Shown here: piece by piece, positions 1 through 52,544 of the stretch
How the letters are laid out: the number at the start of each line of letters is the position of its first letter
Position numbering within the stretch: position 1 is the first letter of the stretch
Source: an uncultured virus (IMG/VR IMGVR_UViG_3300031087_000513)
Taxonomy: Duplodnaviria > Heunggongvirae > Uroviricota > Caudoviricetes
Virus record (IMG/VR): IMGVR_UViG_3300031087_000513
Reading direction: 5' to 3' (one strand)
Length of the DNA: 52,544 nucleotides
Translations under genes and position numbers: made by a program
Notes under the pieces: model-generated
Told to the model about the DNA's origin: nothing
The model's input: only the letters and a program-made list of their open reading frames with translations
Database searches by the model: none

Positions 1-40
1 TCTGCTGAGTAAGCTCTTCTTCATGTTCATGTGTCATCTG

Positions 41-337
41 CTAACCCCTATAGGTTTTCGGGCGACCGTTAGCAACCCAAGTTTTATATGCGTTCGCAGA
101 AGATTCAGAACTTCGACGTTCTTCACGATCATTAGCGGCATGTGCAATTTCTCGGGCTCTCTGCAGCGCCGTCTTAGGGGTCGGTAGAAATTTCAAATGC
201 TCCAAAAGCTTCGTATAACTCTTTGTAATAGAGTCGTGAGCTTCTTGTTTGAACTCATTTGTGACAGACGGATCATCCAAAGGAACCCATCCTGATTCCT
301 TCGTATACAGTTGGACCGTACTCTTCGTGGCAGTCAT
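41..337 (-). CDS. hypothetical protein
   Basis: 98-aa ORF; upstream TATACT -10-like element on minus strand. Confidence 0.6.
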   Translation of the reverse strand: MTATKSTVQLYTKESGWVPLDDPSVTNEFKQEAHDSITKSYTKLLEHLKFLPTPKTALQRAREIAHAANDREERRSSESSANAYKTWVANGRPKTYRG

Positions 338-532
338 CTTCTACTCTCAAACATATGAACTGAATGCCTTAGTATATCGTCATTTTTAGAGCAGGTCAAT
401 GATTTTGATAAACAAAGTTGTCCGCTACCAGTATTCTATCCTTCTAATCAACTGAAAATAGTATAACTTGTCTAACTAAATCAATAGCTCCTTCCGATGT
501 ATACAAAAGAACCTCAATCAGGAAGAACCGTC

Positions 533-997
533 ATGACACTTACCGCCGAAGAACGTGCAGAATACCTACGTAGAGTAGAAGCTGAAGAATATCCTGAGCG
601 GGAAGAAGAGCGCAAAGCTCGCGTCTATAAAGACCTCCGTAACAGTGTCAAACTCCTTCGCAACATCATCGTTGTAGAAGCCGGAGATGAAACTCCTTCA
701 AAAGGCATTCTTCACCATGAGATGGGTGACCCTCGCCTTGCAGACGATGAATATGAACTCACATATGATGGTAAAGGCGCATTAGAGTTCATTGAAGAGA
801 TTCGTGATACCTACAAGCTTGTCAAAGCAAACCACGACTTAAATTTTGACGACAGCGGTATTGTCATCATGCTCAACTATCTGTTCCGAACCATTCTTCT
901 CACCCATGAAATCGGTGACACTATCTTCATCAGCCGTGACCGTGTAGTGCTCTTCCATGAAGACGTAACTACGTATGCTGACCAGGAAAACCTGTAA
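533..997 (+). CDS. hypothetical protein
   Basis: ORF 497..997; ATG 533 follows AGGAAG SD-like sequence. Confidence 0.7.
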   Translation: MTLTAEERAEYLRRVEAEEYPEREEERKARVYKDLRNSVKLLRNIIVVEAGDETPSKGILHHEMGDPRLADDEYELTYDGKGALEFIEEIRDTYKLVKANHDLNFDDSGIVIMLNYLFRTILLTHEIGDTIFISRDRVVLFHEDVTTYADQENL

Positions 998-1036
998 ACC
1001 AGAGCTTCTGAACGAATAACCGATACACTGAATGTT

Positions 1037-1462
1037 ATGAAGAACAGTATCTGGTTGACTTTTACCTCCGTCGCATGTCTTGCCGTCATGCTTACATCCT
1101 GCTCTGCGCCGCAGCATATTCAAGCTCCTGGAACAGTTGGAGACATGTATGAGAATAGCGAGTATGTGGCTGGCACTGAATACTATGTCAACGGGGATCA
1201 TGCGAACGCGGCGGATGATGTGAAAATTAGCATCAAACCAATAGCGAAAAATGATGAAGGCGTAGAAACCACTAGCATTGTCCCTTGGAAGCAGACTCGC
1301 CCCGCTGCTTTGGGAGATAAAGTCAAAATGACCGTTCAATCGTACACAGAGAACGGCACTGTTGAATGCCAAATCTCATCAGGAAAATACATTGTACATA
1401 ACACAGCCAAAGGCAAAACACCCAAAGTGACATGCGCCATGACTATACCGAAAAAGCCGTAG
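1037..1462 (+). CDS. putative lipoprotein
   Basis: Signal peptide with LTSC lipobox; leaderless, CGATA motif starts 16 nt upstream. Confidence 0.75.
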   Translation: MKNSIWLTFTSVACLAVMLTSCSAPQHIQAPGTVGDMYENSEYVAGTEYYVNGDHANAADDVKISIKPIAKNDEGVETTSIVPWKQTRPAALGDKVKMTVQSYTENGTVECQISSGKYIVHNTAKGKTPKVTCAMTIPKKP

Positions 1463-1491
1463 AAGATGCGAACCTTCTACGGCTTTTTCGG
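1448..1491. terminator. bidirectional intrinsic terminator
   Basis: 18-bp inverted repeat CCGAAAAAGCCGTAGAAG/CTTCTACGGCTTTTTCGG between convergent genes. Confidence 0.85.
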
Positions 1492-1499
1492 CAATTCCA

Positions 1500-2273
1500 T
1501 TACTGCCCGAACTTCTCCAACACCGCCTGAACAGTCGCCTCACGGTCAAGGCCAACCATCTCGTCAGTATTCAAGAACTTCATCACCTTACCCAGCTCAG
1601 GGCCAGGAGTAAGACCAAGCAACTTTGCAATGTCATTACCGTTCAACGCAGGACGCAGCGCAGCGCGAGCATCCTTCGCCTTCACACGAGCAATCTCCTC
1701 CTGCAACTCCCCAACAGTACGGTGAAGTGCTGCACGCTTCTTGTCAATACCTGTCGTAGCGTCAGAGTAGAAAATGACAATCAAACGCTCCAACTGCTTC
1801 ATGTTACCAGCGTCAACACTCAGACGACGGACCGCAGACTCACTCCAACCAGACTTGAACGTGTGCGAACGCATGTGCATGAACACAAGACGAGCAACAG
1901 CGTCAGTCTCATCCTTGGAGTAACCGTGGCGCGGAAGAATCTTCCGAACCATCTTAGAACCCACAACATCGTGGTTCGTGAAAGATACGACACCCTTCTT
2001 GCCGAACTCACGAGTAGCAGGCTTACCGATGTCATGGAACAGTGCAGCAGTGCGAAGAATCAAATCAACGCCCTCAGTCTCACGAGCGATAGCGTTCTCC
2101 AACACCTTGAAAGAGTGCTCCAAGTTGTCCTTGTGGTGGTACCCAGCAGGAATCTCCATGCGAAGCTCAGCCAGAGTCGGCTCCAACTCAGCAAGCAAGC
2201 CCTGGTCAAAAAGGGTACGAAGCTGCGCTGCCGGGTCCTCCGACAGAAGCAGGGTACGAAGCTCAGTAGACAT
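1500..2273 (-). CDS. HD-domain protein resembling the C-terminal part of CCA-adding enzyme/poly(A) polymerase, lacking the nucleotidyltransferase head
   Basis: HHKD..EHS, ALFHDIGKP, F.NHDVVG, HMR, W.ESAVRR, LNG.DI...LG..PGP..G motifs; TTGACA-17-TATGGT promoter gives leaderless ATG 2273. Confidence 0.85.
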   Translation of the reverse strand: MSTELRTLLLSEDPAAQLRTLFDQGLLAELEPTLAELRMEIPAGYHHKDNLEHSFKVLENAIARETEGVDLILRTAALFHDIGKPATREFGKKGVVSFTNHDVVGSKMVRKILPRHGYSKDETDAVARLVFMHMRSHTFKSGWSESAVRRLSVDAGNMKQLERLIVIFYSDATTGIDKKRAALHRTVGELQEEIARVKAKDARAALRPALNGNDIAKLLGLTPGPELGKVMKFLNTDEMVGLDREATVQAVLEKFGQ

Positions 2274-2352
2274 AGCCATAACCATACACGTTCTACTTCG
2301 CTCTGTCAACTCTAGGCGATCAGATGTGGTAGTTCAATGCGTACCTCAGGTC

Positions 2353-2363
2353 TTGTTAGAAAT
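2353..2363 (+). promoter_or_regulatory. TYGTTAGRWAT motif (candidate element-specific promoter)
   Basis: TTGTTAGAAAT, 6 nt before ATG 2370; same motif before four other genes. Confidence 0.65.
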
Positions 2364-2369
2364 ACTTAC

Positions 2370-2936
2370 ATGAGTAAACCTGGTGTATGCGAAGCAAAAG
2401 ACCCAACAACATGTAGACATCATGGGACCCAAGCTGTCATTGAACAAGCAGTTCAAGTCCGAGATATCAACGACTACTTTGCAGCGCGTGAAGCAGATGC
2501 TGAGGAGAAAGAACGTCAGCGCGAATTCATTTTCTCCCTTATTGAATCAGACCTGAAAAAAGTTGAATGGGATGGTTACGAAGTAAAAGTCCGCAGTCTC
2601 ATCCACAGCCTAACAAATAAATACGGTACCCCAAAAATTGGAAGAACTCGTGCTGTATTTGACAGTCAAGACGGTAACGTCATCAAAGTCCCCTTCAATG
2701 ATGAAGGAGAGATGGCGAATGGTTATGAACACAAAGCAGGCAAACAGCAGGACCCATACATTCCAGTAGCTGCTAACCACTTTGACCAGATAGATGGAGT
2801 TGATGTGTTAGTCATGGAGAAAGTTCGTGAGCATCGTTTCAAGTCATACAATGATGTTCCAGAATGGGTAGGTTCAGTAGATTCAGGTCAAGTCGGATAT
2901 GACCGTAACGGGAACCTTGTCGCATACGATTTGTAA
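2370..2936 (+). CDS. minimal protein-kinase-like fold protein with N-terminal Cys-Cys-His tag
   Basis: G-RTRAVF, VIKVP, helix E, LVMEKV, VDSGQVGY and VAYDL resemble kinase subdomains. Confidence 0.55.
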   Translation: MSKPGVCEAKDPTTCRHHGTQAVIEQAVQVRDINDYFAAREADAEEKERQREFIFSLIESDLKKVEWDGYEVKVRSLIHSLTNKYGTPKIGRTRAVFDSQDGNVIKVPFNDEGEMANGYEHKAGKQQDPYIPVAANHFDQIDGVDVLVMEKVREHRFKSYNDVPEWVGSVDSGQVGYDRNGNLVAYDL

Positions 2937-2955
2937 CCCTCCGCGCATAGGGTAG

Positions 2956-3288
2956 ATGAACACTCCAATTGAAAGGCACATCTACCCTATGTTTGACCGT
3001 GAAATGCTGACTGAAACTGTTGTTCCAACTCTCCTGAGTCGTGAAACGCCAGAACAACAAGGCTCCTATCTGTACGGTTTACTACTCTCCACAGAATATC
3101 ATGCGCTTAGTGATGCAGTAGATGCTATGGAAGCCGCAGCCATCATTACAGAAGAGAATGAAACAGTCTCTACTGAATACTTAGTTGCTATGCAGCTGCT
3201 TCTCAAATGGATTGAATGTAGAGCTGATGCTGACAAAATTCCAGCAGACAAACGTCACTGGCGAACAGCTACCACAGTTCAACCGTAA
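2956..3288 (+). CDS. hypothetical protein
   Basis: 110-aa ORF directly following previous gene. Confidence 0.65.
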   Translation: MNTPIERHIYPMFDREMLTETVVPTLLSRETPEQQGSYLYGLLLSTEYHALSDAVDAMEAAAIITEENETVSTEYLVAMQLLLKWIECRADADKIPADKRHWRTATTVQP

Positions 3289-3959
3289 GAAGACTCCGTG
3301 GTTTTCTTCCCCACAAACTCAGGAAAACCAGGAATGCGTGTCTGAACCTTCCAGTCAACGTTCAAGGCGAAGAAGCTTGTAAAGTCCGTGCGGTACATGG
3401 TCTTATCCTCAGCTTCAAAATACCCCAAAGGCTCCTTGAACTCATCCTCCGCATAGGAACTCACTCCACGGAACACTGCAATCTTACCGTTTGGAAGAAG
3501 AACCTCATGAGGGCGAAGCTTGTTGAAATTTGGAGCTGCGAACTTCCGTGAAGATAACTTCACCATCTCAGTGTTCGCATACCAACGAGGAATCCGCGCC
3601 ACATGAAGCGGCTTCGAGTATGCGGAAGCAATTTTACTCTGCCAGTTGCGAGTCATACCAAAATCAAGAGCCTGCTGAAGCCACTCGTCATTATGGCCAT
3701 GGCGGGAAGAAAGAACAGCGTGCGCCATCTCATGACACATAGCGTTATGGAAGAACTGGTCATCCGCGCCATAAATATCGAAAGCACTCACATGAATCTC
3801 ACGCTTATCATAATTGCAAGACGCATGACGAGAGTAACGGAATTTTGGGTGGTCAAACTGCACTGTCCAACCATCAGCGGACAAGCCAGCCTTATCCAGC
3901 ATGGACTGACCAAGCTGCAACGCTTCAAGCGCTTCCAGGGTTCCCATTGCGTTTACCAT
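3279..3959 (-). CDS. SprT-like zinc metalloprotease
   Basis: HEMAH...HGH..W motif with upstream ASCNY; exact start uncertain. Confidence 0.8.
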   Translation of the reverse strand: MVNAMGTLEALEALQLGQSMLDKAGLSADGWTVQFDHPKFRYSRHASCNYDKREIHVSAFDIYGADDQFFHNAMCHEMAHAVLSSRHGHNDEWLQQALDFGMTRNWQSKIASAYSKPLHVARIPRWYANTEMVKLSSRKFAAPNFNKLRPHEVLLPNGKIAVFRGVSSYAEDEFKEPLGYFEAEDKTMYRTDFTSFFALNVDWKVQTRIPGFPEFVGKKTTESSYG

Positions 3960-4035
3960 CTCTCCAAGATAAATATACCTCATCCTATCATGGACAAGGT
4001 TGATCGTGCAACTCAAAATGTGGTACAATATTTCC

Positions 4036-4557
4036 ATGAACGACATCCTCACGATCCAGCCAGGTGAAACTCCAGAAGAGTACCGTGCACGTCTTGTTAG
4101 CATCCTCAACAAGGAAGACATTATTACCAGTGCTTACAAAGTACTGCATAAGCTTCGCACATTCTTCTCTCCTTACAACCTCAACCCTGACTCAATGTTT
4201 TTCTCAGAGAAAACCAACGCCATTCCAGGGTTTGACATGTACAAGCTCAACCCAGCCTACAATAGCCGCCAGGCTCATGAAGTCCTCACCAATCTTCTCC
4301 GTGTGCATTTCCTGCTTACCAGCAGCGACCCACGTTTAGCTGTGAACAGCACAGGTATCAATCGCATGCTCACACATTTGGAAGATACACTCTACGAAAT
4401 TGCTGGATCACCAGACGAGGACACAGACTTCCTCATCAGCCAGACCCGTCAGCAGCTGTTCGAGCTGGATTTGCTTGATTTTGAAAGTAACATCCATGCT
4501 TTACAGAGTGAACACTTCCGCCTCTTCGGAGAACGGAAAGAAGAACCACTGTTCTGA
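4036..4557 (+). CDS. hypothetical protein
   Basis: Leaderless ATG after TGGTACAAT extended -10. Confidence 0.7.
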   Translation: MNDILTIQPGETPEEYRARLVSILNKEDIITSAYKVLHKLRTFFSPYNLNPDSMFFSEKTNAIPGFDMYKLNPAYNSRQAHEVLTNLLRVHFLLTSSDPRLAVNSTGINRMLTHLEDTLYEIAGSPDEDTDFLISQTRQQLFELDLLDFESNIHALQSEHFRLFGERKEEPLF

Positions 4558-4641
4558 CTAACGAAAAACCATCTTGCTGATGTAGGATGGTTTTTCTCAT
4601 TAATTGAAGCTCTTTGACCAAGAAATGATAGCAATGGGATT

Positions 4642-4827
4642 ATGAAAGCATTAAAACGTTCCGCCACAGCGGTAGAAGAAGCAATTAGAGGATTGGGCTA
4701 TACTCAAATATTAATCATTACCGTCTTTGTTGGCATACCTGTGTTATGGGCAATGATAGCACCTGATAACTTCTGGCATACAATGATTGAGCTTGGCTCT
4801 ATGGGTACAGGCCCAATATGGCCATGA
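4642..4827 (+). CDS. small membrane protein
   Basis: 61 aa, one hydrophobic segment. Confidence 0.5.
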   Translation: MKALKRSATAVEEAIRGLGYTQILIITVFVGIPVLWAMIAPDNFWHTMIELGSMGTGPIWP

Positions 4828-5030
4828 TGGAAGACACTATGGTTATGAAAATCAAAGCATCTGTGCGAGCTATCTTAGCTTGGATACAGTTGAACCCAAT
4901 ATCGCTATTCCTGTTTATCCTTGCATTTGCAATGGGAATTGCATTTATCATTTACCCGCATATGATGGATTGGACAAATGTTCAATGCGGTGGTGAACCC
5001 TGTACGACATTACCAATTACGTTTGAATAG
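4818..5030 (+). CDS. small membrane protein
   Basis: 70 aa, one hydrophobic segment, overlaps previous gene. Confidence 0.5.
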   Translation: MAMMEDTMVMKIKASVRAILAWIQLNPISLFLFILAFAMGIAFIIYPHMMDWTNVQCGGEPCTTLPITFE

Positions 5031-5048
5031 CAAATCTGGATAGTAGAA

Positions 5049-5097
5049 TGAATAAGTAAGAGCCATGACTTTGGTAGTCATGGCTCTTACTTATTCA
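5049..5097. terminator. bidirectional terminator, 22-bp perfect stem
   Basis: TGAATAAGTAAGAGCCATGACT-5nt-AGTCATGGCTCTTACTTATTCA between convergent genes. Confidence 0.85.
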
Positions 5098-5735
5098 AGG
5101 GACTGGAATGTGTTGAGTGCGAAGTCATTTCTGCGCCGGAACGAATCATCAGTTCTGACGTGATTTTCCCGCACCCACTTCGCAACATGGGTCTGGAAGT
5201 CATCGTAGTGGAAGCTCCCAGCGTCACGGATAACAAATCCTTCGGAAGTATCCTCATCGTGGTTCTTCTCCCATGCGGCAGTGGCTTCGTTGAAGTCAGT
5301 ACCACGGTAGAGAAGAGGAACGGTGTGAAGGTTGAGCAGTTCAGCCCATTCCGTCATCTCGTCCCAGCTCAGAAGACGGTCATCCTCCCACACTGCGAAC
5401 AGCATGAACGGAGAAGGGAGGTCATCATAATCTACTGAACGACGACCCTGCAAGGACTCACCAGAGAGACGGATGTTCTCAGGAAGGTCCCAACGGATGC
5501 GAGTCCAGATACGACGAGCATAGGCATCCCACGGGTGGTTTGTTCCATCAACGCTTCTTGCAAAAGCACGATTGCGCGTTAAATTAAAGTTTGACCCGTC
5601 CAATTTTTCTGTCGAAATAAGTTCAATTCCCGACTGAAGATACTCCAAGGTTTCAGGAGCAACACGCTTGTCATCTGCGCTCAAAGTCTTTGAGGTAGGC
5701 AGGTGGAACGTTCGCGGATACTTTCGGATACTCAT
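5091..5735 (-). CDS. RNA ligase family protein
   Basis: KYPRTFHLP, TEKLDGSN (motif I), EGFVIR (IV), AKWVR (V). Confidence 0.9.
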   Translation of the reverse strand: MSIRKYPRTFHLPTSKTLSADDKRVAPETLEYLQSGIELISTEKLDGSNFNLTRNRAFARSVDGTNHPWDAYARRIWTRIRWDLPENIRLSGESLQGRRSVDYDDLPSPFMLFAVWEDDRLLSWDEMTEWAELLNLHTVPLLYRGTDFNEATAAWEKNHDEDTSEGFVIRDAGSFHYDDFQTHVAKWVRENHVRTDDSFRRRNDFALNTFQSLE

Positions 5736-5846
5736 CGTTACTCACCTTCCTTTCATCTCATTGGTAAGAACATAGGAAGACTATCACAACCTTCGGGCTT
5801 CTGCAAGCTCTGTGGTAACATACTACTCTACCCGATAGGCAACTCT

Positions 5847-6080
5847 ATGCACATCATCCACGGAGCAACGTACCGCGACACTCGTACAGGTGAAAACGCG
5901 GTACTGTTGGGACTCAAAGTTTCGCAGACTGTCGTAAAGTACGATAACGGAGCGAAGTCGATCCCTCATGCTGAGTTCAATGAGTTCTTTGTTGAAACTG
6001 GAATTCATGACCATGAGAGTTTTTGCTGTGATGAACATGATCTTCACACAATGCCTCATAAGGGTTGCATCCTTCGTTGA
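5847..6080 (+). CDS. hypothetical protein with C-terminal Cys/His cluster
   Basis: ORF 5703..6080; likely start MHIIHG; CC..H..H..PH.GC. Confidence 0.6.
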   Translation: MHIIHGATYRDTRTGENAVLLGLKVSQTVVKYDNGAKSIPHAEFNEFFVETGIHDHESFCCDEHDLHTMPHKGCILR

Positions 6081-6122
6081 TTCTCTCTTCCGTTTTGGTT
6101 TACGCTGTGGTAGGATGAAAGC

Positions 6123-6590
6123 ATGACTGATTACAAGCTTCGTTATAAGACTCCTCTTGTGCTTCCTTTTCAGGGCATGGAGGAGTCAGGTGCAGCGTTC
6201 CGTCGCGTACTGAACGCCTGGCTTTTCAGCAAGCGGGAGGCTCAGTATTTCCTGATGGAGGGACCTATCCCTGGTGTTGATGACAGTAAGTTCCGTGAGC
6301 TGTTGAACCGCTACATGGAGCAGAAGCAGGCTGAGGCTCAGCAGGATGTTGAAGCTGTTGGTGCTGACACGGTGATGAGCGGGACTCCGCATCTTCTTCC
6401 GCGTTTTGTGGAGAATGGTGACCTTGTTTCCTGCGATGAGCCTTCTGTTGAGGCTTTCGTGTACGAGAATGCTACTGGCCGCTGGGTTCCACTTCGCGTT
6501 GGGGACTTCATTGTCTCTGAGACGAACGACCCATGGGTGAGTAGCTACCTGGTTGGAATTTTGGGACGCGTTCCAAAGGATGAGGTTTAA
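6123..6590 (+). CDS. hypothetical protein
   Basis: Leaderless after TGGTAGGAT; VGDFIV motif. Confidence 0.7.
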   Translation: MTDYKLRYKTPLVLPFQGMEESGAAFRRVLNAWLFSKREAQYFLMEGPIPGVDDSKFRELLNRYMEQKQAEAQQDVEAVGADTVMSGTPHLLPRFVENGDLVSCDEPSVEAFVYENATGRWVPLRVGDFIVSETNDPWVSSYLVGILGRVPKDEV

Positions 6591-6598
6591 TAACTCTC

Positions 6599-6994
6599 AT
6601 GTTCATTCATGGTTCTACGGATAAACTGCTGACTATCGCCAGTTTGGTTGATGGTTGGGGCGGCGGGAAGGCAGCTGTTTCTGTTGTGTGCTTGAATGCA
6701 GCAGAACAGGTGCTTTCTTTGTGCGCTGAGCAGGGGTTCGCTGAGCCAGATCAGATTTTCCCTATTTCCGCTGGTTTGTTCCTCAACTGGTTCGATTTAC
6801 CGTACACGACAAACCTGACTATCTTTTTTGATGAGGATTCAAAAGATAGGGTTCGTGTTCGTGTGAATGATTATGACACGCGGATTATTTCAGAGGAAAC
6901 ATTCGTCTCAACGAAGATGGCGAGTATTTTGGAGTTTGTTTCCCGCAAGTTCGGGGAGCACGAAAGTGATTTGACGCGCTATCAGCGTGTCTGA
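6599..6994 (+). CDS. hypothetical protein (GW-x-G/P-x-I-F-P family, paralog 1)
   Basis: L..DGWGG..A.VS...PDQIFP...L.W pattern shared with 6987 and 15638. Confidence 0.65.
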   Translation: MFIHGSTDKLLTIASLVDGWGGGKAAVSVVCLNAAEQVLSLCAEQGFAEPDQIFPISAGLFLNWFDLPYTTNLTIFFDEDSKDRVRVRVNDYDTRIISEETFVSTKMASILEFVSRKFGEHESDLTRYQRV

Positions 6995-7403
6995 GAAGAG
7001 AAAAGGTATAACTATGACAGATGTTGAATACCCACAGGAGCTACAAGGATTCCTTTCCCGTATGGAAACTGTTCGAAATTTCGGTGAAGGATGGGATGAG
7101 GGAACAGCTGGTCCTGTTTCTGAGGAGTCTTTACAGGCTGCTTTGCGTTTAGTACTGCATGCCCATGAAGACGGTATTGCTACTCCTGGATTGTTCCCGA
7201 TGGAATTTTCTGGCGCACAGTCAGGTGTTACTATTGAATGGTCCTCCCCGTATTATGTGGTGAGTGTTGAAGTTCGCCCTGATGGCAAGCGTTTTGATTT
7301 GTTTGATTTGAACGTTGAAAGCAAAGACGTAACAACACAGTTAGATAATGCAGATGAGACACTTGCGAAGACATTTATCTCAGCTGCCCTTAGTGAAATT
7401 TGA
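6987..7403 (+). CDS. hypothetical protein (paralog 2)
   Basis: GWDEG.A.PVS...PGLFP...GVTIEW. Confidence 0.7.
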   Translation: MSEKRKGITMTDVEYPQELQGFLSRMETVRNFGEGWDEGTAGPVSEESLQAALRLVLHAHEDGIATPGLFPMEFSGAQSGVTIEWSSPYYVVSVEVRPDGKRFDLFDLNVESKDVTTQLDNADETLAKTFISAALSEI

Positions 7404-7416
7404 GAGGAATACTATA

Positions 7417-7683
7417 ATGCCTTTACTTAATACTGCTGGATTGTCCCGACTCGCCGCTCAGCGACGAGATGAGATTGCTGAGCTGAGTCGCGCGACTGAG
7501 CGAGCTGTTGTTATCTTGAATGCTTCCCCAGAGGGCATTCTGGAAAGAAAATTATGTGAGCAGTTGAAGAGCGAGTGTTCAACAACTCAGTCTGTAGCTG
7601 CTTCTGCAGTGGATTATCTTCGGTCTTCTGGCAAAGCCACAAAGAACTGGGAGACAGGGCTACTTACTCCTACCTACAAGTAA
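7417..7683 (+). CDS. hypothetical protein, possible winged helix
   Basis: GAGGA SD; helical ORF ending in L..G..beta hairpin pattern. Confidence 0.6.
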   Translation: MPLLNTAGLSRLAAQRRDEIAELSRATERAVVILNASPEGILERKLCEQLKSECSTTQSVAASAVDYLRSSGKATKNWETGLLTPTYK

Positions 7684-7691
7684 CCCTCAAA

Positions 7692-7976
7692 CTACCTGAG
7701 CGGGGCAAGACAGCGTTGCACTTCCCCTGCAAGATAGGATTCAATTGGTTGACCTTTTCGCCATACAGTGTAATGGTCGCTTACTTCATGCTGACCTTCA
7801 CCTGCATATGCTGGTTGTCTCGTGAGAGTTTTCTCACCGTAAAGCCACCATTGTTCTTCAATGACGGTTCGGCTTGTATCATACCTGATGACAGCTGGAC
7901 CGTCTTCACGATGGAGTGAGCCTTTTTCATCACGCCATTCTTCATACTGCTCTGTATGCTGGGTAAGCATGCTCAT
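7692..7976 (-). CDS. HREDGPA-motif protein
   Basis: LHREDGPAVI..EQWW..G repeat unit. Confidence 0.6.
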   Translation of the reverse strand: MSMLTQHTEQYEEWRDEKGSLHREDGPAVIRYDTSRTVIEEQWWLYGEKTLTRQPAYAGEGQHEVSDHYTVWRKGQPIESYLAGEVQRCLAPLR

Positions 7977-8017
7977 GAGTATCCCCTTCCTCAACCCTAT
8001 GTTTTGGTTATCTGCAT

Positions 8018-8028
8018 TCGTTAGAAAT
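8018..8028 (+). promoter_or_regulatory. TYGTTAGRWAT motif
   Basis: TCGTTAGAAAT, 5 nt before ATG 8034. Confidence 0.65.
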
Positions 8029-8033
8029 ACAGC

Positions 8034-9020
8034 ATGTGTTATCCAAAACCTGGTCCCCGTTGTTCAGCTCATGCTGCTGAACTCTTACAAAAAGCCAAAA
8101 TCCGTAGACGCGCTGCGTCAGGGTTTGACTTTGAGGCTCGCCAAGCTGTTGACGATGCGCAGTTAGAGTATGATGCAACTCCTGCCGGTATACGTGAACT
8201 TGAACGTCGTATTGGTCAAGATGTGAACAGTTCCAGCAGTGACGGAACATATGAACTTCGTTTGCAGTTAGGTCGTGCAAAACGTGAAGAGCGGCTTGCT
8301 GCTGTGAAGATGAAAGATCAAGGAGATGTTCTCCACGAAGGACCATCCCAGGAAGCATCTTACCCAGCTTCTATGCAGGCTTTCACTACAAAGACAGAGG
8401 AATATCCTTCTGAAAGTTTAGAGCAAACTGGTCCTGAAATCACGGCTATGGTGCAGGATTCCACGCATTGGGTTCGTAAACTCAACACTGATGAGATTGA
8501 AGCTGCTTCCTGGTACACTTCTAACGGTTCCAGCCATGTCAATAATTATCTGTTAGGGCATGACCAAGAACAGTATGGGCAGAAGATTGACAAGAAGCAA
8601 GCAGCTGAGGCGGTAGCTCACTTAGATTCTGCATTAGAGAAAGCGGAGCGGAAGACTCCGGTGAAGCTGTACCGCGGCATCTCTCATGACATTTTAGAAC
8701 GTGAAGGTTTCCAGTATGAGGAAGAAGACAAGTATATTGATGCGAAACTTCCTGTTGGCTCCACGTTTGAATCACCTGTTTTCCAGTCTTCCACTCTTGA
8801 CTTCAAACGTGGGCGTGGCTTTGCCACAAGTCAGGTAATGTTGGAGATTCTGGCGAAGAAGGCAGCTCCTGTGTCAAACATCAGTGCATGGGGTGTCAGC
8901 GAGTCTGAGTACATTCTGCCTCGAAACCAAAAATATCGCGTCGTTGGCATCCGTGAGCATTCAACTACTCATGGTTCATTCACAAGTGTCACGAAAATCG
9001 TTCAGGTTGAGCAAATCTAA
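8034..9020 (+). CDS. VIP2/Alt-type (R-S-E) ADP-ribosyltransferase with N-terminal Cys-Cys-His tag
   Basis: YT..G...VN.YL, LYRG, FQSSTLD, ESEYILPRN motifs. Confidence 0.88.
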   Translation: MCYPKPGPRCSAHAAELLQKAKIRRRAASGFDFEARQAVDDAQLEYDATPAGIRELERRIGQDVNSSSSDGTYELRLQLGRAKREERLAAVKMKDQGDVLHEGPSQEASYPASMQAFTTKTEEYPSESLEQTGPEITAMVQDSTHWVRKLNTDEIEAASWYTSNGSSHVNNYLLGHDQEQYGQKIDKKQAAEAVAHLDSALEKAERKTPVKLYRGISHDILEREGFQYEEEDKYIDAKLPVGSTFESPVFQSSTLDFKRGRGFATSQVMLEILAKKAAPVSNISAWGVSESEYILPRNQKYRVVGIREHSTTHGSFTSVTKIVQVEQI

Positions 9021-9102
9021 GGTCAGGAGTTGACAGGCAGGTTCCCTACTGCTACTGTAAGTGTTGTTAGAGCAACATTTCATTGAGTAGAGAGAATCAA
9101 CA

Positions 9103-10698
9103 ATGTCCTCGTACGGTTCGTCGTCTCGCAGCGCGGGATTTGTCGGCGGTATCTTCGCCCTTGCGGCAGTCATCGGTATTGGTTGGCTGTTCTGGTGGGT
9201 CTGGGGTCCGACTGTGGCTCACACGTTCGGTGCTTCCTGGCGTGGTGGCTGGCTGTTCCTTCTGGGCGTGGTCCTCGTCATTGGCCTGGCTCTCGTTGCG
9301 ACTTTCATTTACGAGCAGTCTCCTGGGCTGGCGGTAGTAGCAATCATCGCAGCGCTGGGCATCACGGCAGTCGTCATCACTGGCTGGGTGCGTATCAACT
9401 ACGATACGGGGCACAAGTATGCGGAGGATATCAAGAAGTCCTCTGAGACTGTCTCCTACGACCAGCGTGTGCCGTATGAGGTTGCGCAGGCTTCTGCTTC
9501 TCAGAACATGAAGAACGTCACTGGTGAGCTTCAGGAGTCCAAGCACCTTGCTGACGCTGGTGAGCATGGCACCTGGGATGCCCTTGTTATTCGCCGTGGT
9601 TGGGCGCAGGGTTACGAGGCTGTTCAGACGCTGAATGCTCCGCTGTTCGGTTCTGTGAACGACAAGGACGCTTCGTTCTGCAAGTTCAACCGTGACGCTC
9701 AGCTTCGCATCGGTGGTGGACTCCCGCACAACAACCTGAGTAAGGCTGCTCTGAGCAAGGTTCCGCTGAACGTGAACTTTGACCGTAGCGACGTGTACGC
9801 TTACTGCGATGGGGACACTCCGCTTGTCGTTGTCCCGATGAAGCAGGTCAGCGGTTGGTACGCTCCGACCTGGAAGGCTTGGGGTATCGTGGTCTACAAC
9901 GGTAAGACGGGCGCACTGAACGCTTACAACAAGGTTTCTGATGTTGAGAAGTTTGAGGGTCCGACGTACCCGATTAGCCTTGCCGCTCAGCAGCGTGACG
10001 GTCTTGACTCCACGGGTTCCTTCTCGGACCACTGGTTCAAGCGAGTCGGTTACAATGCTTCCAGTGACAACCCTGATGCTCAGCTTCGCGTGTATGACTC
10101 CACTGACTCCGCTTACGTGACTGCTCTCAACCCGAAGGGTTCCTCGCAGAGCATTGTTGGTACGGTTTCTGTGGACTCTAAGTTCACAGGTTCTGGTAAG
10201 CGCAACCCGCTTGAATTGGACACTCTGGGGAACTCCCACACTCTTCCGTCCATCAATTCGCAGCAGCAGACGATTGGTAACACGTATTCCAACCTGAACG
10301 GCTTTGCTGTCAGCCCTGACAAGGGTGGATATGAGTTCTACGAGATTGTTCCTGGTAAGAACGGGGCCTGGACTGCTTCCATCGGTCGTAATCTGAGCAT
10401 CCTGTACCGTGCAACGGTTGAGGTGAAGGATGGTTCCACTGTCGTCACTTTGTACGATGCTAACGGTGACAAGGTTGACGGTCTGGGGAACGGCAGCACT
10501 GACCAGTCTGAGGGCAACACTAACGACTCTGACAACGGCGGTACTGTGACGGTTCCGCTGCCTGAGGGCGCTAAGAGCCTGTCGGACCTGTCTGACGCTC
10601 AGTTGCAGGAGCTTGGTCAGAATGTCATCAAGGAGCTTGGTAAGCGAGCGAACCAGACTCCTGAGGCAACAGCCTCAGCAACTCCCGCAGGGAAGTAA
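9103..10698 (+). CDS. membrane protein, about 3 TM helices plus large extracytoplasmic domain
   Basis: 531-aa ORF, hydrophobic N-terminus; TTGACA(9030)-17-TACTGT promoter. Confidence 0.85.
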   Translation: MSSYGSSSRSAGFVGGIFALAAVIGIGWLFWWVWGPTVAHTFGASWRGGWLFLLGVVLVIGLALVATFIYEQSPGLAVVAIIAALGITAVVITGWVRINYDTGHKYAEDIKKSSETVSYDQRVPYEVAQASASQNMKNVTGELQESKHLADAGEHGTWDALVIRRGWAQGYEAVQTLNAPLFGSVNDKDASFCKFNRDAQLRIGGGLPHNNLSKAALSKVPLNVNFDRSDVYAYCDGDTPLVVVPMKQVSGWYAPTWKAWGIVVYNGKTGALNAYNKVSDVEKFEGPTYPISLAAQQRDGLDSTGSFSDHWFKRVGYNASSDNPDAQLRVYDSTDSAYVTALNPKGSSQSIVGTVSVDSKFTGSGKRNPLELDTLGNSHTLPSINSQQQTIGNTYSNLNGFAVSPDKGGYEFYEIVPGKNGAWTASIGRNLSILYRATVEVKDGSTVVTLYDANGDKVDGLGNGSTDQSEGNTNDSDNGGTVTVPLPEGAKSLSDLSDAQLQELGQNVIKELGKRANQTPEATASATPAGK

Positions 10699-10888
10699 GT
10701 ACATAACCTCAATGAGGTCATGACGCTTGAACGAAAGCCTTCTGTCGGTTTTCAAGTAATGCACTCATGGCCTCATTGAGGTTTTCCCAATGAGTAAGTA
10801 TCTCAGAGAGCTTGTTCGGAGCTGTCTTCCAGTAATCTCCTTCACGAAGGGCTTGACTTTTCCTTCGTGAAGGAGTATTGTCGTACCC

Positions 10889-11461
10889 ATGAGAGAGAAG
10901 ACTAAGCTTCGTTACCAGATTCAGGTCCGCACGGCTGATGGGGAGGGATGGGAGAACCGTCCTTCTGGCACGAGCCTGTTGGCGAATGACCTGTGGAGCC
11001 TCCACCAGCGTGTCTGGGGTATGATTCGTAACGGTAGGGCAACCTACGAGACGGTTCGTATCTGGGACAACGAGGAGAAGCAGGTTTCTGAGGTTCCGAC
11101 CTCTTGCCCTGTCGACCCTGCTCGCAGGTTGGAGATTAACAAGCGCACTGCTGAGCGTAAGGCTCAGGAGGAGATTCGTTATGCCCAGGAGCGTGCTGAG
11201 GCTGAGGTGCGTTACCAGGCGTACCTCGTTGCGGAGGAGACTGCTCGCCAGGCACTTCGCGCGACGAAGGTTGAGACGGTTGACCAGTTCAACCAGCTTG
11301 ACCGCCTTCAGCGAGACCTTCTTGTTGGTGACGTTGCTTCGGCATACCGTGACACTGACATTGACGGTTACGGCGATGAGGGTGCAGGGTATGACGTGGA
11401 TAAGTTCACTGAGAAGCTTCTTGCTATGGGCTGGACGTATAACCCTCAGGGTGTACGTTAA
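10889..11461 (+). CDS. hypothetical protein
   Basis: AAGGAG SD, codon usage like neighbours. Confidence 0.75.
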   Translation: MREKTKLRYQIQVRTADGEGWENRPSGTSLLANDLWSLHQRVWGMIRNGRATYETVRIWDNEEKQVSEVPTSCPVDPARRLEINKRTAERKAQEEIRYAQERAEAEVRYQAYLVAEETARQALRATKVETVDQFNQLDRLQRDLLVGDVASAYRDTDIDGYGDEGAGYDVDKFTEKLLAMGWTYNPQGVR

Positions 11462-11883
11462 TGTCCTTGCTGGAACCTCCTGCTTATGTGAACTGGCGCT
11501 CCCGCGCTCTTACAGCGGAAGCTGCTGTCACTGAGCTGGAACTTCGGTTTGAAAATCAGGGGAAAGTGGGTCCGCATCGCGTGATTGCACGTGGTGCGGC
11601 TCACACCCCTGAGGGCGAGCTGGTTTATAATGAAGGCTATGCTGGCGGGTCAGGGCATGCAAAATGTTCCTGCGGCTGGATTTCACCCCGTTCTTACATG
11701 GCAGGGAACTCTCGCAAGACTGTTCATCGTGAGCATGCTGAAATTGAGAACTTTCACTCTCAGCTGAATCAGGTTCGCCATATTGTTGAGCAGATGGAAG
11801 GAAACCTCCAAGCAGGACGTTCTCCCTACTTGGAAGCGTACCGAGCGCTTGCGAAAGCACTTGGTCTTCCCGAAAAGTTTTGA
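11461..11883 (+). CDS. hypothetical protein with CxCGW..H..H zinc motif
   Basis: TAATG coupling; AKCSCGW...HREH. Confidence 0.7.
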   Translation: MSLLEPPAYVNWRSRALTAEAAVTELELRFENQGKVGPHRVIARGAAHTPEGELVYNEGYAGGSGHAKCSCGWISPRSYMAGNSRKTVHREHAEIENFHSQLNQVRHIVEQMEGNLQAGRSPYLEAYRALAKALGLPEKF

Positions 11884-11942
11884 AGTAACACCAACTATTG
11901 TAGTCAGTTGCCTACTATTGTAGGCGGAAAGAAGAAGCACTT

Positions 11943-12629
11943 ATGAGCGACATTGAGGACCTGGAAGAGCAGGAATCGGTCCAGAAGATGAAGCAGTTGT
12001 TCCAGCCAAAGGATGAAATGAACGAAGCTGGTGAAATCACGATTCAAATTTTCAAGAACCGCCTAGGGCAGCTCCGCGCTGACCCTCGGCTTGATAACCA
12101 TCCTGGGGATACTCAGGATGGTCCTTGGAACGAGAACCATCCTGTCACCATGGAGGAGTCTGTTCTTGGAGCGCAGCGGAACACAAACTCCCGCTTTTTG
12201 GAGCTGCTTGCTGAGGAAGCGAATGGTGCTGTTGAGACTGACCTTCCTGAGGGTGAACCCCTGGTGATTACCCTCATCGGTCCTATCCGTACCTGGTGGG
12301 GCCGTTTGGAGTCACCTGAGTATGCTGAGTACAACACTTGGCGTAAAGCTATCCAGTCCGCTGTGGTTCATGCAGGTCACCTTGTGTACTCCCCTCATCT
12401 GGCCTGGAAGGGTGCCTGGCATGAGAAGGCTCAGCGAGCAAACGATATGGCTATTATCCAGTCGGATGTTGTCATTGTAATGACTCCACCTGATACGGTA
12501 GCGGTTGGTACTGCTGCTGAGATTGCAGTGGCGAAGGAGCATAACGTTCCGTTGATTGATGCCCCTCCTGGGGATGAAAACGCGCTACGTGCCCTTCTGG
12601 CGCAGCTGGCTGCTGTTCGCGTCTCGTAG
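11943..12629 (+). CDS. nucleoside 2-deoxyribosyltransferase-like domain protein
   Basis: TLIGP, VYSPH, D..II.SDVVIV, S/VGT..EI..A...VP in C-terminal half. Confidence 0.6.
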   Translation: MSDIEDLEEQESVQKMKQLFQPKDEMNEAGEITIQIFKNRLGQLRADPRLDNHPGDTQDGPWNENHPVTMEESVLGAQRNTNSRFLELLAEEANGAVETDLPEGEPLVITLIGPIRTWWGRLESPEYAEYNTWRKAIQSAVVHAGHLVYSPHLAWKGAWHEKAQRANDMAIIQSDVVIVMTPPDTVAVGTAAEIAVAKEHNVPLIDAPPGDENALRALLAQLAAVRVS

Positions 12630-12642
12630 TTCGTAAAACATG

Positions 12643-12678
12643 TGTAAGCCCCGCAGAAACGCTTCTGCGGGGCTTACA
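12643..12678 (+). terminator. intrinsic terminator hairpin
   Basis: 16-bp inverted repeat after stop of 11943..12629. Confidence 0.75.
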
Positions 12679-12727
12679 TGTACCGATAAGCCTTATTACC
12701 TCCACCAGAGATAATAAGGAAATAACA

Positions 12728-13132
12728 ATGTACACCTACGGACGTAATACGCGTACCCATAATGCAGTTCTCGTGCTTCTCAAACGCACACTGACATTAT
12801 CAGAAGTATCTGACTCGAGACTCTCTCCTGATGCAGTTTTAGAACTCTTACAAGATGATGAACAAATTCATCCTGTGCTGCGAAATGCTATGAAAGAAGC
12901 TCTAAGCCAAAAAAAGAGGTCTGCATGGATAGTTCTTTGGAATAACGAAGTAGTATCCAATCCTATCCTGCAAACTATCATGAATTTGGGGTACCAACAG
13001 AATCGATCTCTTACTCAAACGCTAAGAGCGGCTCTATCTTTGGCAGCGTTCGAAGAAGAAAAACTGCCATTTTCCAGTACATATGAAGAACGGTACGAAA
13101 TAAAAAAAGATTATGATGCTTGGCTTATCTAA
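12728..13132 (+). CDS. hypothetical protein
   Basis: AAGGA SD sits in the right arm of a hairpin; CGATA motif at 12684. Confidence 0.65.
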   Translation: MYTYGRNTRTHNAVLVLLKRTLTLSEVSDSRLSPDAVLELLQDDEQIHPVLRNAMKEALSQKKRSAWIVLWNNEVVSNPILQTIMNLGYQQNRSLTQTLRAALSLAAFEEEKLPFSSTYEERYEIKKDYDAWLI

Positions 13133-13147
13133 AAACTTCTAAATGAG

Positions 13148-13190
13148 TTGTGGGCAGTAGTTTACCTGTGGAGGTAACTACTGCCCACAA
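13148..13190. terminator. bidirectional terminator
   Basis: TTGTGGGCAGTAGTT.ACCT/AGGTAACTACTGCCCACAA between convergent genes. Confidence 0.8.
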
Positions 13191-13193
13191 TTT

Positions 13194-14231
13194 TTATGCC
13201 TGGCGTTTATGCCAGTCGATTTTTGTTGGAATTTGGTTCCGGCCTAACTGAATTTTTTCAGATTCTAAATCCTGCAACACTAATGCTATGTCTTCTGGGG
13301 TAATAACTGCATGGCCATAACTGTCATGAGCTCCACGCATTCCTCTTCGCCAGTCAATGATAGCGTGCTGCTTCTGACCAGCATCACGCTTATTCGTTGC
13401 GATACGTGTCAGGATAGTGAAATGCTCGGACACTCCACCCACAATCCAAGGCTGTCCATCTCGCTTGAATTTTAGTTTGTCACCAACTTCCAATTCAATT
13501 CGAGGAGTTGCAGGTGGGGTGTTGTAACGAGTGTAAATGATATCATCACTATTAGCCTCATCTACAGAAGGCAAGCTGCGAAGACGACCTAAGAGCATTT
13601 GTAAGAACATGTTCTTCTCAGGTAGTGAAGACAGTACCCACATCCAAGAGGAAAGCAGAATCCCATCAACAGAGAAAGACTGTGCGTTCTTCGCAGAAGC
13701 GGCATCCTTTCTTAGCTGTTCTCGGATGTGATTGACAAACTCGATAGGAGCGGCTCTCTCAGTTCTGAGCTTCTCTTTGTACGGAGCTGCTGATTTGACT
13801 GTCCACAGGAATTTCTTATCCAATCGTTCCAACTCAGCAGCCAAGTCGTGCTTGTCAAATGAAATCGTGTTTGTAGTACCCCATTCAGCAATAAACTCAG
13901 CAATATAATGGTGGTAGCAGAAGTAGTTACCCTGGTCAACAAGTTTTCTATACTCAGCGCCTACTTCATGAAGAAGAGCGAGTGTTCTATCATCTACATC
14001 ATCAGAGGACGTAACAAGTGCGTATACTGCTGCGACCCAAGGTTTTTGGAACGCCTGATGCATCCAAGGCTCTTCATCATACTGGTCCAAGGCTCCATAA
14101 CCAGCAAGAAAAGCTTGCCAAGGTTTCCGCATCGCTAAGGTATCCAAATGGCGAGCGGCCACAGAATACAGTTCACCTGTGAGGGCCATGCGTGCACGGA
14201 TATCTTGTTTACGAGAACGTTCATTTGTCAT
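13194..14231 (-). CDS. hypothetical protein with N-terminal RAR-x3-TGE-x-Y domain
   Basis: MTNERSRKQDIRARMALTGELYSVAARHL; same N-terminal pattern as 47598..48035. Confidence 0.75.
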   Translation of the reverse strand: MTNERSRKQDIRARMALTGELYSVAARHLDTLAMRKPWQAFLAGYGALDQYDEEPWMHQAFQKPWVAAVYALVTSSDDVDDRTLALLHEVGAEYRKLVDQGNYFCYHHYIAEFIAEWGTTNTISFDKHDLAAELERLDKKFLWTVKSAAPYKEKLRTERAAPIEFVNHIREQLRKDAASAKNAQSFSVDGILLSSWMWVLSSLPEKNMFLQMLLGRLRSLPSVDEANSDDIIYTRYNTPPATPRIELEVGDKLKFKRDGQPWIVGGVSEHFTILTRIATNKRDAGQKQHAIIDWRRGMRGAHDSYGHAVITPEDIALVLQDLESEKIQLGRNQIPTKIDWHKRQA

Positions 14232-14380
14232 GATTAATCCATTCTTCGGTCAACCTACGCTCAACCGAAATGGTTTTCATGGTTGATGAACAGCTCACAG
14301 GATTTGAAAAACCTTGCTCTCAGCGTTGGAGCTGCGTAGGAACTAACCAACTTGAGACAGGCATCTGTGAAATGCCTACA
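14232..14380 (-). ncRNA. candidate structured cis-regulatory 5' leader RNA (copy A)
   Basis: CCTACGC/GCGTAGG closing stem, inner TCAACC/GGTTGA hairpin, colinear similarity to 47440..47597. Confidence 0.55.
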
Positions 14381-14436
14381 AGGAGATTCTACCATAGACC
14401 TTTTATTCTTACCAAGAAAATGCTATACTGGATGTT

Positions 14437-15045
14437 ATGACTATGACGAATCGTATTGCTATTCATGAGCCAGTTGACGTTCTCGAGTTCCATAAATTTG
14501 CCACTGAGCTTGTCACTCCCGAAGCTTTCAATGGTGAACCCATCATGACCATCAACGAGTCTAGTATCTGGAATGAAATGGAGCAGGGCTTAGATTCCCT
14601 ACTGTGGACAACTTTCACTGATAACCCTGTCCTTAATCCGGAAGAGTACAATCCTGCTCCTGACTTGGTGTACGCTCAACTTCATATTGACACGCCATAT
14701 GACTGTGAAGTTCGGGGTATGTCATGTGGAGCTTGGCAGGCTTACCTTATCAGTGAGATTGCCAACAAGTATCTTATCCCAAACGGATTCCGTTTCTCTT
14801 GGTATCACGAGTCAGCACATGTTTGGAACCGAGGAGCAGAGGACTTGGGTGCTTTGATTGAATCCGGACATGCAGCAACAAGCTGGTTCCAAAATGTTGT
14901 CAACCCTGTTCTTCCGCAGATAATGGCGGAAGTTACGCAGGAAATTCCAGAGCCGAAGGAAATGACTTCCGCAGAGCGTTTCATCCTGCGACGTAAGCAG
15001 TGGGAAGAAACCAGCCGTAGAGGACGACTCTGGTCTTCCTTCTAA
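14437..15045 (+). CDS. hypothetical protein
   Basis: Leaderless after TGCTATACT. Confidence 0.75.
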   Translation: MTMTNRIAIHEPVDVLEFHKFATELVTPEAFNGEPIMTINESSIWNEMEQGLDSLLWTTFTDNPVLNPEEYNPAPDLVYAQLHIDTPYDCEVRGMSCGAWQAYLISEIANKYLIPNGFRFSWYHESAHVWNRGAEDLGALIESGHAATSWFQNVVNPVLPQIMAEVTQEIPEPKEMTSAERFILRRKQWEETSRRGRLWSSF

Positions 15046-15048
15046 GGA

Positions 15049-15099
15049 AGTAAAAAGAGCGGCTCGTACCTGTATTAGGTACGAGCCGCTCTTTTTACT
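15049..15099. terminator. bidirectional terminator, 23-bp perfect stem
   Basis: AGTAAAAAGAGCGGCTCGTACCT and its complement, between convergent genes. Confidence 0.85.
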
Positions 15100-15104
15100 G
15101 AGTA

Positions 15105-15530
15105 TTACCGAAGCGCCCACCAACCGCTGTAACCAACAGGAATTGCAGGGAAGTTCTCCCAATGCTGGTCCAGCTCCTTCTGTGCTGCAACAGTGTCATC
15201 CCAAGTTTTCTCAGGACCCCACATAAACATGCCATCCCAACGGAACTGTGCATTACCGCCGTAGCGAGAGTCCATGTTCTGAATCATGTCCTCAATGAGA
15301 CCATCATCCGTGAAATCATGACCTTTCGTGTGATGTCCAACGGACCCCTTCACGACAGTCAGCTCATCACCTTTGCGCTTGAACCAGATAGCGGGAAAGC
15401 TAATCTGGTAATAGTTATACTCATGTCCGTTGATAGCGGTTCCATGAATATGCTTTTTACCCAGGAACGTGTCGAAATCAATGGCATAGAAGAACCGGCT
15501 CGTCGTGTACTTATCACTCTGATACATCAT
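15105..15530 (-). CDS. hypothetical protein
   Basis: GAGGA SD; 141 aa. Confidence 0.7.
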   Translation of the reverse strand: MMYQSDKYTTSRFFYAIDFDTFLGKKHIHGTAINGHEYNYYQISFPAIWFKRKGDELTVVKGSVGHHTKGHDFTDDGLIEDMIQNMDSRYGGNAQFRWDGMFMWGPEKTWDDTVAAQKELDQHWENFPAIPVGYSGWWALR

Positions 15531-15637
15531 AATGTGTCCTCATCCTCTAAACTTCTCATACTCAATTCTATCAAAAAAGACACAAAAAGTCCAGCTGGAA
15601 GAAAGTGTTTGCTACGCTGGAAGGATAGAATAGCGAA

Positions 15638-16012
15638 GTGAAGGAAACTGGTATGAACGTACCAAAAGATAATGTATGGTCTGCAACCTTACGTGAACTG
15701 TCAACGCTGGAACCAGGTTGGAATGAGGTTCACCCTAACGCTGCGGCGGTATCTGTTATTGCGTTGAACCGAGCTGATGAAGTCCTGCGTTGGTGCAAAG
15801 GGTTTCATACTCCTATGCCAACGGTTCAGCCGTTACCTGATGGCGGAGTAGCCCTACGTTGGTGGGATGATGAAGAAGAAATCAGCATTGAAGTCAACCC
15901 TGTGGGTAAAGTTTCTCTGTTCCAGTTGAGTATCTCCACATTAGAGACTGAACAATATGACTCATTAGACGATATGGTCATGGTTCGTGAATTCATCTCA
16001 CGGGTGATTTAA
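15638..16012 (+). CDS. hypothetical protein (GW-x-x family, paralog 3)
   Basis: L..LEPGWN...A.AVS...PTVQPLPDGGVALRW. Confidence 0.7.
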   Translation: MKETGMNVPKDNVWSATLRELSTLEPGWNEVHPNAAAVSVIALNRADEVLRWCKGFHTPMPTVQPLPDGGVALRWWDDEEEISIEVNPVGKVSLFQLSISTLETEQYDSLDDMVMVREFISRVI

Positions 16013-16064
16013 GAGCTTTGGCCAGCGAACCCGAAGACTCACTGGCCAAAGCGGTGAAAGTTGC

Positions 16065-16532
16065 TTAGACGAGCTTGTAGGTGTGCTGGAAGGCATCATA
16101 CTCAATGATGTAGCGGTCATCCGTCACATCAGTTTGTTCAGCACTGTCAACAGTGGTTGCAATGAAGCAATCCGCTGCACCATGCTGGTCTTCACCCCAC
16201 GGAGCAGTGATGGTAATAGGCTTTCCCGTAGGATTCTGAATCGCACGGATGAGACCATATGCAGTCCACTTACCGTTCTCCATTGTGTAACGGGCAAGGA
16301 ACTTCGCTGCGGGGAGGACGTACTGCTCACCGTCAGGGTTCGTCACGATGAAATCACCTGGCTGAGCAGTGTTCACCGTTTCCACGAAGCCATCCTTCAT
16401 AACAGTAGAGACAACTCGCTCCTCAGTCACCTGCTCAGCGTCAACAGTACCAAACTTCGTGAACAACGGGGCATTCTGCAAGGCTTCCGTAAACTCAGCA
16501 GTCTGCAGGTCAAGGCGGAGGGAATCGGTCAT
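16065..16532 (-). CDS. PGDYG-like domain protein
   Basis: AQPGDFIVTNPDGEQYV..F..Y; APWG..GD repeat. Confidence 0.65.
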   Translation of the reverse strand: MTDSLRLDLQTAEFTEALQNAPLFTKFGTVDAEQVTEERVVSTVMKDGFVETVNTAQPGDFIVTNPDGEQYVLPAAKFLARYTMENGKWTAYGLIRAIQNPTGKPITITAPWGEDQHGAADCFIATTVDSAEQTDVTDDRYIIEYDAFQHTYKLV

Positions 16533-16548
16533 AATCTTTTCACAACTT

Positions 16549-17163
16549 TCATAGAATTTTGTCAGTACGAAGCTGGCCCAACCAGGCAATGATAACAGAT
16601 TCGCTCACCGGTGTAAAGTCGTTCGAGTCAACACCAATGTGATACATCCTCCGACTATTGTCATCCCAGTTCTCACGCTGGTGAGTATGCCCATGCAGCA
16701 GCGGCAAACCAGTGTCAGCAGGATGGTGTTTCTCGTGACGGATAGGCTTCTTCTGCTTCCCATAGGAGTTCTTCAAATAAGGGAAATGGCTGAGAAGGAC
16801 TTCCTGACCATCAATCTCAACAGAAGTTGTCTCAGGAAGAATCGTAAATCCAGCATCTTCATATGTCTTACGATGCTTCTCAATATAGCTTTTCGAGTTA
16901 TCGCTGAACAGTTTGTCATGGTTGCCAGGGACAAAGAACTTGTTTCCAGTCATTCCCTGATAGACCCGAATAGAATCCTCCAGGGTTCCCATAGCAATAT
17001 CGCCAAGGAAGTATACGTCGTCATCATTGCCAACAACCGCGTTGTGGTTACCGATGAGGGTTGCATGCATATGTCCAAGAGACTTGAAAGGACGACCATC
17101 CCCAAGTCTTAGAATATTCTCATGACCTATATGGCCATCAGAGGTGAAAAATTTCATAATCAT
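16549..17163 (-). CDS. calcineurin-like metallophosphoesterase
   Basis: SD.H.GH, LGD, GNHD, SHFP, HGHTH, GVD. Confidence 0.92.
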   Translation of the reverse strand: MIMKFFTSDGHIGHENILRLGDGRPFKSLGHMHATLIGNHNAVVGNDDDVYFLGDIAMGTLEDSIRVYQGMTGNKFFVPGNHDKLFSDNSKSYIEKHRKTYEDAGFTILPETTSVEIDGQEVLLSHFPYLKNSYGKQKKPIRHEKHHPADTGLPLLHGHTHQRENWDDNSRRMYHIGVDSNDFTPVSESVIIAWLGQLRTDKIL

Positions 17164-17699
17164 GCAGCTTTCTGATTGACTCTACTCAGGAACCCGTCAA
17201 TCTTGTCCAACTCAGCAACAGTCAGACCGTGATGGCTTTTGGGCGTGATGAACAGACTGTCTTCTTGAGTGCTTTTCTTCACGTACTCACCCCAATGCTC
17301 ATGAGCATTGTCATCCACCCAAACGAATGGACGAGCATGTGCGTCCTGGTCGGCAAGGATAGCTTCTGCTTTCCACTGCGTCCAGTCACGCTTACCAACC
17401 TGAGCTGTATGCAGGTTCGCTGGAAGAACACGGCCGTTATCCAACCCGCCCAAATATTCAGCGAGGCGAAGAACAGTGTTGTTTTCGTTCCAGGTAGTCA
17501 ACCATACAAGCTCAGCATTGTACTCATGACGGAACGCTTCAATAGTCTTCACCACAGTCGGAGAGAACACAATGAGGTTCTCTGGACGGAAGTTGATGCT
17601 GTTCTCAACTTTGATGATGAACTGTTCAACTGATTCATGGAGAGGCTTCTTCGCGTTGAAGACTCCATCAAAGTCAAGGTACAGCGTTGCATCATACAT
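17160..17699 (-). CDS. HAD-family phosphatase (Swiss-army-knife RNA-repair type)
   Basis: LYLDFDGVFN, WLTTW, WK, FVWVDD, GLT. Confidence 0.85.
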   Translation of the reverse strand: MYDATLYLDFDGVFNAKKPLHESVEQFIIKVENSINFRPENLIVFSPTVVKTIEAFRHEYNAELVWLTTWNENNTVLRLAEYLGGLDNGRVLPANLHTAQVGKRDWTQWKAEAILADQDAHARPFVWVDDNAHEHWGEYVKKSTQEDSLFITPKSHHGLTVAELDKIDGFLSRVNQKAA

Positions 17700-17765
17700 G
17701 GTGGTTCAATCTTTCTGAGTCGTTTTGTACTAACATCTTACCACAGAAAGAACTGAACTCGCTAC

Positions 17766-18281
17766 TCAGAACAAGAAGTTTGCTGGGTCTTCTTGAACCT
17801 CAGGCTCTGCAACTTTCGGATACGTGATGGTTCTCTTCTCAGGGTCAATGATGACAATAGGAACATCTTTGCGTTTCGCGTAGCGGACACAGTTACCTGT
17901 TCCACCTTTGGTTCCATCCCAGACAGCCACGACAACAGTTCCATGGTCAACCATGTATTCGTTGCGTTTCTGATAAATCCATGGTCCAACATAATTCACA
18001 GAAGGGTCAACATTGACAACCTCTGCTGCGTTCTCCATCGCCCAGTCATACAATGCTTTATCCTGGTAGCGGGGTGCATGCGCAGCCCATGGGCGTGCAG
18101 CGACGAATGGAATGTTCAGTTCATAAGAAACTTTGGCTGAAAGTAGGTCAATACCTGCTGCCATACCTTGGATGAGCTTTTCAGGAGATAACGTTTGCAG
18201 TACTTCCGTGAGAGCTGATTTCACCCAGTCAGGGTCAGCAATTTTCTCTGGTCGGTGACCTGTGATAGCTACAATCGTCAT
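17766..18281 (-). CDS. YspA-like SLOG family protein
   Basis: ITGHRP, GMA.G.D, RN.YMVD, VWDG..GGT..CV.YA. Confidence 0.88.
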   Translation of the reverse strand: MTIVAITGHRPEKIADPDWVKSALTEVLQTLSPEKLIQGMAAGIDLLSAKVSYELNIPFVAARPWAAHAPRYQDKALYDWAMENAAEVVNVDPSVNYVGPWIYQKRNEYMVDHGTVVVAVWDGTKGGTGNCVRYAKRKDVPIVIIDPEKRTITYPKVAEPEVQEDPANFLF

Positions 18282-18334
18282 AATCCTCTACATCCTTACG
18301 TATATGCTTACCTTCAAGTATATACGAAGAAGAG

Positions 18335-18664
18335 TTATGAGTTCAAGAAAAGGTTCCTGAGACTTTCAACAACGGCAAATGCATGACGGTTCTGTGCAAC
18401 AGTCTGCCCAGCATCCATTTCAACATGCGGAAAGTTCTGAGGAAGAGCGTACTTCTTTACGTACTCGCGGGAGTCAATAGCGATAGACTCAATAGGCTGA
18501 GTGTCAAGCTCAATGTTAGACGTACTCACATAAGCAACAAGGTCAAGTGCAACAGTCGGATGCTTCAGCCTGAAGACAAACTCTTCGTTTTCCTCATCAA
18601 AAACGGAATTCGTGAAACCAAGAGCTTCAAGCTCGGTCTTCCACTCATCAATGTCAAAATCCAC
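18335..18664 (-). CDS. hypothetical protein
   Basis: 109-aa acidic ORF, AAAGG SD. Confidence 0.6.
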   Translation of the reverse strand: MDFDIDEWKTELEALGFTNSVFDEENEEFVFRLKHPTVALDLVAYVSTSNIELDTQPIESIAIDSREYVKKYALPQNFPHVEMDAGQTVAQNRHAFAVVESLRNLFLNS

Positions 18665-18795
18665 GATTCAACCTTTTCTCTCAAATGCTGGTAAGTACGA
18701 TCCTACTTTACCTGACTCATTCTTAGAAGTCAAACCAGGTTGAGTGTGGACAAAAGTGTGAGGGCGAAAGCCATTATGCTCTCGCCCTCACATGT

Positions 18796-19182
18796 TCAAT
18801 ACTTCTGCTGCTGAAGCAGGAGGATGATGACATCGCTGTCACCAAGATGCGGCTGATTCGTCGCAATATCCGCTGCACGAATCTCCTGGACTTCGGACAG
18901 ACCAAGGCCCTTCCAGTACAGCGTTTCCGCGTTCGTGATTGCAGGGCCAACAATTCGTGCTCGCACCGCATTGTATGGCTCTTCCAAGTCAGTGTTCACA
19001 GGCTGCGTCGCATTTGCAATCAGCTCCACAACACCGCGAAGATACTCGCTGTCAACGTTTTCCAAATCAGCCGAACCATCAATGTCCAGGCGGTCAAACT
19101 GACCTCGAGCGGACTGGATAAGCTGCTCACGGATAGCAATGCTGGCAATCATAAGGGAAGACCTCTCTTGTTTTATGCTCAA
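18796..19182 (-). CDS. hypothetical protein
   Basis: NxEYLRG..ELIA motif; start uncertain. Confidence 0.6.
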   Translation of the reverse strand: MSIKQERSSLMIASIAIREQLIQSARGQFDRLDIDGSADLENVDSEYLRGVVELIANATQPVNTDLEEPYNAVRARIVGPAITNAETLYWKGLGLSEVQEIRAADIATNQPHLGDSDVIILLLQQQKY

Positions 19183-19224
19183 CCGGCTTAGTTGATGTGA
19201 AGAGCATATCAGAACCCACTGACA

Positions 19225-19788
19225 TTACTTGAAGTCGGAAGTCTTAAACTGCGTCCACAGGTCAGCTAAGAAAAGCTTGATAGCGTGTGAACCAATCTCA
19301 CGACTGCCAGAAGCGATTTCGTCATTGCTGAACTGTTGCAACTCATCCAAAGTCACCCAACGTAAATCAGTTGACTCACCTTCACCAGGAGCATGCTTGG
19401 GAAGCTCGGTTGTGACAAACAAGAATGAGAGGTCAGTATGGTAATGGCCATCAGCTGCTTTATGCGTGTTGAGCATCAACGGGTACGGGTGAGCAGTATA
19501 GTCAGGGTTGCTCAGGTAGACAGGTTCATTCGGCTGCATGACATTCAGCTGATCCCACTCATAGCCTGCTTCTTCCAAAATCTCATGCTGGATTGCTGCC
19601 CAAGGGGACTCATCTAATTCAACATGCCCACCAGGCTGCAGAAGTTTCTGCATCTTCTTATGCATGTGCAGCAGAAGGCGTGGCTGACCGGCGTAGCCAG
19701 TTTCGCTGGTTGGATCAAGCTCGTAGCGGATAATGAAAGCAGAAGCAGTCAGATCATGCTGACCAGGTTCGGTATGAATATGCGGCAT
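19225..19788 (-). CDS. Nudix hydrolase
   Basis: PGGHVE.DE.P..A..HE..EEAG Nudix box. Confidence 0.9.
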   Translation of the reverse strand: MPHIHTEPGQHDLTASAFIIRYELDPTSETGYAGQPRLLLHMHKKMQKLLQPGGHVELDESPWAAIQHEILEEAGYEWDQLNVMQPNEPVYLSNPDYTAHPYPLMLNTHKAADGHYHTDLSFLFVTTELPKHAPGEGESTDLRWVTLDELQQFSNDEIASGSREIGSHAIKLFLADLWTQFKTSDFK

Positions 19789-19959
19789 ATCGTAAGTTTA
19801 GCATTTGAATTTGTTTCAACTCCGAAATATCACTAAACTGCACGGATTCGTTTGAGAGGTAGAGTAAGCTACTTCATATAGCCATACTCCTTGACATACG
19901 ATCGTCTGTTCGCTATGATAAGAGAACTATTTTGTACCGAACAGACAGGTTTTTCTTTT

Positions 19960-20226
19960 ATGACTATTCAGCAGGTTGCTAAGGGCGAGATGACTATCGA
20001 CCAGCACATTGAAGAGATTGAACACGGTGTAGCGGAACGAGCATCTATTCTTCCAGATTCTCCGTTTGCAATTTTTGAAGCAATGAACGCAGCTCCCGCA
20101 TACGGATACTTGGAATTGTGTGATTATTGTGGAGAAGAAGATGTCACCTGGGTTGAATCTGATGACATGAGTTTCGTTCTCAGTGAATGCAACAGCTGTG
20201 GCGAGAAGTGGAAGGACATCGTATGA
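19960..20226 (+). CDS. zinc-ribbon hypothetical protein
   Basis: CDYCG...CNSCG; TTGACA-17-TATGAT promoter at 19891. Confidence 0.65.
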   Translation: MTIQQVAKGEMTIDQHIEEIEHGVAERASILPDSPFAIFEAMNAAPAYGYLELCDYCGEEDVTWVESDDMSFVLSECNSCGEKWKDIV

Positions 20227-20438
20227 GTGGTGAAGTCCGAGCTATCAATCCAGAAGGTGAATACCTGGTCATCGCTATCAGTGAAGATGGTGATTTCTCG
20301 GCCTACGGTCCGTATGATTATGAGACAGCCGAAGAGGTAGAAGAAGAGGCTCGCCAGTATGATTTGAGTGGTAACACGACTGCTGAGACTATCAAAATTG
20401 GCACGCCTTGGGTCCGCCCCACTGACTATGACGAGTGA
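20223..20438 (+). CDS. hypothetical protein
   Basis: ATGA overlap; YGPY..E.A motif. Confidence 0.6.
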   Translation: MSGEVRAINPEGEYLVIAISEDGDFSAYGPYDYETAEEVEEEARQYDLSGNTTAETIKIGTPWVRPTDYDE

Positions 20439-20449
20439 AAGCTCACAAT

Positions 20450-20501
20450 AAAAATAGGAGGGGTCTCAACCAAACGTTTGGTTGAGACCCCTCCTATTTT
20501 T
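20450..20501. terminator. 52-bp perfect palindrome / bidirectional terminator
   Basis: AAAAATAGGAGGGGTCTCAACCAAAC|GTTTGGTTGAGACCCCTCCTATTTTT, no spacer. Confidence 0.85.
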
Positions 20502-20513
20502 TAGTTCACAAAA

Positions 20514-21371
20514 TCAGAAGTTCACGCTGTAATCAGGGAGGTCATCTTCATCATCGTCTTCATCCCAGTCATCCTCGGATTCTTCCTGAGCTTTCTTGAT
20601 TTCCTGAGCGGAGAGTTCATTCAAAAGCTGTGAAGCGTTCCAGTTCCCGAATTGTTCGCCGCAGAACGTCGGCTGATAGACGCGGTTGACAGCAGTCAGA
20701 ACGCTAGTAAGGTCCTGCAAATCAGTGACTGGTTCTTTCATGCCATCAACAGCGAACACTGTGAGCTTCTCTAAGCCAAGAGGGAAAGCGGTGCTTTTCC
20801 GCAAGAAGTCGACAACAGGCTGGTCATGCATAAACCAGTATTTCGGTCGGCCATCTTCCTCTTCATGGTAATAGGTCAGGAAGTCTTCCCAATGCTGGCT
20901 CACATCCCAGTATTCATTTGCATATAGCCAAGGGTCTTTGCGGACAAAAGTCTGCATCTGCTCAAAAATTTCAGGGATGAAAAAGAAGTTATGAACATAT
21001 TCCAGAGTTTTGGCCACTGGATTATCAGGGTACTTCTCTTGTATTTCCTTCGCTTGCCAGTTGGTCCCTAACGCTTTAAGAACATCATCAATGGGCATGC
21101 CATAATGATTCTCAATGAGTTCCGTAATAGGTCCGCGTTCAATATTCTCAATACGTCCATAGTCATCATACGTTCCATAGATAGCAGGGAAGATAGGGCA
21201 GAAATTGTCAGTGGGATATACATACTGGCTGCCTCGGAATCTGTTCGGTTCTTTATCCTGAACATATTGAGCGCCAAGAGTTCGTTTGAGCGTTACTAAC
21301 ACCAAACCAACACGTTTTCCTTCTCCGATTGGCAAGCCACTGATACCACATGATACGTTGAAGCTACCCAT
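20514..21371 (-). CDS. MGSFNV-CGIS family protein, tandem paralog 3
   Basis: Shares MGSFNV.CGIS, P.FP.I..TY..YG...NIE, PT..GEQ.G.W and acidic tail with the next two. Confidence 0.85.
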   Translation of the reverse strand: MGSFNVSCGISGLPIGEGKRVGLVLVTLKRTLGAQYVQDKEPNRFRGSQYVYPTDNFCPIFPAIYGTYDDYGRIENIERGPITELIENHYGMPIDDVLKALGTNWQAKEIQEKYPDNPVAKTLEYVHNFFFIPEIFEQMQTFVRKDPWLYANEYWDVSQHWEDFLTYYHEEEDGRPKYWFMHDQPVVDFLRKSTAFPLGLEKLTVFAVDGMKEPVTDLQDLTSVLTAVNRVYQPTFCGEQFGNWNASQLLNELSAQEIKKAQEESEDDWDEDDDEDDLPDYSVNF

Positions 21372-21457
21372 AATATTTTTCTCCTCTAACCTTGCGATTC
21401 ATTATCTTCGTCAAATTTTTACGTTGTTCTTTGCTGAGTGAAGCGTTCTATGTATGT

Positions 21458-22285
21458 CTACTCGTCATCATCTTCCCAGTCGCTGGTAAACCGTTCTTTG
21501 GCTTTCTCAATCTCAGGAACGATGAGCTTATTGAGCAGTTCTGTTACCTGCCAGTTTCCATACTGCTCACCTGAAAAAGTTGGCTGGTAGACACGATTTA
21601 CAGAGGAAAGAACCTGGCCTAATTTCTGCAAATCCGCAACTGGTTCTTTCATCCCGTCATTTGCAAAGATTTCAAGCTTCTCTAATCCAAGAGGAAAAGA
21701 AGTATGCTCTTCAAAGAACTTCATAACAGGCTGGTTCTGAGCGAACCAGTATTTCGGGCGACCATTTTCTTCCTCATGATAGTGCGCGTAGAAATCGTCC
21801 CAATGCGTACTGATATCTCTGCGTTCGTTTCTATACAGATACGAATCATTTTTGCGAATAAACTGAGAAATTTCAGTAAAAATCTCTGGAATGAAGAAGA
21901 AGTTATGAGTATCCGCTAATGACTTGACTGCCTCATTATCACGATGCCCCTCCTGTGTCTCTTTAGACTCCCAATCATGACCCACCCCTTTGAGTACATC
22001 CTCAACAGAAACGCCATAGTAATTTTCAATCGCTTTGGTAGCAGGACCATGTTCGATGTTTTCAATGCCTCCGTATTCATTGTAGGTGCCATAAATAGGA
22101 GGGAAAGTGGGACTATAATTGTCTGTTGTAGCAGTGTACTGACGGCCTCGGAAACAATTGTCTGCAGAGTCACCAGGGTGCATCTTTGTCAAATCACGAT
22201 TAATTCGGATGAGGACTAAACCAACACGTTTTCCTTCATCAATTGGTACCCCGCTGATACCGCAGGACACGTTGAAACTACCCAT
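21458..22285 (-). CDS. MGSFNV-CGIS family protein, tandem paralog 2
   Basis: Clear full-length similarity to neighbours. Confidence 0.85.
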   Translation of the reverse strand: MGSFNVSCGISGVPIDEGKRVGLVLIRINRDLTKMHPGDSADNCFRGRQYTATTDNYSPTFPPIYGTYNEYGGIENIEHGPATKAIENYYGVSVEDVLKGVGHDWESKETQEGHRDNEAVKSLADTHNFFFIPEIFTEISQFIRKNDSYLYRNERRDISTHWDDFYAHYHEEENGRPKYWFAQNQPVMKFFEEHTSFPLGLEKLEIFANDGMKEPVADLQKLGQVLSSVNRVYQPTFSGEQYGNWQVTELLNKLIVPEIEKAKERFTSDWEDDDE

Positions 22286-22305
22286 AGTATTCTTCTCCTT
22301 TAGCC

Positions 22306-23124
22306 TTATAGCTCATCATCTTCATCAAAGTCCTCATCCCATTCTTCACGCTGGGCAACGACTTTCTGAGTGAGTTCGCTCAACTTCTGCGTTACTTCCC
22401 AATCACCATGCTGCTCGCCGCAGTAAGTTGGATGGAAAATATGATTCGTCATTTCCATGACTTTGACCAAGTAGAACCAATCAAGAAGAGGATGTTTCAT
22501 GCCTTCTACACCCAGGTGGATAATCTCTTTCCCACCATACGGATAATTCGTTTCATTTTCTACGAATTCATTGATAGGATTAGGGTGAGTATGCTGCGGA
22601 TTCGCAAAACCATACTCGTCTACAGCCAGGCTTCCTGTAAACACTTCCCAGCTTTTCTCATCACCTAAGCGAATACTGTCAAATACATCAGAACGCTTGT
22701 GAATGAAGTCTTTCAGCTCAGTAAATACCTCAGGGCGATACACAAACAAGCTTTTCTCTTCAAGAGAAGCCAGTTGAGGTGCTGAGTCAATCCGTTTCTC
22801 ACGGATTTCTTTTGCTTCCCAATCATCGCCAACAGCGTTAATGATGTCTGCAATGGGAGCATTGAAATGTTTCTCTATTACCGCATTGACAGGGCTGGGT
22901 TCAATATTTGTGAAGTTCCCATAATCGTCATACGTTGCATGAATAGCAGGGAAGAGTGGTCGGTAGAGAGTGTTGGAATGAACCAAAGAGCTTCCATAGA
23001 ATACGCCAGGGTGTTCATCGTAATAATCAAGCATACGGTTACGCCCAATAATCATGATTGCAACTTTTTCACCAGGTGACACTGGCGTATTGCTGATCCC
23101 ACAGCCTACGTTGAAACTACCCAT
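22306..23124 (-). CDS. MGSFNV-CGIS family protein, tandem paralog 1
   Basis: Clear similarity; GAGGAG SD and TGGTAGAAT promoter upstream. Confidence 0.85.
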   Translation of the reverse strand: MGSFNVGCGISNTPVSPGEKVAIMIIGRNRMLDYYDEHPGVFYGSSLVHSNTLYRPLFPAIHATYDDYGNFTNIEPSPVNAVIEKHFNAPIADIINAVGDDWEAKEIREKRIDSAPQLASLEEKSLFVYRPEVFTELKDFIHKRSDVFDSIRLGDEKSWEVFTGSLAVDEYGFANPQHTHPNPINEFVENETNYPYGGKEIIHLGVEGMKHPLLDWFYLVKVMEMTNHIFHPTYCGEQHGDWEVTQKLSELTQKVVAQREEWDEDFDEDDEL

Positions 23125-23164
23125 GAATTGTTACTCCTCAATATAAATCATTTCATTCTACCAG

Positions 23165-23215
23165 AAAAGGGAAGGGTCCGCAACCATCTATTACAGTTGC
23201 GGACCCTTCCCTTTT
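23165..23215 (-). terminator. terminator hairpin, 20-bp stem
   Basis: AAAAGGGAAGGGTCCGCAAC and its complement. Confidence 0.8.
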
Positions 23216-23222
23216 GGGAGTT

Positions 23223-23825
23223 TTACCAGCCCTTGGAGAATGCAGGCATCTCGCTCACAACAATGCGACCAGGGTATTCGTACTTCCCAGTGATGGCGAA
23301 AGTGCTGGACGGAACATTGCGGAGCATTTCAGGGAAACGAACCTTGAAATTCGTCGGCTCAGCTTCCCGAACATCCTTGAGTCCATCCTCAGTAGGAACG
23401 CCGTAGAAGTTCCGAACAACGAAAACATACTCGTACATGCCATCAACCAGAGTGCCCTCAGGCTCAACATACCCCTGAACCCAGACCTGCCCGTTCTCAA
23501 ACGGAAGAACCTGGGACATCGGGGTGTACTGCTTGATGCCTCGGACCCAGCGCTTGGCAGTAATGTTCTCTGCCATGACCTGAATAAGGTCTGCTTCCTT
23601 CACCTGGATGGCATCATTGCCTGCAAGAGCAATACGGGAGATGCGCTGACCGTGCTTTCGGTCTCCAAAGGAAACAAGCACCTTCGGGGAATCAGTAGGG
23701 CGGATAAGCATGTGCGCACGGGTGCGCTTATCCTGATGAGTAGTTTCTCCGTGCCAGATTTCGATGTCAACATCATTCTCAATGGCAAGAGCGGTCAGGG
23801 TGGACAGAGTGTTGTAATCAGTCAT
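23223..23825 (-). CDS. hypothetical protein
   Basis: GAAGGA SD before MTDYNT. Confidence 0.75.
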   Translation of the reverse strand: MTDYNTLSTLTALAIENDVDIEIWHGETTHQDKRTRAHMLIRPTDSPKVLVSFGDRKHGQRISRIALAGNDAIQVKEADLIQVMAENITAKRWVRGIKQYTPMSQVLPFENGQVWVQGYVEPEGTLVDGMYEYVFVVRNFYGVPTEDGLKDVREAEPTNFKVRFPEMLRNVPSSTFAITGKYEYPGRIVVSEMPAFSKGW

Positions 23826-23977
23826 GATTAAATTGTTCCTTCTCGGTTCATGGAAGCAGAGTTGCACTGCTTGGTTCTATCCTACTCTCTTCCTGCCCCA
23901 TTGTCAACATTTGCTTTTTTACAGTATGTTTGCTACGATAAGACTTTTCACCCCTTGATGATGAGAGAGCTCCAAAT

Positions 23978-24847
23978 ATGAAGCGCATGGTGAAGAGTGT
24001 TTTCATCACTCTGCTCACAGCTGTAATCACATTTGTATGCGCAGGAACGCTGAACATTGTCCCTGCGCTTGCTGCGTCTTTCCATGTGTTCACTCTGACT
24101 CAGGCAGCTGTTCCGAAAAATACTGTTCTGGTCGGAAACCCCTCCACTATCAGCTTCGGCTACACGCAGCCTGCTTTCTCCCCAAACGGGATGCCTTCCT
24201 ACCATGCTCAGAAGCTGGTGAACGGTTCCTGGGTCGACGTTCCAGGAAGTTCCTCCCGTTACACGGAGATTGGTATTCGCCTTACTATTCCAGCTTCTCA
24301 GGAAGTCGGAACGATAACGTACCGTGCAGCTTCTGACACAATCTTAGGTATCCCCTCCCAGCATGGACCTACTGTTGAAGTGCAGAGTGTTCGTACTGAT
24401 TCAGGTGATGCCATGCAGAAGCAAATGTATGAAACCATCGCACCGTACTGCCCTGGTGTTGCCATCGTGTACCGTAGCGCATGGAAGAAGAATACTGTCG
24501 GTGAGTATGCTGCTGGAACTAACTACATCAGTATCAAGAAAGATTGGGCGGAAGCTTCTGGTGAAGTGAACCAAGACGCTCTTGCTCTCCACGAGTGCGG
24601 CCATTACGTTCAGTATAAGACATACAAAGATAATCTGACGCAACTCAAATATGATGCCGCAGAAGTGTTCGCTATGGGGAAGGTTGACCCTGTTGAGCAT
24701 ATGGCTGACTGCATGGCTCAGTCGGTGAACCCTGGCGGTTTCATGGGGTATGGTGGTGTGTGTACTGAAAAGCAGTTGACAGTAGCGCATCAGGCACTCA
24801 ATGGTGAGAGAATCAGTACTGTACCCACTAATCCACTGTACCGATGA
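23978..24847 (+). CDS. secreted HExxH metallopeptidase-like protein
   Basis: Signal peptide (ALA), HECGH, downstream E..ADC. Confidence 0.7.
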   Translation: MKRMVKSVFITLLTAVITFVCAGTLNIVPALAASFHVFTLTQAAVPKNTVLVGNPSTISFGYTQPAFSPNGMPSYHAQKLVNGSWVDVPGSSSRYTEIGIRLTIPASQEVGTITYRAASDTILGIPSQHGPTVEVQSVRTDSGDAMQKQMYETIAPYCPGVAIVYRSAWKKNTVGEYAAGTNYISIKKDWAEASGEVNQDALALHECGHYVQYKTYKDNLTQLKYDAAEVFAMGKVDPVEHMADCMAQSVNPGGFMGYGGVCTEKQLTVAHQALNGERISTVPTNPLYR

Positions 24848-24895
24848 ATGCTATTTTTCAACGTAGAAACGGCAATGTAGCCTATACTAAATGAT

Positions 24896-25489
24896 ATGCA
24901 CGGTTTCGTACTCCTTCCAGATAAACTCACTGAGACACAACTGATTGAACTCAACAACAGTCACTTTGATTCACCACTCCATTTAGATGCTGTGATATCA
25001 ATGCCTCATGTAACTGTTTTGCAGGCACCTATCCGTAATGGATTCAAAGCAACTCCATTCTTGGAGCAGTTTAAAGCTTCTCCACAATTGCAGCGGGAGC
25101 CGAAAGCCAACTTGGGAAAATTAGAGTATCTGGAAGATCACTGGCTGTTCTTCACTGTAACAAACCCTACATGGTTGCAGGAACTGAATCAGACAATCAT
25201 TACAGCATTGGATGGTTGGATTGACGTTGAAGCTGCTCCTGAAAAAACTGAGTTCGCTAATGACGCTCAGAGAATCAGCTATGAGAAGACAGGGTACCGT
25301 TTCAATTTGGAAGCGTACTCACCTCATTTCACTGTGGGTGTGAGTGATGAGCCAGTAGCGCTTCCGAACGTCTCATATTTGGAAAACCGTCGAGTACCGT
25401 TCCGCACTCTGGCTTTCTGTGAACATGGTGAGCATGGGAAAATTACACGAGTTTTAGAGACGGTAACTTTACCGTTCAGTTGGGATTGA
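24896..25489 (+). CDS. 2H phosphoesterase (2'-5' RNA ligase-like)
   Basis: Two HxT motifs, PHVT and YSPHFT. Confidence 0.8.
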   Translation: MHGFVLLPDKLTETQLIELNNSHFDSPLHLDAVISMPHVTVLQAPIRNGFKATPFLEQFKASPQLQREPKANLGKLEYLEDHWLFFTVTNPTWLQELNQTIITALDGWIDVEAAPEKTEFANDAQRISYEKTGYRFNLEAYSPHFTVGVSDEPVALPNVSYLENRRVPFRTLAFCEHGEHGKITRVLETVTLPFSWD

Positions 25490-25493
25490 TAGG

Positions 25494-26018
25494 ATGAATG
25501 TTTCATCAACAACACTTACCGTTGGCGCTATTATCATCGTCGTTGTCGGTTGGTTTATTGCTGGTTGGCAGATGCGACGAGCGGATAAGCGTGATTCCAG
25601 AATTCTGACGCAAAGTTTCTCCTCAGGTAATGCTGTCTGGGGTGCGCTGACTCCTTCCGAGAAAGAAGAACTATCCAGTAAGAAAACTCGTATTGAGCAG
25701 GAAGACTGGGTTGACGCGAACGTTCCAGCAGGACTCATGGGGACATTGAATGCTGAGCGACTTGTCGTTGAGCTGGCGAATCAGGGAGTCATTCTTCTTG
25801 GATTGGGTTCTCCTCGCAGAAGCGCAAGTCCGTTAGATTATGTCCAGCATGATGCTCAGAAGAAAAAGCCTGAGGACACTCAGGAGAGCTTCAAACAGAG
25901 TGCCCGAAATGTGAAATCTGCTGTGAAGCGTAAGAAGCAGGAGCAGCGGAAAGAGAACGCGAAAACGGGTCGGGCGAGCAGAAAAATCCGTGAATACAAT
26001 ATCAGACGGTTAAACTAA
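25494..26018 (+). CDS. membrane-anchored basic hypothetical protein
   Basis: N-terminal TM, Lys/Arg-rich tail. Confidence 0.65.
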   Translation: MNVSSTTLTVGAIIIVVVGWFIAGWQMRRADKRDSRILTQSFSSGNAVWGALTPSEKEELSSKKTRIEQEDWVDANVPAGLMGTLNAERLVVELANQGVILLGLGSPRRSASPLDYVQHDAQKKKPEDTQESFKQSARNVKSAVKRKKQEQRKENAKTGRASRKIREYNIRRLN

Positions 26019-26092
26019 TTCCACATTTTTGCTCATTTTGACGATAATTGTGGTATGATGTATGGATACTGCAACAAACGAAGGATTTCATT

Positions 26093-26854
26093 ATGAGTAA
26101 CACTGAGTACGAACTGCCGAACATCTCTGTTGATGTTGTACCCGTAACTGTGAACCTCGACACCAACCAGCTGGAAGTTCTGGTTGGGCGACGCATCTTT
26201 GAGCCGTACCTTGGCGAGTACGCTCTTCCTGGTGTCCTGCTGACCCCGCATGAGCGTTTGGTCGAAGCAGCAACTCGTGCACTGGAGACGAAGACTCTCG
26301 TGAAGGCGGATGACATTGTTGCCGTCTACGACCTTGGTACGTTTGACAACCCTGACCGTGACCCGCGTGGAGCAACTGTTTCCATTGCAAAGATTGCGGT
26401 CATTGCTCCTCATGCAGTTGTTGAAGATGAGAGGGTGAAGCGAATTACCCTTGATGCTGTTGCAAACGGCGATGAGCAGCTTCCGTTTGACCACAACACT
26501 ATTGTGCAGGCAGCAGCAACCCTGTTCGGTGAGAAGTTCCTTTCATCTAAGACTTTCACGAAGAGCGTCCTTGGGGAGCAGTTCACCACGAAGATTGTTC
26601 GTGGACTCCTGACTCAGATGGGTCGTATCACCACTGATAGCGACCACACCTATGATGCTTCCAACTTGACTCGTCAGTTGAAGGGGACAGGTTGGGTTGA
26701 CGTAGTGGATGAGGCTGATAGCTATGGGACAAGCTCAGCCGTCTATGCGACAACCTCTGCTGCGTATGATATCGCCTCTCAGATAAGTGCAGCGTTGACA
26801 ACTGCAACCAGTACAGGCCGAGGCCGACCTTCCCGCACCTGGACCTGGAAGTAA
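26093..26854 (+). CDS. NrtR-like Nudix plus winged-helix protein
   Basis: SVDVV, EPY.G..ALPG, RDPRG..VS, LPFDH, FT, N..R, GRGRP. Confidence 0.85.
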   Translation: MSNTEYELPNISVDVVPVTVNLDTNQLEVLVGRRIFEPYLGEYALPGVLLTPHERLVEAATRALETKTLVKADDIVAVYDLGTFDNPDRDPRGATVSIAKIAVIAPHAVVEDERVKRITLDAVANGDEQLPFDHNTIVQAAATLFGEKFLSSKTFTKSVLGEQFTTKIVRGLLTQMGRITTDSDHTYDASNLTRQLKGTGWVDVVDEADSYGTSSAVYATTSAAYDIASQISAALTTATSTGRGRPSRTWTWK

Positions 26855-26862
26855 TAGGAACA

Positions 26863-26908
26863 TATAAGTAAAGCCTCAACCAATCTTTTGGTTGAGGCTT
26901 TACTTATA
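26863..26908. terminator. bidirectional terminator, 21-bp stem
   Basis: TATAAGTAAAGCCTCAACCAA and its complement. Confidence 0.85.
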
Positions 26909-26926
26909 ACTCAGTGGGGGTTTTAC

Positions 26927-27283
26927 TTATAACTTCTTAGCTGCTCCATCAACAAGAATAGACTTGTTTGGCTCTTTCGGCAAATACCGAACATGAACTT
27001 TTGAATGCAAATACTTATCAGCTGAGGAACGAAGGCTGAAATGCTTGCTTTCAATGTTGAACGTTTTACCGTTAACGATATAGGTAAAATCAGCAGTGTA
27101 ATCAGTACGTGAACTGCGATGACGACCGCCACTGTGGTAGTGGGAATCAACTTGTGTCGGAGTGGCGACAGTATCTACACCATGAGCTTTGATTTCTTTA
27201 ACCATTTCGTGATGGCGAATACCAATGACGGCAGCAATGCCTAGAATAACAACTAACATGACAACGCTAAGAATTTTCTTCAT
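26927..27283 (-). CDS. DUF3592-like membrane protein
   Basis: TM, G..T.A, Y...FTY..NG.T, V.VRYLP..P. Confidence 0.7.
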   Translation of the reverse strand: MKKILSVVMLVVILGIAAVIGIRHHEMVKEIKAHGVDTVATPTQVDSHYHSGGRHRSSRTDYTADFTYIVNGKTFNIESKHFSLRSSADKYLHSKVHVRYLPKEPNKSILVDGAAKKL

Positions 27284-27306
27284 GAGAAAATCCCTATCGC
27301 TTTAAT

Positions 27307-27347
27307 GTTTGTAGGGACCAGAATTCTGCTTTCTGGTCCCTACAAAC
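27307..27347 (-). terminator. terminator hairpin, 17-bp stem
   Basis: GTTTGTAGGGACCAGAA and its complement. Confidence 0.7.
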
Positions 27348-27354
27348 TACCCGC

Positions 27355-27924
27355 TTACTTGGAGATAAGCTTCTGTACAGCCTTACCGAGTTGCTTCTCG
27401 TTCATCTTCCCGTACTTGTCAGTACGCTGAGAAGTGTAGCGGTGCAGTTCATGAATGCTCATGGTTCGCATACGCTCAGTACCATACTTACGGAAGAACT
27501 TCTCAAAAGTCTTCTTTGGCATGTCGGTGAACGTCGGACCAGTAACACCGTACCAGTCAGAAGACATGTTGATGAGCCACCAAAGACGAAGAGGAATGTA
27601 CTCTGGACCGACTTCATTCCAGACTGCGTTGTAGACATCCCTGTCATACTTCATGATGAGGCGTTTGAGCATCTCGTTGATGTGAAGCGCATCCTCATGC
27701 TCAGCCTGTTCAAGCTGCTTCTGCTTGCGGACTGCTGCCATAACGAACTGGCCCAGGTCTTCCATGTACTCATCCAGGCCAGTTACCTTTACCAGAGTTT
27801 CGTATTCAGGAAGAATGTTGTACTCCCCTTCAATAGAGTACAATGGAGACTCAGGTGCAGCAACTGTCTGCGCCGAAACATTCGTTCGGTACCATGTGTC
27901 GTTTTCATAACCAGAAGTTGTCAT
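27355..27924 (-). CDS. hypothetical protein
   Basis: Leaderless ATG 7 nt after TGTTATAAT. Confidence 0.7.
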   Translation of the reverse strand: MTTSGYENDTWYRTNVSAQTVAAPESPLYSIEGEYNILPEYETLVKVTGLDEYMEDLGQFVMAAVRKQKQLEQAEHEDALHINEMLKRLIMKYDRDVYNAVWNEVGPEYIPLRLWWLINMSSDWYGVTGPTFTDMPKKTFEKFFRKYGTERMRTMSIHELHRYTSQRTDKYGKMNEKQLGKAVQKLISK

Positions 27925-27958
27925 GTACCGATTATAACAGATGAAGGAAGGAACTGCA

Positions 27959-28288
27959 ATGGATTTCCCAATTACGCTCACGCCAGAAGCCTCTGAGAAG
28001 GCTTGGAATTTGCTCACCACCCAAGGACGCGAAGATATGCGTTTGAGGCTGGGTGTGCAATCAGGTGGTTGCTCAGGGCTCGTTTACCAGCTGTTCTTCG
28101 ATGAGCGTAGCTTTGACGGAGACCTTATCCAGCAGTTCGGTGAAGTTGAAGTCGTTGTAGACAAAATGAGTGCACCGTATCTTGAAGGAGCAGTCATCAG
28201 CTACAATGATACAATCGAGAAACAAGGCTTTGATATTGATAACCCAAATGCCACAGGAACATGCGCTTGCGGCGATTCGTTCCACTAA
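27959..28288 (+). CDS. iscA: IscA/ErpA (HesB) A-type Fe-S carrier protein
   Basis: LR..VQ.GGCSGL.Y, VDKMS.PYL.GA, GF.IDNPNA...CACGDSF. Confidence 0.95.
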   Translation: MDFPITLTPEASEKAWNLLTTQGREDMRLRLGVQSGGCSGLVYQLFFDERSFDGDLIQQFGEVEVVVDKMSAPYLEGAVISYNDTIEKQGFDIDNPNATGTCACGDSFH

Positions 28289-28338
28289 AGCAGATAGTAC
28301 AATAAGTAACACACGATACGAAACATAAGGAGACGCAT

Positions 28339-28722
28339 ATGAGTTATGAACAACCACCAGCCGGCTATAATACCCCGAACCAGAATCCTGGTAACGGGCC
28401 AAGCCTGTTCGGTATCACCTGGCACAAGAACCTTGTTCCTATCACACCATCCCAAACAAGCCGACCACCACGGAACACTCTGCTTGCTTACGTTCTTTGG
28501 TTCTTCCTGGGTATGTTTGGTGTTCACCAGTACTACTTAGGGAACTTCAAACGAGGTCTGATGATTCTTGCGGTTTGGATTCTCGCAGCAATCACCTCAG
28601 GAATTTTCATCGGTGTTGTCATCGGGTTCGCGCTGTTCGTGTATTGGATTTATGAAGCAGTTACTCTGCAAGAGCAAATACAGGAAGTACACAACGGATA
28701 CGTCCGCCAGTCTGTCCTGTAA
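28339..28722 (+). CDS. TM2-domain membrane protein
   Basis: AY.LWFFLG.FG.H.YYLG....G. Confidence 0.88.
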   Translation: MSYEQPPAGYNTPNQNPGNGPSLFGITWHKNLVPITPSQTSRPPRNTLLAYVLWFFLGMFGVHQYYLGNFKRGLMILAVWILAAITSGIFIGVVIGFALFVYWIYEAVTLQEQIQEVHNGYVRQSVL

Positions 28723-28737
28723 TGTAGTACGTACATA

Positions 28738-28770
28738 AAGAAAGCCTCTCCGAAACGGAGAGGCTTTCTT
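28738..28770. terminator. bidirectional terminator
   Basis: 15-bp stem AAGAAAGCCTCTCCG/CGGAGAGGCTTTCTT. Confidence 0.85.
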
Positions 28771-28771
28771 G

Positions 28772-29665
28772 TTAATCGATGAGACCTTTTGCAAAAGCGA
28801 ACATATTTGACTTGGATGGAACTTTTACCCAAAGTGCGCGAGCTCGTTCTAACTGCACAGAGTCAGGGTCAGAACCATCGCCATGGCCAATATGATGCTT
28901 GTCGCAGTAAGAGCAGGAATATGGTGTCATTTCTTCCTCACCTGACACTGTTTCTTTAGCCTTAGACTGTGCAATATCCACTGAGTCATAACGCTTTTTG
29001 CGACCACACTTCCAGAACTCCAGCATCAAGCTATCTGGTACATCTCCAACCGGTACACGCAACTCAGGAATCTCACGTGGCTTGAGAAGGTAAGGAACAT
29101 GTCCTTGTTCTTTCGCTTTCTTGATTCTACGTTCATCTCTTGCATCTTTTGCATCTCTTGATTGAGGATCACGCTGATATTGTCTTTGTAGCGCTTGCAT
29201 ATGTTCTTTGTCAGCATTAAATTTTGGACGAAGTGTGGTACCGATGAACTTACCAATGCGGCTACGCAGCTCAGAAGATTCTTCCTGAGAGATAGTGCCG
29301 TCTTCAACAGCACGTGACACTGAATTCTGTAATTTGTTTACAGCTACTTTATGTGGAGAATTCTGATTAGCATACGCATGATAAGCTTCATGCTCTTCAC
29401 AGTACCGAGCTGACTGTCCAGGGATCAAAGCTTTCTTACCAAGTTCCGAAATATGTTTGAAGCTACTACTGCTGTGATTGCATATTTCCTGAGTAAAACC
29501 TTCATCCAAAGCTGCTACTCGTTCATCAAAGTTGGGAACCAATTCTTTTGTATTTTCAACAACTAACATGCTGTTGACGCGCCAACGCGCACCATGGATA
29601 CGACATTCAGGACCTGAATGACAGAACTTACCATTCCCAACTGGAATTTTTGTACCTTTACTCAT
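28772..29665 (-). CDS. Cys/His-rich hypothetical protein, tandem paralog B
   Basis: N-term KFCHSGPECRIHG; C-term CGRK.RY...Y.C.YC..HHIGH zinc finger. Confidence 0.8.
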   Translation of the reverse strand: MSKGTKIPVGNGKFCHSGPECRIHGARWRVNSMLVVENTKELVPNFDERVAALDEGFTQEICNHSSSSFKHISELGKKALIPGQSARYCEEHEAYHAYANQNSPHKVAVNKLQNSVSRAVEDGTISQEESSELRSRIGKFIGTTLRPKFNADKEHMQALQRQYQRDPQSRDAKDARDERRIKKAKEQGHVPYLLKPREIPELRVPVGDVPDSLMLEFWKCGRKKRYDSVDIAQSKAKETVSGEEEMTPYSCSYCDKHHIGHGDGSDPDSVQLERARALWVKVPSKSNMFAFAKGLID

Positions 29666-29670
29666 ATCTC

Positions 29671-29681
29671 ATTCCTAACAA
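29671..29681 (-). promoter_or_regulatory. TYGTTAGRWAT motif
   Basis: TTGTTAGGAAT, 5 nt before ATG 29665. Confidence 0.65.
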
Positions 29682-29704
29682 ACTCCTCTTTTGATTGAGA
29701 GTGA

Positions 29705-30610
29705 TTAGTTGATGAGACCTTTTGCAAAAGCAAACGAGTTAGATTTCTCAGGATACTTATTCCAGTGTTCTCGAGCGCGTTCAAATTGTGAACCTAATGG
29801 GTCTCTTCCGAAACCATGTCCAATGTGCTGTTGTGAACAGTATTCGCATGCGTAAACACTCATTGTTTCCCGTTCACCTAACTGGTCAATCATTGCATCA
29901 CCAGCGGAAACAGTTTCAAACTTACGTTTTCTACCGCATCTCCAATATTCCAGCATGTGCGCATCACTCACAGTGGACTGATCCACTAAAAGCGTTGGTT
30001 GTTCTCGTTCAGCGGCGGTTCTTATTGGCTGGTGTTTGAGGCGCTCTTCAATACGATGTCTTTCACGTTCAAGGAGAGCAGCTTCTGCTTCTTCCGAAGC
30101 TGAAAACTCAGTTTGTAGCGTACGAAGATTTTTCCGATCCTGTTTGTATTCATTTTTATAGTCATAGTTATGGCTCTCAGAACCTAAACGACTACGAAGA
30201 GTCTTCGCATCCTCAACAGATAACACTCCAGCCTCAACAGAATCAGCTATTTTCGCAAATAACAAACCAGTAAGTTTATTGGTAGCATCAAACGCTGTTG
30301 TAGGGTACACGTGCTGCCCATCATGCTCAGGACAGCTCCGAGCAGCTTGGCCTGGCATCAAAGCAGATTCACCTAATACCGCAAGACTTTTTACAGCGGG
30401 ATGTGAATGAACAGCTTTGTTGAAATGTTCAGCAGTAATCTGATTCATTTCATCAAGAGTAACCGACAGCTCTGAGAATGTAGCTACATCACCCGCAGAT
30501 ACCTTTGTCGCCTTTTCCACTTCTTTCCACAGCTCGCCATGCATACGGCAGGTAGGGCCGGAGTAGCAGAATTTACCGTTACCGACTGGAATCTTTGTAT
30601 GTGAACTCAT
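29705..30610 (-). CDS. Cys/His-rich hypothetical protein, tandem paralog A
   Basis: TKIPVGNGKFC.SGP.CR.HG and FAFAKGLI shared with paralog B. Confidence 0.8.
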   Translation of the reverse strand: MSSHTKIPVGNGKFCYSGPTCRMHGELWKEVEKATKVSAGDVATFSELSVTLDEMNQITAEHFNKAVHSHPAVKSLAVLGESALMPGQAARSCPEHDGQHVYPTTAFDATNKLTGLLFAKIADSVEAGVLSVEDAKTLRSRLGSESHNYDYKNEYKQDRKNLRTLQTEFSASEEAEAALLERERHRIEERLKHQPIRTAAEREQPTLLVDQSTVSDAHMLEYWRCGRKRKFETVSAGDAMIDQLGERETMSVYACEYCSQQHIGHGFGRDPLGSQFERAREHWNKYPEKSNSFAFAKGLIN

Positions 30611-30616
30611 GCAAAC

Positions 30617-30627
30617 ATTCCTAACGA
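30617..30627 (-). promoter_or_regulatory. TYGTTAGRWAT motif
   Basis: TCGTTAGGAAT, 6 nt before ATG 30610. Confidence 0.65.
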
Positions 30628-30639
30628 ATCAGAGACAGG

Positions 30640-31908
30640 TTAGAAAAGCGCGTTCTTATCCAAGTAGGTTTTACCAGATGAAAGATACTGTGTCGGAACC
30701 TGGAAACGCTCATGCAGTAATGTAATCAACTCTTCCGCTGAATCAACATATACAAGTTCTGCATCCTCCAACGTCAAGCTCATCAAATGCTGAGTGATTT
30801 CCTCTTGCTTTGCTCGGTCACGGTTGAAGAAGTCAGAAGGAATCTCTTTCCAGTTCTTATACCCTACAACCACAGGCATATGCGGTGTGAGTAAATCAGC
30901 ATGGGTGAGTGAGAACACGTCAATTCCACCGTTTGCGCGGATAGCGTAATCAAGTAGAGGCAAGTCAAGGTAACCTCGTCGCCAACCGCCCTGATAACGT
31001 CCGAACTGGTTGTGCACTTCAGGGAAACGGTCAATGTTCTCCTGAGTACTCTGAATTTCAGAAGGGAACGGACCAAACCCATGACGGGTCAAATAGGTAC
31101 GAAGAGCACCAATAACTGTTCCTCGAGGTTTACCCGCCTCTTCAAGCAGAAGCTGTGCATGCTCAGAAGTCACAGATGACCAAGTAGTATGTGGATGCAG
31201 TCCATAGGATTCGTCTAAGAGAATACCCTGGGACCCTTCAAAAATGGTGAACCCTTCCTGAATACGCTGAGTAATGCGAGCATCAGTAACAATATTGAGG
31301 AAGCCTTCATCCGCCATGACCTGATACTCTGCGAACAGAACATCGATGTCACCATCCCACTCAGCGTCAACTTCGTTTTCCACATACTCACGGAGGAAGT
31401 GAAGCTTCTCTTTCAGTTCAGAGAGGGTCTCAGTAAGCAAGTCGCCCATAACAGGAGCCTGCTGTGGATGACGAATATGGAACAGACGGGTTTCACCAAT
31501 ACCCTCACCGCAGGAGCCATGTGCAGCGGCTCCACGAGCTTCCTCTCGCTTACGGTTTAGCCAAACATGTAAGGGTGTGATAAGAAGAGCGTTCTCGCTA
31601 ATGAGCAAATCAGGGAAAGGGTTCCATCCTGTTTTCTCAAACAGCATATCCCCTTCGGTGACCAGGTTGAAAGGATTCACCAGCATGAAACGGGAAAGAG
31701 TTGTCGGAACTTCCTGCAAGGACGCAGAACCGAACTGAGCGAACGTGTGATGAATACCAGAAGGTGAGACTACATTGTGCGCAGTCTGTGGCCCACCACC
31801 AAACCTGACCACTGAAACAGGACGTTCTTGGGAAGCCAGGTAATCCACACTGGTTCCCTTGCCCTCATCGCCAAATAGCGTTCCAACGACGATTTTATCA
31901 TTTGTCAT
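30640..31908 (-). CDS. purA: adenylosuccinate synthetase-like protein (divergent PurA)
   Basis: FGDEGKG, RF.GG.Q.AH.V, HGSCG.GIG, FEGSQG.LLD, TTWS, RTY.TRHG.GP. Confidence 0.85.
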   Translation of the reverse strand: MTNDKIVVGTLFGDEGKGTSVDYLASQERPVSVVRFGGGPQTAHNVVSPSGIHHTFAQFGSASLQEVPTTLSRFMLVNPFNLVTEGDMLFEKTGWNPFPDLLISENALLITPLHVWLNRKREEARGAAAHGSCGEGIGETRLFHIRHPQQAPVMGDLLTETLSELKEKLHFLREYVENEVDAEWDGDIDVLFAEYQVMADEGFLNIVTDARITQRIQEGFTIFEGSQGILLDESYGLHPHTTWSSVTSEHAQLLLEEAGKPRGTVIGALRTYLTRHGFGPFPSEIQSTQENIDRFPEVHNQFGRYQGGWRRGYLDLPLLDYAIRANGGIDVFSLTHADLLTPHMPVVVGYKNWKEIPSDFFNRDRAKQEEITQHLMSLTLEDAELVYVDSAEELITLLHERFQVPTQYLSSGKTYLDKNALF

Positions 31909-31976
31909 AGTTGTTTGACCCTTTCAATGACCTCATTATACCATGAACTTATCCATGAGTAAAGGTCATTCAGGCG

Positions 31977-32423
31977 TTAATACTCGTCAATATACATGCC
32001 TTCAAGGAAGACTTTGCGAGCTTTGTCAATGTCTCCAATGACAGAGACAGCAATGTTCATATCCCCACGAATCTTTGCAGCAGCAATACGATGGTTCCCG
32101 TCTGGAACAAGTTCATCAGGAGTATATCCACTCATTCCAATATCGACTGTCACTGGCTCCGCATCAACATCAGGAGCATCCCAGCCATGCTGAATGAGGT
32201 ATGCGATACGAGCAGTATTGAAATCGTATGAGGAGAAGTTCTCCGCATCCAACCTGGTTGGGTATGATGCTTTGTTAAAGTCATTGACCTGACTAAGAAC
32301 ATCATCTGAGTTGATAGCTCCGCAGCCCCAGACATCATCGATAGTTGGGTCCCAGTATTCCAAAAGAACTGCCAATGGAATCACCATGATTTCATCAGTA
32401 GGCAGCTCAGATTTTGGGTTCAT
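31977..32423 (-). CDS. ParB/Srx-like domain protein
   Basis: P..V...LV.DGNHRIAA; TTGACA-17-TATCAT leaderless promoter. Confidence 0.7.
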   Translation of the reverse strand: MNPKSELPTDEIMVIPLAVLLEYWDPTIDDVWGCGAINSDDVLSQVNDFNKASYPTRLDAENFSSYDFNTARIAYLIQHGWDAPDVDAEPVTVDIGMSGYTPDELVPDGNHRIAAAKIRGDMNIAVSVIGDIDKARKVFLEGMYIDEY

Positions 32424-32456
32424 AAATATTATGATAACCGAATAACTACGAGTTGT

Positions 32457-32502
32457 CAATGTGTCAAAACACTACCATTTTTGGTAGTGTTTTGACACAT
32501 TG
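32457..32502. repeat. 21-bp inverted repeat between divergent genes
   Basis: CAATGTGTCAAAACACTACCA-TTTT-TGGTAGTGTTTTGACACATTG. Confidence 0.8.
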
Positions 32503-32584
32503 TAGTTTTACAGAATGGAACAAAGTAACAGTATTTTCCATCATCTGGTAGGATGAAGTCCTGTTAGAACAATAATCTACTTGG

Positions 32585-32818
32585 ATGGACAACATGAACC
32601 GACTTCTTCTTACTCTTGCTCTTGGAGCAGGAGCAGCTGCGGCAACTAAAATCATGAACAGCGTGCAGGAGTCACGTGAGCAGCAGCCTTGCCCTGCTTC
32701 CGTAAAATACGGTGGAGAGGTAAAAGCCTGCGATAAGCACCTGAAGCATAAGGGTCAGCATCACATTGTACTTCCCCAGCCTTACGACCCGTACTTCCGA
32801 AACTACTACTGGAATTGA
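32585..32818 (+). CDS. small protein, hydrophobic N-terminus, C..C...H.G.H motif
   Basis: 77-aa ORF. Confidence 0.55.
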   Translation: MDNMNRLLLTLALGAGAAAATKIMNSVQESREQQPCPASVKYGGEVKACDKHLKHKGQHHIVLPQPYDPYFRNYYWN

Positions 32819-32957
32819 GTAAACACTAATTCCTTTTCGAAAAGATAAAGAACTGTTGAGTAAGAAGTTAATCAATAACATACTCAAAAGCAGAGAATTG
32901 ACTAATCGCAACTCCAATAGCTTGACAAATCTGAGCCTAATGCCGTAGTCTTGCTAT

Positions 32958-33314
32958 ATGTTGAGTGATAGAGAAATATCTAACATAGCAAACGAGCTGC
33001 TCGCTGAGTATGGGTTGGAGAGCTGGGCATTCTCTATTCTGGATGAACATCCAAGCATAGAGGGTGTTGCAGGATTCACATACTTCGACACCAACCGTGT
33101 GGAAATATATCGTGAGCTGTGGCCAACATGTGATACCAACAAGATTGAAGTTGTTCGACACGAGATAGCACATGCTATCACAGGACACGGAAATCATGAT
33201 AGTGAATGGTGGGAAATCCTCATGCGAGTTGGAGGAACGGGCGCATGGCTGGATGAGAATGGGCAGCCAGAGCCGTGGTCATGGACTGTTGCAAAACTTC
33301 AGCAAATGGCGTAA
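32958..33314 (+). CDS. SprT-like metalloprotease
   Basis: HEIAHA...H...W....RVG. Confidence 0.8.
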   Translation: MLSDREISNIANELLAEYGLESWAFSILDEHPSIEGVAGFTYFDTNRVEIYRELWPTCDTNKIEVVRHEIAHAITGHGNHDSEWWEILMRVGGTGAWLDENGQPEPWSWTVAKLQQMA

Positions 33315-33412
33315 TTTAGGTTTGCCAACCAAAAACGCGAATAGTCACTCACTGCAACGCTGACCCTCTTTACTTATCTGGCATGAAAATAACAGACTTT
33401 CAAAATACGTAT

Positions 33413-33470
33413 TAATGGCGGAGGCCCCACTACTATCTAAATATGAATAGTAGTGGGGCCTCCGCCATTA
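33413..33470. terminator. bidirectional terminator, 24-bp stem
   Basis: TAATGGCGGAGGCCCCACTACTAT and its complement. Confidence 0.8.
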
Positions 33471-33482
33471 TGTAAAATCGTT

Positions 33483-33728
33483 TCACAGCTCTCGGAGCTT
33501 GTACTTCACACCGAAAGAGGTGACGCAACGGTCATCTCCATAGCTGTTCACAGCAGCCTTCTCAGCAAGCTCACGAGCACGCTCTAACGACTCAATCCGC
33601 TCAAAGCCTGTATCAGCATCCAGAGTGTGAATACTTGGTCTAGATGACCAACGATGTGGATAATACGTGGTATAGAAGAACTCAGCTTCAAGTCCCTCAA
33701 TTGTCTCGTTCGGTGTCATTTCCATCAA
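33483..33728 (-). CDS. hypothetical protein
   Basis: Overlaps stop of upstream gene. Confidence 0.55.
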   Translation of the reverse strand: MMEMTPNETIEGLEAEFFYTTYYPHRWSSRPSIHTLDADTGFERIESLERARELAEKAAVNSYGDDRCVTSFGVKYKLREL

Positions 33729-34201
33729 GCCAGCTCTGCTTCCTCAATCGTGTACAGCTCATCAGCACGGTAGCCGTCATTCGTGTAGTTCTTGTAGATA
33801 TCGTTCAGGATAGGTGCGATACGGTCAACCGCATTCACCAGCTCACCATTCGGCAGAAGCTGCTTCATGTTCACAGCTTCATCAACAGGCATTGCCAGAA
33901 GCTTATCCCGCAGGACAGCAGCCTCATACTCATTCACACGACGAGCAAGGACGTTGCGAACCAGCATACGCTTCTTGTTGATATCCCGAGCCAGGAACTC
34001 ACCCATGTTATCCACAACTTCCTGAGGAAGGTTGTATGCGTCAACCGCATCACGCATAACACCAAGGTTCTCAGGCTTCGGCTCAGCATACTCAAATGCG
34101 TGCGCCTTCATCGCAGCAAGGAGAGCGCGGCGGCGACCTGCATCATCGGTGAAGAACAGACGCTTCACATTGTAGTTCTTCAGTTCAAACTCAACCAACA
34201 T
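33725..34201 (-). CDS. hypothetical protein
   Basis: 158 aa, strong codon bias. Confidence 0.75.
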   Translation of the reverse strand: MLVEFELKNYNVKRLFFTDDAGRRRALLAAMKAHAFEYAEPKPENLGVMRDAVDAYNLPQEVVDNMGEFLARDINKKRMLVRNVLARRVNEYEAAVLRDKLLAMPVDEAVNMKQLLPNGELVNAVDRIAPILNDIYKNYTNDGYRADELYTIEEAELA

Positions 34202-34354
34202 GGTTGTTCATCTTCTTTCTTGTTGTTGTTCAGGCGTTCAAGAAACCCTGTTTTTGTTTTTCCTTCTTACAGTTGTGACTATACACCTCCTCTGTCTTGA
34301 ATGCAACTCAAACAGCAAGAAAAGAAGAAAAGTTTTGAAATTTGACGAGACTTA

Positions 34355-35335
34355 TCAGTTATTTTGAGTGATGGTAATATCATCAACTCGGAAGTAGTTG
34401 CTTCCAGATGCTCCTGTTGTCGTTGCAAAGTCAATGTATGATGAGGTACTTGCTGATGCTGTGAAAGTAACAGAAAGCTTCTTCCAAGTATTAGAGTCTC
34501 CAGTTTCAGTAGATGTTACTCCACCAGCTGACAAGGTTGGTTTGATAAAGCCAGCTGTTGAAACACGAACCCAAGCTTCAACAGTATAATTTTTACCTGT
34601 TGCAAACGTGATATTCGGAGCAACCTTTGAAGTATCAAACCGAACGCTTCCCATAGAAGAAGCGGATGTACCATCTACCTGGATGAAATACGCCCCTGAG
34701 TGCGCAATTCCTGTGAGGTTTTTAGCTCCAATGGTGATGCTTCCAGAATTTGTTTGCAATACAGACCAGCCAGCTGCAGAACCGTTCTCGAAACTATACG
34801 TCCCCAGCACAACAGGAGTTATTGGAGCAGGAGGTGTAGTCTCACTACCATCTGTCGTTTTACCAAGACAAGTAGTTTCATCCTGAACAGCAATTTTCTG
34901 CACACCTTTTGAAGTTGACTTGAAAACTTTACCTGAGCCAGATTTTACATATGCTACATAGTCTGAACCATCTGAGGAAGCAACAACGCAGTAATTATCA
35001 TTAGATGTCAGCAGATCATTCTTTTCCAACCCAGCACTTCCAGTGAATGAAGAATTAAGCACAACCTGATTCGCATCAGCAGTGTCAATTGGATTCGTTA
35101 TTGCATTTTTTAGACCTGAATCTTTGTCAGTGGATAAACCGCGGTAAGCACTTTGAGCTGACGCGATATTGTCCAGTTGTTGGCGGGCTGCATTATCCTG
35201 AGACCAAGGGATAACAGCGAAGACAGTTGCTGCAATTACGCCACCGATGAGACCAATAACGATAATACCAACCATAATAGAAGCCAGGTCAATAGCAGCA
35301 CGGGAAGACTTTAGGGTATTATGAAGATGTAGCAT
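34355..35335 (-). CDS. pilin-like protein with C-terminal CBM4/9-like carbohydrate-binding domain (copy 1)
   Basis: KSSRAA-IDLASIMVGIIVIGLIGGVIAATVFAVIPW prepilin-like helix; FE.G...W, AHSG, Y.V.AWVR, WKKLS.TFTA, VDDI.I. Confidence 0.75.
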   Translation of the reverse strand: MLHLHNTLKSSRAAIDLASIMVGIIVIGLIGGVIAATVFAVIPWSQDNAARQQLDNIASAQSAYRGLSTDKDSGLKNAITNPIDTADANQVVLNSSFTGSAGLEKNDLLTSNDNYCVVASSDGSDYVAYVKSGSGKVFKSTSKGVQKIAVQDETTCLGKTTDGSETTPPAPITPVVLGTYSFENGSAAGWSVLQTNSGSITIGAKNLTGIAHSGAYFIQVDGTSASSMGSVRFDTSKVAPNITFATGKNYTVEAWVRVSTAGFIKPTLSAGGVTSTETGDSNTWKKLSVTFTASASTSSYIDFATTTGASGSNYFRVDDITITQNN

Positions 35336-35360
35336 AGGGGAAGTAGCACTTTCAAGGGGA

Positions 35361-35419
35361 TAAAAATAAGGATGAGGTACGAGTAATCCTGAGAAAACTC
35401 TTACCTCATCCTTATCGGT
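35361..35419 (-). promoter_or_regulatory. CGATA motif embedded in terminator-like hairpin (leader of pilin-like copy 1)
   Basis: ACCG-ATAAGGATGAGGTA...TACCTCATCCTTAT-TTTTATCCCC on minus strand. Confidence 0.7.
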
Positions 35420-35443
35420 ATTATTACTTGTGACCCTTGTTAT

Positions 35444-35725
35444 TCAGTAAGGCAGTCCAGCCCACTTGCGCAGACGGTTCTGCTTCCACTGAGTGGGGTT
35501 CTCAAAGTATTCACGCCAAACCCCAATCTGCCCACCCTGAGTACGAGTGAAAATATACACCTTCTCGTCAACGCCGACGAGTTCAACAACCTGGTCTTTT
35601 ACAGTCCAAGGCTCATCAGTAGGTTTGTTCTCATCAAAGAACGGCAGCAGGTCACTGTTGACCAGGTTCACCATTCGCTTTGCCGACATGGGTGCAGGCA
35701 AAGGGATAGTCTCGTTGATTGTCAT
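35444..35725 (-). CDS. hypothetical protein
   Basis: GGAG SD; 93 aa. Confidence 0.65.
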   Translation of the reverse strand: MTINETIPLPAPMSAKRMVNLVNSDLLPFFDENKPTDEPWTVKDQVVELVGVDEKVYIFTRTQGGQIGVWREYFENPTQWKQNRLRKWAGLPY

Positions 35726-35974
35726 ACTGTTTCTCCAAAATGTTTCTCAAGTCAAAATATAGCTCACTTGGTATCAAACCAAGCATTTGAGCAAGCTTAT
35801 ATGCTACAAACCAGTTCGGTTATCTGCATATGCTGTTCATTATTGCATTATTTCTTCTCATTCACTCCTAATTATATCAGATTCTGACTACATAAGCAAG
35901 ATCATTTGACAGAACCCCATGAAGCTGATAGAGTTTCTCTTGTATCTATAAGAGAGAGCAAAGGAGGTGGCATC

Positions 35975-36292
35975 ATGCTGCCGAAGGTAAACCGAATCAC
36001 AGACCCGAAGGACTTCAAGCTGACCATGCGGAAGGGTAAGCGTATCGCCACCCCGACCGTTACTCTGTTCATTCGTACTCGTACGGATGAGTTGAAGCGT
36101 TACGGCTTCATTGTGACGAAGAAGACAGGTAACGCTGTCGCTCGGAACAAGTTGAAGCGTCAAATGCGTGAGATTGCTTTCACTCACATGAAGGCAAACG
36201 GAAAGGGTGTTGACATCATCATGATGGCGAACCCGAAGGCTGACAGTGTTAGCTGGGAGGACCTGAACAAGGTCATCATGAACCGTATTTGA
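35975..36292 (+). CDS. rnpA: ribonuclease P protein component
   Basis: MLP..NR.....F....RKG, RYGFIV.KK.GNAV.RN.LKRQMRE (RNR motif), G.DII; AAGGAGG SD; TTGACA-17-TAGAGT promoter. Confidence 0.92.
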   Translation: MLPKVNRITDPKDFKLTMRKGKRIATPTVTLFIRTRTDELKRYGFIVTKKTGNAVARNKLKRQMREIAFTHMKANGKGVDIIMMANPKADSVSWEDLNKVIMNRI

Positions 36293-36295
36293 AAG

Positions 36296-36335
36296 AAGAA
36301 AGCCCCTGCAAGTTTTTGCTTGCAGGGGCTTTCTT
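36296..36335. terminator. bidirectional terminator
   Basis: 17-bp stem AAGAAAGCCCCTGCAAG and its complement. Confidence 0.85.
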
Positions 36336-36340
36336 TCGTT

Positions 36341-37432
36341 TTATGAGATTTTTTCTACGGTGATATCATCAACGTAAATAGTGTTTGAATAGTACGCTTT
36401 GTGAGAAACATTGAAATTGATACTTGAATTAACCTTTCCTGCACTTGCTTTTGCAACAACTTCATACGTAACTTGTGTCCATTTATTATCTGCTGGAACA
36501 GGAGAAACGCCTTTTAGAGTTTTATAGCTACTATTACCAAAAGCCGTGAAATCAACAGAAGATAATCCAGCTTGCTCTGGAGACCAGTACACCCATGATG
36601 TTACACGATATGTTTCTCCAGCAACAATTCCAGGAACACTCCGTGAGACAGACCTTGTGACATCGCTTGAATCAGAAGGGGAAATGTATTTAAGAGAGTA
36701 AGAACCTGTATGAGGATATTTTATAGCTGTTACCGAAGTCCCATAAGGGTAAAGATTTGGACTAAAACCCTGAACAGTGCTGTCTTCAAAATTATATGTC
36801 GCAATAAGAGTAGGACCTGGGTCTACGGTTGGTGCAGGAGTAGGAGTAGTAGGGCTTCCGCTACCAGGAGTTGTTCCAGATACTGGCATTGTTGGAATTT
36901 GGCCAGCGCCAGTATCTACGCCAGTGTCAACTGTTCCAGGAGTTTGGGTACCTGAACCAATTGGAGTCACCGTACTATTTACACAAGGCACAGAACCGGT
37001 GTACTCAACAGGGATTTTCTTGCTGTTTGTCGCACTAAACCACTTACCTGAACCGCTTTTAGCATAAGCATGGTAATCGTTACCATCAATAGTAGCAACG
37101 ACACAAAATAGACCTTCTTTGTTCAAGTTAAGCAGTTCATTCGCAGCCAGTTCGCCTGAACCAGCGAACGAATTACGGAAGGAACCTACTGTTCCATCAG
37201 CTTTTTTCAACGAAACATTTGCATCGCTGCTGAGTCCAAAGAATGCATTCTCAGCGATATGAACAGATTCTAATTGCTGTTTCGCTGCTTTGTCTTGGGA
37301 CCAAGGGATGACGGCAAAAACGGTAGCAGCGATGACCCCACCAATCAAACCAATGATGATGATACCAACCATAATGGAGGCTAAATCAATCGCAGCACGC
37401 GAAGATATAAGGACTTTATGAATTTTATTCAT
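36341..37432 (-). CDS. pilin-like protein with CBM4/9-like domain (copy 2)
   Basis: Same N-terminal helix, YAKSGSGKWF, Thr/Pro linker, CBM-like C-terminus. Confidence 0.75.
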   Translation of the reverse strand: MNKIHKVLISSRAAIDLASIMVGIIIIGLIGGVIAATVFAVIPWSQDKAAKQQLESVHIAENAFFGLSSDANVSLKKADGTVGSFRNSFAGSGELAANELLNLNKEGLFCVVATIDGNDYHAYAKSGSGKWFSATNSKKIPVEYTGSVPCVNSTVTPIGSGTQTPGTVDTGVDTGAGQIPTMPVSGTTPGSGSPTTPTPAPTVDPGPTLIATYNFEDSTVQGFSPNLYPYGTSVTAIKYPHTGSYSLKYISPSDSSDVTRSVSRSVPGIVAGETYRVTSWVYWSPEQAGLSSVDFTAFGNSSYKTLKGVSPVPADNKWTQVTYEVVAKASAGKVNSSINFNVSHKAYYSNTIYVDDITVEKIS

Positions 37433-37449
37433 GAGGGAGAGGGCTTTCG

Positions 37450-37510
37450 GGGATAAAATAAGGGTTAAGACAAGAACCTTGAAGGAACTCTTATCTTAAC
37501 CCTTATCGGT
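37450..37510 (-). promoter_or_regulatory. CGATA motif embedded in terminator-like hairpin (leader of copy 2)
   Basis: ACCG-ATAAGGGTTAAGA...TCTTAACCCTTAT-TTTATCCCC on minus strand. Confidence 0.7.
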
Positions 37511-37551
37511 TATATCCCTGATGATATACTCAGCTCAGTTTTGAACCATGT

Positions 37552-38514
37552 TCAATCCTCATTTTTTGTAAGACTCAGAAGGGAACTCTTAGAGGCCAAA
37601 TAGCTTTCCATGATGCTTAGCTCACGAAGCACGTCAGAATTCAACTGCTCCTGCAATGATGTGAACTGTTCACTCAAAAGCTGCAACGCTGGAATAGCTT
37701 TCTCGTACACTGTTTCCTGCTGCTCACTGGAAGAGAACTCCTGAGAACCTGTAATCAAGGCTTCAATCTGCTGACATGACACCATGACTGACTCAACCGC
37801 ATACTCCTGTTCAGCTGTAAGCTTCAAGCTTCTAAACTTCTTCGCATCCACCTGCAAATCAGTCAGTAGAGCTTCAACTGCAAGCTGGTTTTCACTCTTC
37901 TTCGGAACAACCACATCAGAGGTAAGGACCAATGAACTCGGTGTCTCATTCGCGCTATCCATGTAGCCAGTCCACAATTCAGTCAAAGCGATGGATTCCT
38001 TTCCACTCAGACCATTCGTAGGCATAGGAGAACTGGACGGAAGAGTATCAGGAGACGTAAAAAACTCCCCTTCATTCTCAAATGTATCTCACTTCCCTGA
38101 CATGGATTCCTCAAACTGACGGTATGCTTCATCCTCATCCTGAGGACTAAGGGACGAGCTGGGAACATAGTCGCCAACAGTGTACTTGAAGGAAAATAGA
38201 TGTGCTTGATATGCGTAGACAAAAGAAGCAGTCAGTGTCTTGAACGTAGCGTTATAGGTTTTCACCTGCTCAGTAATCATCTTCCGCTTTCGTTCCTGGC
38301 GAGTAGGCTTCCGAGTCAGAACATCAATCAGCGCAGCTCGTACCCGGATGTAGGAGTCCGAGGTTAACGTTACGTCAGCTTCAGGAAATACAGCAAGAAT
38401 CTCTTTCAGAAGAAGAGTCGTCTTACCCGCAAGAGCCTGCTGGACTAACTCAGGGGACAGCTGAATAGAAGCGTACGAATCGCGCAGGCTGGTCTCCACC
38501 ACATAGTTAGTCAT
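37552..38514 (-). pseudogene. about 320-codon gene interrupted by one in-frame TGA (38089-38091)
   Basis: ORFs 38089..38514 and 37552..38025 share a frame, with 21 open codons between them and no SD before the second ATG. Confidence 0.6.
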
Positions 38515-38542
38515 GAGGACAGTATAGCAAATAAGTTAGTGA

Positions 38543-38595
38543 GAGGCAAGAAGCCCCTTCCGTCGTTGTTTTCTACGGAAGGGGCTTCTTGCCTC
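38543..38595 (-). terminator. terminator hairpin, 21-bp stem
   Basis: GAGGCAAGAAGCCCCTTCCGT and its complement. Confidence 0.8.
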
Positions 38596-38608
38596 AAAGA
38601 TACTCTAT

Positions 38609-39664
38609 TTAGGAAATACGTTCTACTTTGACATCATCAACGTAATACTCCGCTGTTCCAGGATTGTTCTTCTGCATCTGAAAAGCTAAATCCTGGCTAC
38701 TGCTTGTTGTTGCAGTCATCTCAAATGAATACTGCTTCCAAGCATTCAAGGTCGGGGTTCTATCTCCAGTTACTGTGGAGTAGTAAGAACCGAAAGCATA
38801 AATGTCTGGCCATTTTCCTTGCTTCACATAAATCCAGGCACTAACACGATATTTTGTACCAGCCACAATATTTGGAACTGTGCCCGAAGTTGTACGAATA
38901 GTGGCAGTATCAGTACCGTTGACGTATAAGCTTTTTGCGCCGTGTCCAGCTGCAGGAGCTGTTGCAATATATTGGGTGCCGTATGTTTGAGGGTTACGGA
39001 AGATGCTTGTACTGCCATCTTCAAAATCGTAAGAAGCGACAGTAGTATATACAGGTACAGGGGTCGTAGGGGTTGTACCAGCATCAGTCCCTGTAGTAGG
39101 AGCGGTACCGATGCTACCCGTTCCATCATCAGCTTTAGGATTCACAGTACCAGCTAGGGAAGGAGTGCTTGCAGTGGTTGCAGTAAGACAAGGAGCTTCG
39201 ATGCCCGCATAGATACTCGGTTGTGTCTTACCGCTGGTGATGTAGAACCATTTGCCTGAACCGCTTTTAGAGTAAGCATGGTAATCCTTACCGTCAGTAG
39301 TAGCGATAACACAGTAGTTACCAGCAGCATTCAAGGTAAGAAGATTATTTACAGCTAACCCAGCGCTACCAGTGAAAGTGCTATTCAATACTACCTGATT
39401 TGGGTCTGACTGACTAATGGGAGAACTTGAAGCATCTTGTAAGCTTGCGTCTTTACTCGTGGACAACCCACGGTAAGCAGATTCAGCAGAAGCAATAGGG
39501 TCAAGCTGCTGTTTCGCTGCATTGTCCTGTGCCCAAGGAATAACAGCGAACACGGTCGCAGCGATAACACCGCCAATAAGGCCAATCACGATAATACCAA
39601 CCATGATGGATGCAAGGTCAATCGCAGCACGCGACGACTTTAGGGCATTATTAAGTTTGAGCAT
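38609..39664 (-). CDS. pilin-like protein with CBM4/9-like domain (copy 3)
   Basis: Same architecture as copies 1 and 2. Confidence 0.75.
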   Translation of the reverse strand: MLKLNNALKSSRAAIDLASIMVGIIVIGLIGGVIAATVFAVIPWAQDNAAKQQLDPIASAESAYRGLSTSKDASLQDASSSPISQSDPNQVVLNSTFTGSAGLAVNNLLTLNAAGNYCVIATTDGKDYHAYSKSGSGKWFYITSGKTQPSIYAGIEAPCLTATTASTPSLAGTVNPKADDGTGSIGTAPTTGTDAGTTPTTPVPVYTTVASYDFEDGSTSIFRNPQTYGTQYIATAPAAGHGAKSLYVNGTDTATIRTTSGTVPNIVAGTKYRVSAWIYVKQGKWPDIYAFGSYYSTVTGDRTPTLNAWKQYSFEMTATTSSSQDLAFQMQKNNPGTAEYYVDDVKVERIS

Positions 39665-39685
39665 AGGGGAACGTTTCTACTCTAA

Positions 39686-39745
39686 GGGGATAAAAATAAG
39701 GATTAGACGAAACGCCAAAAAGCGTTTCATCTAATCCTTATCGGT
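39686..39745 (-). promoter_or_regulatory. CGATA motif embedded in terminator-like hairpin (leader of copy 3)
   Basis: ACCG-ATAAGGATTAGA-T-GAAACGC..GCGTTTC-G-TCTAATCCTTAT-TTTTATCCCC on minus strand. Confidence 0.7.
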
Positions 39746-39896
39746 TAAACTCCATTCAAAGACATGAACCAATGTCCCCAAATAGGAGGACATAGCTTAT
39801 CTATAAATTTATGGCCAGAGAACAACACTATTTTCAATAAAAGGGATAGGGCGGTTCCTGTTTATTCAGGAACCGCCCTTTTTCACTACTTACAGC

Positions 39897-40901
39897 TTAG
39901 AGGAACTGAACACCAGAATCAGTGGTATCAATGTTCAAATTAGCTTTCGCAACGCTACCCTTAGGAGCATTACCCAGCTTCGCAATAGCAGTCACAGTCT
40001 TCTGAGCAACCGCCTTTGTGGAACCCTCAGAAACGAGGTCATCAATCAGCTCATCGTCGTCCAAGTCGTCATTCTCCAAACGGCCAATGACTGCACCAAT
40101 GGTCTCACTGACAGTCTCATCGTTCTCCAAGATAATGACGTTCTTCGCACCGAACAGGTCAGTGTAGAACTTCTGGGAACCCTGCATAGCGGCGGAAGCG
40201 TTATCAATGAGAAGAACGAACACTTCCCACTTCTCCTGCAAGTCAGCAGCCAGCTTCTTCACAGTCAGCTGGTCACGGGCAGGAGCTTCCTCTTCACCAA
40301 TGAACTGGGTGATGTGGCGAGGCTCGAGGTCAAGGGCAACCTCATCAGCAATAACGAAGAGGTAACCCTTCTTACCGCGCTTATCCCAAGCATCAGTTTC
40401 AACGTGCTTGTTCAGGTAGTACCAGAGGAGGGAAGCGGTCTCGCCGCCATTTCCACCACCTCCGCCTTCAAGAAGAAGGTTATCAAGGTTGTCGTCAATT
40501 CGGTTGTCAGATTCAAACTGGCTAACCTGCAATGGAACACGGTCGCAGTAAGCGTCCCCGTATGTTGAGATTAGAACCTGAGGGTCTTCAACATAACCTT
40601 TACGAAGAAGAAGGCCGAATAGGTTAGCAAGTTTTTCCTGGACAATGCGGGGTGTACGCGCCATTGACCCTGTGCTGTCAAACCCGACAACGATTGGGAC
40701 AGCATTTGGGTGGTCTACACCATCACGAGATTCGCGGATGAGTTTGCCATCTGCGTTCTTCTTGGTAGGGTCGAGAGATTCGTGGGCAGCGAAGCGGCCT
40801 GTGCTTCGTGCAGTGCGGTCGTAGCCGAATGTTGTTCCTGATGAAATCTTTGCGCCTGTTGTTGCGGCGTAGGTGCTGGTACTGTAGGTTCCGTAACCCA
40901 T
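39897..40901 (-). CDS. von Willebrand factor A domain protein
   Basis: MIDAS D.TGSM, GDA..D..PLQV.QFE, EGGGGGN.GE, KKGYLF.I.DE. Confidence 0.88.
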   Translation of the reverse strand: MGYGTYSTSTYAATTGAKISSGTTFGYDRTARSTGRFAAHESLDPTKKNADGKLIRESRDGVDHPNAVPIVVGFDSTGSMARTPRIVQEKLANLFGLLLRKGYVEDPQVLISTYGDAYCDRVPLQVSQFESDNRIDDNLDNLLLEGGGGGNGGETASLLWYYLNKHVETDAWDKRGKKGYLFVIADEVALDLEPRHITQFIGEEEAPARDQLTVKKLAADLQEKWEVFVLLIDNASAAMQGSQKFYTDLFGAKNVIILENDETVSETIGAVIGRLENDDLDDDELIDDLVSEGSTKAVAQKTVTAIAKLGNAPKGSVAKANLNIDTTDSGVQFL

Positions 40902-41040
40902 GATGTCATTCCTTTCGTTGACTTGATGAGATTAGTTTATCACGATTACAAGTATCGGCTCATTTTTAGTCATTTTGACGAAAACATTTTTGAAATCACT
41001 TAAAGTTACGAAATGGAAGCAAGCACGATAGAATATATGT

Positions 41041-43182
41041 ATGAGCAAAAAACCAGAAACGGCACTAAGTCCTTTACTGGTTCGACAATGGCATCCAACG
41101 AAAAATAGGGATTTACTGCCAAGTGATTTTACTGCGGGTAGTAGTAAGAAAATGTGGTGGATGGATGAATTTGGACATGAGTGGGAAGCTAAAATCAGCA
41201 ACCGTACCAATGGTTCTGGTTGCCTTGCTTGCGCAGGAAAACAAGTTCTTACAAACTATAACGACTTACTTTCTCAAAGACCAGTCTTAGCAACTTTTTG
41301 GGATTACACTCTAAACAACGTTACTCCTGACCAAGTTCTTGCTCAATCATCCAAAATCTTTAACTGGAAATGCCCTGCAGAAGGTCATACCTGGTCAGCA
41401 GCTCCTGCCAGAATCCATACTGAAACATGTCCTGTGTGCGAATTACGAATTTGCGTTGTAGGGGTAAATGATTTGCCAACTACGCATCCAATTTTGGTAG
41501 GAGAATGGCATCCAACGAAAAATGAAGGTAAATCTCCTACACAGTTTACTGCTCGGAGCTCTGCTAATGCTTGGTGGCTAGGACCCTGTGAACATGAGTG
41601 GGAAAATCCTATCAGTAGAAGAGCCTTGCAAGGTAAGGGTTGCCCTATTTGCATCAATAGTCAGGTTTTAGAAAATTTCAATGACTTGGCAACTACAAGT
41701 CCTCTTATTGCAGCTCAATGGCATCCAACGAAAAATGGCTCATTCTTGCCTACTCAATTTACTAAGGGAAGCAATCATATAGCCTGGTGGCTGGATGAAT
41801 ATAATCATGAGTGGGATGCTTCTATAAGAGAGCGTCAAAAATACGGTTGTCCAATCTGCGCTGGTTTCGTTATTCTAATAGGGTTCAATGACCTGGGTTC
41901 ACAATCGCCCGTAGTTGCTAGTCAATGGGATTACGAAAAAAATGGTGACATCACACCTCAAATGGTAACTCCTTATACGCATGCTAAGCATTGGTGGCTA
42001 TGTGATAAAAATCACTCGTGGGATGCCACAGTGGGTTCCAGAGTTAGAGGCGCAGGCTGCCCTTACTGTTCTGGAGCAAAAATTCTTTTGAACTTCAATG
42101 ATTTGGAGCGCACTCACCCTATTCTTGCAAGGGAATGGCATCCAATTGAAAACGATGCAACCCCGCAAGAAGTTAGCGCTGGGTCAGGGTATAAGGCTAA
42201 GTGGGTATGCGAGAAACATGGGATTTGGAAAGCTGCGGTCAAAGACAGAGTATATAAAGGTTCTGGTTGTCCATCTTGCGCCCGCAGTATTTCTCAACCT
42301 GAAAATGATATCAAAGCATTCTTGAAGGCTTTAGGTTTTACAGTAGAAGATAGAGTTACAGGCATACTTTCCAAACGGGAAGAAATTGACCTTTATATAC
42401 CTGAACAGAAATTTGGAATTGAGTTCAACGGTATTCGGTGGCATTCAGATATCTTCAAGAAGAACAAAGATGGGCATTTAGCTAAGTATCTTGCTGCAAA
42501 AAATGTTGGCATTCAACTTGTGCAGATTTGGGAGGATGATTGGAAGAAGCGTCAACCTGTCATCCTTCGCGCGTTAGCGCACAAACTGGGAGTAACAGAC
42601 AAACTTGCTGAGTTCTATCCAGAGTTGCAGGCTGAGACAAGCAGAGTATTTGCTCGGAAGACTCAGATTGTTGAGCTGGCAAGTAAAGATGCGAAGGAAT
42701 TCTTGGAGTTCAACCATATTCAAGGATTTGCTTCTGGTTCGTACTATCTGAGCTTGCAGGATCAGCACCAGGTTACACGCGCTGTTCTGGTGTTGAAGAA
42801 AGAGGCAGGCACCAATGGGAAGACTTTGAACATTGTGCGTTATGCCACCAGCGGTTCTGTTGTTGGTGGGTTTACGAAGCTTCTCAAATATGCAGTGAAA
42901 ACTTATCAGCCAGATGATTTCATTACTTTTGCTGACCATACTATTAGTGATGGTGGATTGTATGAAGGTAATGGGTTTGTTGCTGATAAAGAACTGCCAC
43001 CTGACTACATGTATGTGGTGAAGGGTGAGCGGAAGCATAAGTTCGGGTACCGGTTGAAGCGTTTCCGTGATGACCCTGAACTATTGTGGGATGAGAATAT
43101 GAGTGAGCGAGAGTTGGCTCAGCTGAATAACCTCCCACGTATCTGGGATGCTGGGAAGACTCGATACCGTTACACTGTGTAA
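41041..43182 (+). CDS. treble-clef zinc-ribbon repeat protein with C-terminal PD-(D/E)xK endonuclease (Hef-like homing endonuclease)
   Basis: About six W(H/D)..KN...WW.C..GH.W.A....R...GCP.C repeats; EIDLYIPE..GIEFNG..WH; IWEDDW; IWDAG. Confidence 0.85.
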   Translation: MSKKPETALSPLLVRQWHPTKNRDLLPSDFTAGSSKKMWWMDEFGHEWEAKISNRTNGSGCLACAGKQVLTNYNDLLSQRPVLATFWDYTLNNVTPDQVLAQSSKIFNWKCPAEGHTWSAAPARIHTETCPVCELRICVVGVNDLPTTHPILVGEWHPTKNEGKSPTQFTARSSANAWWLGPCEHEWENPISRRALQGKGCPICINSQVLENFNDLATTSPLIAAQWHPTKNGSFLPTQFTKGSNHIAWWLDEYNHEWDASIRERQKYGCPICAGFVILIGFNDLGSQSPVVASQWDYEKNGDITPQMVTPYTHAKHWWLCDKNHSWDATVGSRVRGAGCPYCSGAKILLNFNDLERTHPILAREWHPIENDATPQEVSAGSGYKAKWVCEKHGIWKAAVKDRVYKGSGCPSCARSISQPENDIKAFLKALGFTVEDRVTGILSKREEIDLYIPEQKFGIEFNGIRWHSDIFKKNKDGHLAKYLAAKNVGIQLVQIWEDDWKKRQPVILRALAHKLGVTDKLAEFYPELQAETSRVFARKTQIVELASKDAKEFLEFNHIQGFASGSYYLSLQDQHQVTRAVLVLKKEAGTNGKTLNIVRYATSGSVVGGFTKLLKYAVKTYQPDDFITFADHTISDGGLYEGNGFVADKELPPDYMYVVKGERKHKFGYRLKRFRDDPELLWDENMSERELAQLNNLPRIWDAGKTRYRYTV

Positions 43183-43304
43183 ACCTAGTTAGGTAAACTT
43201 GGAAACTCAGTTGACATGATATAGCAAATCTGTTAGAGTAACTCACGTCACGCAGGATTGAACACGTCAGTTCTGTTCGTTGACTGGTGCGGAAAGATGA
43301 GAAC

Positions 43305-43517
43305 ATGTCGAAGGACATTGTTATCCCTGACCCGTTTGCATGTGCTATTTGTGGTGAGACTTACTCTCATGGTATGAGTGGTTTGTGGGTTCGTGAATTG
43401 AATATGAACCACTTTTACATCAACCCGCCGCAGGAAATGATTCTGCTTCGTATGAAGGCTCGTCGTCGGGAAAAGCTTCGTCAGGCTGAAATTGCAGCGC
43501 GCAAAGCTGAGAAGTAG
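43305..43517 (+). CDS. small hypothetical protein (CxxC)
   Basis: P..CAICG...H, P....IL.RMKARR; TTGACA-17-TAGAGT promoter at 43211. Confidence 0.6.
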   Translation: MSKDIVIPDPFACAICGETYSHGMSGLWVRELNMNHFYINPPQEMILLRMKARRREKLRQAEIAARKAEK

Positions 43518-43550
43518 TATATTAACCACAATAAGCAAGGAGAAAGAATA

Positions 43551-43715
43551 ATGAGTGTTGCTGAACTAATTGCAAAATTACAGGCTATGCCTGCGGATGC
43601 AAAAGTTGAGTATTTCCAGTACGATGATTATCAGGATGACCCTGTATCTTACAACGCTGTTGAAGATGTGGACCTGAATACAGTTGACGGTACTCAGGTA
43701 GTGCAACTGAGCTAA
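43551..43715 (+). CDS. small hypothetical protein, not in ORF track
   Basis: AAGGAG SD; MSVAELIAKLQAMPADAKV..., 54 aa, a common phage N-terminal pattern. Confidence 0.7.
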   Translation: MSVAELIAKLQAMPADAKVEYFQYDDYQDDPVSYNAVEDVDLNTVDGTQVVQLS

Positions 43716-43761
43716 AATAGTGGAGGAGCTGACCTATTACAGGTCAGCTCCTCCACTATTT
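43715..43761 (+). terminator. terminator hairpin, 21-bp stem
   Basis: AAATAGTGGAGGAGCTGACCT and its complement. Confidence 0.8.
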
Positions 43762-43861
43762 AATCGTTCTTTGCATAATTGAGGTTGTTTCAGACTTTAT
43801 TGACCGTATCACCGATATGCATTACAAGAATACTTTTCTTCTATTGAAAGCTTTTACCTTT

Positions 43862-46042
43862 ATGAAACCTTTGCATAAAATTCTTGCTGTTGTAACAGCA
43901 ACCGCTGTTCTGGTGGGTGTACCAGTTGCGGCTCAAGCAGGTGAAATTCCTCGCTCAGGCGCATACGCTTGGGGGTCGAACACCGCAGGTTCTTTGAGTA
44001 CGGGAACCACTGATTCTATCATTTCTCCTACTCTGACTAAAACTGCTTCAAACTTTCCCATTGCTCAAATTTCTACTTCCGCAACACACAGCCTTTTCGT
44101 TGACGATAAGGGGAATGTGTATGCTTCTGGTTCTAACGCTCATGGCGAATTAGGAAACGGAACAACCACTGACTCAGCTACCCCAGTGAAAGTTACACTA
44201 CCATTACGATACGGTGTTCCTGATTATGCTACCCAAATCTGGACAGGTAACGGTGTCTCCTTTATGGAAGGTGGATTCGGTGACTTGTATGCTTGGGGTT
44301 CTAATGAGAACGGGTTGACTGGTTTAGGCCAAACAACTGGTGACACTCTCACCCCAACATCTGTTGGCCTTACTTTGGTCAACACTGAAAGTAAGAACCT
44401 CAGTGTTGGGAAGGACCATGTAACAGCAATTCATGGAAGTCCTTTGATGGGAGAGCAAATATATGCTTGGGGTTCTAACGCCACTGGGCAATTAGGTAAC
44501 TCTACTCTTGGAACTGGCATTACTTCTGAACCTACACGTGCAATTATCCCAGACCCTAATGAGGATAAAACTAAGACGGTCACAACCTGCACCACTGATT
44601 CAGAAGGATTTGAGTCTTGTGAAGATAAACAAGTTCCTAAAACTTACTATGAGTTCAATGGTTTGAATGCAAGCTATGTTGCAAACGGGGATGGTTTCTC
44701 TGTTGCGCTTACCAGCGATGGAACAATCTACACGTGGGGGAAGAACAATGCTGGTCAGTTAGGTACTGCTTCTTCAACCCAAACAATTGTCCGAACACCA
44801 ACAACTTCTCCTGCTCTGCGGCTTGAGAACGGGGCTTCTGTCAACTCCATTTCAGCTGGTGACTCCCATGTTGTTCTTCTTGCTTCTAACGGCCTGCTGT
44901 ATGGTTGGGGTTCTAACTCTCATTCCCAAACTGCCCCGTATTACGAAAATTCTCAGAACGCTTCTTATCTTCCAGTATTACAGCGTTTGACTATTCTGCA
45001 GGAAAACAACAGTTTATCTCCTTGGGAGTATGTCATTGCTTCCGGTAACTCTTCTTATGCTGTGACGAACGATGGAAACATCTACGGCTGGGGAGATAAC
45101 AGCAAGCATCAGCTCACTCAGTTGAAACCAGTTGTTACAGTGCCAACTAAGATTGCATTCCCGTATGACACTGAGGTAAGTTCATTCACCGCTGGTGGAG
45201 GAAGTGTTATTGCATTGGCGAATTATACTGAAACCTACACTGATTTGAACCTTCCTTCTGCGACTTTCGCAAATGGAACGTACAACACTTCTTACACGAA
45301 GAAGTTAACTGCTAATGGAGGTTACCCTGGTAACCCTCTGACCTGGACTATCTCAGGTCTTCCAGCAGGTTTGACGTATAACGCTTTGACAGGAACCATC
45401 ACAGGTAAACCAACTGTTGCAGGAACCTACACTGTCAACTATGGAGTCACAGATAATGTTGATTCTCTTTCTGACAGTGCAACTCTTGTTATTGCAAAAG
45501 CGACTCCAACAGTTACACCAACATACACGTCAACCACTCCTGGTAAAGTCACTGCGAAGGTTACTGTCCTTAACGGAACCGAAGCTGCAACAGGGGCAGT
45601 TCGTTTTTACGTGGGTACAAAGTACACCACTGTGAACCTTACAAAGGGAGCTGCAACAACAACGCTTTCTTACACAGCTGGAAGTGCACAGAACTTGAAG
45701 GTTGTATACACAGGTAGTAACGTTTTGAATACTGTTACCAGCAGTACGAAGAGTGTGAAATCTTTGGCGAAGTGGAGTGTTACTCCTAAACCATCGTACA
45801 GCACGAAATCCCGAACAGTTACAGTGAAAGTGCCAGCTATCAAATCTGGTTCTGTCTATGCAACTGGCACTGTCTACCTATATGATGGCAGCAAGAAAAT
45901 TGTTACCAGCAAGTTGAAAAATGGAGCAGTAACATTTACGAAGAGTTTCGCTAAGGGTAACCATAAGCTGACTGTTCGTTATGCAGGAGATGCAAACTTC
46001 ACTGCGAAGAACTCCGCAGTGAAGTCAATCACTTTGAAGTAA
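43862..46042 (+). CDS. secreted RCC1-repeat beta-propeller protein with Ig-like domains
   Basis: Signal peptide (AQA); repeated Y.WG.N..GQLG..P; He_PIG-like GLP.GL..TG.ITG.PT; two Big_3-like YxG domains. Confidence 0.88.
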   Translation: MKPLHKILAVVTATAVLVGVPVAAQAGEIPRSGAYAWGSNTAGSLSTGTTDSIISPTLTKTASNFPIAQISTSATHSLFVDDKGNVYASGSNAHGELGNGTTTDSATPVKVTLPLRYGVPDYATQIWTGNGVSFMEGGFGDLYAWGSNENGLTGLGQTTGDTLTPTSVGLTLVNTESKNLSVGKDHVTAIHGSPLMGEQIYAWGSNATGQLGNSTLGTGITSEPTRAIIPDPNEDKTKTVTTCTTDSEGFESCEDKQVPKTYYEFNGLNASYVANGDGFSVALTSDGTIYTWGKNNAGQLGTASSTQTIVRTPTTSPALRLENGASVNSISAGDSHVVLLASNGLLYGWGSNSHSQTAPYYENSQNASYLPVLQRLTILQENNSLSPWEYVIASGNSSYAVTNDGNIYGWGDNSKHQLTQLKPVVTVPTKIAFPYDTEVSSFTAGGGSVIALANYTETYTDLNLPSATFANGTYNTSYTKKLTANGGYPGNPLTWTISGLPAGLTYNALTGTITGKPTVAGTYTVNYGVTDNVDSLSDSATLVIAKATPTVTPTYTSTTPGKVTAKVTVLNGTEAATGAVRFYVGTKYTTVNLTKGAATTTLSYTAGSAQNLKVVYTGSNVLNTVTSSTKSVKSLAKWSVTPKPSYSTKSRTVTVKVPAIKSGSVYATGTVYLYDGSKKIVTSKLKNGAVTFTKSFAKGNHKLTVRYAGDANFTAKNSAVKSITLK

Positions 46043-46047
46043 CCTCA

Positions 46048-46099
46048 TAAAACAAGTTCGGGCGGACATGCATCAGCATGTCCGCCCGAACTTGTTTTA
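46048..46099 (+). terminator. terminator hairpin, 24-bp stem
   Basis: TAAAACAAGTTCGGGCGGACATGC and its complement. Confidence 0.85.
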
Positions 46100-46147
46100 C
46101 TATACCTCATCTGGTATAATAAGACTAATAATCTTAGGAGCTCAATC

Positions 46148-46396
46148 ATGGCTAATGCCAATTCTACACTGACTGTATCCACTGAAACTCATTTGACAGT
46201 GAGTAGTGCAACTCTTGATACTCGTAAATTTTTCGATATTGTACAGTCCAAAGGATTGCGTTTAGTAGCTGCTGCTCCGAACCGCATCGTTGCAGGTAAA
46301 ACCTTTGATGAGTCAATTACTGTTGCAGGTTCAGCTCCTGTTATCCAGGAGCTGATTGAGTCTATCAATGATGGGACTTTTGTTCTGAGTGAATAG
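46148..46396 (+). CDS. hypothetical protein
   Basis: TGGTATAAT promoter, AGGAG SD. Confidence 0.7.
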   Translation: MANANSTLTVSTETHLTVSSATLDTRKFFDIVQSKGLRLVAAAPNRIVAGKTFDESITVAGSAPVIQELIESINDGTFVLSE

Positions 46397-46542
46397 TTTT
46401 TTGTCATAGCTCTTGCAATTCTGTATCTGTATGCTATGATAATGACCATGAATATTTTCTTCTAGGTTTCTGCTCGCGCTCCTCCGTTGATGAGATGTGT
46501 TTTATACAACTTTCCTCATCAACTATTCTTTGGAGCTTTACT

Positions 46543-46980
46543 ATGACAACCTATTACGATTTTTCATCTCTTCGCGCAGGTGACCGCATTCGTTTGTACG
46601 ATCCTGAATACAATAAAGATACTCACCTTCCTGATATCGATTTGGACCCGTGGGAAGAAGACACTCGCATTCCTGAACTGTTTGGTACGGTAATGTCTAA
46701 GCATCGTACAACGAATTTTGGTATGATTCTTGATGTGAAGTTGCAGGATGGGACGTGGGAAACCTTCTACGAGGATGATGATTGGAAGATTGATCTTCTC
46801 AGCACTCCTCAGCAGGTTCTTCTCAACCAACACTACATGTGGAAGAATGCCTCAGGGGTATGGCAGGTTGCAGTCAACGAAGCACAAGGTCAATGGAGCT
46901 ATGAAGGAACTCTTTATAACGAGGAGGGTCTAAAAGCCATCGTCCCTGAGCATGCTTTGCAGTCAATTGTTGCTCGTTGA
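46543..46980 (+). CDS. hypothetical protein
   Basis: GGAG SD before MTTYYD. Confidence 0.7.
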   Translation: MTTYYDFSSLRAGDRIRLYDPEYNKDTHLPDIDLDPWEEDTRIPELFGTVMSKHRTTNFGMILDVKLQDGTWETFYEDDDWKIDLLSTPQQVLLNQHYMWKNASGVWQVAVNEAQGQWSYEGTLYNEEGLKAIVPEHALQSIVAR

Positions 46981-47010
46981 CTTATAGCATTTCTCGTTCT
47001 GTGCGAGTTG

Positions 47011-47349
47011 TTAGAAAGCGAGATATCCAATGAACGTAATCATGCCTAATCCTGCCAGGATGAAGAAAGTCCAAGCGAACGTCGCTACGTATGGGTAGTA
47101 TTTTCTTTGGTCCTCAGGTACTTCGCTGACGGATTTCAAACTGAGTGCATCACGTTCTAATGATACGAAGTCAACCTGCGGGTTTGCTGGCTCTCCTTCA
47201 TGATTCGCCCAGCCTTCGGTCACTGTGGCTCCTGAATCTTGTGCCTGATATTTGTCAATCACATTATACTGGGAAGCGTCAGATGTGTTGATAGCATCAC
47301 GGATTGCTGAAGCTGGAATAATGTTGGAGGATTCGTCAGAGATACTCAA
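47011..47349 (-). CDS. C-terminally anchored membrane protein
   Basis: TTG start, C-terminal TM. Confidence 0.55.
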   Translation of the reverse strand: MSISDESSNIIPASAIRDAINTSDASQYNVIDKYQAQDSGATVTEGWANHEGEPANPQVDFVSLERDALSLKSVSEVPEDQRKYYPYVATFAWTFFILAGLGMITFIGYLAF

Positions 47350-47439
47350 GAGGTTGTCTTTCTGTGAAGGTTCTTCTTATGACTATCAGCGGATGCATTT
47401 CATTTTTGCAGGTTATTTCCTCATGCATGTTACAGTTAT

Positions 47440-47597
47440 GTTCTGGCGGTAACAGCAGCCCATCTTTGAAGTGTCCTAAGCTCCCACGTAGCTGATGCTG
47501 ATGAGAAGGAAGGTTCCTTGTGAATCCTGTTTATTTCGTTTACTCATAGATTATGTGAGCAGGCGTGGGATGTTCGCAGGATTGAATGAGATACATC
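47440..47597 (+). ncRNA. candidate structured cis-regulatory 5' leader RNA (copy B)
   Basis: TCCCACG/CGTGGGA closing stem, AATCCTG/CAGGATT pairing, colinear with 14232..14380. Confidence 0.55.
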
Positions 47598-48035
47598 ATG
47601 ACGAAAAATAACTCGTTGAAGAAGACTGTTCGCGCTCGTGTCGCTGAGACAGGTGAATCCTACATTGTTGCGTTGCAGCATGTTGCTGCTGGGGAATCCA
47701 CTCCGAAACTAAACGCCATGGAATTCGGTGATAATGGTGGTTACTGGTATGTTGAAGGCACTTCGGATAAGCAACTCGCTCTTGCGTTTTTGAAGAAATG
47801 GCTAATTGATACTTATTGGTATGAAGATGGTTTTAATAATGACTGGTTGATGGAAGATTTGCAGCTCCTTGAAGGTGATGCGATTGAGTTCAGAGCAAGT
47901 GATGACTTTTACTTCCGTGACCGAGATGCGTCAGATGAAGGGTATGGAGATATGTTCCTTGAATCCAAATCTGAGTGCCCTGAGAAATACACAGGTCAGG
48001 ACATCATGAGCGGTGTCACTATTAGCATCTACTGA
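47598..48035 (+). CDS. hypothetical protein with N-terminal RAR-x3-TGE-x-Y domain
   Basis: MTKNNSLKKTVRARVAETGESYIVALQHV. Confidence 0.75.
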   Translation: MTKNNSLKKTVRARVAETGESYIVALQHVAAGESTPKLNAMEFGDNGGYWYVEGTSDKQLALAFLKKWLIDTYWYEDGFNNDWLMEDLQLLEGDAIEFRASDDFYFRDRDASDEGYGDMFLESKSECPEKYTGQDIMSGVTISIY

Positions 48036-48120
48036 GCCAGTTACGAAGGTTGCAACAGGTGCTGTTCTCTGCTATGATGCTGTGTACGGCAAGTTATTCA
48101 TCAAACATAGTTAGGTTATC

Positions 48121-48861
48121 ATGCCCTCAGCAGTTCGTTCCACCCGTTTCGGCCTGGAAGTTCAGACCGTTCAGTTTACCAATCCTCGCACGCATCATGA
48201 CATCAACATCATCGGGGTTGTCCACATTGCTCATTCTTCTTTCTGGACTCAGCTGCAGGAGAAGATGAACGAAGCGTCCAAGGATGGTGTCCTGCATCTT
48301 GAAGGTGTGAAGCGTTCCATGGGTCCTCTCCGTGAGAAGGACTCTGAGCGTGTGGATAAGCTGATGAAGATGGCTGGTATCTCTCAGAAGCTTGCAAAGC
48401 TCACCAAGCTCACGTTCCAGAAGGATGCGTTGAAGGTTGACGGTCTGAACGCGAAGAACGTTGATGCTTATGCTGAGGATGTTGCTCTTCGTATTGATGA
48501 GCAGACTCTGGCGAAGATGTCTGCTTCTGCTGAGAAGATTGCGAGCAGCAAGGCGAAGGAAGAGGACCTGGCAACCATCGTCGTGTGGGTGCTGAAGAAC
48601 ATGGGTTGGATTGGCAATGTCCAGAAGTTCGTAAAGTTCTTCTCTCCGACCAGCCTGAGCATGGACAGCGCTATTCTGGACTATCGCAACAAAATTGCTA
48701 TTGGTGAGGCTCTCAAGGAGAAGGAGCATGTCACTCTCGTCTGGGGTGCAGGTCACATTCCTGGCATGACTCGCCTTCTGAAGCGTGCTGGCTACATTGA
48801 GCGCGGTAGCTCCTGGGCTACTGCTGTTCCCAGCTCCTACCAGGTCCCTGCTGCCTCCTAA
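48121..48861 (+). CDS. TraB/GumN (Tiki)-like metalloprotein
   Basis: IG..H.A, LEGV, L..RN, V.WGAGH..GM. Confidence 0.65.
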   Translation: MPSAVRSTRFGLEVQTVQFTNPRTHHDINIIGVVHIAHSSFWTQLQEKMNEASKDGVLHLEGVKRSMGPLREKDSERVDKLMKMAGISQKLAKLTKLTFQKDALKVDGLNAKNVDAYAEDVALRIDEQTLAKMSASAEKIASSKAKEEDLATIVVWVLKNMGWIGNVQKFVKFFSPTSLSMDSAILDYRNKIAIGEALKEKEHVTLVWGAGHIPGMTRLLKRAGYIERGSSWATAVPSSYQVPAAS

Positions 48862-48980
48862 CAGGTTTTTATAAGGCCCTCCACTGCTTCTGTGTGGAGG
48901 GCCTTATTCGTGCTTTGAGCGCTTGCTGAATCAATCTGATCTATGGTACAATTGACTATCTATAGTCAAGGAGTTAGAAC

Positions 48981-49292
48981 ATGAAACTGGTTCGTTATAC
49001 TGGTGAAAGCGACTGGTCAGCATTGTATGTTGACGGGAAGCTGCATACTGTTGGAGACCATTACCTGGTTGATGAAGCCATCCAGGTGCTCGTTGGTGTT
49101 GAAGAGCACCAAAGCGAAGACTTCATGAAGGGTGGGAACTATTCTGAGGATGTTGCGAAGAGCCTTGATGAGCTGAATGAATGGGTAGCAAAGCGTGACC
49201 ATGAGGCTGCTGAGGCTTCCCGTGAAGAGAAGCTTGCGAAGGCTGCTGAGCTGATTGCGGAAGCTGAGAAGCTCCGTCAGGAAGCCGAATAG
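48981..49292 (+). CDS. hypothetical protein
   Basis: AAGGAG SD; DW..LYVDGKL...GDH. Confidence 0.75.
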   Translation: MKLVRYTGESDWSALYVDGKLHTVGDHYLVDEAIQVLVGVEEHQSEDFMKGGNYSEDVAKSLDELNEWVAKRDHEAAEASREEKLAKAAELIAEAEKLRQEAE

Positions 49293-49349
49293 AACTAAGC
49301 TGTGGGCAAGCGGAAGGGCCAAGTGAGTACAATGCTCACTTGGCCCTTC

Positions 49350-49360
49350 TTGTTAGATAT
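49350..49360 (+). promoter_or_regulatory. TYGTTAGRWAT motif
   Basis: TTGTTAGATAT, 5 nt before ATG 49366, directly after hairpin 49313-49349. Confidence 0.65.
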
Positions 49361-49365
49361 AACGT

Positions 49366-50502
49366 ATGACGAAACACATTGCACAATCTGGTAAGAACGC
49401 TGGACAGTGGGTAAATTGCACAGCAGAGCTGCAGTGTACTTTGAAGAGTCGTCATATTGACAATAGCTATTTGCAGGCAACAAAAACTTGGCTCCGTGAA
49501 GAAAAGCAAATCAAGAAGAATATGCCTCAAATCACTCCGCAAGATGTTGATAATTTTATGCAGTCCCCAAACGCAGTCATTCTTGTTGAAGCAGCTGAAA
49601 AGAAAACAGCTATTGGACAAGAACCTGGGGAGAAAGCACTTGAACGTATTCGAGAAGAAACCCGAGTTACTGAACTGAGAAACCGCCTTCGCTATCAAAG
49701 AAATTTTGCTCCTGAGCTGACAACAGAAGCTCAACAAGTTTTTATGAGCGATGAGGAAAAAGAAAAGCGCCGTCTCAGTGAAATGTTGAGTTCTTTCTTC
49801 GGTATCTCTAAAACACCCAAGAAAGATGCATACAAACGTTTACCGTATGATGAGGAAAATCCTCGTGCATACAAGCCTACCAAGTTGTATTACAATGGTG
49901 CAGACGAGCCTTGGTATATCGCGCCTGCCGGTCGCACAGGAATTCAATGTCATAAATGTCAAAATTTTGCCTCTTATGAAGCTGTATCAGAACAGTTGAT
50001 GAAAGGAAGCGTGTCCCATGTGTGTTCACGCTGCGGAACTTCAATTATTCCAGGTGATGAAGGAACGTTTATCAATGACCAAGGTCTGAGAATGCTGGAT
50101 AAGCGCAATGTTGAAAAAGAAGTTTGGTACCATTCCACTCAGAATGCAAATTGGGTTGAAGATATCAGTAAAGAAGACCCCATTGGTGGATTTCCATTAG
50201 CGCACTTCGGTACAAAAACTGCTTCCGAAATGCGAGCTTCACGTCTGTACGCTGAAGAATGGGACAAGCGACCTTTTTACCTGTATGAGCTCCGTGTAAA
50301 GCCTGGCACTTATATCGCAAACTCTATCATAGAGGATGAAGATGAAGATGCGCCTCAGGTATCAAAAGAAATACCTGATAATGTCGTATATAGCAAAAAC
50401 GGCATCACCAGGTATTTCAATTACTGGGAAGACCCAGGTTCAGTAAGTCTTATTTCCTCTGTATCCAACTTTGAAGTTATCAGTAAAAAATCTATGCTAT
50501 AA
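49366..50502 (+). CDS. protein with N-terminal His/Cys tag, central zinc ribbon and C-terminal ADP-ribosyltransferase-like fold
   Basis: WYHST, HFGT..A...R, Y.N..ED.GS.S resemble ART-PolyVal-type domains; CHKC..CSRC. Confidence 0.55.
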   Translation: MTKHIAQSGKNAGQWVNCTAELQCTLKSRHIDNSYLQATKTWLREEKQIKKNMPQITPQDVDNFMQSPNAVILVEAAEKKTAIGQEPGEKALERIREETRVTELRNRLRYQRNFAPELTTEAQQVFMSDEEKEKRRLSEMLSSFFGISKTPKKDAYKRLPYDEENPRAYKPTKLYYNGADEPWYIAPAGRTGIQCHKCQNFASYEAVSEQLMKGSVSHVCSRCGTSIIPGDEGTFINDQGLRMLDKRNVEKEVWYHSTQNANWVEDISKEDPIGGFPLAHFGTKTASEMRASRLYAEEWDKRPFYLYELRVKPGTYIANSIIEDEDEDAPQVSKEIPDNVVYSKNGITRYFNYWEDPGSVSLISSVSNFEVISKKSML

Positions 50503-50635
50503 CAACTGGTTCTTGTACCAGCTTCGCTTCCTCTAAGGAAGGTCCAGGCCAGATGTACTCTAAGTCATCTGGGATGTCAAAACCGAAGATTGGTTTGTAG
50601 ATTTCAGGAGCTTTCTGCACCAGCTTGGATTTGCG
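50492..50635 (-). pseudogene. orphan C-terminal remnant of an MSMEG_6728/pyrimidine-dimer glycosylase gene
   Basis: Translates RKSKLVQKAPEIYKPIFGFDIPDDLEYIWPGP..., matching HKSNLLRKAPELY...IADDLPYIWP at about 51800-51890; no start codon. Confidence 0.75.
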
Positions 50636-50701
50636 TGTTGTACTATCCGCAGCTACTTTTTTGTGAAATATGATACAATATATTAATGAAAAGAGTAGCT
50701 T

Positions 50702-51466
50702 ATGATATGTTCATTAGATTTTTGTAATAAGGAAGTTATTGCTAAGCAAGTTTGTAAGGGTCATTATTCTCAACTGAGAGCTGGACGGCCTTTTAGCCCT
50801 ATCAAGTCGCCTTCTGAATATCTAAAAAATAATCTTTGTTCAGCTACAGACTGTAAAGCTACTGCCAAAACTAAAAAATTGTGCCAACGTCATTACGATA
50901 AAGAACGTAGGGCGAAAAAGGCTAAACCCAAAATTTCCAAGCCTACTATTTGCTATGGGCCTGCATGCGACCGCAAACCTGTAGCAAAAGGTCTATGCAA
51001 TTCTCATTGGGCTCAACTAACAAGACATGGCGAGTTGCGACAAATTGTAACGAACGAAACTATCCTTCAGCGTTTTAATAAAAATATTCAAGAAGATGAG
51101 AATGGGTGTTGGAGATGGATAGGTGCGGGAAGTGGGAAAAACTACGTAGCTGAAACAGGAGAAGGCGGCTACGGACAGCTTCGGTATGCCGGAAAAAGCT
51201 ATATGGCCCATCGTTGGTCATATGAGTACTATAATAAAGTTACCCTACATAAAGAAGACACATTAGATCATTTATGTAGGGTAACCAGATGTTGCAATCC
51301 TGAACATTTGGAAATTGTTAGTAGGTCCGAAAATGTCAAAAGAAAACATTTGTACGAACAATTACGTTCTGAAAATGAGCGTATGAGATTATTTATTACT
51401 TCGTTAGGATACGAACCTAACGTTATATTAGGAGGTGATTATCATCCAGACCTTTCTTCCCTATGA
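50702..51466 (+). CDS. HNH endonuclease with three N-terminal C-x4-C-x9-C-x2-H zinc fingers
   Basis: CW.W.G, GYG, AHR.SYE, DHLCR...CCNP.HLE.V...EN. Confidence 0.9.
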   Translation: MICSLDFCNKEVIAKQVCKGHYSQLRAGRPFSPIKSPSEYLKNNLCSATDCKATAKTKKLCQRHYDKERRAKKAKPKISKPTICYGPACDRKPVAKGLCNSHWAQLTRHGELRQIVTNETILQRFNKNIQEDENGCWRWIGAGSGKNYVAETGEGGYGQLRYAGKSYMAHRWSYEYYNKVTLHKEDTLDHLCRVTRCCNPEHLEIVSRSENVKRKHLYEQLRSENERMRLFITSLGYEPNVILGGDYHPDLSSL

Positions 51467-51952
51467 AGATTTTGCTATGAGTGCTGCTGTACTCGATAGG
51501 CAAAGGCTGGGTAAGTGTAGCAACGTGTAGAGAATCTTCAAATTTTGAAATCTTTACTAGTTGGTGGCGGACTGCATGGAGGCTGGTCAAAACATCCAGC
51601 TTCGCGCATGTGGGAAGGCCATGAACTTGCCTTATTGGAATATCAAGAAGCCATCTGCAGAGAATGGACAGAAGTCCGAGGATATCATGATACATGTTGG
51701 CCAAAGAGCCAAGCTTTCTTTTCTCCGGAAGAATTAGAGCTTTATCGCAAGCATGAATACACCTATCCTGAATGGTACTGTGATCCAGAGTTCCATCTGG
51801 CACACAAGTCTAATCTACTGAGAAAAGCTCCAGAATTATATGCTGAGCATTTTCCTGGCATTGCAGATGACCTACCATATATTTGGCCTGTCTCTTTGAA
51901 AGAAGGAGACGACAAAATAGCTAAAAGAGCAGACAATGATTTAGATAAGTAA
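51435..51952 (+). pseudogene. MSMEG_6728-family / pyrimidine-dimer DNA glycosylase-like gene with 5-bp frameshifting insertion
   Basis: IQTFLPYEDFAMSAAVLDRQRLGK [TGTAG 51516-51520] QRVENLQIL...W.KHPA..MW.GHE; expected ATG is ATC. Confidence 0.8.
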
Positions 51953-51964
51953 GGAGGTGATTAT

Positions 51965-52120
51965 ATGACTGGAAGAAAGCCAGGAGAAAAAGCTCCTACG
52001 GCAGGAATCTACCAGGAGGTTAAAAGAACAGGACAACTCACTGGGAATACTGCTAAAATGGATAAGGGAGAAACCCTTCCTCCAACTGACAAAGGTACTC
52101 GAACTTGGGTAAAAAAGTAA
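51965..52120 (+). CDS. YjzC-like small protein, not in ORF track
   Basis: AAGGAGG SD; MTGRKPGEKAPTAGIYQEV...KGETLPPT...W, 51 aa. Confidence 0.75.
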   Translation: MTGRKPGEKAPTAGIYQEVKRTGQLTGNTAKMDKGETLPPTDKGTRTWVKK

Positions 52121-52157
52121 ACAAATAAATTAGGGGTGCAAGAGTATTTTGCACCCC

Positions 52158-52201
52158 CTAATGCAGAAAACCCAGCAAATATGCTGGGTTTTCTGCATTA
52201 G
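52158..52201. terminator. terminator hairpin, 20-bp stem, abutting a second hairpin at 52130-52160
   Basis: CTAATGCAGAAAACCCAGCA and its complement. Confidence 0.8.
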
Positions 52202-52212
52202 CTTTTTGTGAC

Positions 52213-52320
52213 TTACGAAGCATCTTTCAGTGCGGCAATGGCAGCGGTAGCACCTTCGTAGTAGGCATTCGCTGCAGCCGGGTCAAGCACATCATTCTTG
52301 TTCACAGTGTTTTCACTCAA
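52213..52320 (-). CDS. possible 35-aa protein
   Basis: TTG overlaps the DUF3039 stop; MSENTVNKNDVLDPAAANAYYEG... Confidence 0.35.
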   Translation of the reverse strand: MSENTVNKNDVLDPAAANAYYEGATAAIAALKDAS

Positions 52321-52544
52321 TCGCTCAGTCCTTCCATGACTTCTTTACATTCAGGGCATACAGGGAACTTCGTGAAATCTCTGGTGGGGATGTCCTTCTT
52401 CCCACAGAGAGCAGTAATCTCCGCGCCATCAAAATAAGCTCGCTCAATGTCATCCTTGCGGAAGTAATGCGCGAAACGCTCATGGTCATCAGAGTCAGTG
52501 GTTTTGAAGATAGTTTCAATTTCTTCGTCAAGAAGCGTACTCAT
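52317..52544 (-). CDS. DUF3039 family protein
   Basis: DHERFAHY.RK..I......G....ALCGK...P.RD..KFPVCPECKE. Confidence 0.9.
   Translation of the reverse strand: MSTLLDEEIETIFKTTDSDDHERFAHYFRKDDIERAYFDGAEITALCGKKDIPTRDFTKFPVCPECKEVMEGLSD

Follow-up and report, generated by a model that had tools for sequence, protein, structure and literature searches.

A start-proximal DNA motif and an N-terminal cysteine tag on effector-like genes of a phage-like element

Why do genes with otherwise different protein bodies share one DNA word directly before their start codons and a short cysteine-containing N-terminus? Five such genes belong to an uncultivated phage-like element of ~0.88 Mb, whose host is probably an actinobacterium, and 52,544 bp of this element (the window) were analysed. 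The initial annotation had noted the motif and the tag on the same genes, which window counts and shuffles confirm. Of its interpretation, the linkage of motif and tag, the diversity of the bodies and the reading as a leaderless promoter stood up; a sigma factor was not found in the window, and zinc binding became doubtful. We read the five genes as co-regulated, tagged, host-modifying effectors with a common partner of any kind, at a probability of roughly 0.45. A tag plus a private promoter on different enzymes looks like a new way to mark effectors for a common fate. The features are listed in Table 1, and genes are named by the position of their start codon.

Table 1 Motif sites, hairpin and motif-linked genes in the window
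Feature	Position	Strand	Remarks
Motif TTGTTAGAAAT, promoter-like	2353-2363	+	6 nt to ATG at 2370
Tagged gene 1, 188 aa	2370-2936	+	Tag CEAKDPTTCRHHG = residues 7-19; body with predicted minimal protein-kinase-like fold
Motif TCGTTAGAAAT, promoter-like	8018-8028	+	5 nt to ATG at 8034
Tagged gene 2, 328 aa	8034-9020	+	C3/Alt/VIP2-type ADP-ribosyltransferase; R214, S252, E290-x-E292
MCYPKPGPRCSAHA knuckle and four-helix module	8034-8348	+	N-terminal; residues 1-105 of gene 2
Motif TCGTTAGGAAT, promoter-like	30617-30627	-	6 nt to ATG at 30610
Tagged gene 3, 301 aa	29705-30610	-	Tag GNGKFCYSGPTCRMHG; C-terminal Cys3-His domain matches phrog_14788
Motif TTGTTAGGAAT, promoter-like	29671-29681	-	5 nt to ATG at 29665
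Tagged gene 4, 297 aa	28772-29665	-	Tag GNGKFCHSGPECRIHG; tandem paralog of gene 3, 39% identity
GC-rich hairpin, terminator-like	49317-49345	+	11-bp stem; ends 4 nt before motif
Motif TTGTTAGATAT, promoter-like	49350-49360	+	5 nt to ATG at 49366
Gene 5, 378 aa	49366-50502	+	Looser N-terminal CTAELQCTLKSRH; C-terminal half with weak RES / ART-PolyVal leads

Motif position and a probable leaderless promoter

TYGTTAGRWAT has five exact matches on both strands of the window, compared with a mean of 0.17 and a maximum of 1 in 100 dinucleotide-preserving shuffles. All five precede the ATG of a long ORF by 5-6 nt. The shorter core GTTAGRWAT matches a sixth time, at 32984 on the minus strand and not before an ATG; about 1.6 matches are expected by chance in the window according to hand arithmetic. 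Motif and tag are linked far above chance. Among the 52 curated genes of the window, on which the proposed enrichment was calculated, four of five with the motif are tagged vs none of 47 without it (Fisher one-sided p = 1.8e-5), and p is 1.9e-4 when the tandem paralogs are collapsed to one case.

Both features are kept in divergent relatives. The syntenic relative L002, with proteins 30-36% identical, retains both paralogs, each of them tagged, and TGTTAGAAAT lies 5-6 nt before each ATG while the remaining intergenic DNA differs. In a further relative, L004, the homologue of the paralogs (29% identity) is preceded by TCGTTAGTTAT-N5-ATG, and a second tagged gene has CGTTATAGAT at the same distance. 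Over window and relatives, all motif-linked starts are ATG (9/9).

As originally stated, the five genes have neither a Shine-Dalgarno (SD) site nor a fitting TAnnnT box: an SD-like word 18 to 4 nt before the start was found in 0/5, and TAnnnT at a spacer of 4-9 likewise in 0/5. In eight other window genes, TATACT, TAGAAT, TAGGAT, TAAACT or TAGTCT precedes the start codon by 6-7 nt, and the TAGRWA(T) of the motif occupies the position that TAnnnT -10 boxes hold at other leaderless genes there. Terminator-like GC-rich hairpins abut the motif at three sites, namely upstream of gene 49366, at 3048 in L002 and at 742 in L004. Transcription would thus have to restart no more than about 20 nt from the ATG, which places the promoter within the motif and makes the mRNAs leaderless. 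At 49366 there is no room for a -35 element because the hairpin ends so close to the motif. A promoter at these ATGs is thus well supported by sequence geometry and abutting terminators, and we consider it likely that YGTTAGRWAT, taken alone, is a promoter of leaderless mRNAs.

Each of the five genes would then form its own small transcription unit. The motif would act as a promoter without a -35 element, resembling an extended -10, and transcripts would start at or beside the A of the ATG. The motif differs from TAnnnT and, within the window, is found at these genes only; its recognition therefore probably depends on another sigma factor or a dedicated activator, which would give the gene set its own timing. 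The search for the proposed sigma factor gave no candidate gene in the window (Pfam, 63 ORFs), and PHROGs (61 ORFs) added none.

It is improbable that the motif is instead an operator or a translational element, to which a phage protein or RNA would bind to control expression during or after transcription from upstream promoters. The model for this would be the start-associated sequences (SAS) of Cluster K mycobacteriophages, which are described as lying 3-7 bp from start codons, mostly ATG (PMC3203893); the 5-6 nt distance found here resembles them, and TAGRWA, unlike standard -10 boxes, has no T at -7. Both are conserved asymmetric words that an actinobacterial virus carries a few nucleotides upstream of the ATG in some of its genes, which are otherwise unrelated. 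However, the SAS (GGGATAGGAGCCC) contains an SD core and is thought, in the same account, to act in translation (PMC3203893), whereas the present motif has no SD-like word, shows no obvious anti-SD complementarity by eye, and is placed like a -10 box at leaderless genes. Transcripts from upstream should, moreover, stop at the hairpins directly at the motif, and TAGRWA stands exactly where TAnnnT stands elsewhere.

For the favoured promoter, there are precedents. Promoters without a -35 element include the extended -10 (TGnTATAAT) and the T4 late promoter TATAAATA, which is read by gp55. Like these, the motif has one A/T-rich element near -10, directly preceded by conserved bases (YGT), and lacks a conserved -35; TAGAAATA is one base different from the T4 late box. 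In contrast to them, it has another consensus and would give leaderless transcripts, and its sigma factor is a putative one.

Tag types and the bodies they are fused to

All five peptides that had been quoted as tags are present as written. The claim that all of them form a Cys/His knuckle holds strictly for four of five. Gene 49366 has a looser, off-pattern C-x5-C-x5-H, read from a single sequence for which no homologues were retrieved. C-x5-7-C-x2-H has 20 matches over the six frames of the window; those in long ORFs taken as genes are all N-terminal and belong to 2370, 8034, 29665 and 30610. With spacing relaxed to x5-9, the HNH endonuclease at 50702 fits as well (C-x9-C-x2-H); it has no DNA motif. 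A shared modular tag is very probably real on the four genes. In our reading, it is a short adaptor at the N-terminus that can be swapped between bodies and is built on two invariant Cys, C-x5-9-C, usually followed by x2-H.

There are at least three sequence types of the tag, starting at residues 2, 7, 15 or 18 relative to Met1, and profile comparison found no link between them. Among orthologues that are 30-50% identical, conservation of the N-termini is highest in the Cys and His columns.

Gene 2370: The ORF extends back to an ATG at 2337, and we favour 2370 as the start because seven of 15 family members begin with MSK/MTT/MSR just before the tag. In this 15-member family, the body is the same throughout, and it is preceded by a CxAKxPxxCRxHG tag in 7/15, by MCY..GPRC in 7/15 and by neither in 1/15. 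The tag is thus a swappable module, as one kinase-like body carries either of two types. The body itself is weakly kinase-like. Conversely, gene 2370 and the L004 gene 4466-5512 have unrelated bodies and share only the ~30-aa tag (E 2e-5).

Gene 8034: The body is an R-S-E ADP-ribosyltransferase (ART), as annotated, with an intact R-S-ExE set in its sequence. A phmmer search with residues 1-105 retrieved 262 cluster representatives at E<=1e-3, and 178 of 180 proteins retrieved by this and another search (P0026-P0205) open with MC-x7-C (MCY..PGPRC type). Pfam assigned ART to 43 of 129 proteins of the MCY-type set and DUF7226 to three, found no family in 78, and gave one match each to LPD29, RNase_T, T4 RNA ligase, YqaJ+RNase_T and Ank/NACHT, the last of which is internal and probably false. 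The MCY..PGPRC tag itself had no match in Pfam, NCBIfam or the PDB sequence entries.

Genes 30610 and 29665: Both paralogs have the conserved C-terminal Cys3-His domain.

Gene 49366: The body had been called ART-like, for which structure modelling gives weak leads, confined to the C-terminal half.

The tag had also been described as zinc-binding. This is doubtful, as the Cys pair is the sole invariant part and 30 of 178 proteins of the MCY..PGPRC type, the largest, have another residue in place of the His, which leaves zinc binding unproven. A fourth metal ligand conserved across body types was not found.

Possible roles of the tag

The adaptor is fused to different bodies that would modify macromolecules (an ART, a mini-kinase-like fold, a RES-like fold and a Zn-domain protein) and would bring these effectors to one common partner. 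Tentatively, we favour packaging into the particle, so that the effectors would be delivered together with the DNA of the element; the adaptor would then play the role of MuF/portal fusions and of the T4 capsid-targeting sequence (CTS). The nearest viral structural matches of the 8034 ART include ARTs fused to portal, MuF (head-morphogenesis) and minor capsid proteins. Alt/VIP2 ARTs are described as often MuF-fused and packaged (PMC9503650), and ART, GNAT and LPD domains are named among the effectors that phages and conjugative elements deliver with invading DNA (PMC5512222). Structural (virion) genes were not found in the window with Pfam (63 ORFs), and PHROGs (61 ORFs) added none.

As an alternative to an address, the tag could be a working part of the enzymes inside the cell, with the promoter merely setting a common time of expression; we rate this as rather unlikely. 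The tag would then be a small metal- or disulfide-stabilised knuckle, joined in the long type by a helical bundle; it would serve to dimerise the protein or to dock it on a host target common to the set, for example nucleic acid or the transcription/translation machinery. The structure model of gene 8034 (pLDDT 94.4, pTM 0.92) agrees with this, as four N-terminal helices and a C3/Certhrax/iota-like ART form one compact body; the high pTM suggests that the long module belongs to the enzyme itself and is not a detachable signal. The module is also predicted to self-associate through helices 1-2 (2 x residues 1-80, Zn included; at least 94% contact agreement between runs, partner pLDDT at least 79). 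Its ipSAE is 0.53 vs 0.00 for the best control; 20 of 30 solved homo-pairs and one of 23 solved single chains reached that mark. Because the runs included a riding ligand and an alignment of our own, this calibration holds only roughly. As the module was cut inside helix 4 and the ART domain removed, exposed core surfaces may explain this result. Nucleic acids are the substrates of several bodies (RNase T, RNA ligase, YqaJ).

A chromosomal island of the actinobacterium Demequina sediminis points the same way. It holds three tagged genes, of which the two MCY-type genes checked have SD sites and lack the DNA motif, and a scan of 32 island proteins gave neither a capsid nor a terminase family. 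Because these tagged genes occur without the motif and without recognisable capsid genes, promoter and tag can be separated, and the tag does not depend on a virion.

Against a working part, the short tag of gene 2370 is predicted to be disordered and detached from its body: pLDDT is <50 at residues 1-6 and 19-31 and near 90 in the body, and 10-residue block means are <=58 up to residue 40. The exchange of two tag types on one body would be unusual for a substrate-binding part, and the strict position at residues 1-2 in 178/180 proteins suggests a terminal signal.

Export of polymorphic toxins through a host machine, either type VII secretion (whose substrates are dimerising helical hairpins) or a pilus-related system, is very improbable. 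The helical N-terminal module with a conserved TPxG turn before a variable toxin-like C-terminus, the predicted helical-bundle dimerisation and pilin-like genes near tagged genes in the window and in Demequina fit such a signal, but no immunity-like gene pattern lies beside the five genes, WXG, LXG and other secretion families are unmatched, short tags lack the helical module, and toxin export is of little gain to a lytic element. Common descent of a copied 5' cassette (promoter plus first codons) with a now functionless peptide is scarcely credible. Two of the five genes are tandem paralogs, which fits it, but the five upstream regions and first codons are unalignable outside the 11-nt motif, and the three or four tag types, their shifting start and the conserved Cys/His columns speak against it.

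Comparison with known effector systems

MuF/portal-fused toxins and packaged Alt/VIP2 ARTs such as T4 Alt, as described in PMC9503650, likewise have a non-catalytic N-terminus followed by a variable host-modifying enzyme, and their ART body is of the same structural class as gene 8034. In contrast, the five genes have no MuF or portal domain, their N-terminus is a new Cys-knuckle module, they do not lie beside head genes in the window, and packaging is here a proposal. The T4 CTS is also a short N-terminal peptide common to otherwise unrelated proteins. It is an amphipathic peptide that is not known to contain cysteines and is removed by the prohead protease, whereas the present tag is Cys-based and comes in several types, one of which extends into a folded module of ~100 aa; a protease cleavage site was not found in it. 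Polyvalent proteins, as far as described in PMC5512222, overlap in domain repertoire (ART, LPD29, nucleases), occur like the tagged proteins in both phage-like and integrative elements, and are likewise proposed for the early phase. They combine 2-15 domains per polypeptide, whereas the proteins studied here are separate small effectors with the same kind of tag.

A DNA word at the start of five tagged genes

A private, conserved DNA word stands at the start of five genes in the window, whose coordinates are listed in the table. The motif TYGTTAGRWAT occurs five times, against 0.17 occurrences expected from shuffled sequence, and each site ends 5 or 6 nt 5' of the ATG of a long open reading frame. 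As the initial annotation had described, none of the five genes has TAnnnT at a spacer of 4-9 nt, and an SD-like word is missing at 5/5 starts. This distinguishes the motif from the start-associated sequence of Cluster K mycobacteriophages, which PMC3203893 defines as a 13-bp word holding an AGGAG SD core.

The motif coincides with an N-terminal tag. All five N-terminal peptides quoted previously were found in the window. A Cys/His knuckle had been assigned to all five proteins; in its strict form, C-x5-7-C-x2-H, it is present at four of the N-termini, and gene 49366 has C-x5-C-x5-H. The strict pattern has 20 matches in the six frames of the window, and in the open reading frames of accepted genes it is confined to the N-termini of these four motif genes. 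Within the window, motif and strict tag co-occur well above chance (Fisher p = 1.8e-5 for the curated set of 52 genes, or 1.9e-4 when the tandem paralogs 29665 and 30610 count as one). When the spacing is relaxed to x5-9, an HNH endonuclease, gene 50702, matches too, without the DNA motif. Its N-terminus, MICSLDFCNKEVIAKQVCKGHY, forms a C-x4-C-x9-C-x2-H finger, the last three ligands of which resemble the tag pattern and hint at a possible origin of the knuckle.

Relatives of the window carry the same word. Alignment of nine sites (five from the window, two from the syntenic relative L002 and two from L004, a relative with a paralog homologue) showed YGTTA(G)nnAT to be conserved, with no conserved bases upstream. 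L002 is syntenic with the window over 24.9-31.9 kb. Its two paralogs are only 30-36% identical to those of the window, yet both retain TGTTAGAAAT 5-6 nt 5' of the ATG, which is strong evidence for selection on the motif.

The core GTTAGRWAT has one extra match in the window, at 32984(-), which does not precede an ATG; by our own arithmetic, about one or two extra matches are expected by chance. The same site is present in L001, the metagenome contig matching the window, and it represents either chance or an antisense start. Another word, GAGTAG(A), lies 4-17 nt 5' of five starts and may be a further start-linked signal. Three tandem paralogs beginning with MGSFNV(S/G)CGIS have clear SD sites (3/3), and two of them match phrog_5960 N-terminally.

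Coordinates of features in the window and in related loci
Feature	Position (strand)	Observation
Motif gene	2370(+)	Weakly kinase-like body
Motif gene	8034(+)	ART body, MCY-type tag
Motif gene	29665(-)	Tandem paralog
Motif gene	30610(-)	Tandem paralog
Motif gene	49366(+)	
Hairpin abutting motif	49317-49345	GC-rich, T-rich tail
Hairpin abutting motif	L002 3048	GC-rich, T-rich tail
Hairpin abutting motif	L004 742	GC-rich, T-rich tail
Extra core match	32976-32984(-)	GTTAGATAT; within and antisense to the SprT-like gene
SprT-like gene	32958-33314	
HNH endonuclease	50702-51466(+)	GAGTAG(A) 5' of start
Start with GAGTAG(A)	41-337(-)	
Start with GAGTAG(A)	9103(+)	
Start with GAGTAG(A)	23223-23867(-)	
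MGSFNV(S/G)CGIS paralog	20514-21371(-)	
MGSFNV(S/G)CGIS paralog	21458-22285(-)	
MGSFNV(S/G)CGIS paralog	22306-23124(-)	
Pilin-like paralog	34355-35335(-)	
Pilin-like paralog	36341-37432(-)	
Pilin-like paralog	38609-39664(-)	GAGTAG(A) 5' of start
RNA-repair-type set	1500-2309(-)	
RNA-repair-type set	5091-5735(-)	
RNA-repair-type set	16549-18281(-)	
RNA-repair-type set	19225-19788(-)	
IscA/HesB-like gene	27941-28288(+)	73% identity to L002 counterpart
RNase P protein gene rnpA	35906-36292(+)	TTG start
Tagged gene, Demequina island (L010)	6942-8303(-)	Cys-rich repeats after MCY tag

The motif as a probable promoter

Hairpins with a T-rich tail abut the motif in the window, in L002 and in L004. 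Transcripts arriving from upstream should terminate there, so a new start must arise no more than ~20 nt from the ATG. The motif is probably a promoter, at which leaderless mRNAs would begin; that a word lying this close to the ATG is instead an operator or a translational element is improbable.

Mycobacterial leaderless transcripts have a TAnnnT -10 box 6-8 nt ahead of the start codon. If transcription is assumed to start at the A of the ATG, TAGRWA occupies -12 to -7, T -6 and YG -15/-14. At the same place as TAGRWA, eight other genes of the window carry TATACT, TAGAAT, TAGGAT or TAAACT. The motif itself lacks the sigma-70-type leaderless form, TAnnnT with its terminal T, as the hexamer is TAGRWA and is then followed by T. 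Since it differs from TAnnnT and is restricted to these genes, the element points to a different sigma factor or an activator, and such a separate factor would read the motif. An encoded sigma factor, which the initial annotation had envisaged for a dedicated regulon, was not found within the window. A scan of positions 1-12000 for sigma-70 and terminator consensus sequences gave counts not above those of shuffles.

ECF sigma promoters have a GGAAC-like -35 element, a 16-17 nt spacer and a CGTT-like -10 element. An ECF-type reading of YGTT was dropped because the aligned sites have no -35 element; at 3/9 sites, the hairpin fills the -35 region. The T4 late box functions without a -35 element, and TAGAAATA is one base away from it. 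The promoter reading adds a candidate new transcription class, in which leaderless mRNA is made from an element of ~11 nt.

The N-terminal tag and the proteins that carry it

The proteins share a modular N-terminal two-Cys tag, which is exchanged between bodies. In the family of gene 2370 (15 sequences), seven members start with xCxAKxPxxCRxHG and seven with MCY(PK/T)(P)GPRCSxHA, which leads into a helical stretch; one has neither, and the body is identical in kind across all 15. Jumbo-phage relatives of this family match in the body only. The short tag (~30 aa) is reused on an unrelated 348-aa protein in L004. In gene 8034, the MCY tag continues into a module of ~100 aa (..AQxEYDATPAGxxELERR....DxGD). 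A region search with this module returned 51 proteins at E<=0.1, and an exhaustive phmmer search returned 262 cluster representatives (50% identity) at E<=1e-3; nearly all of the best 150 of these 262 align from residue 1. Among 180 of the matched proteins (P0026-P0205), the start is MC-x7-C in 178; of the other two, one is a fragment and one an ankyrin protein, probably matched falsely. The third position after the second Cys is His in 148/178, otherwise Tyr (15), Ser (7), Trp (3), Val (3), Ala (1) or Asp (1). The tag may bind metal; a zinc finger or knuckle is defined by four conserved Cys/His metal ligands, and here the two Cys are invariant, with one extra His, H101, invariant among ART-bodied members only.

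Pfam assignment of 129 of these proteins gave ART for 43, DUF7226 for three and no family for 78, with LPD29, RNase_T, T4 RNA ligase, YqaJ plus RNase_T and Ank/NACHT once each. The bodies fused to the MCY module hence include ART, DUF7226, LPD29, RNase_T, RNA ligase and YqaJ, as well as kinase-like domains. The module has no match in Pfam, NCBIfam, PADLOC or PDB sequence entries (nothing with E < 0.005 in NCBIfam and PADLOC; in the PDB, coiled-coil-like matches alone, best E>=0.39) and no usable match in the ESM Atlas. The tag peptide strings were not found in a literature search of full texts other than subscription journals and bioRxiv supplements. The tag defines a large domain family without annotation. 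Comparison of the tag types by hhalign gave probabilities of 3% and 1%. As profile comparison joins none of them, the case for their kinship is the common pattern together with the finding that different types can replace each other on one body.

Gene 8034: The assignment as an R-S-E ADP-ribosyltransferase was borne out. Membership of PF03496 calls for a score above the curated cut-off together with the catalytic Arg, the Ser-Thr-Ser region and ExE; the protein scores 70.3 bits against a cut-off of 23.4 (E 1.8e-19) and belongs to the R-S-ExE class. Across 40 sequences, R214, E290 and E292 are invariant and S252 nearly so. The model built from this alignment (pLDDT 94.4, pTM 0.92) starts with a loop; helices 11-27, 33-47, 50-63 and 72-91 follow, and after them comes an ART domain like those of C3, Certhrax, iota and VIP2, which Foldseek retrieved at E ~1e-9 to 5e-10. 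Judged by its sequence, the ART is intact.

Gene 2370: For a kinase-like fold, structural similarity was looked for together with Lys, Glu and Asp conserved at the places where a kinase has them. The fold matches are weak and are chiefly small effector kinases, Rio kinases and aminoglycoside kinases (OspG, SteC, NleH, Rio2, APH and PknB top the Foldseek list, best E 1.3e-3; VIA-align gave mostly kinases, Z 5-6.4, under 8). K106, E112, E120, D171 and D187 are invariant in the 15 sequences. The body is modelled at pLDDT ~90 and the first 40 residues at means of 42-58 per block of 10 residues, with values below 50 at residues 1-6 and 19-31.

Genes 29665 and 30610: The paralogs have a C-terminal domain with invariant C225, C255, C258, H262 and H265, which matches phrog_14788 (function unknown).

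Gene 49366: No Pfam or PHROG family matched, and no relatives were retrievable from the GTDB or IMG/VR DNA collections. The Atlas structures RES, ART-PolyVal and DUF3990 are weak leads (TM 0.26-0.30 over residues ~250-378, model pLDDT 0.52).

Setting of the element and role of the tag

The window proteins are 99% identical to a stretch of the 878,612-bp contig L001, and relatives of these proteins are encoded on other contigs, ~0.70-0.91 Mb in size (776,559 to 907,852 bp among them). Genes of the window cover RNA repair, HNH endonucleases, PurA-like, rnpA, IscA-like and many family-less open reading frames. The RNA-repair-type set comprises HD, RNA ligase, metallophosphoesterase, the HAD of 'Swiss Army Knife' RNA repair proteins, SLOG/YpsA-like, Nudix and PGDYG. 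No tRNA, recognisable structural gene or Rfam family was found in the window. The paralog family has nothing similar in the GTDB species genomes searched or in INPHARED. INPHARED phages match neither P0004 nor P0072, and P0002 and P0019 in their bodies only. IMG/VR searches with the paralogs, the ART and the MCY module yielded no relatives; for the kinase-like body, the sole relative there is untagged and distant (L017). In PLSDB plasmids, the match is limited to the ART domain. Contig sizes, a gene content without structural genes and the absence of similar GTDB and INPHARED entries lead us to call the window part of a giant phage-like element, not a proven phage; if viral, the ~0.88-Mb contig, which has no counterpart in the GTDB species genomes and phage collections searched, would be an exceptionally large phage genome. 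Several clues point to a host in the Actinomycetota: leaderless genes with -10 boxes 6-7 nt ahead of the start, one protein in common with cluster C mycobacteriophages, actinobacterial Atlas neighbours of gene 49366 and the presence of the tag in Demequina.

By pattern search of GTDB, the MCY module occurs in a single cellular genome, that of Demequina sediminis NBRC 112286; when 401 genomes of its class were searched by profile, the five other matches (E 0.002-0.007) were treated as noise. Three tagged genes (MCYKKPGPRCSPH, MCYPKPGPRCEGH and MCKSIPEGGQRCRRH) lie on a chromosomal island with two tyrosine integrases, a DNA methylase, a split DnaB, DUF2637 and two type IV pilins. Both MCY-type genes carry SD sites and lack the TYGTTAG motif, and no capsid or terminase family was detected among the 32 island proteins scanned. 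Hence, the tag predates the promoter and is more widespread, nor is it restricted to elements with a recognisable virion. In one of the tagged island proteins, which does not look like an enzyme, a small Cys-rich unit (..Y.G.C..C...V....G............H....C) is repeated four times. The strain is cultured and non-pathogenic, which makes tag function directly testable. Type IV pilin genes adjoin tagged genes on the island too; the window has three paralogs with pilin-like N-termini (..SSRAAIDLASIMVGIIVIGLIGGVIA), CBM_4_9 in two of the three, each downstream of a common CCTTATTTT(T)ATCCCC word.

The tagged proteins would have a common partner. Our preferred reading, to which we give a probability of roughly 35-40%, is that the tag is an address for co-delivery with the element's DNA. 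It is favoured by the strictly terminal position of the tag, by the interchange of tag types on one body, by the nearest viral relatives of the ART, frequently fusions with portal, MuF or minor capsid proteins, and by the bodies, which are of the domain kinds described for polyvalent and head-packaged effectors in PMC5512222 and PMC9503650.

The main rival, which we rate as slightly less likely, is that the tag works inside the cell as part of the enzymes, either in dimerisation or in docking onto a target. The compact model of the gene 8034 ART and the Demequina island fit this reading, as does a predicted dimer of the module. Two copies of residues 1-80, modelled together with a zinc ion, gave an ipSAE of 0.53 (best control 0.00), a mark reached by 20/30 solved homo-pairs and 1/23 single chains in a calibration that holds only roughly, as our own alignment and a ligand were used. 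Contact agreement between runs was at least 94% and partner pLDDT at least 79. The interface is formed by helices 1-2, including residues 8-11 beside the second Cys. Because the modelled fragment ends inside helix 4 and omits the ART domain, the pass may come from exposed core surface. A secretion signal is very improbable.

MuF toxins, polymorphic toxins and the T4 capsid-targeting sequence are earlier examples of a constant N-terminus joined to polymorphic effector bodies. Like MuF-fused phage toxins, proteins with the MCY module combine a constant N-terminal part with a variable C-terminal toxin; unlike in them, no MuF domain was seen in the five motif-gene proteins, as Pfam gave no match (E<=0.1) either in the first 140 residues of gene 8034 or in the other four. 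T4-type sequences belong to capsid-borne proteins and are cut off by the prohead protease; no protease gene or cleavage consensus was identified here. New here are the tag family, the strictness of its MC-x7-C start and, in the 0.8-0.9-Mb lineage, the family's putative coupling to a -35-less promoter making leaderless transcripts.

If it is an address, the tag would allow effectors that are delivered or act together to be recognised by a sequence rule in very large uncultivated phage-like elements, and would offer a portable handle for cargo loading. We tentatively propose, as a scheme that is itself doubtful, that giant actinobacterial mobile elements use an addressing system not described before: N-terminal two-Cys 'clasp' tags, perhaps completed by a metal that a receptor or another tag helps to bind, would load diverse single-domain effectors into a particle or transfer apparatus and, in the 0.8-0.9-Mb lineage, would be expressed leaderless from a private -35-less promoter class read by an element-encoded factor.

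Follow-up and report, generated by a model that had tools for sequence, protein, structure and literature searches.

The 52,544-base stretch of viral DNA considered here (the window) raises the question of why two distant genes should share an upstream leader and the first residues of their proteins. Leader A occupied about 14391/14381-14232 on the minus strand and ended at the start codon of gene A (13194-14231, minus; P0001, 345 aa), and leader B occupied 47440-47597 on the plus strand and ended at the start codon of gene B (47598-48035, plus; P0002, 145 aa). The blocks that the original prediction had described as colinear between both leaders were all present: AAGT, CCTACGCAGCT / CCCACGTAGCT (consensus CCYACGYAGCT), GCTGA..GAG..AAGGTT (that is, GCTGA(T)GAG followed by AAGGTT), AATCCTGT, GCGTAGG / GCGTGGG (GCGTRGG) and ATCATGAC. 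The proteins likewise shared a head and then diverged, as had been claimed, since 15 out of 29 N-terminal residues were common (BLASTP E 2e-6) and nothing beyond. This head, called the module below, comprised residues 1-30 and was encoded by 14142-14231 in gene A and 47598-47687 in gene B. Exact matches to CCYACGYAGCT numbered two in the window, in leaders A and B only, and five matches were found when one mismatch was tolerated (1.7 expected). A six-frame scan of the window for the module motif R.R..TGE.Y retrieved genes A and B only, and no third leader copy was detected in the window with covariance model R2, introduced below (next best match 8.2 bits, E 0.8).

Annotation of the window genes indicated a content resembling that of a very large phage. 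It encoded an RNA ligase, an HD phosphohydrolase, an Alt-like ADP-ribosyltransferase and a PurZ-type adenylosuccinate synthetase (phrog_1211, E 2e-60), together with HNH and homing endonucleases and RCC1-repeat proteins. Proteins identical or near-identical to those of the window were carried by metagenome contigs of 788,683 to 883,042 bases, and the window's own genome was a giant, phage-like one of about 0.88 Mb. Its DNA was present in many phyllosphere, leaf-litter and plant-associated sequencing runs. Phage GenBank records displayed no DNA match to gene A or gene B plus leader, and no relatives of either whole protein (P0001, P0002) were found in IMG/VR.

The leader was about 150 nt long and formed a doubly pseudoknotted fold, whose elements succeeded each other from 5' to 3' as hairpin P0, strand E1, hairpin Pb, a purine segment, helix P3, the K1 strand, a variable hairpin region, hairpin Pc and the ribosome-binding site. 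Strand E1 (UCUCN) paired with NGAGA to form helix Pa, which enclosed Pb. The purine segment read GAGGA.AAGGG in the family and TGAGA..AAGGTT in the window, and P3 was a short helix of AGG/GGGG with CCU/CCUC.

All features of leader A were read on the minus strand. Hairpin P0 (14359-14377; AGGCAT / loop TTCACAG / ATGCCT) covaried family-wide, and was followed by the 5' strand of Pa (14353-14357, TCTCA), whose partner TGAGA lay at 14318-14322 and which was likewise supported by covariation. Hairpin Pb (14330-14344), also covarying, consisted of AGTT, the 7-nt loop CCTACGC (14334-14340) and AGCT. The conserved purine-rich segment TGAGA..AAGGTT (14310-14322; family consensus GAGGA.AAGGG) combined the 3' strand of Pa with the 5' strand of P3. 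Downstream, AATCCTGTGAG (14294-14304) offered CCT to AGG in P3, and CTGTGAG to the P0 loop TTCACAG in the 7-bp contact K1. Hairpin Pc (14244-14270) was made of TTTCGGTTGA, the 7-nt loop GCGTAGG (14254-14260) and TTGACCGAAG, with a stem of 10 bp (UUUCGGUUGA[GCGUAGG]UUGACCGAAG) and a loop kissing that of Pb (contact K2). The putative ribosome-binding region (14232-14243), read directly from the sequence, displayed TGGA and 6 nt before the ATG at 14229-14231.

Leader B displayed the same succession on the plus strand. Its P0 (47445-47460; GGCGG / TAACAG / CAGCC) included one G.A mismatch, and the stem was perfect in L010, a diverged B copy. Pb (47479-47493) consisted of AGCT, loop CCCACGT (47483-47489) and AGCT, and the interval 47502-47531 contained TGAGA (3' strand of Pa), AAGGTT (5' strand of P3), AATCCTGT (3' strand of P3) and CTGTT, which pairs with AACAG of the P0 loop (K1). 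Pc (47554-47578) was composed of TGTGAGCA, a loop with GCGTGGG (47563-47569) kissing the Pb loop, and TGTTCGCA.

Natural variation was surveyed by comparing contigs of two variant strains with window positions 47300-48100. The strains differed from the window at four and seven base positions within 47381-47440, and one had an extra T inserted at 47402. Wherever runs gave cover, 47441-47575 was free of listed differences, one run leaving ~47489-47545 uncovered. The sole change inside leader B (47576 G>A) converted a U.G pair of Pc to U-A and kept the pairing. The next differences lay within the coding sequence, beginning at 47660 for one strain and at 47738 for the other. The sharp boundary at ~47440 fits a functional unit starting at P0, and agrees with the position of a TGnTAnAnT motif upstream of P0. 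A metatranscriptome contig (X20) spanned 47695-47904 only, and two presumed-RNA runs likewise gave no cover of the leader.

The claim of a conserved structured RNA was examined through P0, Pa and Pb (18 pairs in all), in 33 diverse sequences that model R2 had aligned. Hairpins were misplaced when divergent leaders were aligned with MAFFT, and such alignments did not enter the pair counts. The 5' helices were paired in 92.6 % of cases versus 65.3 % in 500 shuffles, none of which reached the observed value, an alignment fitted to its model and containing many related sequences being the basis of these figures. Both-side changes occurred in 16 out of 18 pairs, and compensated cells amounted to 139 versus 41.5 in shuffles. 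When partner columns were slid by one to three positions, only 35-48 % paired. P0 was 97.6 % paired, with both-side changes in three of its five pairs; Pa was 99 % paired, with such changes in all three; Pb displayed them in all six. The structured RNA thus withstood this test.

K2 was addressed in a non-circular way, the loop of Pb being taken from model columns and its complement sought downstream. Seven out of seven pairs formed in 32 of the 33 sequences and at least six in all 33, the distance from complement to the 3' end of the match always being 26-40 nt; foreign loops found a 7-bp complement in 190 out of 864 trials. Eleven variants of the Pb loop were encountered (CCUACGC, CCCACGU, CCCACGC, CCCGCGC, CCCGCGU, CCCACAC, CCCAUGC, CCCCAGU, CCCCAGC, CCUCAGU and CCCGCG). 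A script requiring a stem of at least 4 bp, a 7-nt loop starting with CC and a full complement 12-50 nt before the start codon was positive in 52 out of 93 upstream regions, versus a mean of 0.3/93 in 20 shuffled sets, and the span from loop to complement was 73-91 nt in 51 of these 52 positives. Across the family, the 3' strand of K2 was located 21-35 nt before the start codon. Its place was the loop of Pc, whose stem measured 8 bp in B, 8 bp in the third paralog C, 9 bp in L018 and 7 bp in L089; leaders of the KH type displayed a larger Pc loop, with a stem 97.2 % paired. The compensatory change noticed originally between both copies (CCTACG:CGTAGG versus CCCACG:CGTGGG) was real, this pairing existing in 11 variants. 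It had been assigned to a closing stem, and here the pairing stood while its nature as a stem did not: it is a 7-bp loop-loop kissing contact between two hairpins, the own stems of which covary.

Contact K1 was assessed by comparing the P0 loop, again from model columns, with the 20 columns after P3. It reached at least 5 bp in 27 of the 33 sequences versus 27 % of 1,002 foreign combinations, through about ten different sequence pairs. These included UUCACAG:CUGUGAG in A, AACAG:CUGUU in B and UAACAG:CUGUUA in C, as well as AGCGC:GCGCU, UCCGC:GCGGA, CACGC:GCGUG, CGYCC:GGRCG and GUGAUCC:GGGUCGC, and extended to 9 bp in L024. In the DUF2087 subgroup (n=16), a variable K1 pair read U-A seven times, U.G seven times, C-G twice and C.A never, a distribution that is suggestive and alone not significant. 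Intermediates of the G.U type on the sense strand only point to an RNA and not to a duplex DNA site. The family evidence also redirected one proposed partner: AATCCTGT, formerly paired with GGATT next to the start codon, pairs with AAGG (P3) and with the P0 loop (K1). Complementarity between AATCC and GGATT was confirmed as such (5 bp in A, 7 bp in B); the pairing itself was not upheld, being absent in paralog C and not above shuffled controls.

Two covariance models were built. The seed of R1 consisted of 12 KH-type actinobacterial leaders only. It matched 47440-47597 (plus), exactly the interval originally given for copy B, with 21.8 bits (E 0.0087 in 281 kb), and with filters off leader B obtained E 0.0023. 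On copy A (14224-14381, minus) and on paralog C, matches of 8.4 bits (E 2.1) and 7.1 bits were in the right place but within noise. R2 was seeded with 19 true R1 matches and annotated for the 5' helices only, because only the 5' half of its source alignment (A12) was reliable; another alignment (A11) was discarded for containing at least 17 spurious low-score matches. The scores of R2 on leaders A (65.3 bits) and B (77.1 bits) were high by construction, near-identical copies being in the seed. Elements outside the seed were found as well, namely paralog C (42.1 bits, E 3.5e-10), L013 (26 bits, E 1e-5) and L018 (21.4 bits, E 1.8e-4); L015 was missed.

No named Rfam family had been recognised in the leader, and covariance-model searches of Rfam 15 agreed with this. 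The whole window gave no match at gathering thresholds. In E-value mode, both leaders retrieved only sn2417 (12.3 bits versus a threshold of 80) and LINC00901 (11.4 versus 55). Ten leader loci gave no match at E<=1, and 20 actinobacterial loci gave only sR44 (22.8 bits versus a threshold of 45). The structured-RNA family to which leaders A and B belong has no entry in Rfam 15. Hammerhead ribozymes are defined by a conserved CUGANGA core, GAAA and three helices around the cleavage site. Such a ribozyme was suggested by CUGAUGAG in copy B and rejected: A reads CUGAGAG and L010 reads UUAAUGAG at this place, and no Rfam hammerhead match was found in the window or leader B. A coding extension or upstream reading frame was also dismissed. 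The 16-codon extension called in P0005-P0008 is out of frame in the window, where 49 nt separate the extension ATG from the gene start, and leader alignments displayed single-base indels and stems changing by compensation, both of which speak against coding.

Further copies were sought at the DNA level. A strict pattern over three conserved blocks matched six places in metagenome contigs, including copies of A (L006, L007) and of B (L008, L009). The diverged B copy L010 resided on a 788,683-base contig. The third paralog, C (L005), was found on an 878,612-base contig that also carried copies of A and B; it displayed the same leader architecture, the module MTKDNAQKKVIRERMQQTGEVYSVARR and then a B-like cargo. 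Species genomes yielded no match to the strict pattern, and a high-GC pattern recovered only L013, L018 and L019, already known. A first, loose pattern had matched viral contigs only by chance, inside coding regions. On contigs of large phages (L013, L015, L018 and L011), the same order of elements was encountered upstream of module genes at 54-72 % GC.

The module comprised about 30 residues, was rich in K and R and displayed an invariant TGE. An AlphaFold2 run on an eight-sequence alignment of B- and C-type proteins (mean pLDDT 83.8) predicted a helix over residues 3-18, a turn at TGE and a second helix over 22-30, with a pLDDT of 73-80 in this block. The cargo of gene B was alpha/beta in the predicted structure, and Foldseek comparison of the model with the PDB gave no match at E<=0.001; no family assignment was found for the cargo of gene A. 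A profile of five modules (40 aa) was compared with 3,247 candidates and identified 24 module proteins, each at E below 1e-3. Behind the module, P0022-P0024 displayed the C-terminal ATPase domain of DnaB helicase, P0017 the first cytoplasmic domain of GspF/PilC and P0025 a GspE/PilB-like ATPase, the others being a NUDIX domain (P0026), a Cys-rich protein (P0027) and cargos of types A and B.

In viral contigs, the motif [IV]R[AE]R[MV][AQ]xTGE matched 12 stretches, from which nine loci were kept. A search of bacterial genomes (one per species) with ARMAETGE gave 252 stretches; confirmation succeeded for 87, and 80 entered the set. Actinomycetota accounted for nearly all of these 80, with an Archangium and alphaproteobacterial, Gemmatimonadaceae and Terriglobia MAGs as carriers outside this phylum; soil bacteria are among the carriers. 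A Pfam scan of 29 cargos identified five KH_2, four DUF2087, two DUF4287 (one below cut-off), one zf-UBP and one epimerase, the remainder having weak or no Pfam matches. For the module itself, Pfam returned no family for 14 modules at E<=10, a PDB profile search returned no match, Atlas clusters contained no usable match, and none of the whole-protein profile searches (Pfam, NCBIfam, PHROGs) matched in the module part. A likeness of RARMA.TG to ribosomal protein bL34 was unsupported by the Pfam and PDB profile searches and dropped. The N-terminal motif is thus very common in Actinomycetota and is without family assignment. Profile searches and Pfam scans bore out that the RNA and the small basic N-terminal module travel as one unit on unrelated cargos.

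Such mobility could in principle belong to the DNA, the shared ~270 bp serving as a recombination or mobility module for cassette shuffling and not as a functional RNA. T4-type phages use promoter-early stem-loops as shuffling DNA ends. Three copies in one genome before different cargos, cargo domains that are fragments of larger proteins and the homing endonucleases nearby in the window are in line with this explanation. It is nevertheless very improbable, given that the copies are old and diverged (15/29 residues between A and B), that the lack of any long identical tract argues against recent exchange, that the element is conserved vertically in many actinobacterial genera and that stems change via compensatory and G.U-intermediate substitutions, as expected from selection on RNA pairing and not on a DNA site.

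How tightly both parts are coupled was judged from the loci and from whole genomes. The leader had been expected before homologous genes, and this held in 64 out of the 80 bacterial module loci, where an R2 match (E<=0.05) ended at the start codon, as well as for each of the three paralog types (A, B and C) in the window's own genome. It failed in the viral high-GC loci L012, L014, L016 and L017, in which the module directly followed another ORF and no leader was present. Among the 16 R2-negative bacterial loci, two (L089 and L095) displayed the kissing motif by script, and several others had an upstream gap of ~210 nt, with room for a diverged leader. Since leaderless module genes exist, the module is not solely the partner of its own leader.

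In the reverse direction, R2 was run on five whole genomes, four of which each yielded a single strong match (E 2.8e-39 to 4.6e-14), located at the module gene. Weak genome-wide matches (E 0.01-0.8, those in the genomes searched whole at E 0.04-0.09) were regarded as noise, as each fell within a coding region and was not followed by a module. Of 151 genomes sampled evenly across the phylum, two gave a match at E<=0.001; the new one, in an unpublished genome (G006) on which this single count rests, preceded the module motif. All five significant whole-genome RNA matches (5/5) preceded a module gene. These searches, covering 161 genomes, were insensitive because at most 18-150 first-look candidates were scored per genome. 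Linkage of RNA and module was kept from phage-like DNA of 46 % GC to Actinomycetota of 75 % GC. RNA and module are thus found together in giant phage-like genomes as well as in Actinomycetota, before unrelated cargos, and the leaders likely form a new class of cis-regulatory RNA, to which a portable peptide is coupled.

The main rival to a functional coupling of this kind is a sensing leader linked to the module only by descent. The leader would be a riboswitch-like element or the sensor of a trans-acting factor (small molecule, ion, temperature, sRNA or host protein), and the module would have an unrelated job, for instance nucleic-acid binding or cargo docking; both would remain linked by adjacency, as the RNA abuts the first codons and cargos are swapped downstream of the module. 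Riboswitch regulons are usually coherent. Here, no common pathway unites KH_2, DUF2087, DUF4287, zf-UBP, epimerase, the DnaB C-terminal domain, PilB/PilC parts, NUDIX and the unassigned cargos, and because these cargos are unrelated and the module is their sole common downstream feature, a metabolite riboswitch is argued against. That all five significant genome-wide RNA matches precede a module gene, and that the linkage survives the whole range of GC contents given above, also weighs against it. The complex doubly pseudoknotted fold and the invariant unpaired purines GAGGA.AAGGG are as in ligand-binding RNAs, and the leaderless module genes suit a sensor too. In other proteins, moreover, the module stands at the usual place of DNA-binding or N-terminal domains (DUF2087, DnaB; cf. 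PMC7113386) and may have a target of its own. A sensing leader is possible, if rather doubtful.

The initiation region provided information on the level of action. By eye, TGnTAnAnT occurred 7-8 nt upstream of the 5' hairpin in all copies (A, B, B' and C). A consensus scan called a promoter for A only, and weakly: TTGGTA-18 nt-TAGAAT with TG before the -10 hexamer (14386-14415, minus), one site versus 0.5 expected. None was called for B, whose -10-like TACAGT after TGT (47431-47436, plus) was recognised by eye. No terminator-like site was found in 14150-14520 or in 47300-47680, and a transcription-attenuating leader was set aside, neither leader displaying an intrinsic terminator hairpin with a U-run. 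The structured element was conserved in adjoining the ribosome-binding site: 12 nt (A) and 19 nt (B) separated the end of Pc from the ATG, and the fold overall ended 12-35 nt before the start codon. A helix sequestering the start codon exceeded shuffles in only one of 50 distinct sequences, and pairing of the anti-SD-like P3 strand with the SD, including AATCC:GGATT, in none of the 50. A 14-bp start-region helix was predicted only in the KH-type subgroup; a start-codon helix was also visible in L018 and L082.

A further explanation sees the leader as an inherited constitutive element, protecting the mRNA 5' end or acting as a ribosome standby or enhancer platform, with neither switch nor feedback. 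Stabilisers and standby sites typically carry a 5'-terminal hairpin, such as P0, and purine tracts resembling an SD, such as GAGA and AAGG; no alternative fold had statistical support. However, two tertiary pairings covarying over very large evolutionary distances exceed the needs of a stabiliser, and the element was not found before other genes in the four genomes searched whole. A constitutive element appears unlikely on these grounds, and is less likely than a sensing leader; a module for DNA shuffling is less likely still.

The reading preferred here, to which we assign a probability of about 0.4, is that the leader is a cis-acting RNA and the module its putative RNA-binding partner, both forming together a portable expression-control cassette. 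As the fold ends 12-35 nt before the start and no terminator is present, it would act most likely on initiation of translation and not on transcription. Since downstream genes share only the module, the latter is the simplest candidate for a trans-acting partner, and the leading hypothesis is that this basic helix-turn-helix hairpin binds the leader. The module emerges from the ribosome ahead of the rest of the protein; it could then bind the leader of the mRNA that encodes it, perhaps with a preference for cis, and stabilise or remodel the fold. The bound leader would limit further initiation in a putative feedback. Operator and repressor would be contiguous within ~270 bp, so that the cassette could be recombined before any cargo; adjacency of operator and peptide would make the pair movable as one piece and explain the unrelated cargos in phages and bacteria. 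Counted against this cassette is that the link between RNA and module could reflect descent alone, the RNA abutting the first codons. The leaderless module genes also weigh against it, as do a module that matched nothing in Pfam, the PDB or Atlas clusters and start-codon or anti-SD pairings that rarely or never exceeded shuffles.

A more specific form can be advanced only tentatively. It supposes a transferable autoregulatory cassette in which the nascent N-terminus shuts off its own mRNA, preferentially in cis and regardless of the cargo, and which spread between Actinomycetota and giant phages as a dosage limiter for such proteins as helicase, pilus-ATPase and KH fragments. If true, RNA and peptide would make up a regulatory pair of a new class, usable directly as a part in synthetic biology. 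Should the broader reading of an expression-control cassette hold, a widespread class of structured RNA would be added, including in megabase-scale phage-like genomes, and an N-terminal motif common in Actinomycetota would gain an explanation. Were the module not the ligand, the RNA would still stand as a well-supported orphan regulatory element.

No paper describing the RNA, the module or their pairing was found among those listed by full-text searches, and we know of no earlier case of a cis-regulatory RNA and a putative protein partner moving as one short cassette onto unrelated genes. Comparison with known systems therefore concerns parts of the arrangement. Kissing-loop and pseudoknotted riboswitches of Rfam 15 have size, loop-loop contacts and position in the 5' UTR in common with the leader. 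Unlike in these, the kissing loops covary freely and contain no conserved ligand-contact bases, no pathway is common downstream, and no Rfam 15 match appeared even at E up to 1-10.

The N proteins of phages lambda and P22 bind the boxB hairpin through an arginine-rich N-terminal peptide. The module is, like this peptide, short, basic, helical and situated at the extreme N-terminus, and might similarly be a unit of RNA recognition. N acts in transcription antitermination and on a small hairpin, in contrast to an RNA of ~150 nt with two tertiary pairings in the peptide's own mRNA, and no sequence relation between N and the module was found in Pfam and PDB profile searches. Translational autoregulators are also known from phage T4, with gp32 (acting at a 5' pseudoknot), gp43 and RegA. 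These phage proteins repress their own or other mRNAs via structured or unstructured operators in the initiation region, as is proposed here. They are whole, dedicated proteins with one operator each, whereas the present pair of operator and peptide is reused on several genes and shared with bacteria.

The closest parallel lies in the autoregulatory leaders of ribosomal proteins, exemplified in E. coli by S15 (rpsO), L20 (infC-rpmI-rplT) and S4, which involve pseudoknots. Like leaders A and B, they combine a structured 5' leader, long-range or pseudoknot pairing and an adjoining ribosome-binding site, with feedback that is proposed in the present case. Unlike them, the putative RNA-binding part is here a 30-residue N-terminal module placed on unrelated cargos; no mimicry of rRNA is known for the leader, which matched no ribosomal-protein leader of Rfam. 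By this analogy, the logic of leaders A and B would be that of an autoregulatory leader of the ribosomal-protein type, carried by a structured RNA class that is new and well supported and whose fusion with a portable, putative peptide partner is, to our knowledge, described here for the first time.

Metagenome contigs between 788,683 and 883,042 bases long represent the phage-like genome that contains the window, a size which, to our knowledge, exceeds that of every published phage genome. Its DNA was present in many phyllosphere, leaf-litter and plant-associated sequencing runs. No tRNA genes were found in the 52,544 nt of the window. Tandem or nearby sets of paralogs, recognized by phrog and domain matches, were encountered at 20514-23124, 28772-30610, 34355-35335 and 38609-39664, all on the minus strand. 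Among the paralog sets of the window, two out of three adjacent ORFs of ~275 aa displayed an N-terminal match to phrog_5960, two ORFs of ~300 aa had phrog_14788 in common, and two proteins carried CBM_4_9 domains.

An adenylosuccinate-synthetase homolog (30640-31908, minus strand) matched the phage PurZ family phrog_1211 (E 2e-60) as well as Pfam Adenylsucc_synt (E 3e-55). This homolog hints that 2-aminoadenine may replace adenine in this phage-like genome. According to domain matches, a cluster of RNA-repair-type genes (16065-18281, 5091-5735 and 1500-2309, all on the minus strand) comprised PGDYG, Metallophos_2, a YspA/SLOG protein and the HAD domain known from 'Swiss Army Knife' RNA repair proteins. 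Outside this cluster, the window also encodes an RNA ligase and an HD protein. In a 328-aa ORF (8034-9020, plus strand), Pfam recognized an ADP-ribosyltransferase exoenzyme domain (E 1.8e-19); the ORF also weakly matched the Alt-like RNA polymerase ADP-ribosyltransferases of phages.

Leader B was found a few kb from each of two ORFs on the plus strand: a 713-aa protein (41041-43182) with six DUF4379 treble-clef zinc fingers, which matched the phage homing/HNH endonuclease families phrog_3339 and phrog_559, and a second ORF (50702-51466), an HNH endonuclease. Within leader A starts a 19-codon upstream ORF (14279-14220, minus strand), which runs out of frame over the start of gene A. A one-base difference places this upstream ORF in frame in the relatives P0005-P0008, whose proteins as delimited by gene callers are 16 residues longer. 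Paralog C, the third copy of leader and module, displayed an inverted repeat (about 1441-1473 of metagenome locus L005), perfect over about 15 bp, which overlaps both the 5' half of P0, the 5' hairpin of the leader, and the predicted -10 element. This repeat, which was not seen in copies A or B, could be an upstream terminator or operator.

In P0017 and P0022-P0025, relatives which join the module to other cargos, the module takes the place of the N-terminal part that a well-known protein usually has. The DnaB helicase was reduced to its C-terminal ATPase domain and PilC/GspF to its first cytoplasmic domain, while a further cargo was a PilB/GspE-like ATPase. These module-borne DnaB, PilC/GspF and PilB/GspE pieces look like free-standing fragments, which might compete with the host machines or modulate them.

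Follow-up and report, generated by a model that had tools for sequence, protein, structure and literature searches.

What does a leader do when it is built to one plan in front of three separate genes? In the 52,544-nucleotide stretch of DNA analysed here (the window), three minus-strand pilin-like genes are each preceded by such a leader. The original prediction took it for a promoter set inside a transcriptional terminator: transcripts arriving from upstream genes would be ended, while transcripts started within the leader would lack one arm of the hairpin and escape.

The genes themselves lie at 34355..35335 (326 aa), 36341..37432 (363 aa) and 38609..39664 (351 aa), all on the minus strand. 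The first encodes an N-terminal pseudopilin-like helix and a CBM_4_9 domain (Pfam E 8.7e-9), with a weak match to the GspG pseudopilin N-terminus (E 0.003), and the second aligns with the family and also matches GspG weakly (E 0.013). The third encodes a long N-terminal helix, a small sheet domain and, at the C-terminus, a beta-sandwich of the CBM type (CBM_4_9 E 3.5e-6; Foldseek CBM22/CBM16/CBM4, E 6e-8); its AlphaFold model, with the helix at residues 11-68, the small sheet at 117-143 and the beta-sandwich at 206-350 (pLDDT 80-96), has the helix-plus-globular-head form of a type IV pilin or pseudopilin. Across 38 homologs the N-terminus of the family is nearly invariant, and the domains found are CBM_4_9, DUF285, He_PIG or RCC1. 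The genes are termed pilin-like because no pilin profile scored above its cut-off (the best NCBIfam match, GspG, reached 15.5-18.3 bits against a cut-off of 88.85) and no canonical prepilin peptidase motif of the G|F-T-L-x-E type is present, the sequence reading SSRAAIDLAS. In having a pilin-type helix joined to a globular domain, the family resembles PilX1 and PilX2 of Nanosynbacter lyticus TM7x, and in both the C-terminal part is a beta-sandwich or beta-propeller sugar-binding domain (PMC11623550); the papers examined on these lectin-like minor pilins do not cover their promoters or leaders. Third-codon-position identity among the three paralogs is 38-50% over the first 55 codons. On this measure the three copies are evidently old paralogs, and the 100% identical blocks of their leaders are therefore not remnants of recent duplication.

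The window contains exactly three occurrences of the decamer ACCGATAAGG, all on the minus strand (35410-35419, 37501-37510 and 39736-39745); allowing up to one mismatch gives 8 matches where 1.6 would be expected, a number reached by 0 of 100 shuffles. Each copy opens a long minus-strand hairpin, after which the sequence continues as CCTTAT-T(4-5)-ATCCCC, so that the shared layout originally described, ACCG-ATAAGG, stem-loop and CCTTAT-T-ATCCCC, is indeed present in all three copies. In copy 1, the -10-like element ACCGATAA (an exact motif at 35412..35419) overlaps the left arm as had been proposed, its GATAA forming the base of the 5' arm. The hairpin itself (35365..35416) has a 15-bp outer stem and an inner stem of 4+2 bp, and folds at -30.4 kcal/mol as minus-strand RNA (z -6.73; covariance-model score 86.2 bits). 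It runs into the U-rich tract TTATTTTTAT and then CCCC(T) at 35355..35369, with the conserved ATCCCC at 35356-35361. A GAAAG at 35349..35353, 13 nt before the ATG, may serve as a Shine-Dalgarno-like site, and GAAAG recurs 7-13 nt 5' of the ATG in related leaders. Copy 2 has the exact element at 37503..37510 and a hairpin at 37457..37507 followed by TTTATCCCC (-27.8 kcal/mol, z -5.86, 75.5 bits). In copy 3 the exact element lies at 39738..39745, and the hairpin, of 22 continuous pairs (39695..39742), is followed by TTTTATCCCC (-32.7 kcal/mol, z -8.84, 78.6 bits). For all three copies, equal stability was reached in 0 of 200 shuffles. The plus-strand folds are weaker (-27.8, -22.0 and -26.8 kcal/mol for copies 1, 2 and 3) because the internal mismatches of copies 2 and 3 become G·U pairs on the minus strand, which bears out the expectation of minus-strand wobbles in these two copies.

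The stems were said to vary in sequence yet stay paired; this holds for the three copies and extends well beyond them. A covariance model over homologous leaders, proposed with the original prediction, gave 18 sense-strand matches at E<1e-10 (110 kb, 11 sources), all before pilin-like genes. Pairing is kept among the 14 distinct hairpin leaders: in an alignment fitted to the structure, 94.9% of cells are paired and both partners vary at 12 of 20 pairs. None of 500 shuffles matched these figures, and controls slid along the alignment paired at 37-56%. On a MAFFT alignment, RNAalifold found compensatory change in 11 of 14 pairs. Non-basal G·U pairs outnumber A·C by about 13 to 1 in single-sequence folds, and by 17 to 6 in the covariance-model alignment (p=0.035). 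The structure would therefore belong to the sense-strand RNA, and the view that selection acts on this minus-strand RNA is supported. As the covariation includes outer pairs upstream of the predicted start (columns 13-19), RNAs starting further upstream would be under selection. Outside the stem, a T-rich tract follows in 14 of 14 distinct leaders, ATCCCC is again conserved, and the A that interrupts the U tract (TTAT) and the T of GATAA face each other exactly in 14 of 14.

An intrinsic (Rho-independent) terminator consists of a stem-loop and a U-rich tract, with an A tract upstream. All three minus-strand hairpins supply the stem-loop, a U tract (TTATTTTTAT or TTATTTTAT) comes directly after the G-C closing pairs, and the upstream A-rich GAUAA pairs with part of that tract. 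Unlike ordinary intrinsic terminators, the leaders have much longer stems (20-24 bp) that are AU-rich, including the stem base adjoining the U tract, and their A tract would double as a -10 element. A scan for terminator-like sequences detects the hairpins of copies 2 and 3, and misses copy 1 only because of its inner loop. Rfam gave no match at gathering score in the window, and only chance-level hairpin matches (E up to 1) in 35200-39900. Elsewhere in the window, the putative terminators are GC-rich and many of them have no T tract, which leaves the termination rules of this organism uncertain. It is conceivable, though we consider it unlikely, that the hairpin is a processing or 3'-end-stabilising element, such as an RNase III substrate, and that messages are separated post-transcriptionally when the 20-24 bp duplex is cut or protects the upstream mRNA. 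Such a role would suit stems so unlike the GC-rich hairpins after other genes of the window, the lack of T tracts in several of those hairpins suggests that they may act mainly as 3'-end protectors, and the covariation would fit equally well. Against it stand the T-rich tract behind all 14 distinct leaders and the detection of copies 2 and 3 as terminator-like.

The second half of the question concerns the motif at the foot of the stem. Of 91 distinct pilin-like leaders from 61 related metagenome loci, 72 have CCGATA upstream, with or without a hairpin; on the opposite strand the count is 1 in 91, and among shuffles the rate is 3%. In a position-wise logo it is the sole conserved upstream block; no -35 TAAA is conserved, and there is no information upstream of atAT.ACCGATAA (72 leaders, 45 non-redundant). 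Over 375 kb of window and loci, 97 of 152 distinct CCGATA sites (64%) fall between genes, where only 12.8% of bases lie, and 87 intergenic sites lie at most 130 nt upstream of a same-strand ORF; 36 of these 87 precede genes other than pilin-like ones. The shorter CGATA occurs at 62 sites in the window, of which 15 are intergenic, and all 15 point at a gene start 4-82 nt away. In eleven cases an ORF (118-713 aa) begins 14-17 nt beyond the motif's first C. Among the leaderless genes, the ATG was said to follow the C of CGATA by 16 nt at 1037 and 27283; both spacings were found again, and a third case, at 41041, has 15 nt. In hairpin-less leaders, CCGATA stands 35-56 nt from the ATG. With its intergenic bias and the ORF starts 14-17 nt downstream, CGATA/CCGATA behaves in sequence as a -10 promoter element, and CCGATA is, by the genes it precedes, apparently a general promoter type of these small genomes, serving pilin-like, lipoprotein and other genes.

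As to the kind of promoter, the consensus for the flagellar sigma-factor clade is given as -35 TAAA and -10 GCCGATAA (PMC8325347). In all three copies ACCGATAA matches this sigma-28 class -10 at 7 of 8 positions (the CCGATAA core). For Pseudomonas aeruginosa fliC, the -10 is reported to span -15 to -8, with +1 at 8 nt past the last A of GCCGATAA (PMC12784957), and the leaderless spacing fits this -15 to -8 register. WhiG drives type IV pilus genes in Rubrobacter, which offers a precedent for an alternative-sigma-type promoter before pilus genes (PMC8325347). The leaders differ from sigma-28 promoters in having no conserved -35 TAAA, in the G at -15, which is usually A, and in the many non-pilus genes that follow the motif. 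By sequence, then, the CCGATA promoter resembles the sigma-28 (FliA/WhiG/SigD) class, without a recognisable -35. The two actinobacterial genomes reached via L015 and L016 gave only sub-threshold matches to FliA/WhiG. The L015 contig carries a sigma gene in ordinary high-GC actinobacterial DNA, adjoining a predicted anti-sigma ORF; from its length and this neighbour it looks ECF-type. No sigma gene was found among all ORFs of the window and loci (375 kb) by phmmer with these sigma proteins.

If the motif is a -10 element, the fliC geometry (PMC12784957) and the leaderless ORFs at 14-17 nt, which are compatible with +1 at 14, would place the start about 14 nt after its first C. The starts so predicted on the minus strand, at 35404 (±3 nt) for copy 1 and at 37495 and 39730 for copies 2 and 3, would fall inside the 5' arm of each hairpin. 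They had been expected just past the outer left arm in all copies; for copies 2 and 3 the start would lie inside the arm and not past it, because their stem is continuous. When truncated at the predicted start, the RNAs retain -2.9 to -14.2 kcal/mol and, of the structure, a small inner hairpin that the U tract follows at a distance of 8-13 nt. An overlap with a hairpin arm is not a general CCGATA trait: in a set of 72 non-redundant leaders, the 61 without a strong hairpin gain -2.98 kcal/mol of folding energy from their own first 14 nt, compared with -2.97 from swapped ones (p=0.73). A start-inside-arm design common to all CCGATA promoters was accordingly rejected; only 10-11 clusters, all within a single pilin-like subfamily, have it.

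The reading that we lean towards, with modest confidence, is that each leader is a terminator for upstream transcription overlapping an alternative-sigma-type promoter, with starts, termination and regulatory meaning that we infer from the DNA. In this arrangement, ACCGATAA would serve as the -10, and its GATAA together with the next 7-8 bases would double as the outer 5' arm. A polymerase coming from the co-oriented upstream gene would transcribe both arms, the full hairpin would form beside the U tract, and the upstream transcript would end there or, at a minimum, be severed from the pilin gene. A polymerase starting at the embedded promoter would begin about 14 nt past the first C of CCGATAA; its RNA, lacking the outer arm, would form only the small inner hairpin, now 5'-terminal, and so could read on into the pilin-like gene.

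The genes upstream of the leaders bear directly on this proposal. Copy 1 is preceded by a co-oriented minus-strand ORF of 93 aa (35444..35725) that ends 25 nt before the -10 element, and copy 2 by one of 157 aa (37552..38025, minus strand) ending 42 nt before it; the ORFs at 37552-38025 and 38089-38514 both lie behind a sigma-70-like site at 38521-38549. Before copy 3, a separate GC-rich terminator-like hairpin on the minus strand (39848..39879; 13 pairs, 9 of them G-C) follows the gene at 39897-40901 and lies some 100 nt upstream of the promoter of copy 3, so that the upstream gene could end without the copy 3 hairpin. Where a co-oriented ORF ends within 60 nt, 9 of 14 non-redundant leader clusters have a strong hairpin, compared with 1 of 31 others (Fisher p=2e-5), although this test, like the shuffle controls, overstates independence, the hairpin-bearing clusters being related paralogs and orthologs. 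Three of the five close-ORF clusters without a strong leader hairpin have a separate strong hairpin squeezed in upstream. One identical leader is L024 (ATG at 1102), which comes after an ORF called as divergent; with copy 3's own terminator, this means that the hairpin persists where it is unneeded as a terminator. In leaders L046, L048 and L049, a GC-rich hairpin and U tract lie wholly downstream of the predicted start, behind a divergent ORF, and this arrangement does not fit the escape logic.

Such cases keep in view a further, slightly less probable account, in which transcription starts upstream and the pilin mRNA carries the whole hairpin in its 5' UTR, where it would serve as a 5' stabiliser or protein-controlled attenuator, CCGATAA not being the active promoter in the three leaders. 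It would explain why copy 3 retains its hairpin behind a separate terminator and why the L046-type leaders carry hairpin and U tract inside the predicted transcript, and the hexamer-like repeats of the 5' arm (ATAAGG ATGAGG TAAGAG) could be a protein site. Against it, CCGATA is the only conserved upstream block and is placed 35-56 nt from the ATG of hairpin-less leaders and 14-17 nt from leaderless ORFs, and strong hairpins are nearly absent (1 of 31 clusters) behind distant or divergent upstream ORFs. A DNA-level feature (a cruciform, the operator of a dimeric regulator, or a recombination site shuffling pilin cassettes) is very improbable: conserved outer arms around a variable paired centre do recall recombination sites, and the repeats flank paralogs with a common conserved 5' part and variable 3' domains, but DNA pairing would not give the sense-strand asymmetry in G·U over A·C and in fold stability, a simple operator would not have arms separated by 30-40 bp, and no recombinase is evident adjoining the copies. 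The promoter-in-terminator reading thus emerges in amended form. It retains the covariation, the sense-strand selection, the -10 behaviour, the predicted start within the arm and the link to upstream ORFs; it loses the need for a terminator at copy 3, where the hairpin is redundant, a motif specific to pilin genes, and the strict stage-specific expression first inferred, which found no support.

Attenuators and riboswitches have terminator/antiterminator expression platforms, in which formation of the terminator decides transcription of the downstream gene. The leaders would be alike in that a terminator hairpin's ability to form decides downstream transcription, and differ in having no alternative pairing, ligand or Rfam match, the outcome being set by where the RNA starts. 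A closer parallel is offered by the promoter-coupled terminators of Fletcher, Forrest, Cooper, Adams, Kapanidis and Grainger, where the termination site falls within ~35 bp upstream of the next start (bioRxiv 10.64898/2026.08.19.745784). In both, a terminator and the promoter of the next tandem unit share DNA, the genes are co-oriented and intergenic space is saved. In promoter-coupled terminators, as that preprint describes them, the -35 is supplied by the stem-loop DNA, the -10 comes right after the T tract, and termination takes place ~10 bp before the start. In the leaders the order would be the reverse: the -10 lies within the 5' arm, while the start would be in the stem and termination ~40 nt downstream of it. 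As termination would come after the start, a locally started RNA must evade the terminator and, without the outer arm, could do so. The three leaders accordingly lack the promoter-coupled geometry, which is seen instead in the window at 12684 and 27299; at these sites, and in leaders L060, L061 and L070, a GC-rich hairpin ends 5-15 nt before the -10. The inverted geometry was not found in the portions of the preprint examined.

Whose DNA is this? The window has a phage-like look, with HD, NUDIX, RNA ligase, ADP-ribosyltransferase and HNH domains. A phage origin was considered and rejected: blastn and tblastn against 50,697 phage records gave no match, and a scan of IMG/VR proteins gave no relative. 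In IMG/VR the leader pattern matched 14 times, in every case by chance, as no match had a hairpin with ATCCCC or a pilin gene. A scan of genome contigs returned only 4 loci, none of them saccharibacterial. The source lineage is probably Saccharibacteria-like, a view that draws in part on published pilin architecture (PMC11623550). To locate their hosts and stay attached to them, ultrasmall epibiotic bacteria rely on type IV pili and lectin-like pilins (PMC11623550), and no report on how genes are switched on in such bacteria was found in the literature searched.

For these small genomes, CCGATAA with a start ~14 nt downstream is a testable promoter motif, and the leaders would be a compact overlap of terminator and promoter in the order opposite to that of promoter-coupled terminators. 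If confirmed, the arrangement would mean that the identity of a transcript's 5' end can by itself decide whether a terminator works. It would be useful for the annotation of tiny genomes and as a small insulating part in genetic tools for Saccharibacteria, which now exist (PMC10633639). A broader proposal, on present evidence less likely than not, is that an ultrasmall, probably saccharibacterial lineage has evolved a self-insulating promoter, a -35-less alternative-sigma-type -10 within the 5' arm of a terminator. Such a 50-nt element would end transcription from sigma-70-type upstream units, start a terminator-immune lectin-pilin transcript inside the stem, and leave the inner stem as a protective hairpin at the 5' end of the RNA. 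If true, the host-binding pilin paralogs could each be expressed independently of one another.

Three paralogous pilin-like genes lie on the minus strand of the window, at 34355-35335, 36341-37432 and 38609-39664, each behind a leader of 77–83 nt. In all three copies the leader runs from ACCGATAAGG through a long stem-loop, CCTTAT, four or five T, ATCCCC and a GAAAG-like element to the ATG, and the only three exact matches to ACCGATAAGG in the 52.5-kb window are the ones in these leaders. When folded as minus-strand RNA, the hairpins of copies 1, 2 and 3 (35365-35416, 37457-37507 and 39695-39742) reach -30.4, -27.8 and -32.7 kcal/mol, respectively (z -6.7, -5.9 and -8.8). The plus strand folds more weakly (-27.8, -22.0 and -26.8 kcal/mol), because the G·U positions of the minus strand correspond there to C/A mismatches. 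Motif count, folds and energies thus confirm the three leaders with paired stems described in the original prediction, and the energies of both strands bear out its conversion of a plus-strand C/A mismatch into a minus-strand G·U wobble. A T-rich tract follows every hairpin, and copies 2 and 3 are recognised by a simple scan for terminators. Over the first 55 codons, the three genes have the third base in common in only 38–50% of same-residue codons. Judged by sequence they are old paralogs, and the perfectly conserved blocks of their leaders are therefore held by selection. The ATCCCC block (minus strand, 35356-35361, 37449-37454 and 39686-39691), or at least CCCC, is kept 1–5 nt before GAAAG in most pilin-like leaders of related loci L019–L079, hairpin-less ones included. 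In L028 and L029, a hairpin beginning directly after the -10 has ATCCCC as its 3′ arm.

At the N-terminus the encoded proteins are almost invariant (SSRAAIDLASIMVGIIVIGLIGGVIAATVFAVIPW), and at the C-terminus they carry a carbohydrate-binding module (Pfam CBM_4_9, E 9e-9 and 4e-6). In the model of the copy 3 protein, a long helix (11-68) is accompanied by a small sheet and by a beta-sandwich predicted with confidence; the sandwich matches CBM22, CBM16 and CBM4 structures at E about 6e-8. Since the match to the GspG pseudopilin profile is weak (15.5–18.3 bits against a cut-off of 88.85) and no canonical prepilin motif was found in the three window proteins, they are termed pilin-like. Among 437 homologs, many of them on contigs of 0.78–0.88 Mb, this N-terminus is joined to CBM_4_9, DUF285, He_PIG or RCC1 domains. 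Contigs of that size, together with the lectin-like minor pilins published for Nanosynbacter (PMC11623550), make a saccharibacterial origin likely. A pilin-like gene with a nearly identical N-terminus (…GAIDLASIMVGIIVIGLIGGVIAATVFAVIPWAQDNA) also occurs on a Curtobacterium contig (L015, G001:C3, 3780-4140), with GCCGATAG preceding its ATG by 38 nt. The surrounding 8.5 kb have a GC content of 57.5%, against 69–71% in the other sampled loci of that genome; genes may have passed here between epibionts and their actinobacterial host lineage. In a Citricoccus locus (L016), CCCGATAT stands upstream of a more distant homolog.

Elsewhere the window encodes an HD protein (1500-2309), an RNA ligase (5091-5735), an ORF with an ADP-ribosyltransferase domain (8034-9020), an HNH endonuclease (50702-51466) and, on the minus strand at 16549-19788, Metallophos_2, HAD_SAK_2 ("Swiss Army Knife" RNA repair), SLOG/YpsA-like and NUDIX domains of RNA-repair or nucleotide-signalling type. 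Two SprT-like proteins are also present. A 713-aa protein on the plus strand (41041-43182) carries six DUF4379 treble-clef zinc-finger repeats and a weak MTES_1575 restriction-endonuclease-like domain, and has a predicted leaderless CGATA promoter. From its gene content the window looks like a mobile or defence-rich region; no match for it was found in phage collections.

The promoter element itself was approached by searching metagenome contigs once with the alignment of the family, which gave 61 loci and 99 upstream regions of pilin-like genes (91 distinct), those with less than 140 nt upstream or no start codon being dropped. CCGATA occurs in 72 of the 91 distinct regions, and CGATA only in three more, compared with 3% in shuffles and 1/91 on the opposite strand. 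It is found with and without a hairpin, at a bimodal distance to the ATG (35–56 and 62–83 nt). Across 375 kb of window and loci, 97 of the 152 distinct CCGATA sites fall between genes, as against 12.8% of bases, and 87 of these 97 have an ORF on their own strand starting no more than 130 nt downstream (51 before pilin-like genes and 36 before others, among them lipoproteins and the window's RCC1/Ig-domain surface protein). In the window, 15 of 62 CGATA sites are intergenic, each pointing at a gene start 4–82 nt downstream. Eleven ORFs (118–713 aa) begin 14–17 nt past the motif's first C, which leaves too little space for a ribosome-binding site, and the motif would therefore occupy the -10 position of leaderless mRNAs. 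Starts of this type after [CG]CGATA are seen at 1037, 27283 and 41041 in the window and in L019, L020, L026, L045, L052, L053, L065 and L070; leaderless mRNAs seem to be common in these genomes. The RCC1/Big_3_5/He_PIG surface protein has the leader CCGATAT-N27-TTGAAAG-N12-ATG (43812-43864, plus strand), and its start is probably 43862 rather than the first ATG at 43817. The start at 43862 gives a signal peptide, MKPLHKILAVV…AAQA, and a GC-rich hairpin stands about 45 nt upstream.

By its placement, CCGATAA is a -10-like promoter element. It is identical at 7 of 8 positions to the -10 consensus of the flagellar sigma class, GCCGATAA, a class in which WhiG directs the transcription of type IV pilus genes in Rubrobacter (PMC8325347). 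In the P. aeruginosa fliC promoter, the -10 element spans -15 to -8 (PMC12784957); in this register, the first C of the motif would lie fourteen bases before +1, which agrees with the leaderless ORFs. The leaders resemble sigma-28 promoters in the -10, but neither a conserved -35 TAAA nor any other conserved block was found upstream of atAT.ACCGATAA in CCGATA leaders. Classical sites also occur nearby, namely TTGCCT-17-TATACT directly before a leaderless ORF (38549-38521) and TTGCTT-17-TATAAT (35899-35871), so that promoters of the CCGATAA type seem to form a second class.

Seventeen of the 72 CCGATA leaders, of about nine sequence types, have folding energies of -17.9 kcal/mol or lower. Eleven of the seventeen served to build a covariance model, which returned 18 sense matches (E<1e-10, 57.8–92.5 bits), all before pilin-like genes and two of them new, at locus ends; antisense scores were only 21–46 bits. 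The stem covariation first read from three copies holds in homologous leaders: in the model's alignment (14 distinct rows), which is fitted to the structure and made of related sequences, pairing is kept in 94.9% of cells and both sides change at 12 of 20 pairs. None of 500 shuffles reached these values, and a slid-partner control gave 37–56% pairing. An independent run of RNAalifold on a MAFFT alignment found compensatory change in 11 of 14 pairs. Pairs just past the fixed GATAA vary together (GG:CC, AT:AT, AG:CT, GA:TC), and a lone A within the U tract always lies opposite the T of GATAA. On the sense strand, wobbles number about 13 G·U versus 1 A·C in single-sequence folds, and 17 versus 6 (p=0.035) in the covariance-model alignment, where the copy-2 family is mis-registered. 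This excess favours RNA made from the minus strand over a DNA cruciform or an antisense RNA, and the comparative evidence identifies the hairpin as a selected RNA structure. No Rfam family matches the hairpin leaders.

As for function, the predicted +1 positions are 35404, 37495 and 39730 (±3), the original estimates being 3 nt further on. From such starts, the gene's own transcript would lack about 12 nt at the outer end of the 5′ arm. The outer pairs covary nonetheless (alignment columns 13–19), and the full hairpin should therefore matter in RNAs begun further upstream. Strong hairpins occur in 9 of 14 leader clusters with a co-oriented ORF ending ≤60 nt upstream versus 1 of 31 others (Fisher p=2e-5 over 45 non-redundant clusters, indicative only since the clusters are related). 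With a longer gap upstream, the promoter is usually preceded by a GC-rich hairpin of its own, and with a divergent upstream ORF usually by none. RNAs cut at the predicted start retain only an inner hairpin (-2.9 to -14.2 kcal/mol), which begins at +1 and ends 8–13 nt short of the U tract. A terminator for upstream RNA with the gene's own start inside the stem, as originally proposed, is the best-supported reading, and we lean slightly towards it.

Some leaders fit this reading less well. Copy 3 has a separate terminator-like hairpin (39848-39879), and an identical leader stands behind a divergent ORF call; the hairpin thus persists even where no termination is called for. In the leaders of L046, L048 and L049, a GC-rich hairpin with a U tract lies wholly within the predicted transcript. 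A general rule that CCGATA promoters start in a hairpin arm was rejected, since in leaders outside the 10–11 hairpin clusters the promoter's own first 14 nt showed no better pairing to the leader than swapped ones (p=0.73). Post-gene GC-rich hairpins in the window (38560-38605, 12645-12680 and 27305-27335) are often without a T tract, and factor-independent termination here may thus depart from the E. coli rule.

A recent preprint (10.64898/2026.08.19.745784) describes terminators that often overlap the next promoter, in which stem-loop DNA acts as the -35, the T tract precedes the -10 and transcripts end about 10 bp before the start. This coupled order also exists here, in several promoters (12684 and 27299). 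At 12683-12740 (plus strand), the CCGATAAG promoter lies 5 nt past a GC-rich hairpin in that known order. Downstream of this promoter, a small hairpin, CCUUAUUA…UAAUAAGG, includes the AAGGA ribosome-binding site in its 3′ arm and spans the predicted start with its 5′ arm; only read-through RNA could mask AAGGA. The pilin leaders reverse the order, with the start within the stem and upstream of the termination point, an arrangement not found in the examined passages of the preprint. Literature searches turned up no work on saccharibacterial promoters or sigma factors.

The arrangement itself is real and conserved. Under the terminator reading, RNA started upstream would form the full hairpin beside the T-rich tract and transcription would end, while RNA from the embedded promoter, without the outer arm, should escape termination. 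The latter would also carry a 5′-terminal stem, and such stems are known to stabilise mRNAs. Stage-specific expression of the pilin-like genes, as originally suggested, is a guess. With marginally more confidence than doubt as to mechanism, the leaders would combine an intrinsic terminator and a sigma-28-like promoter in inverted coupling.
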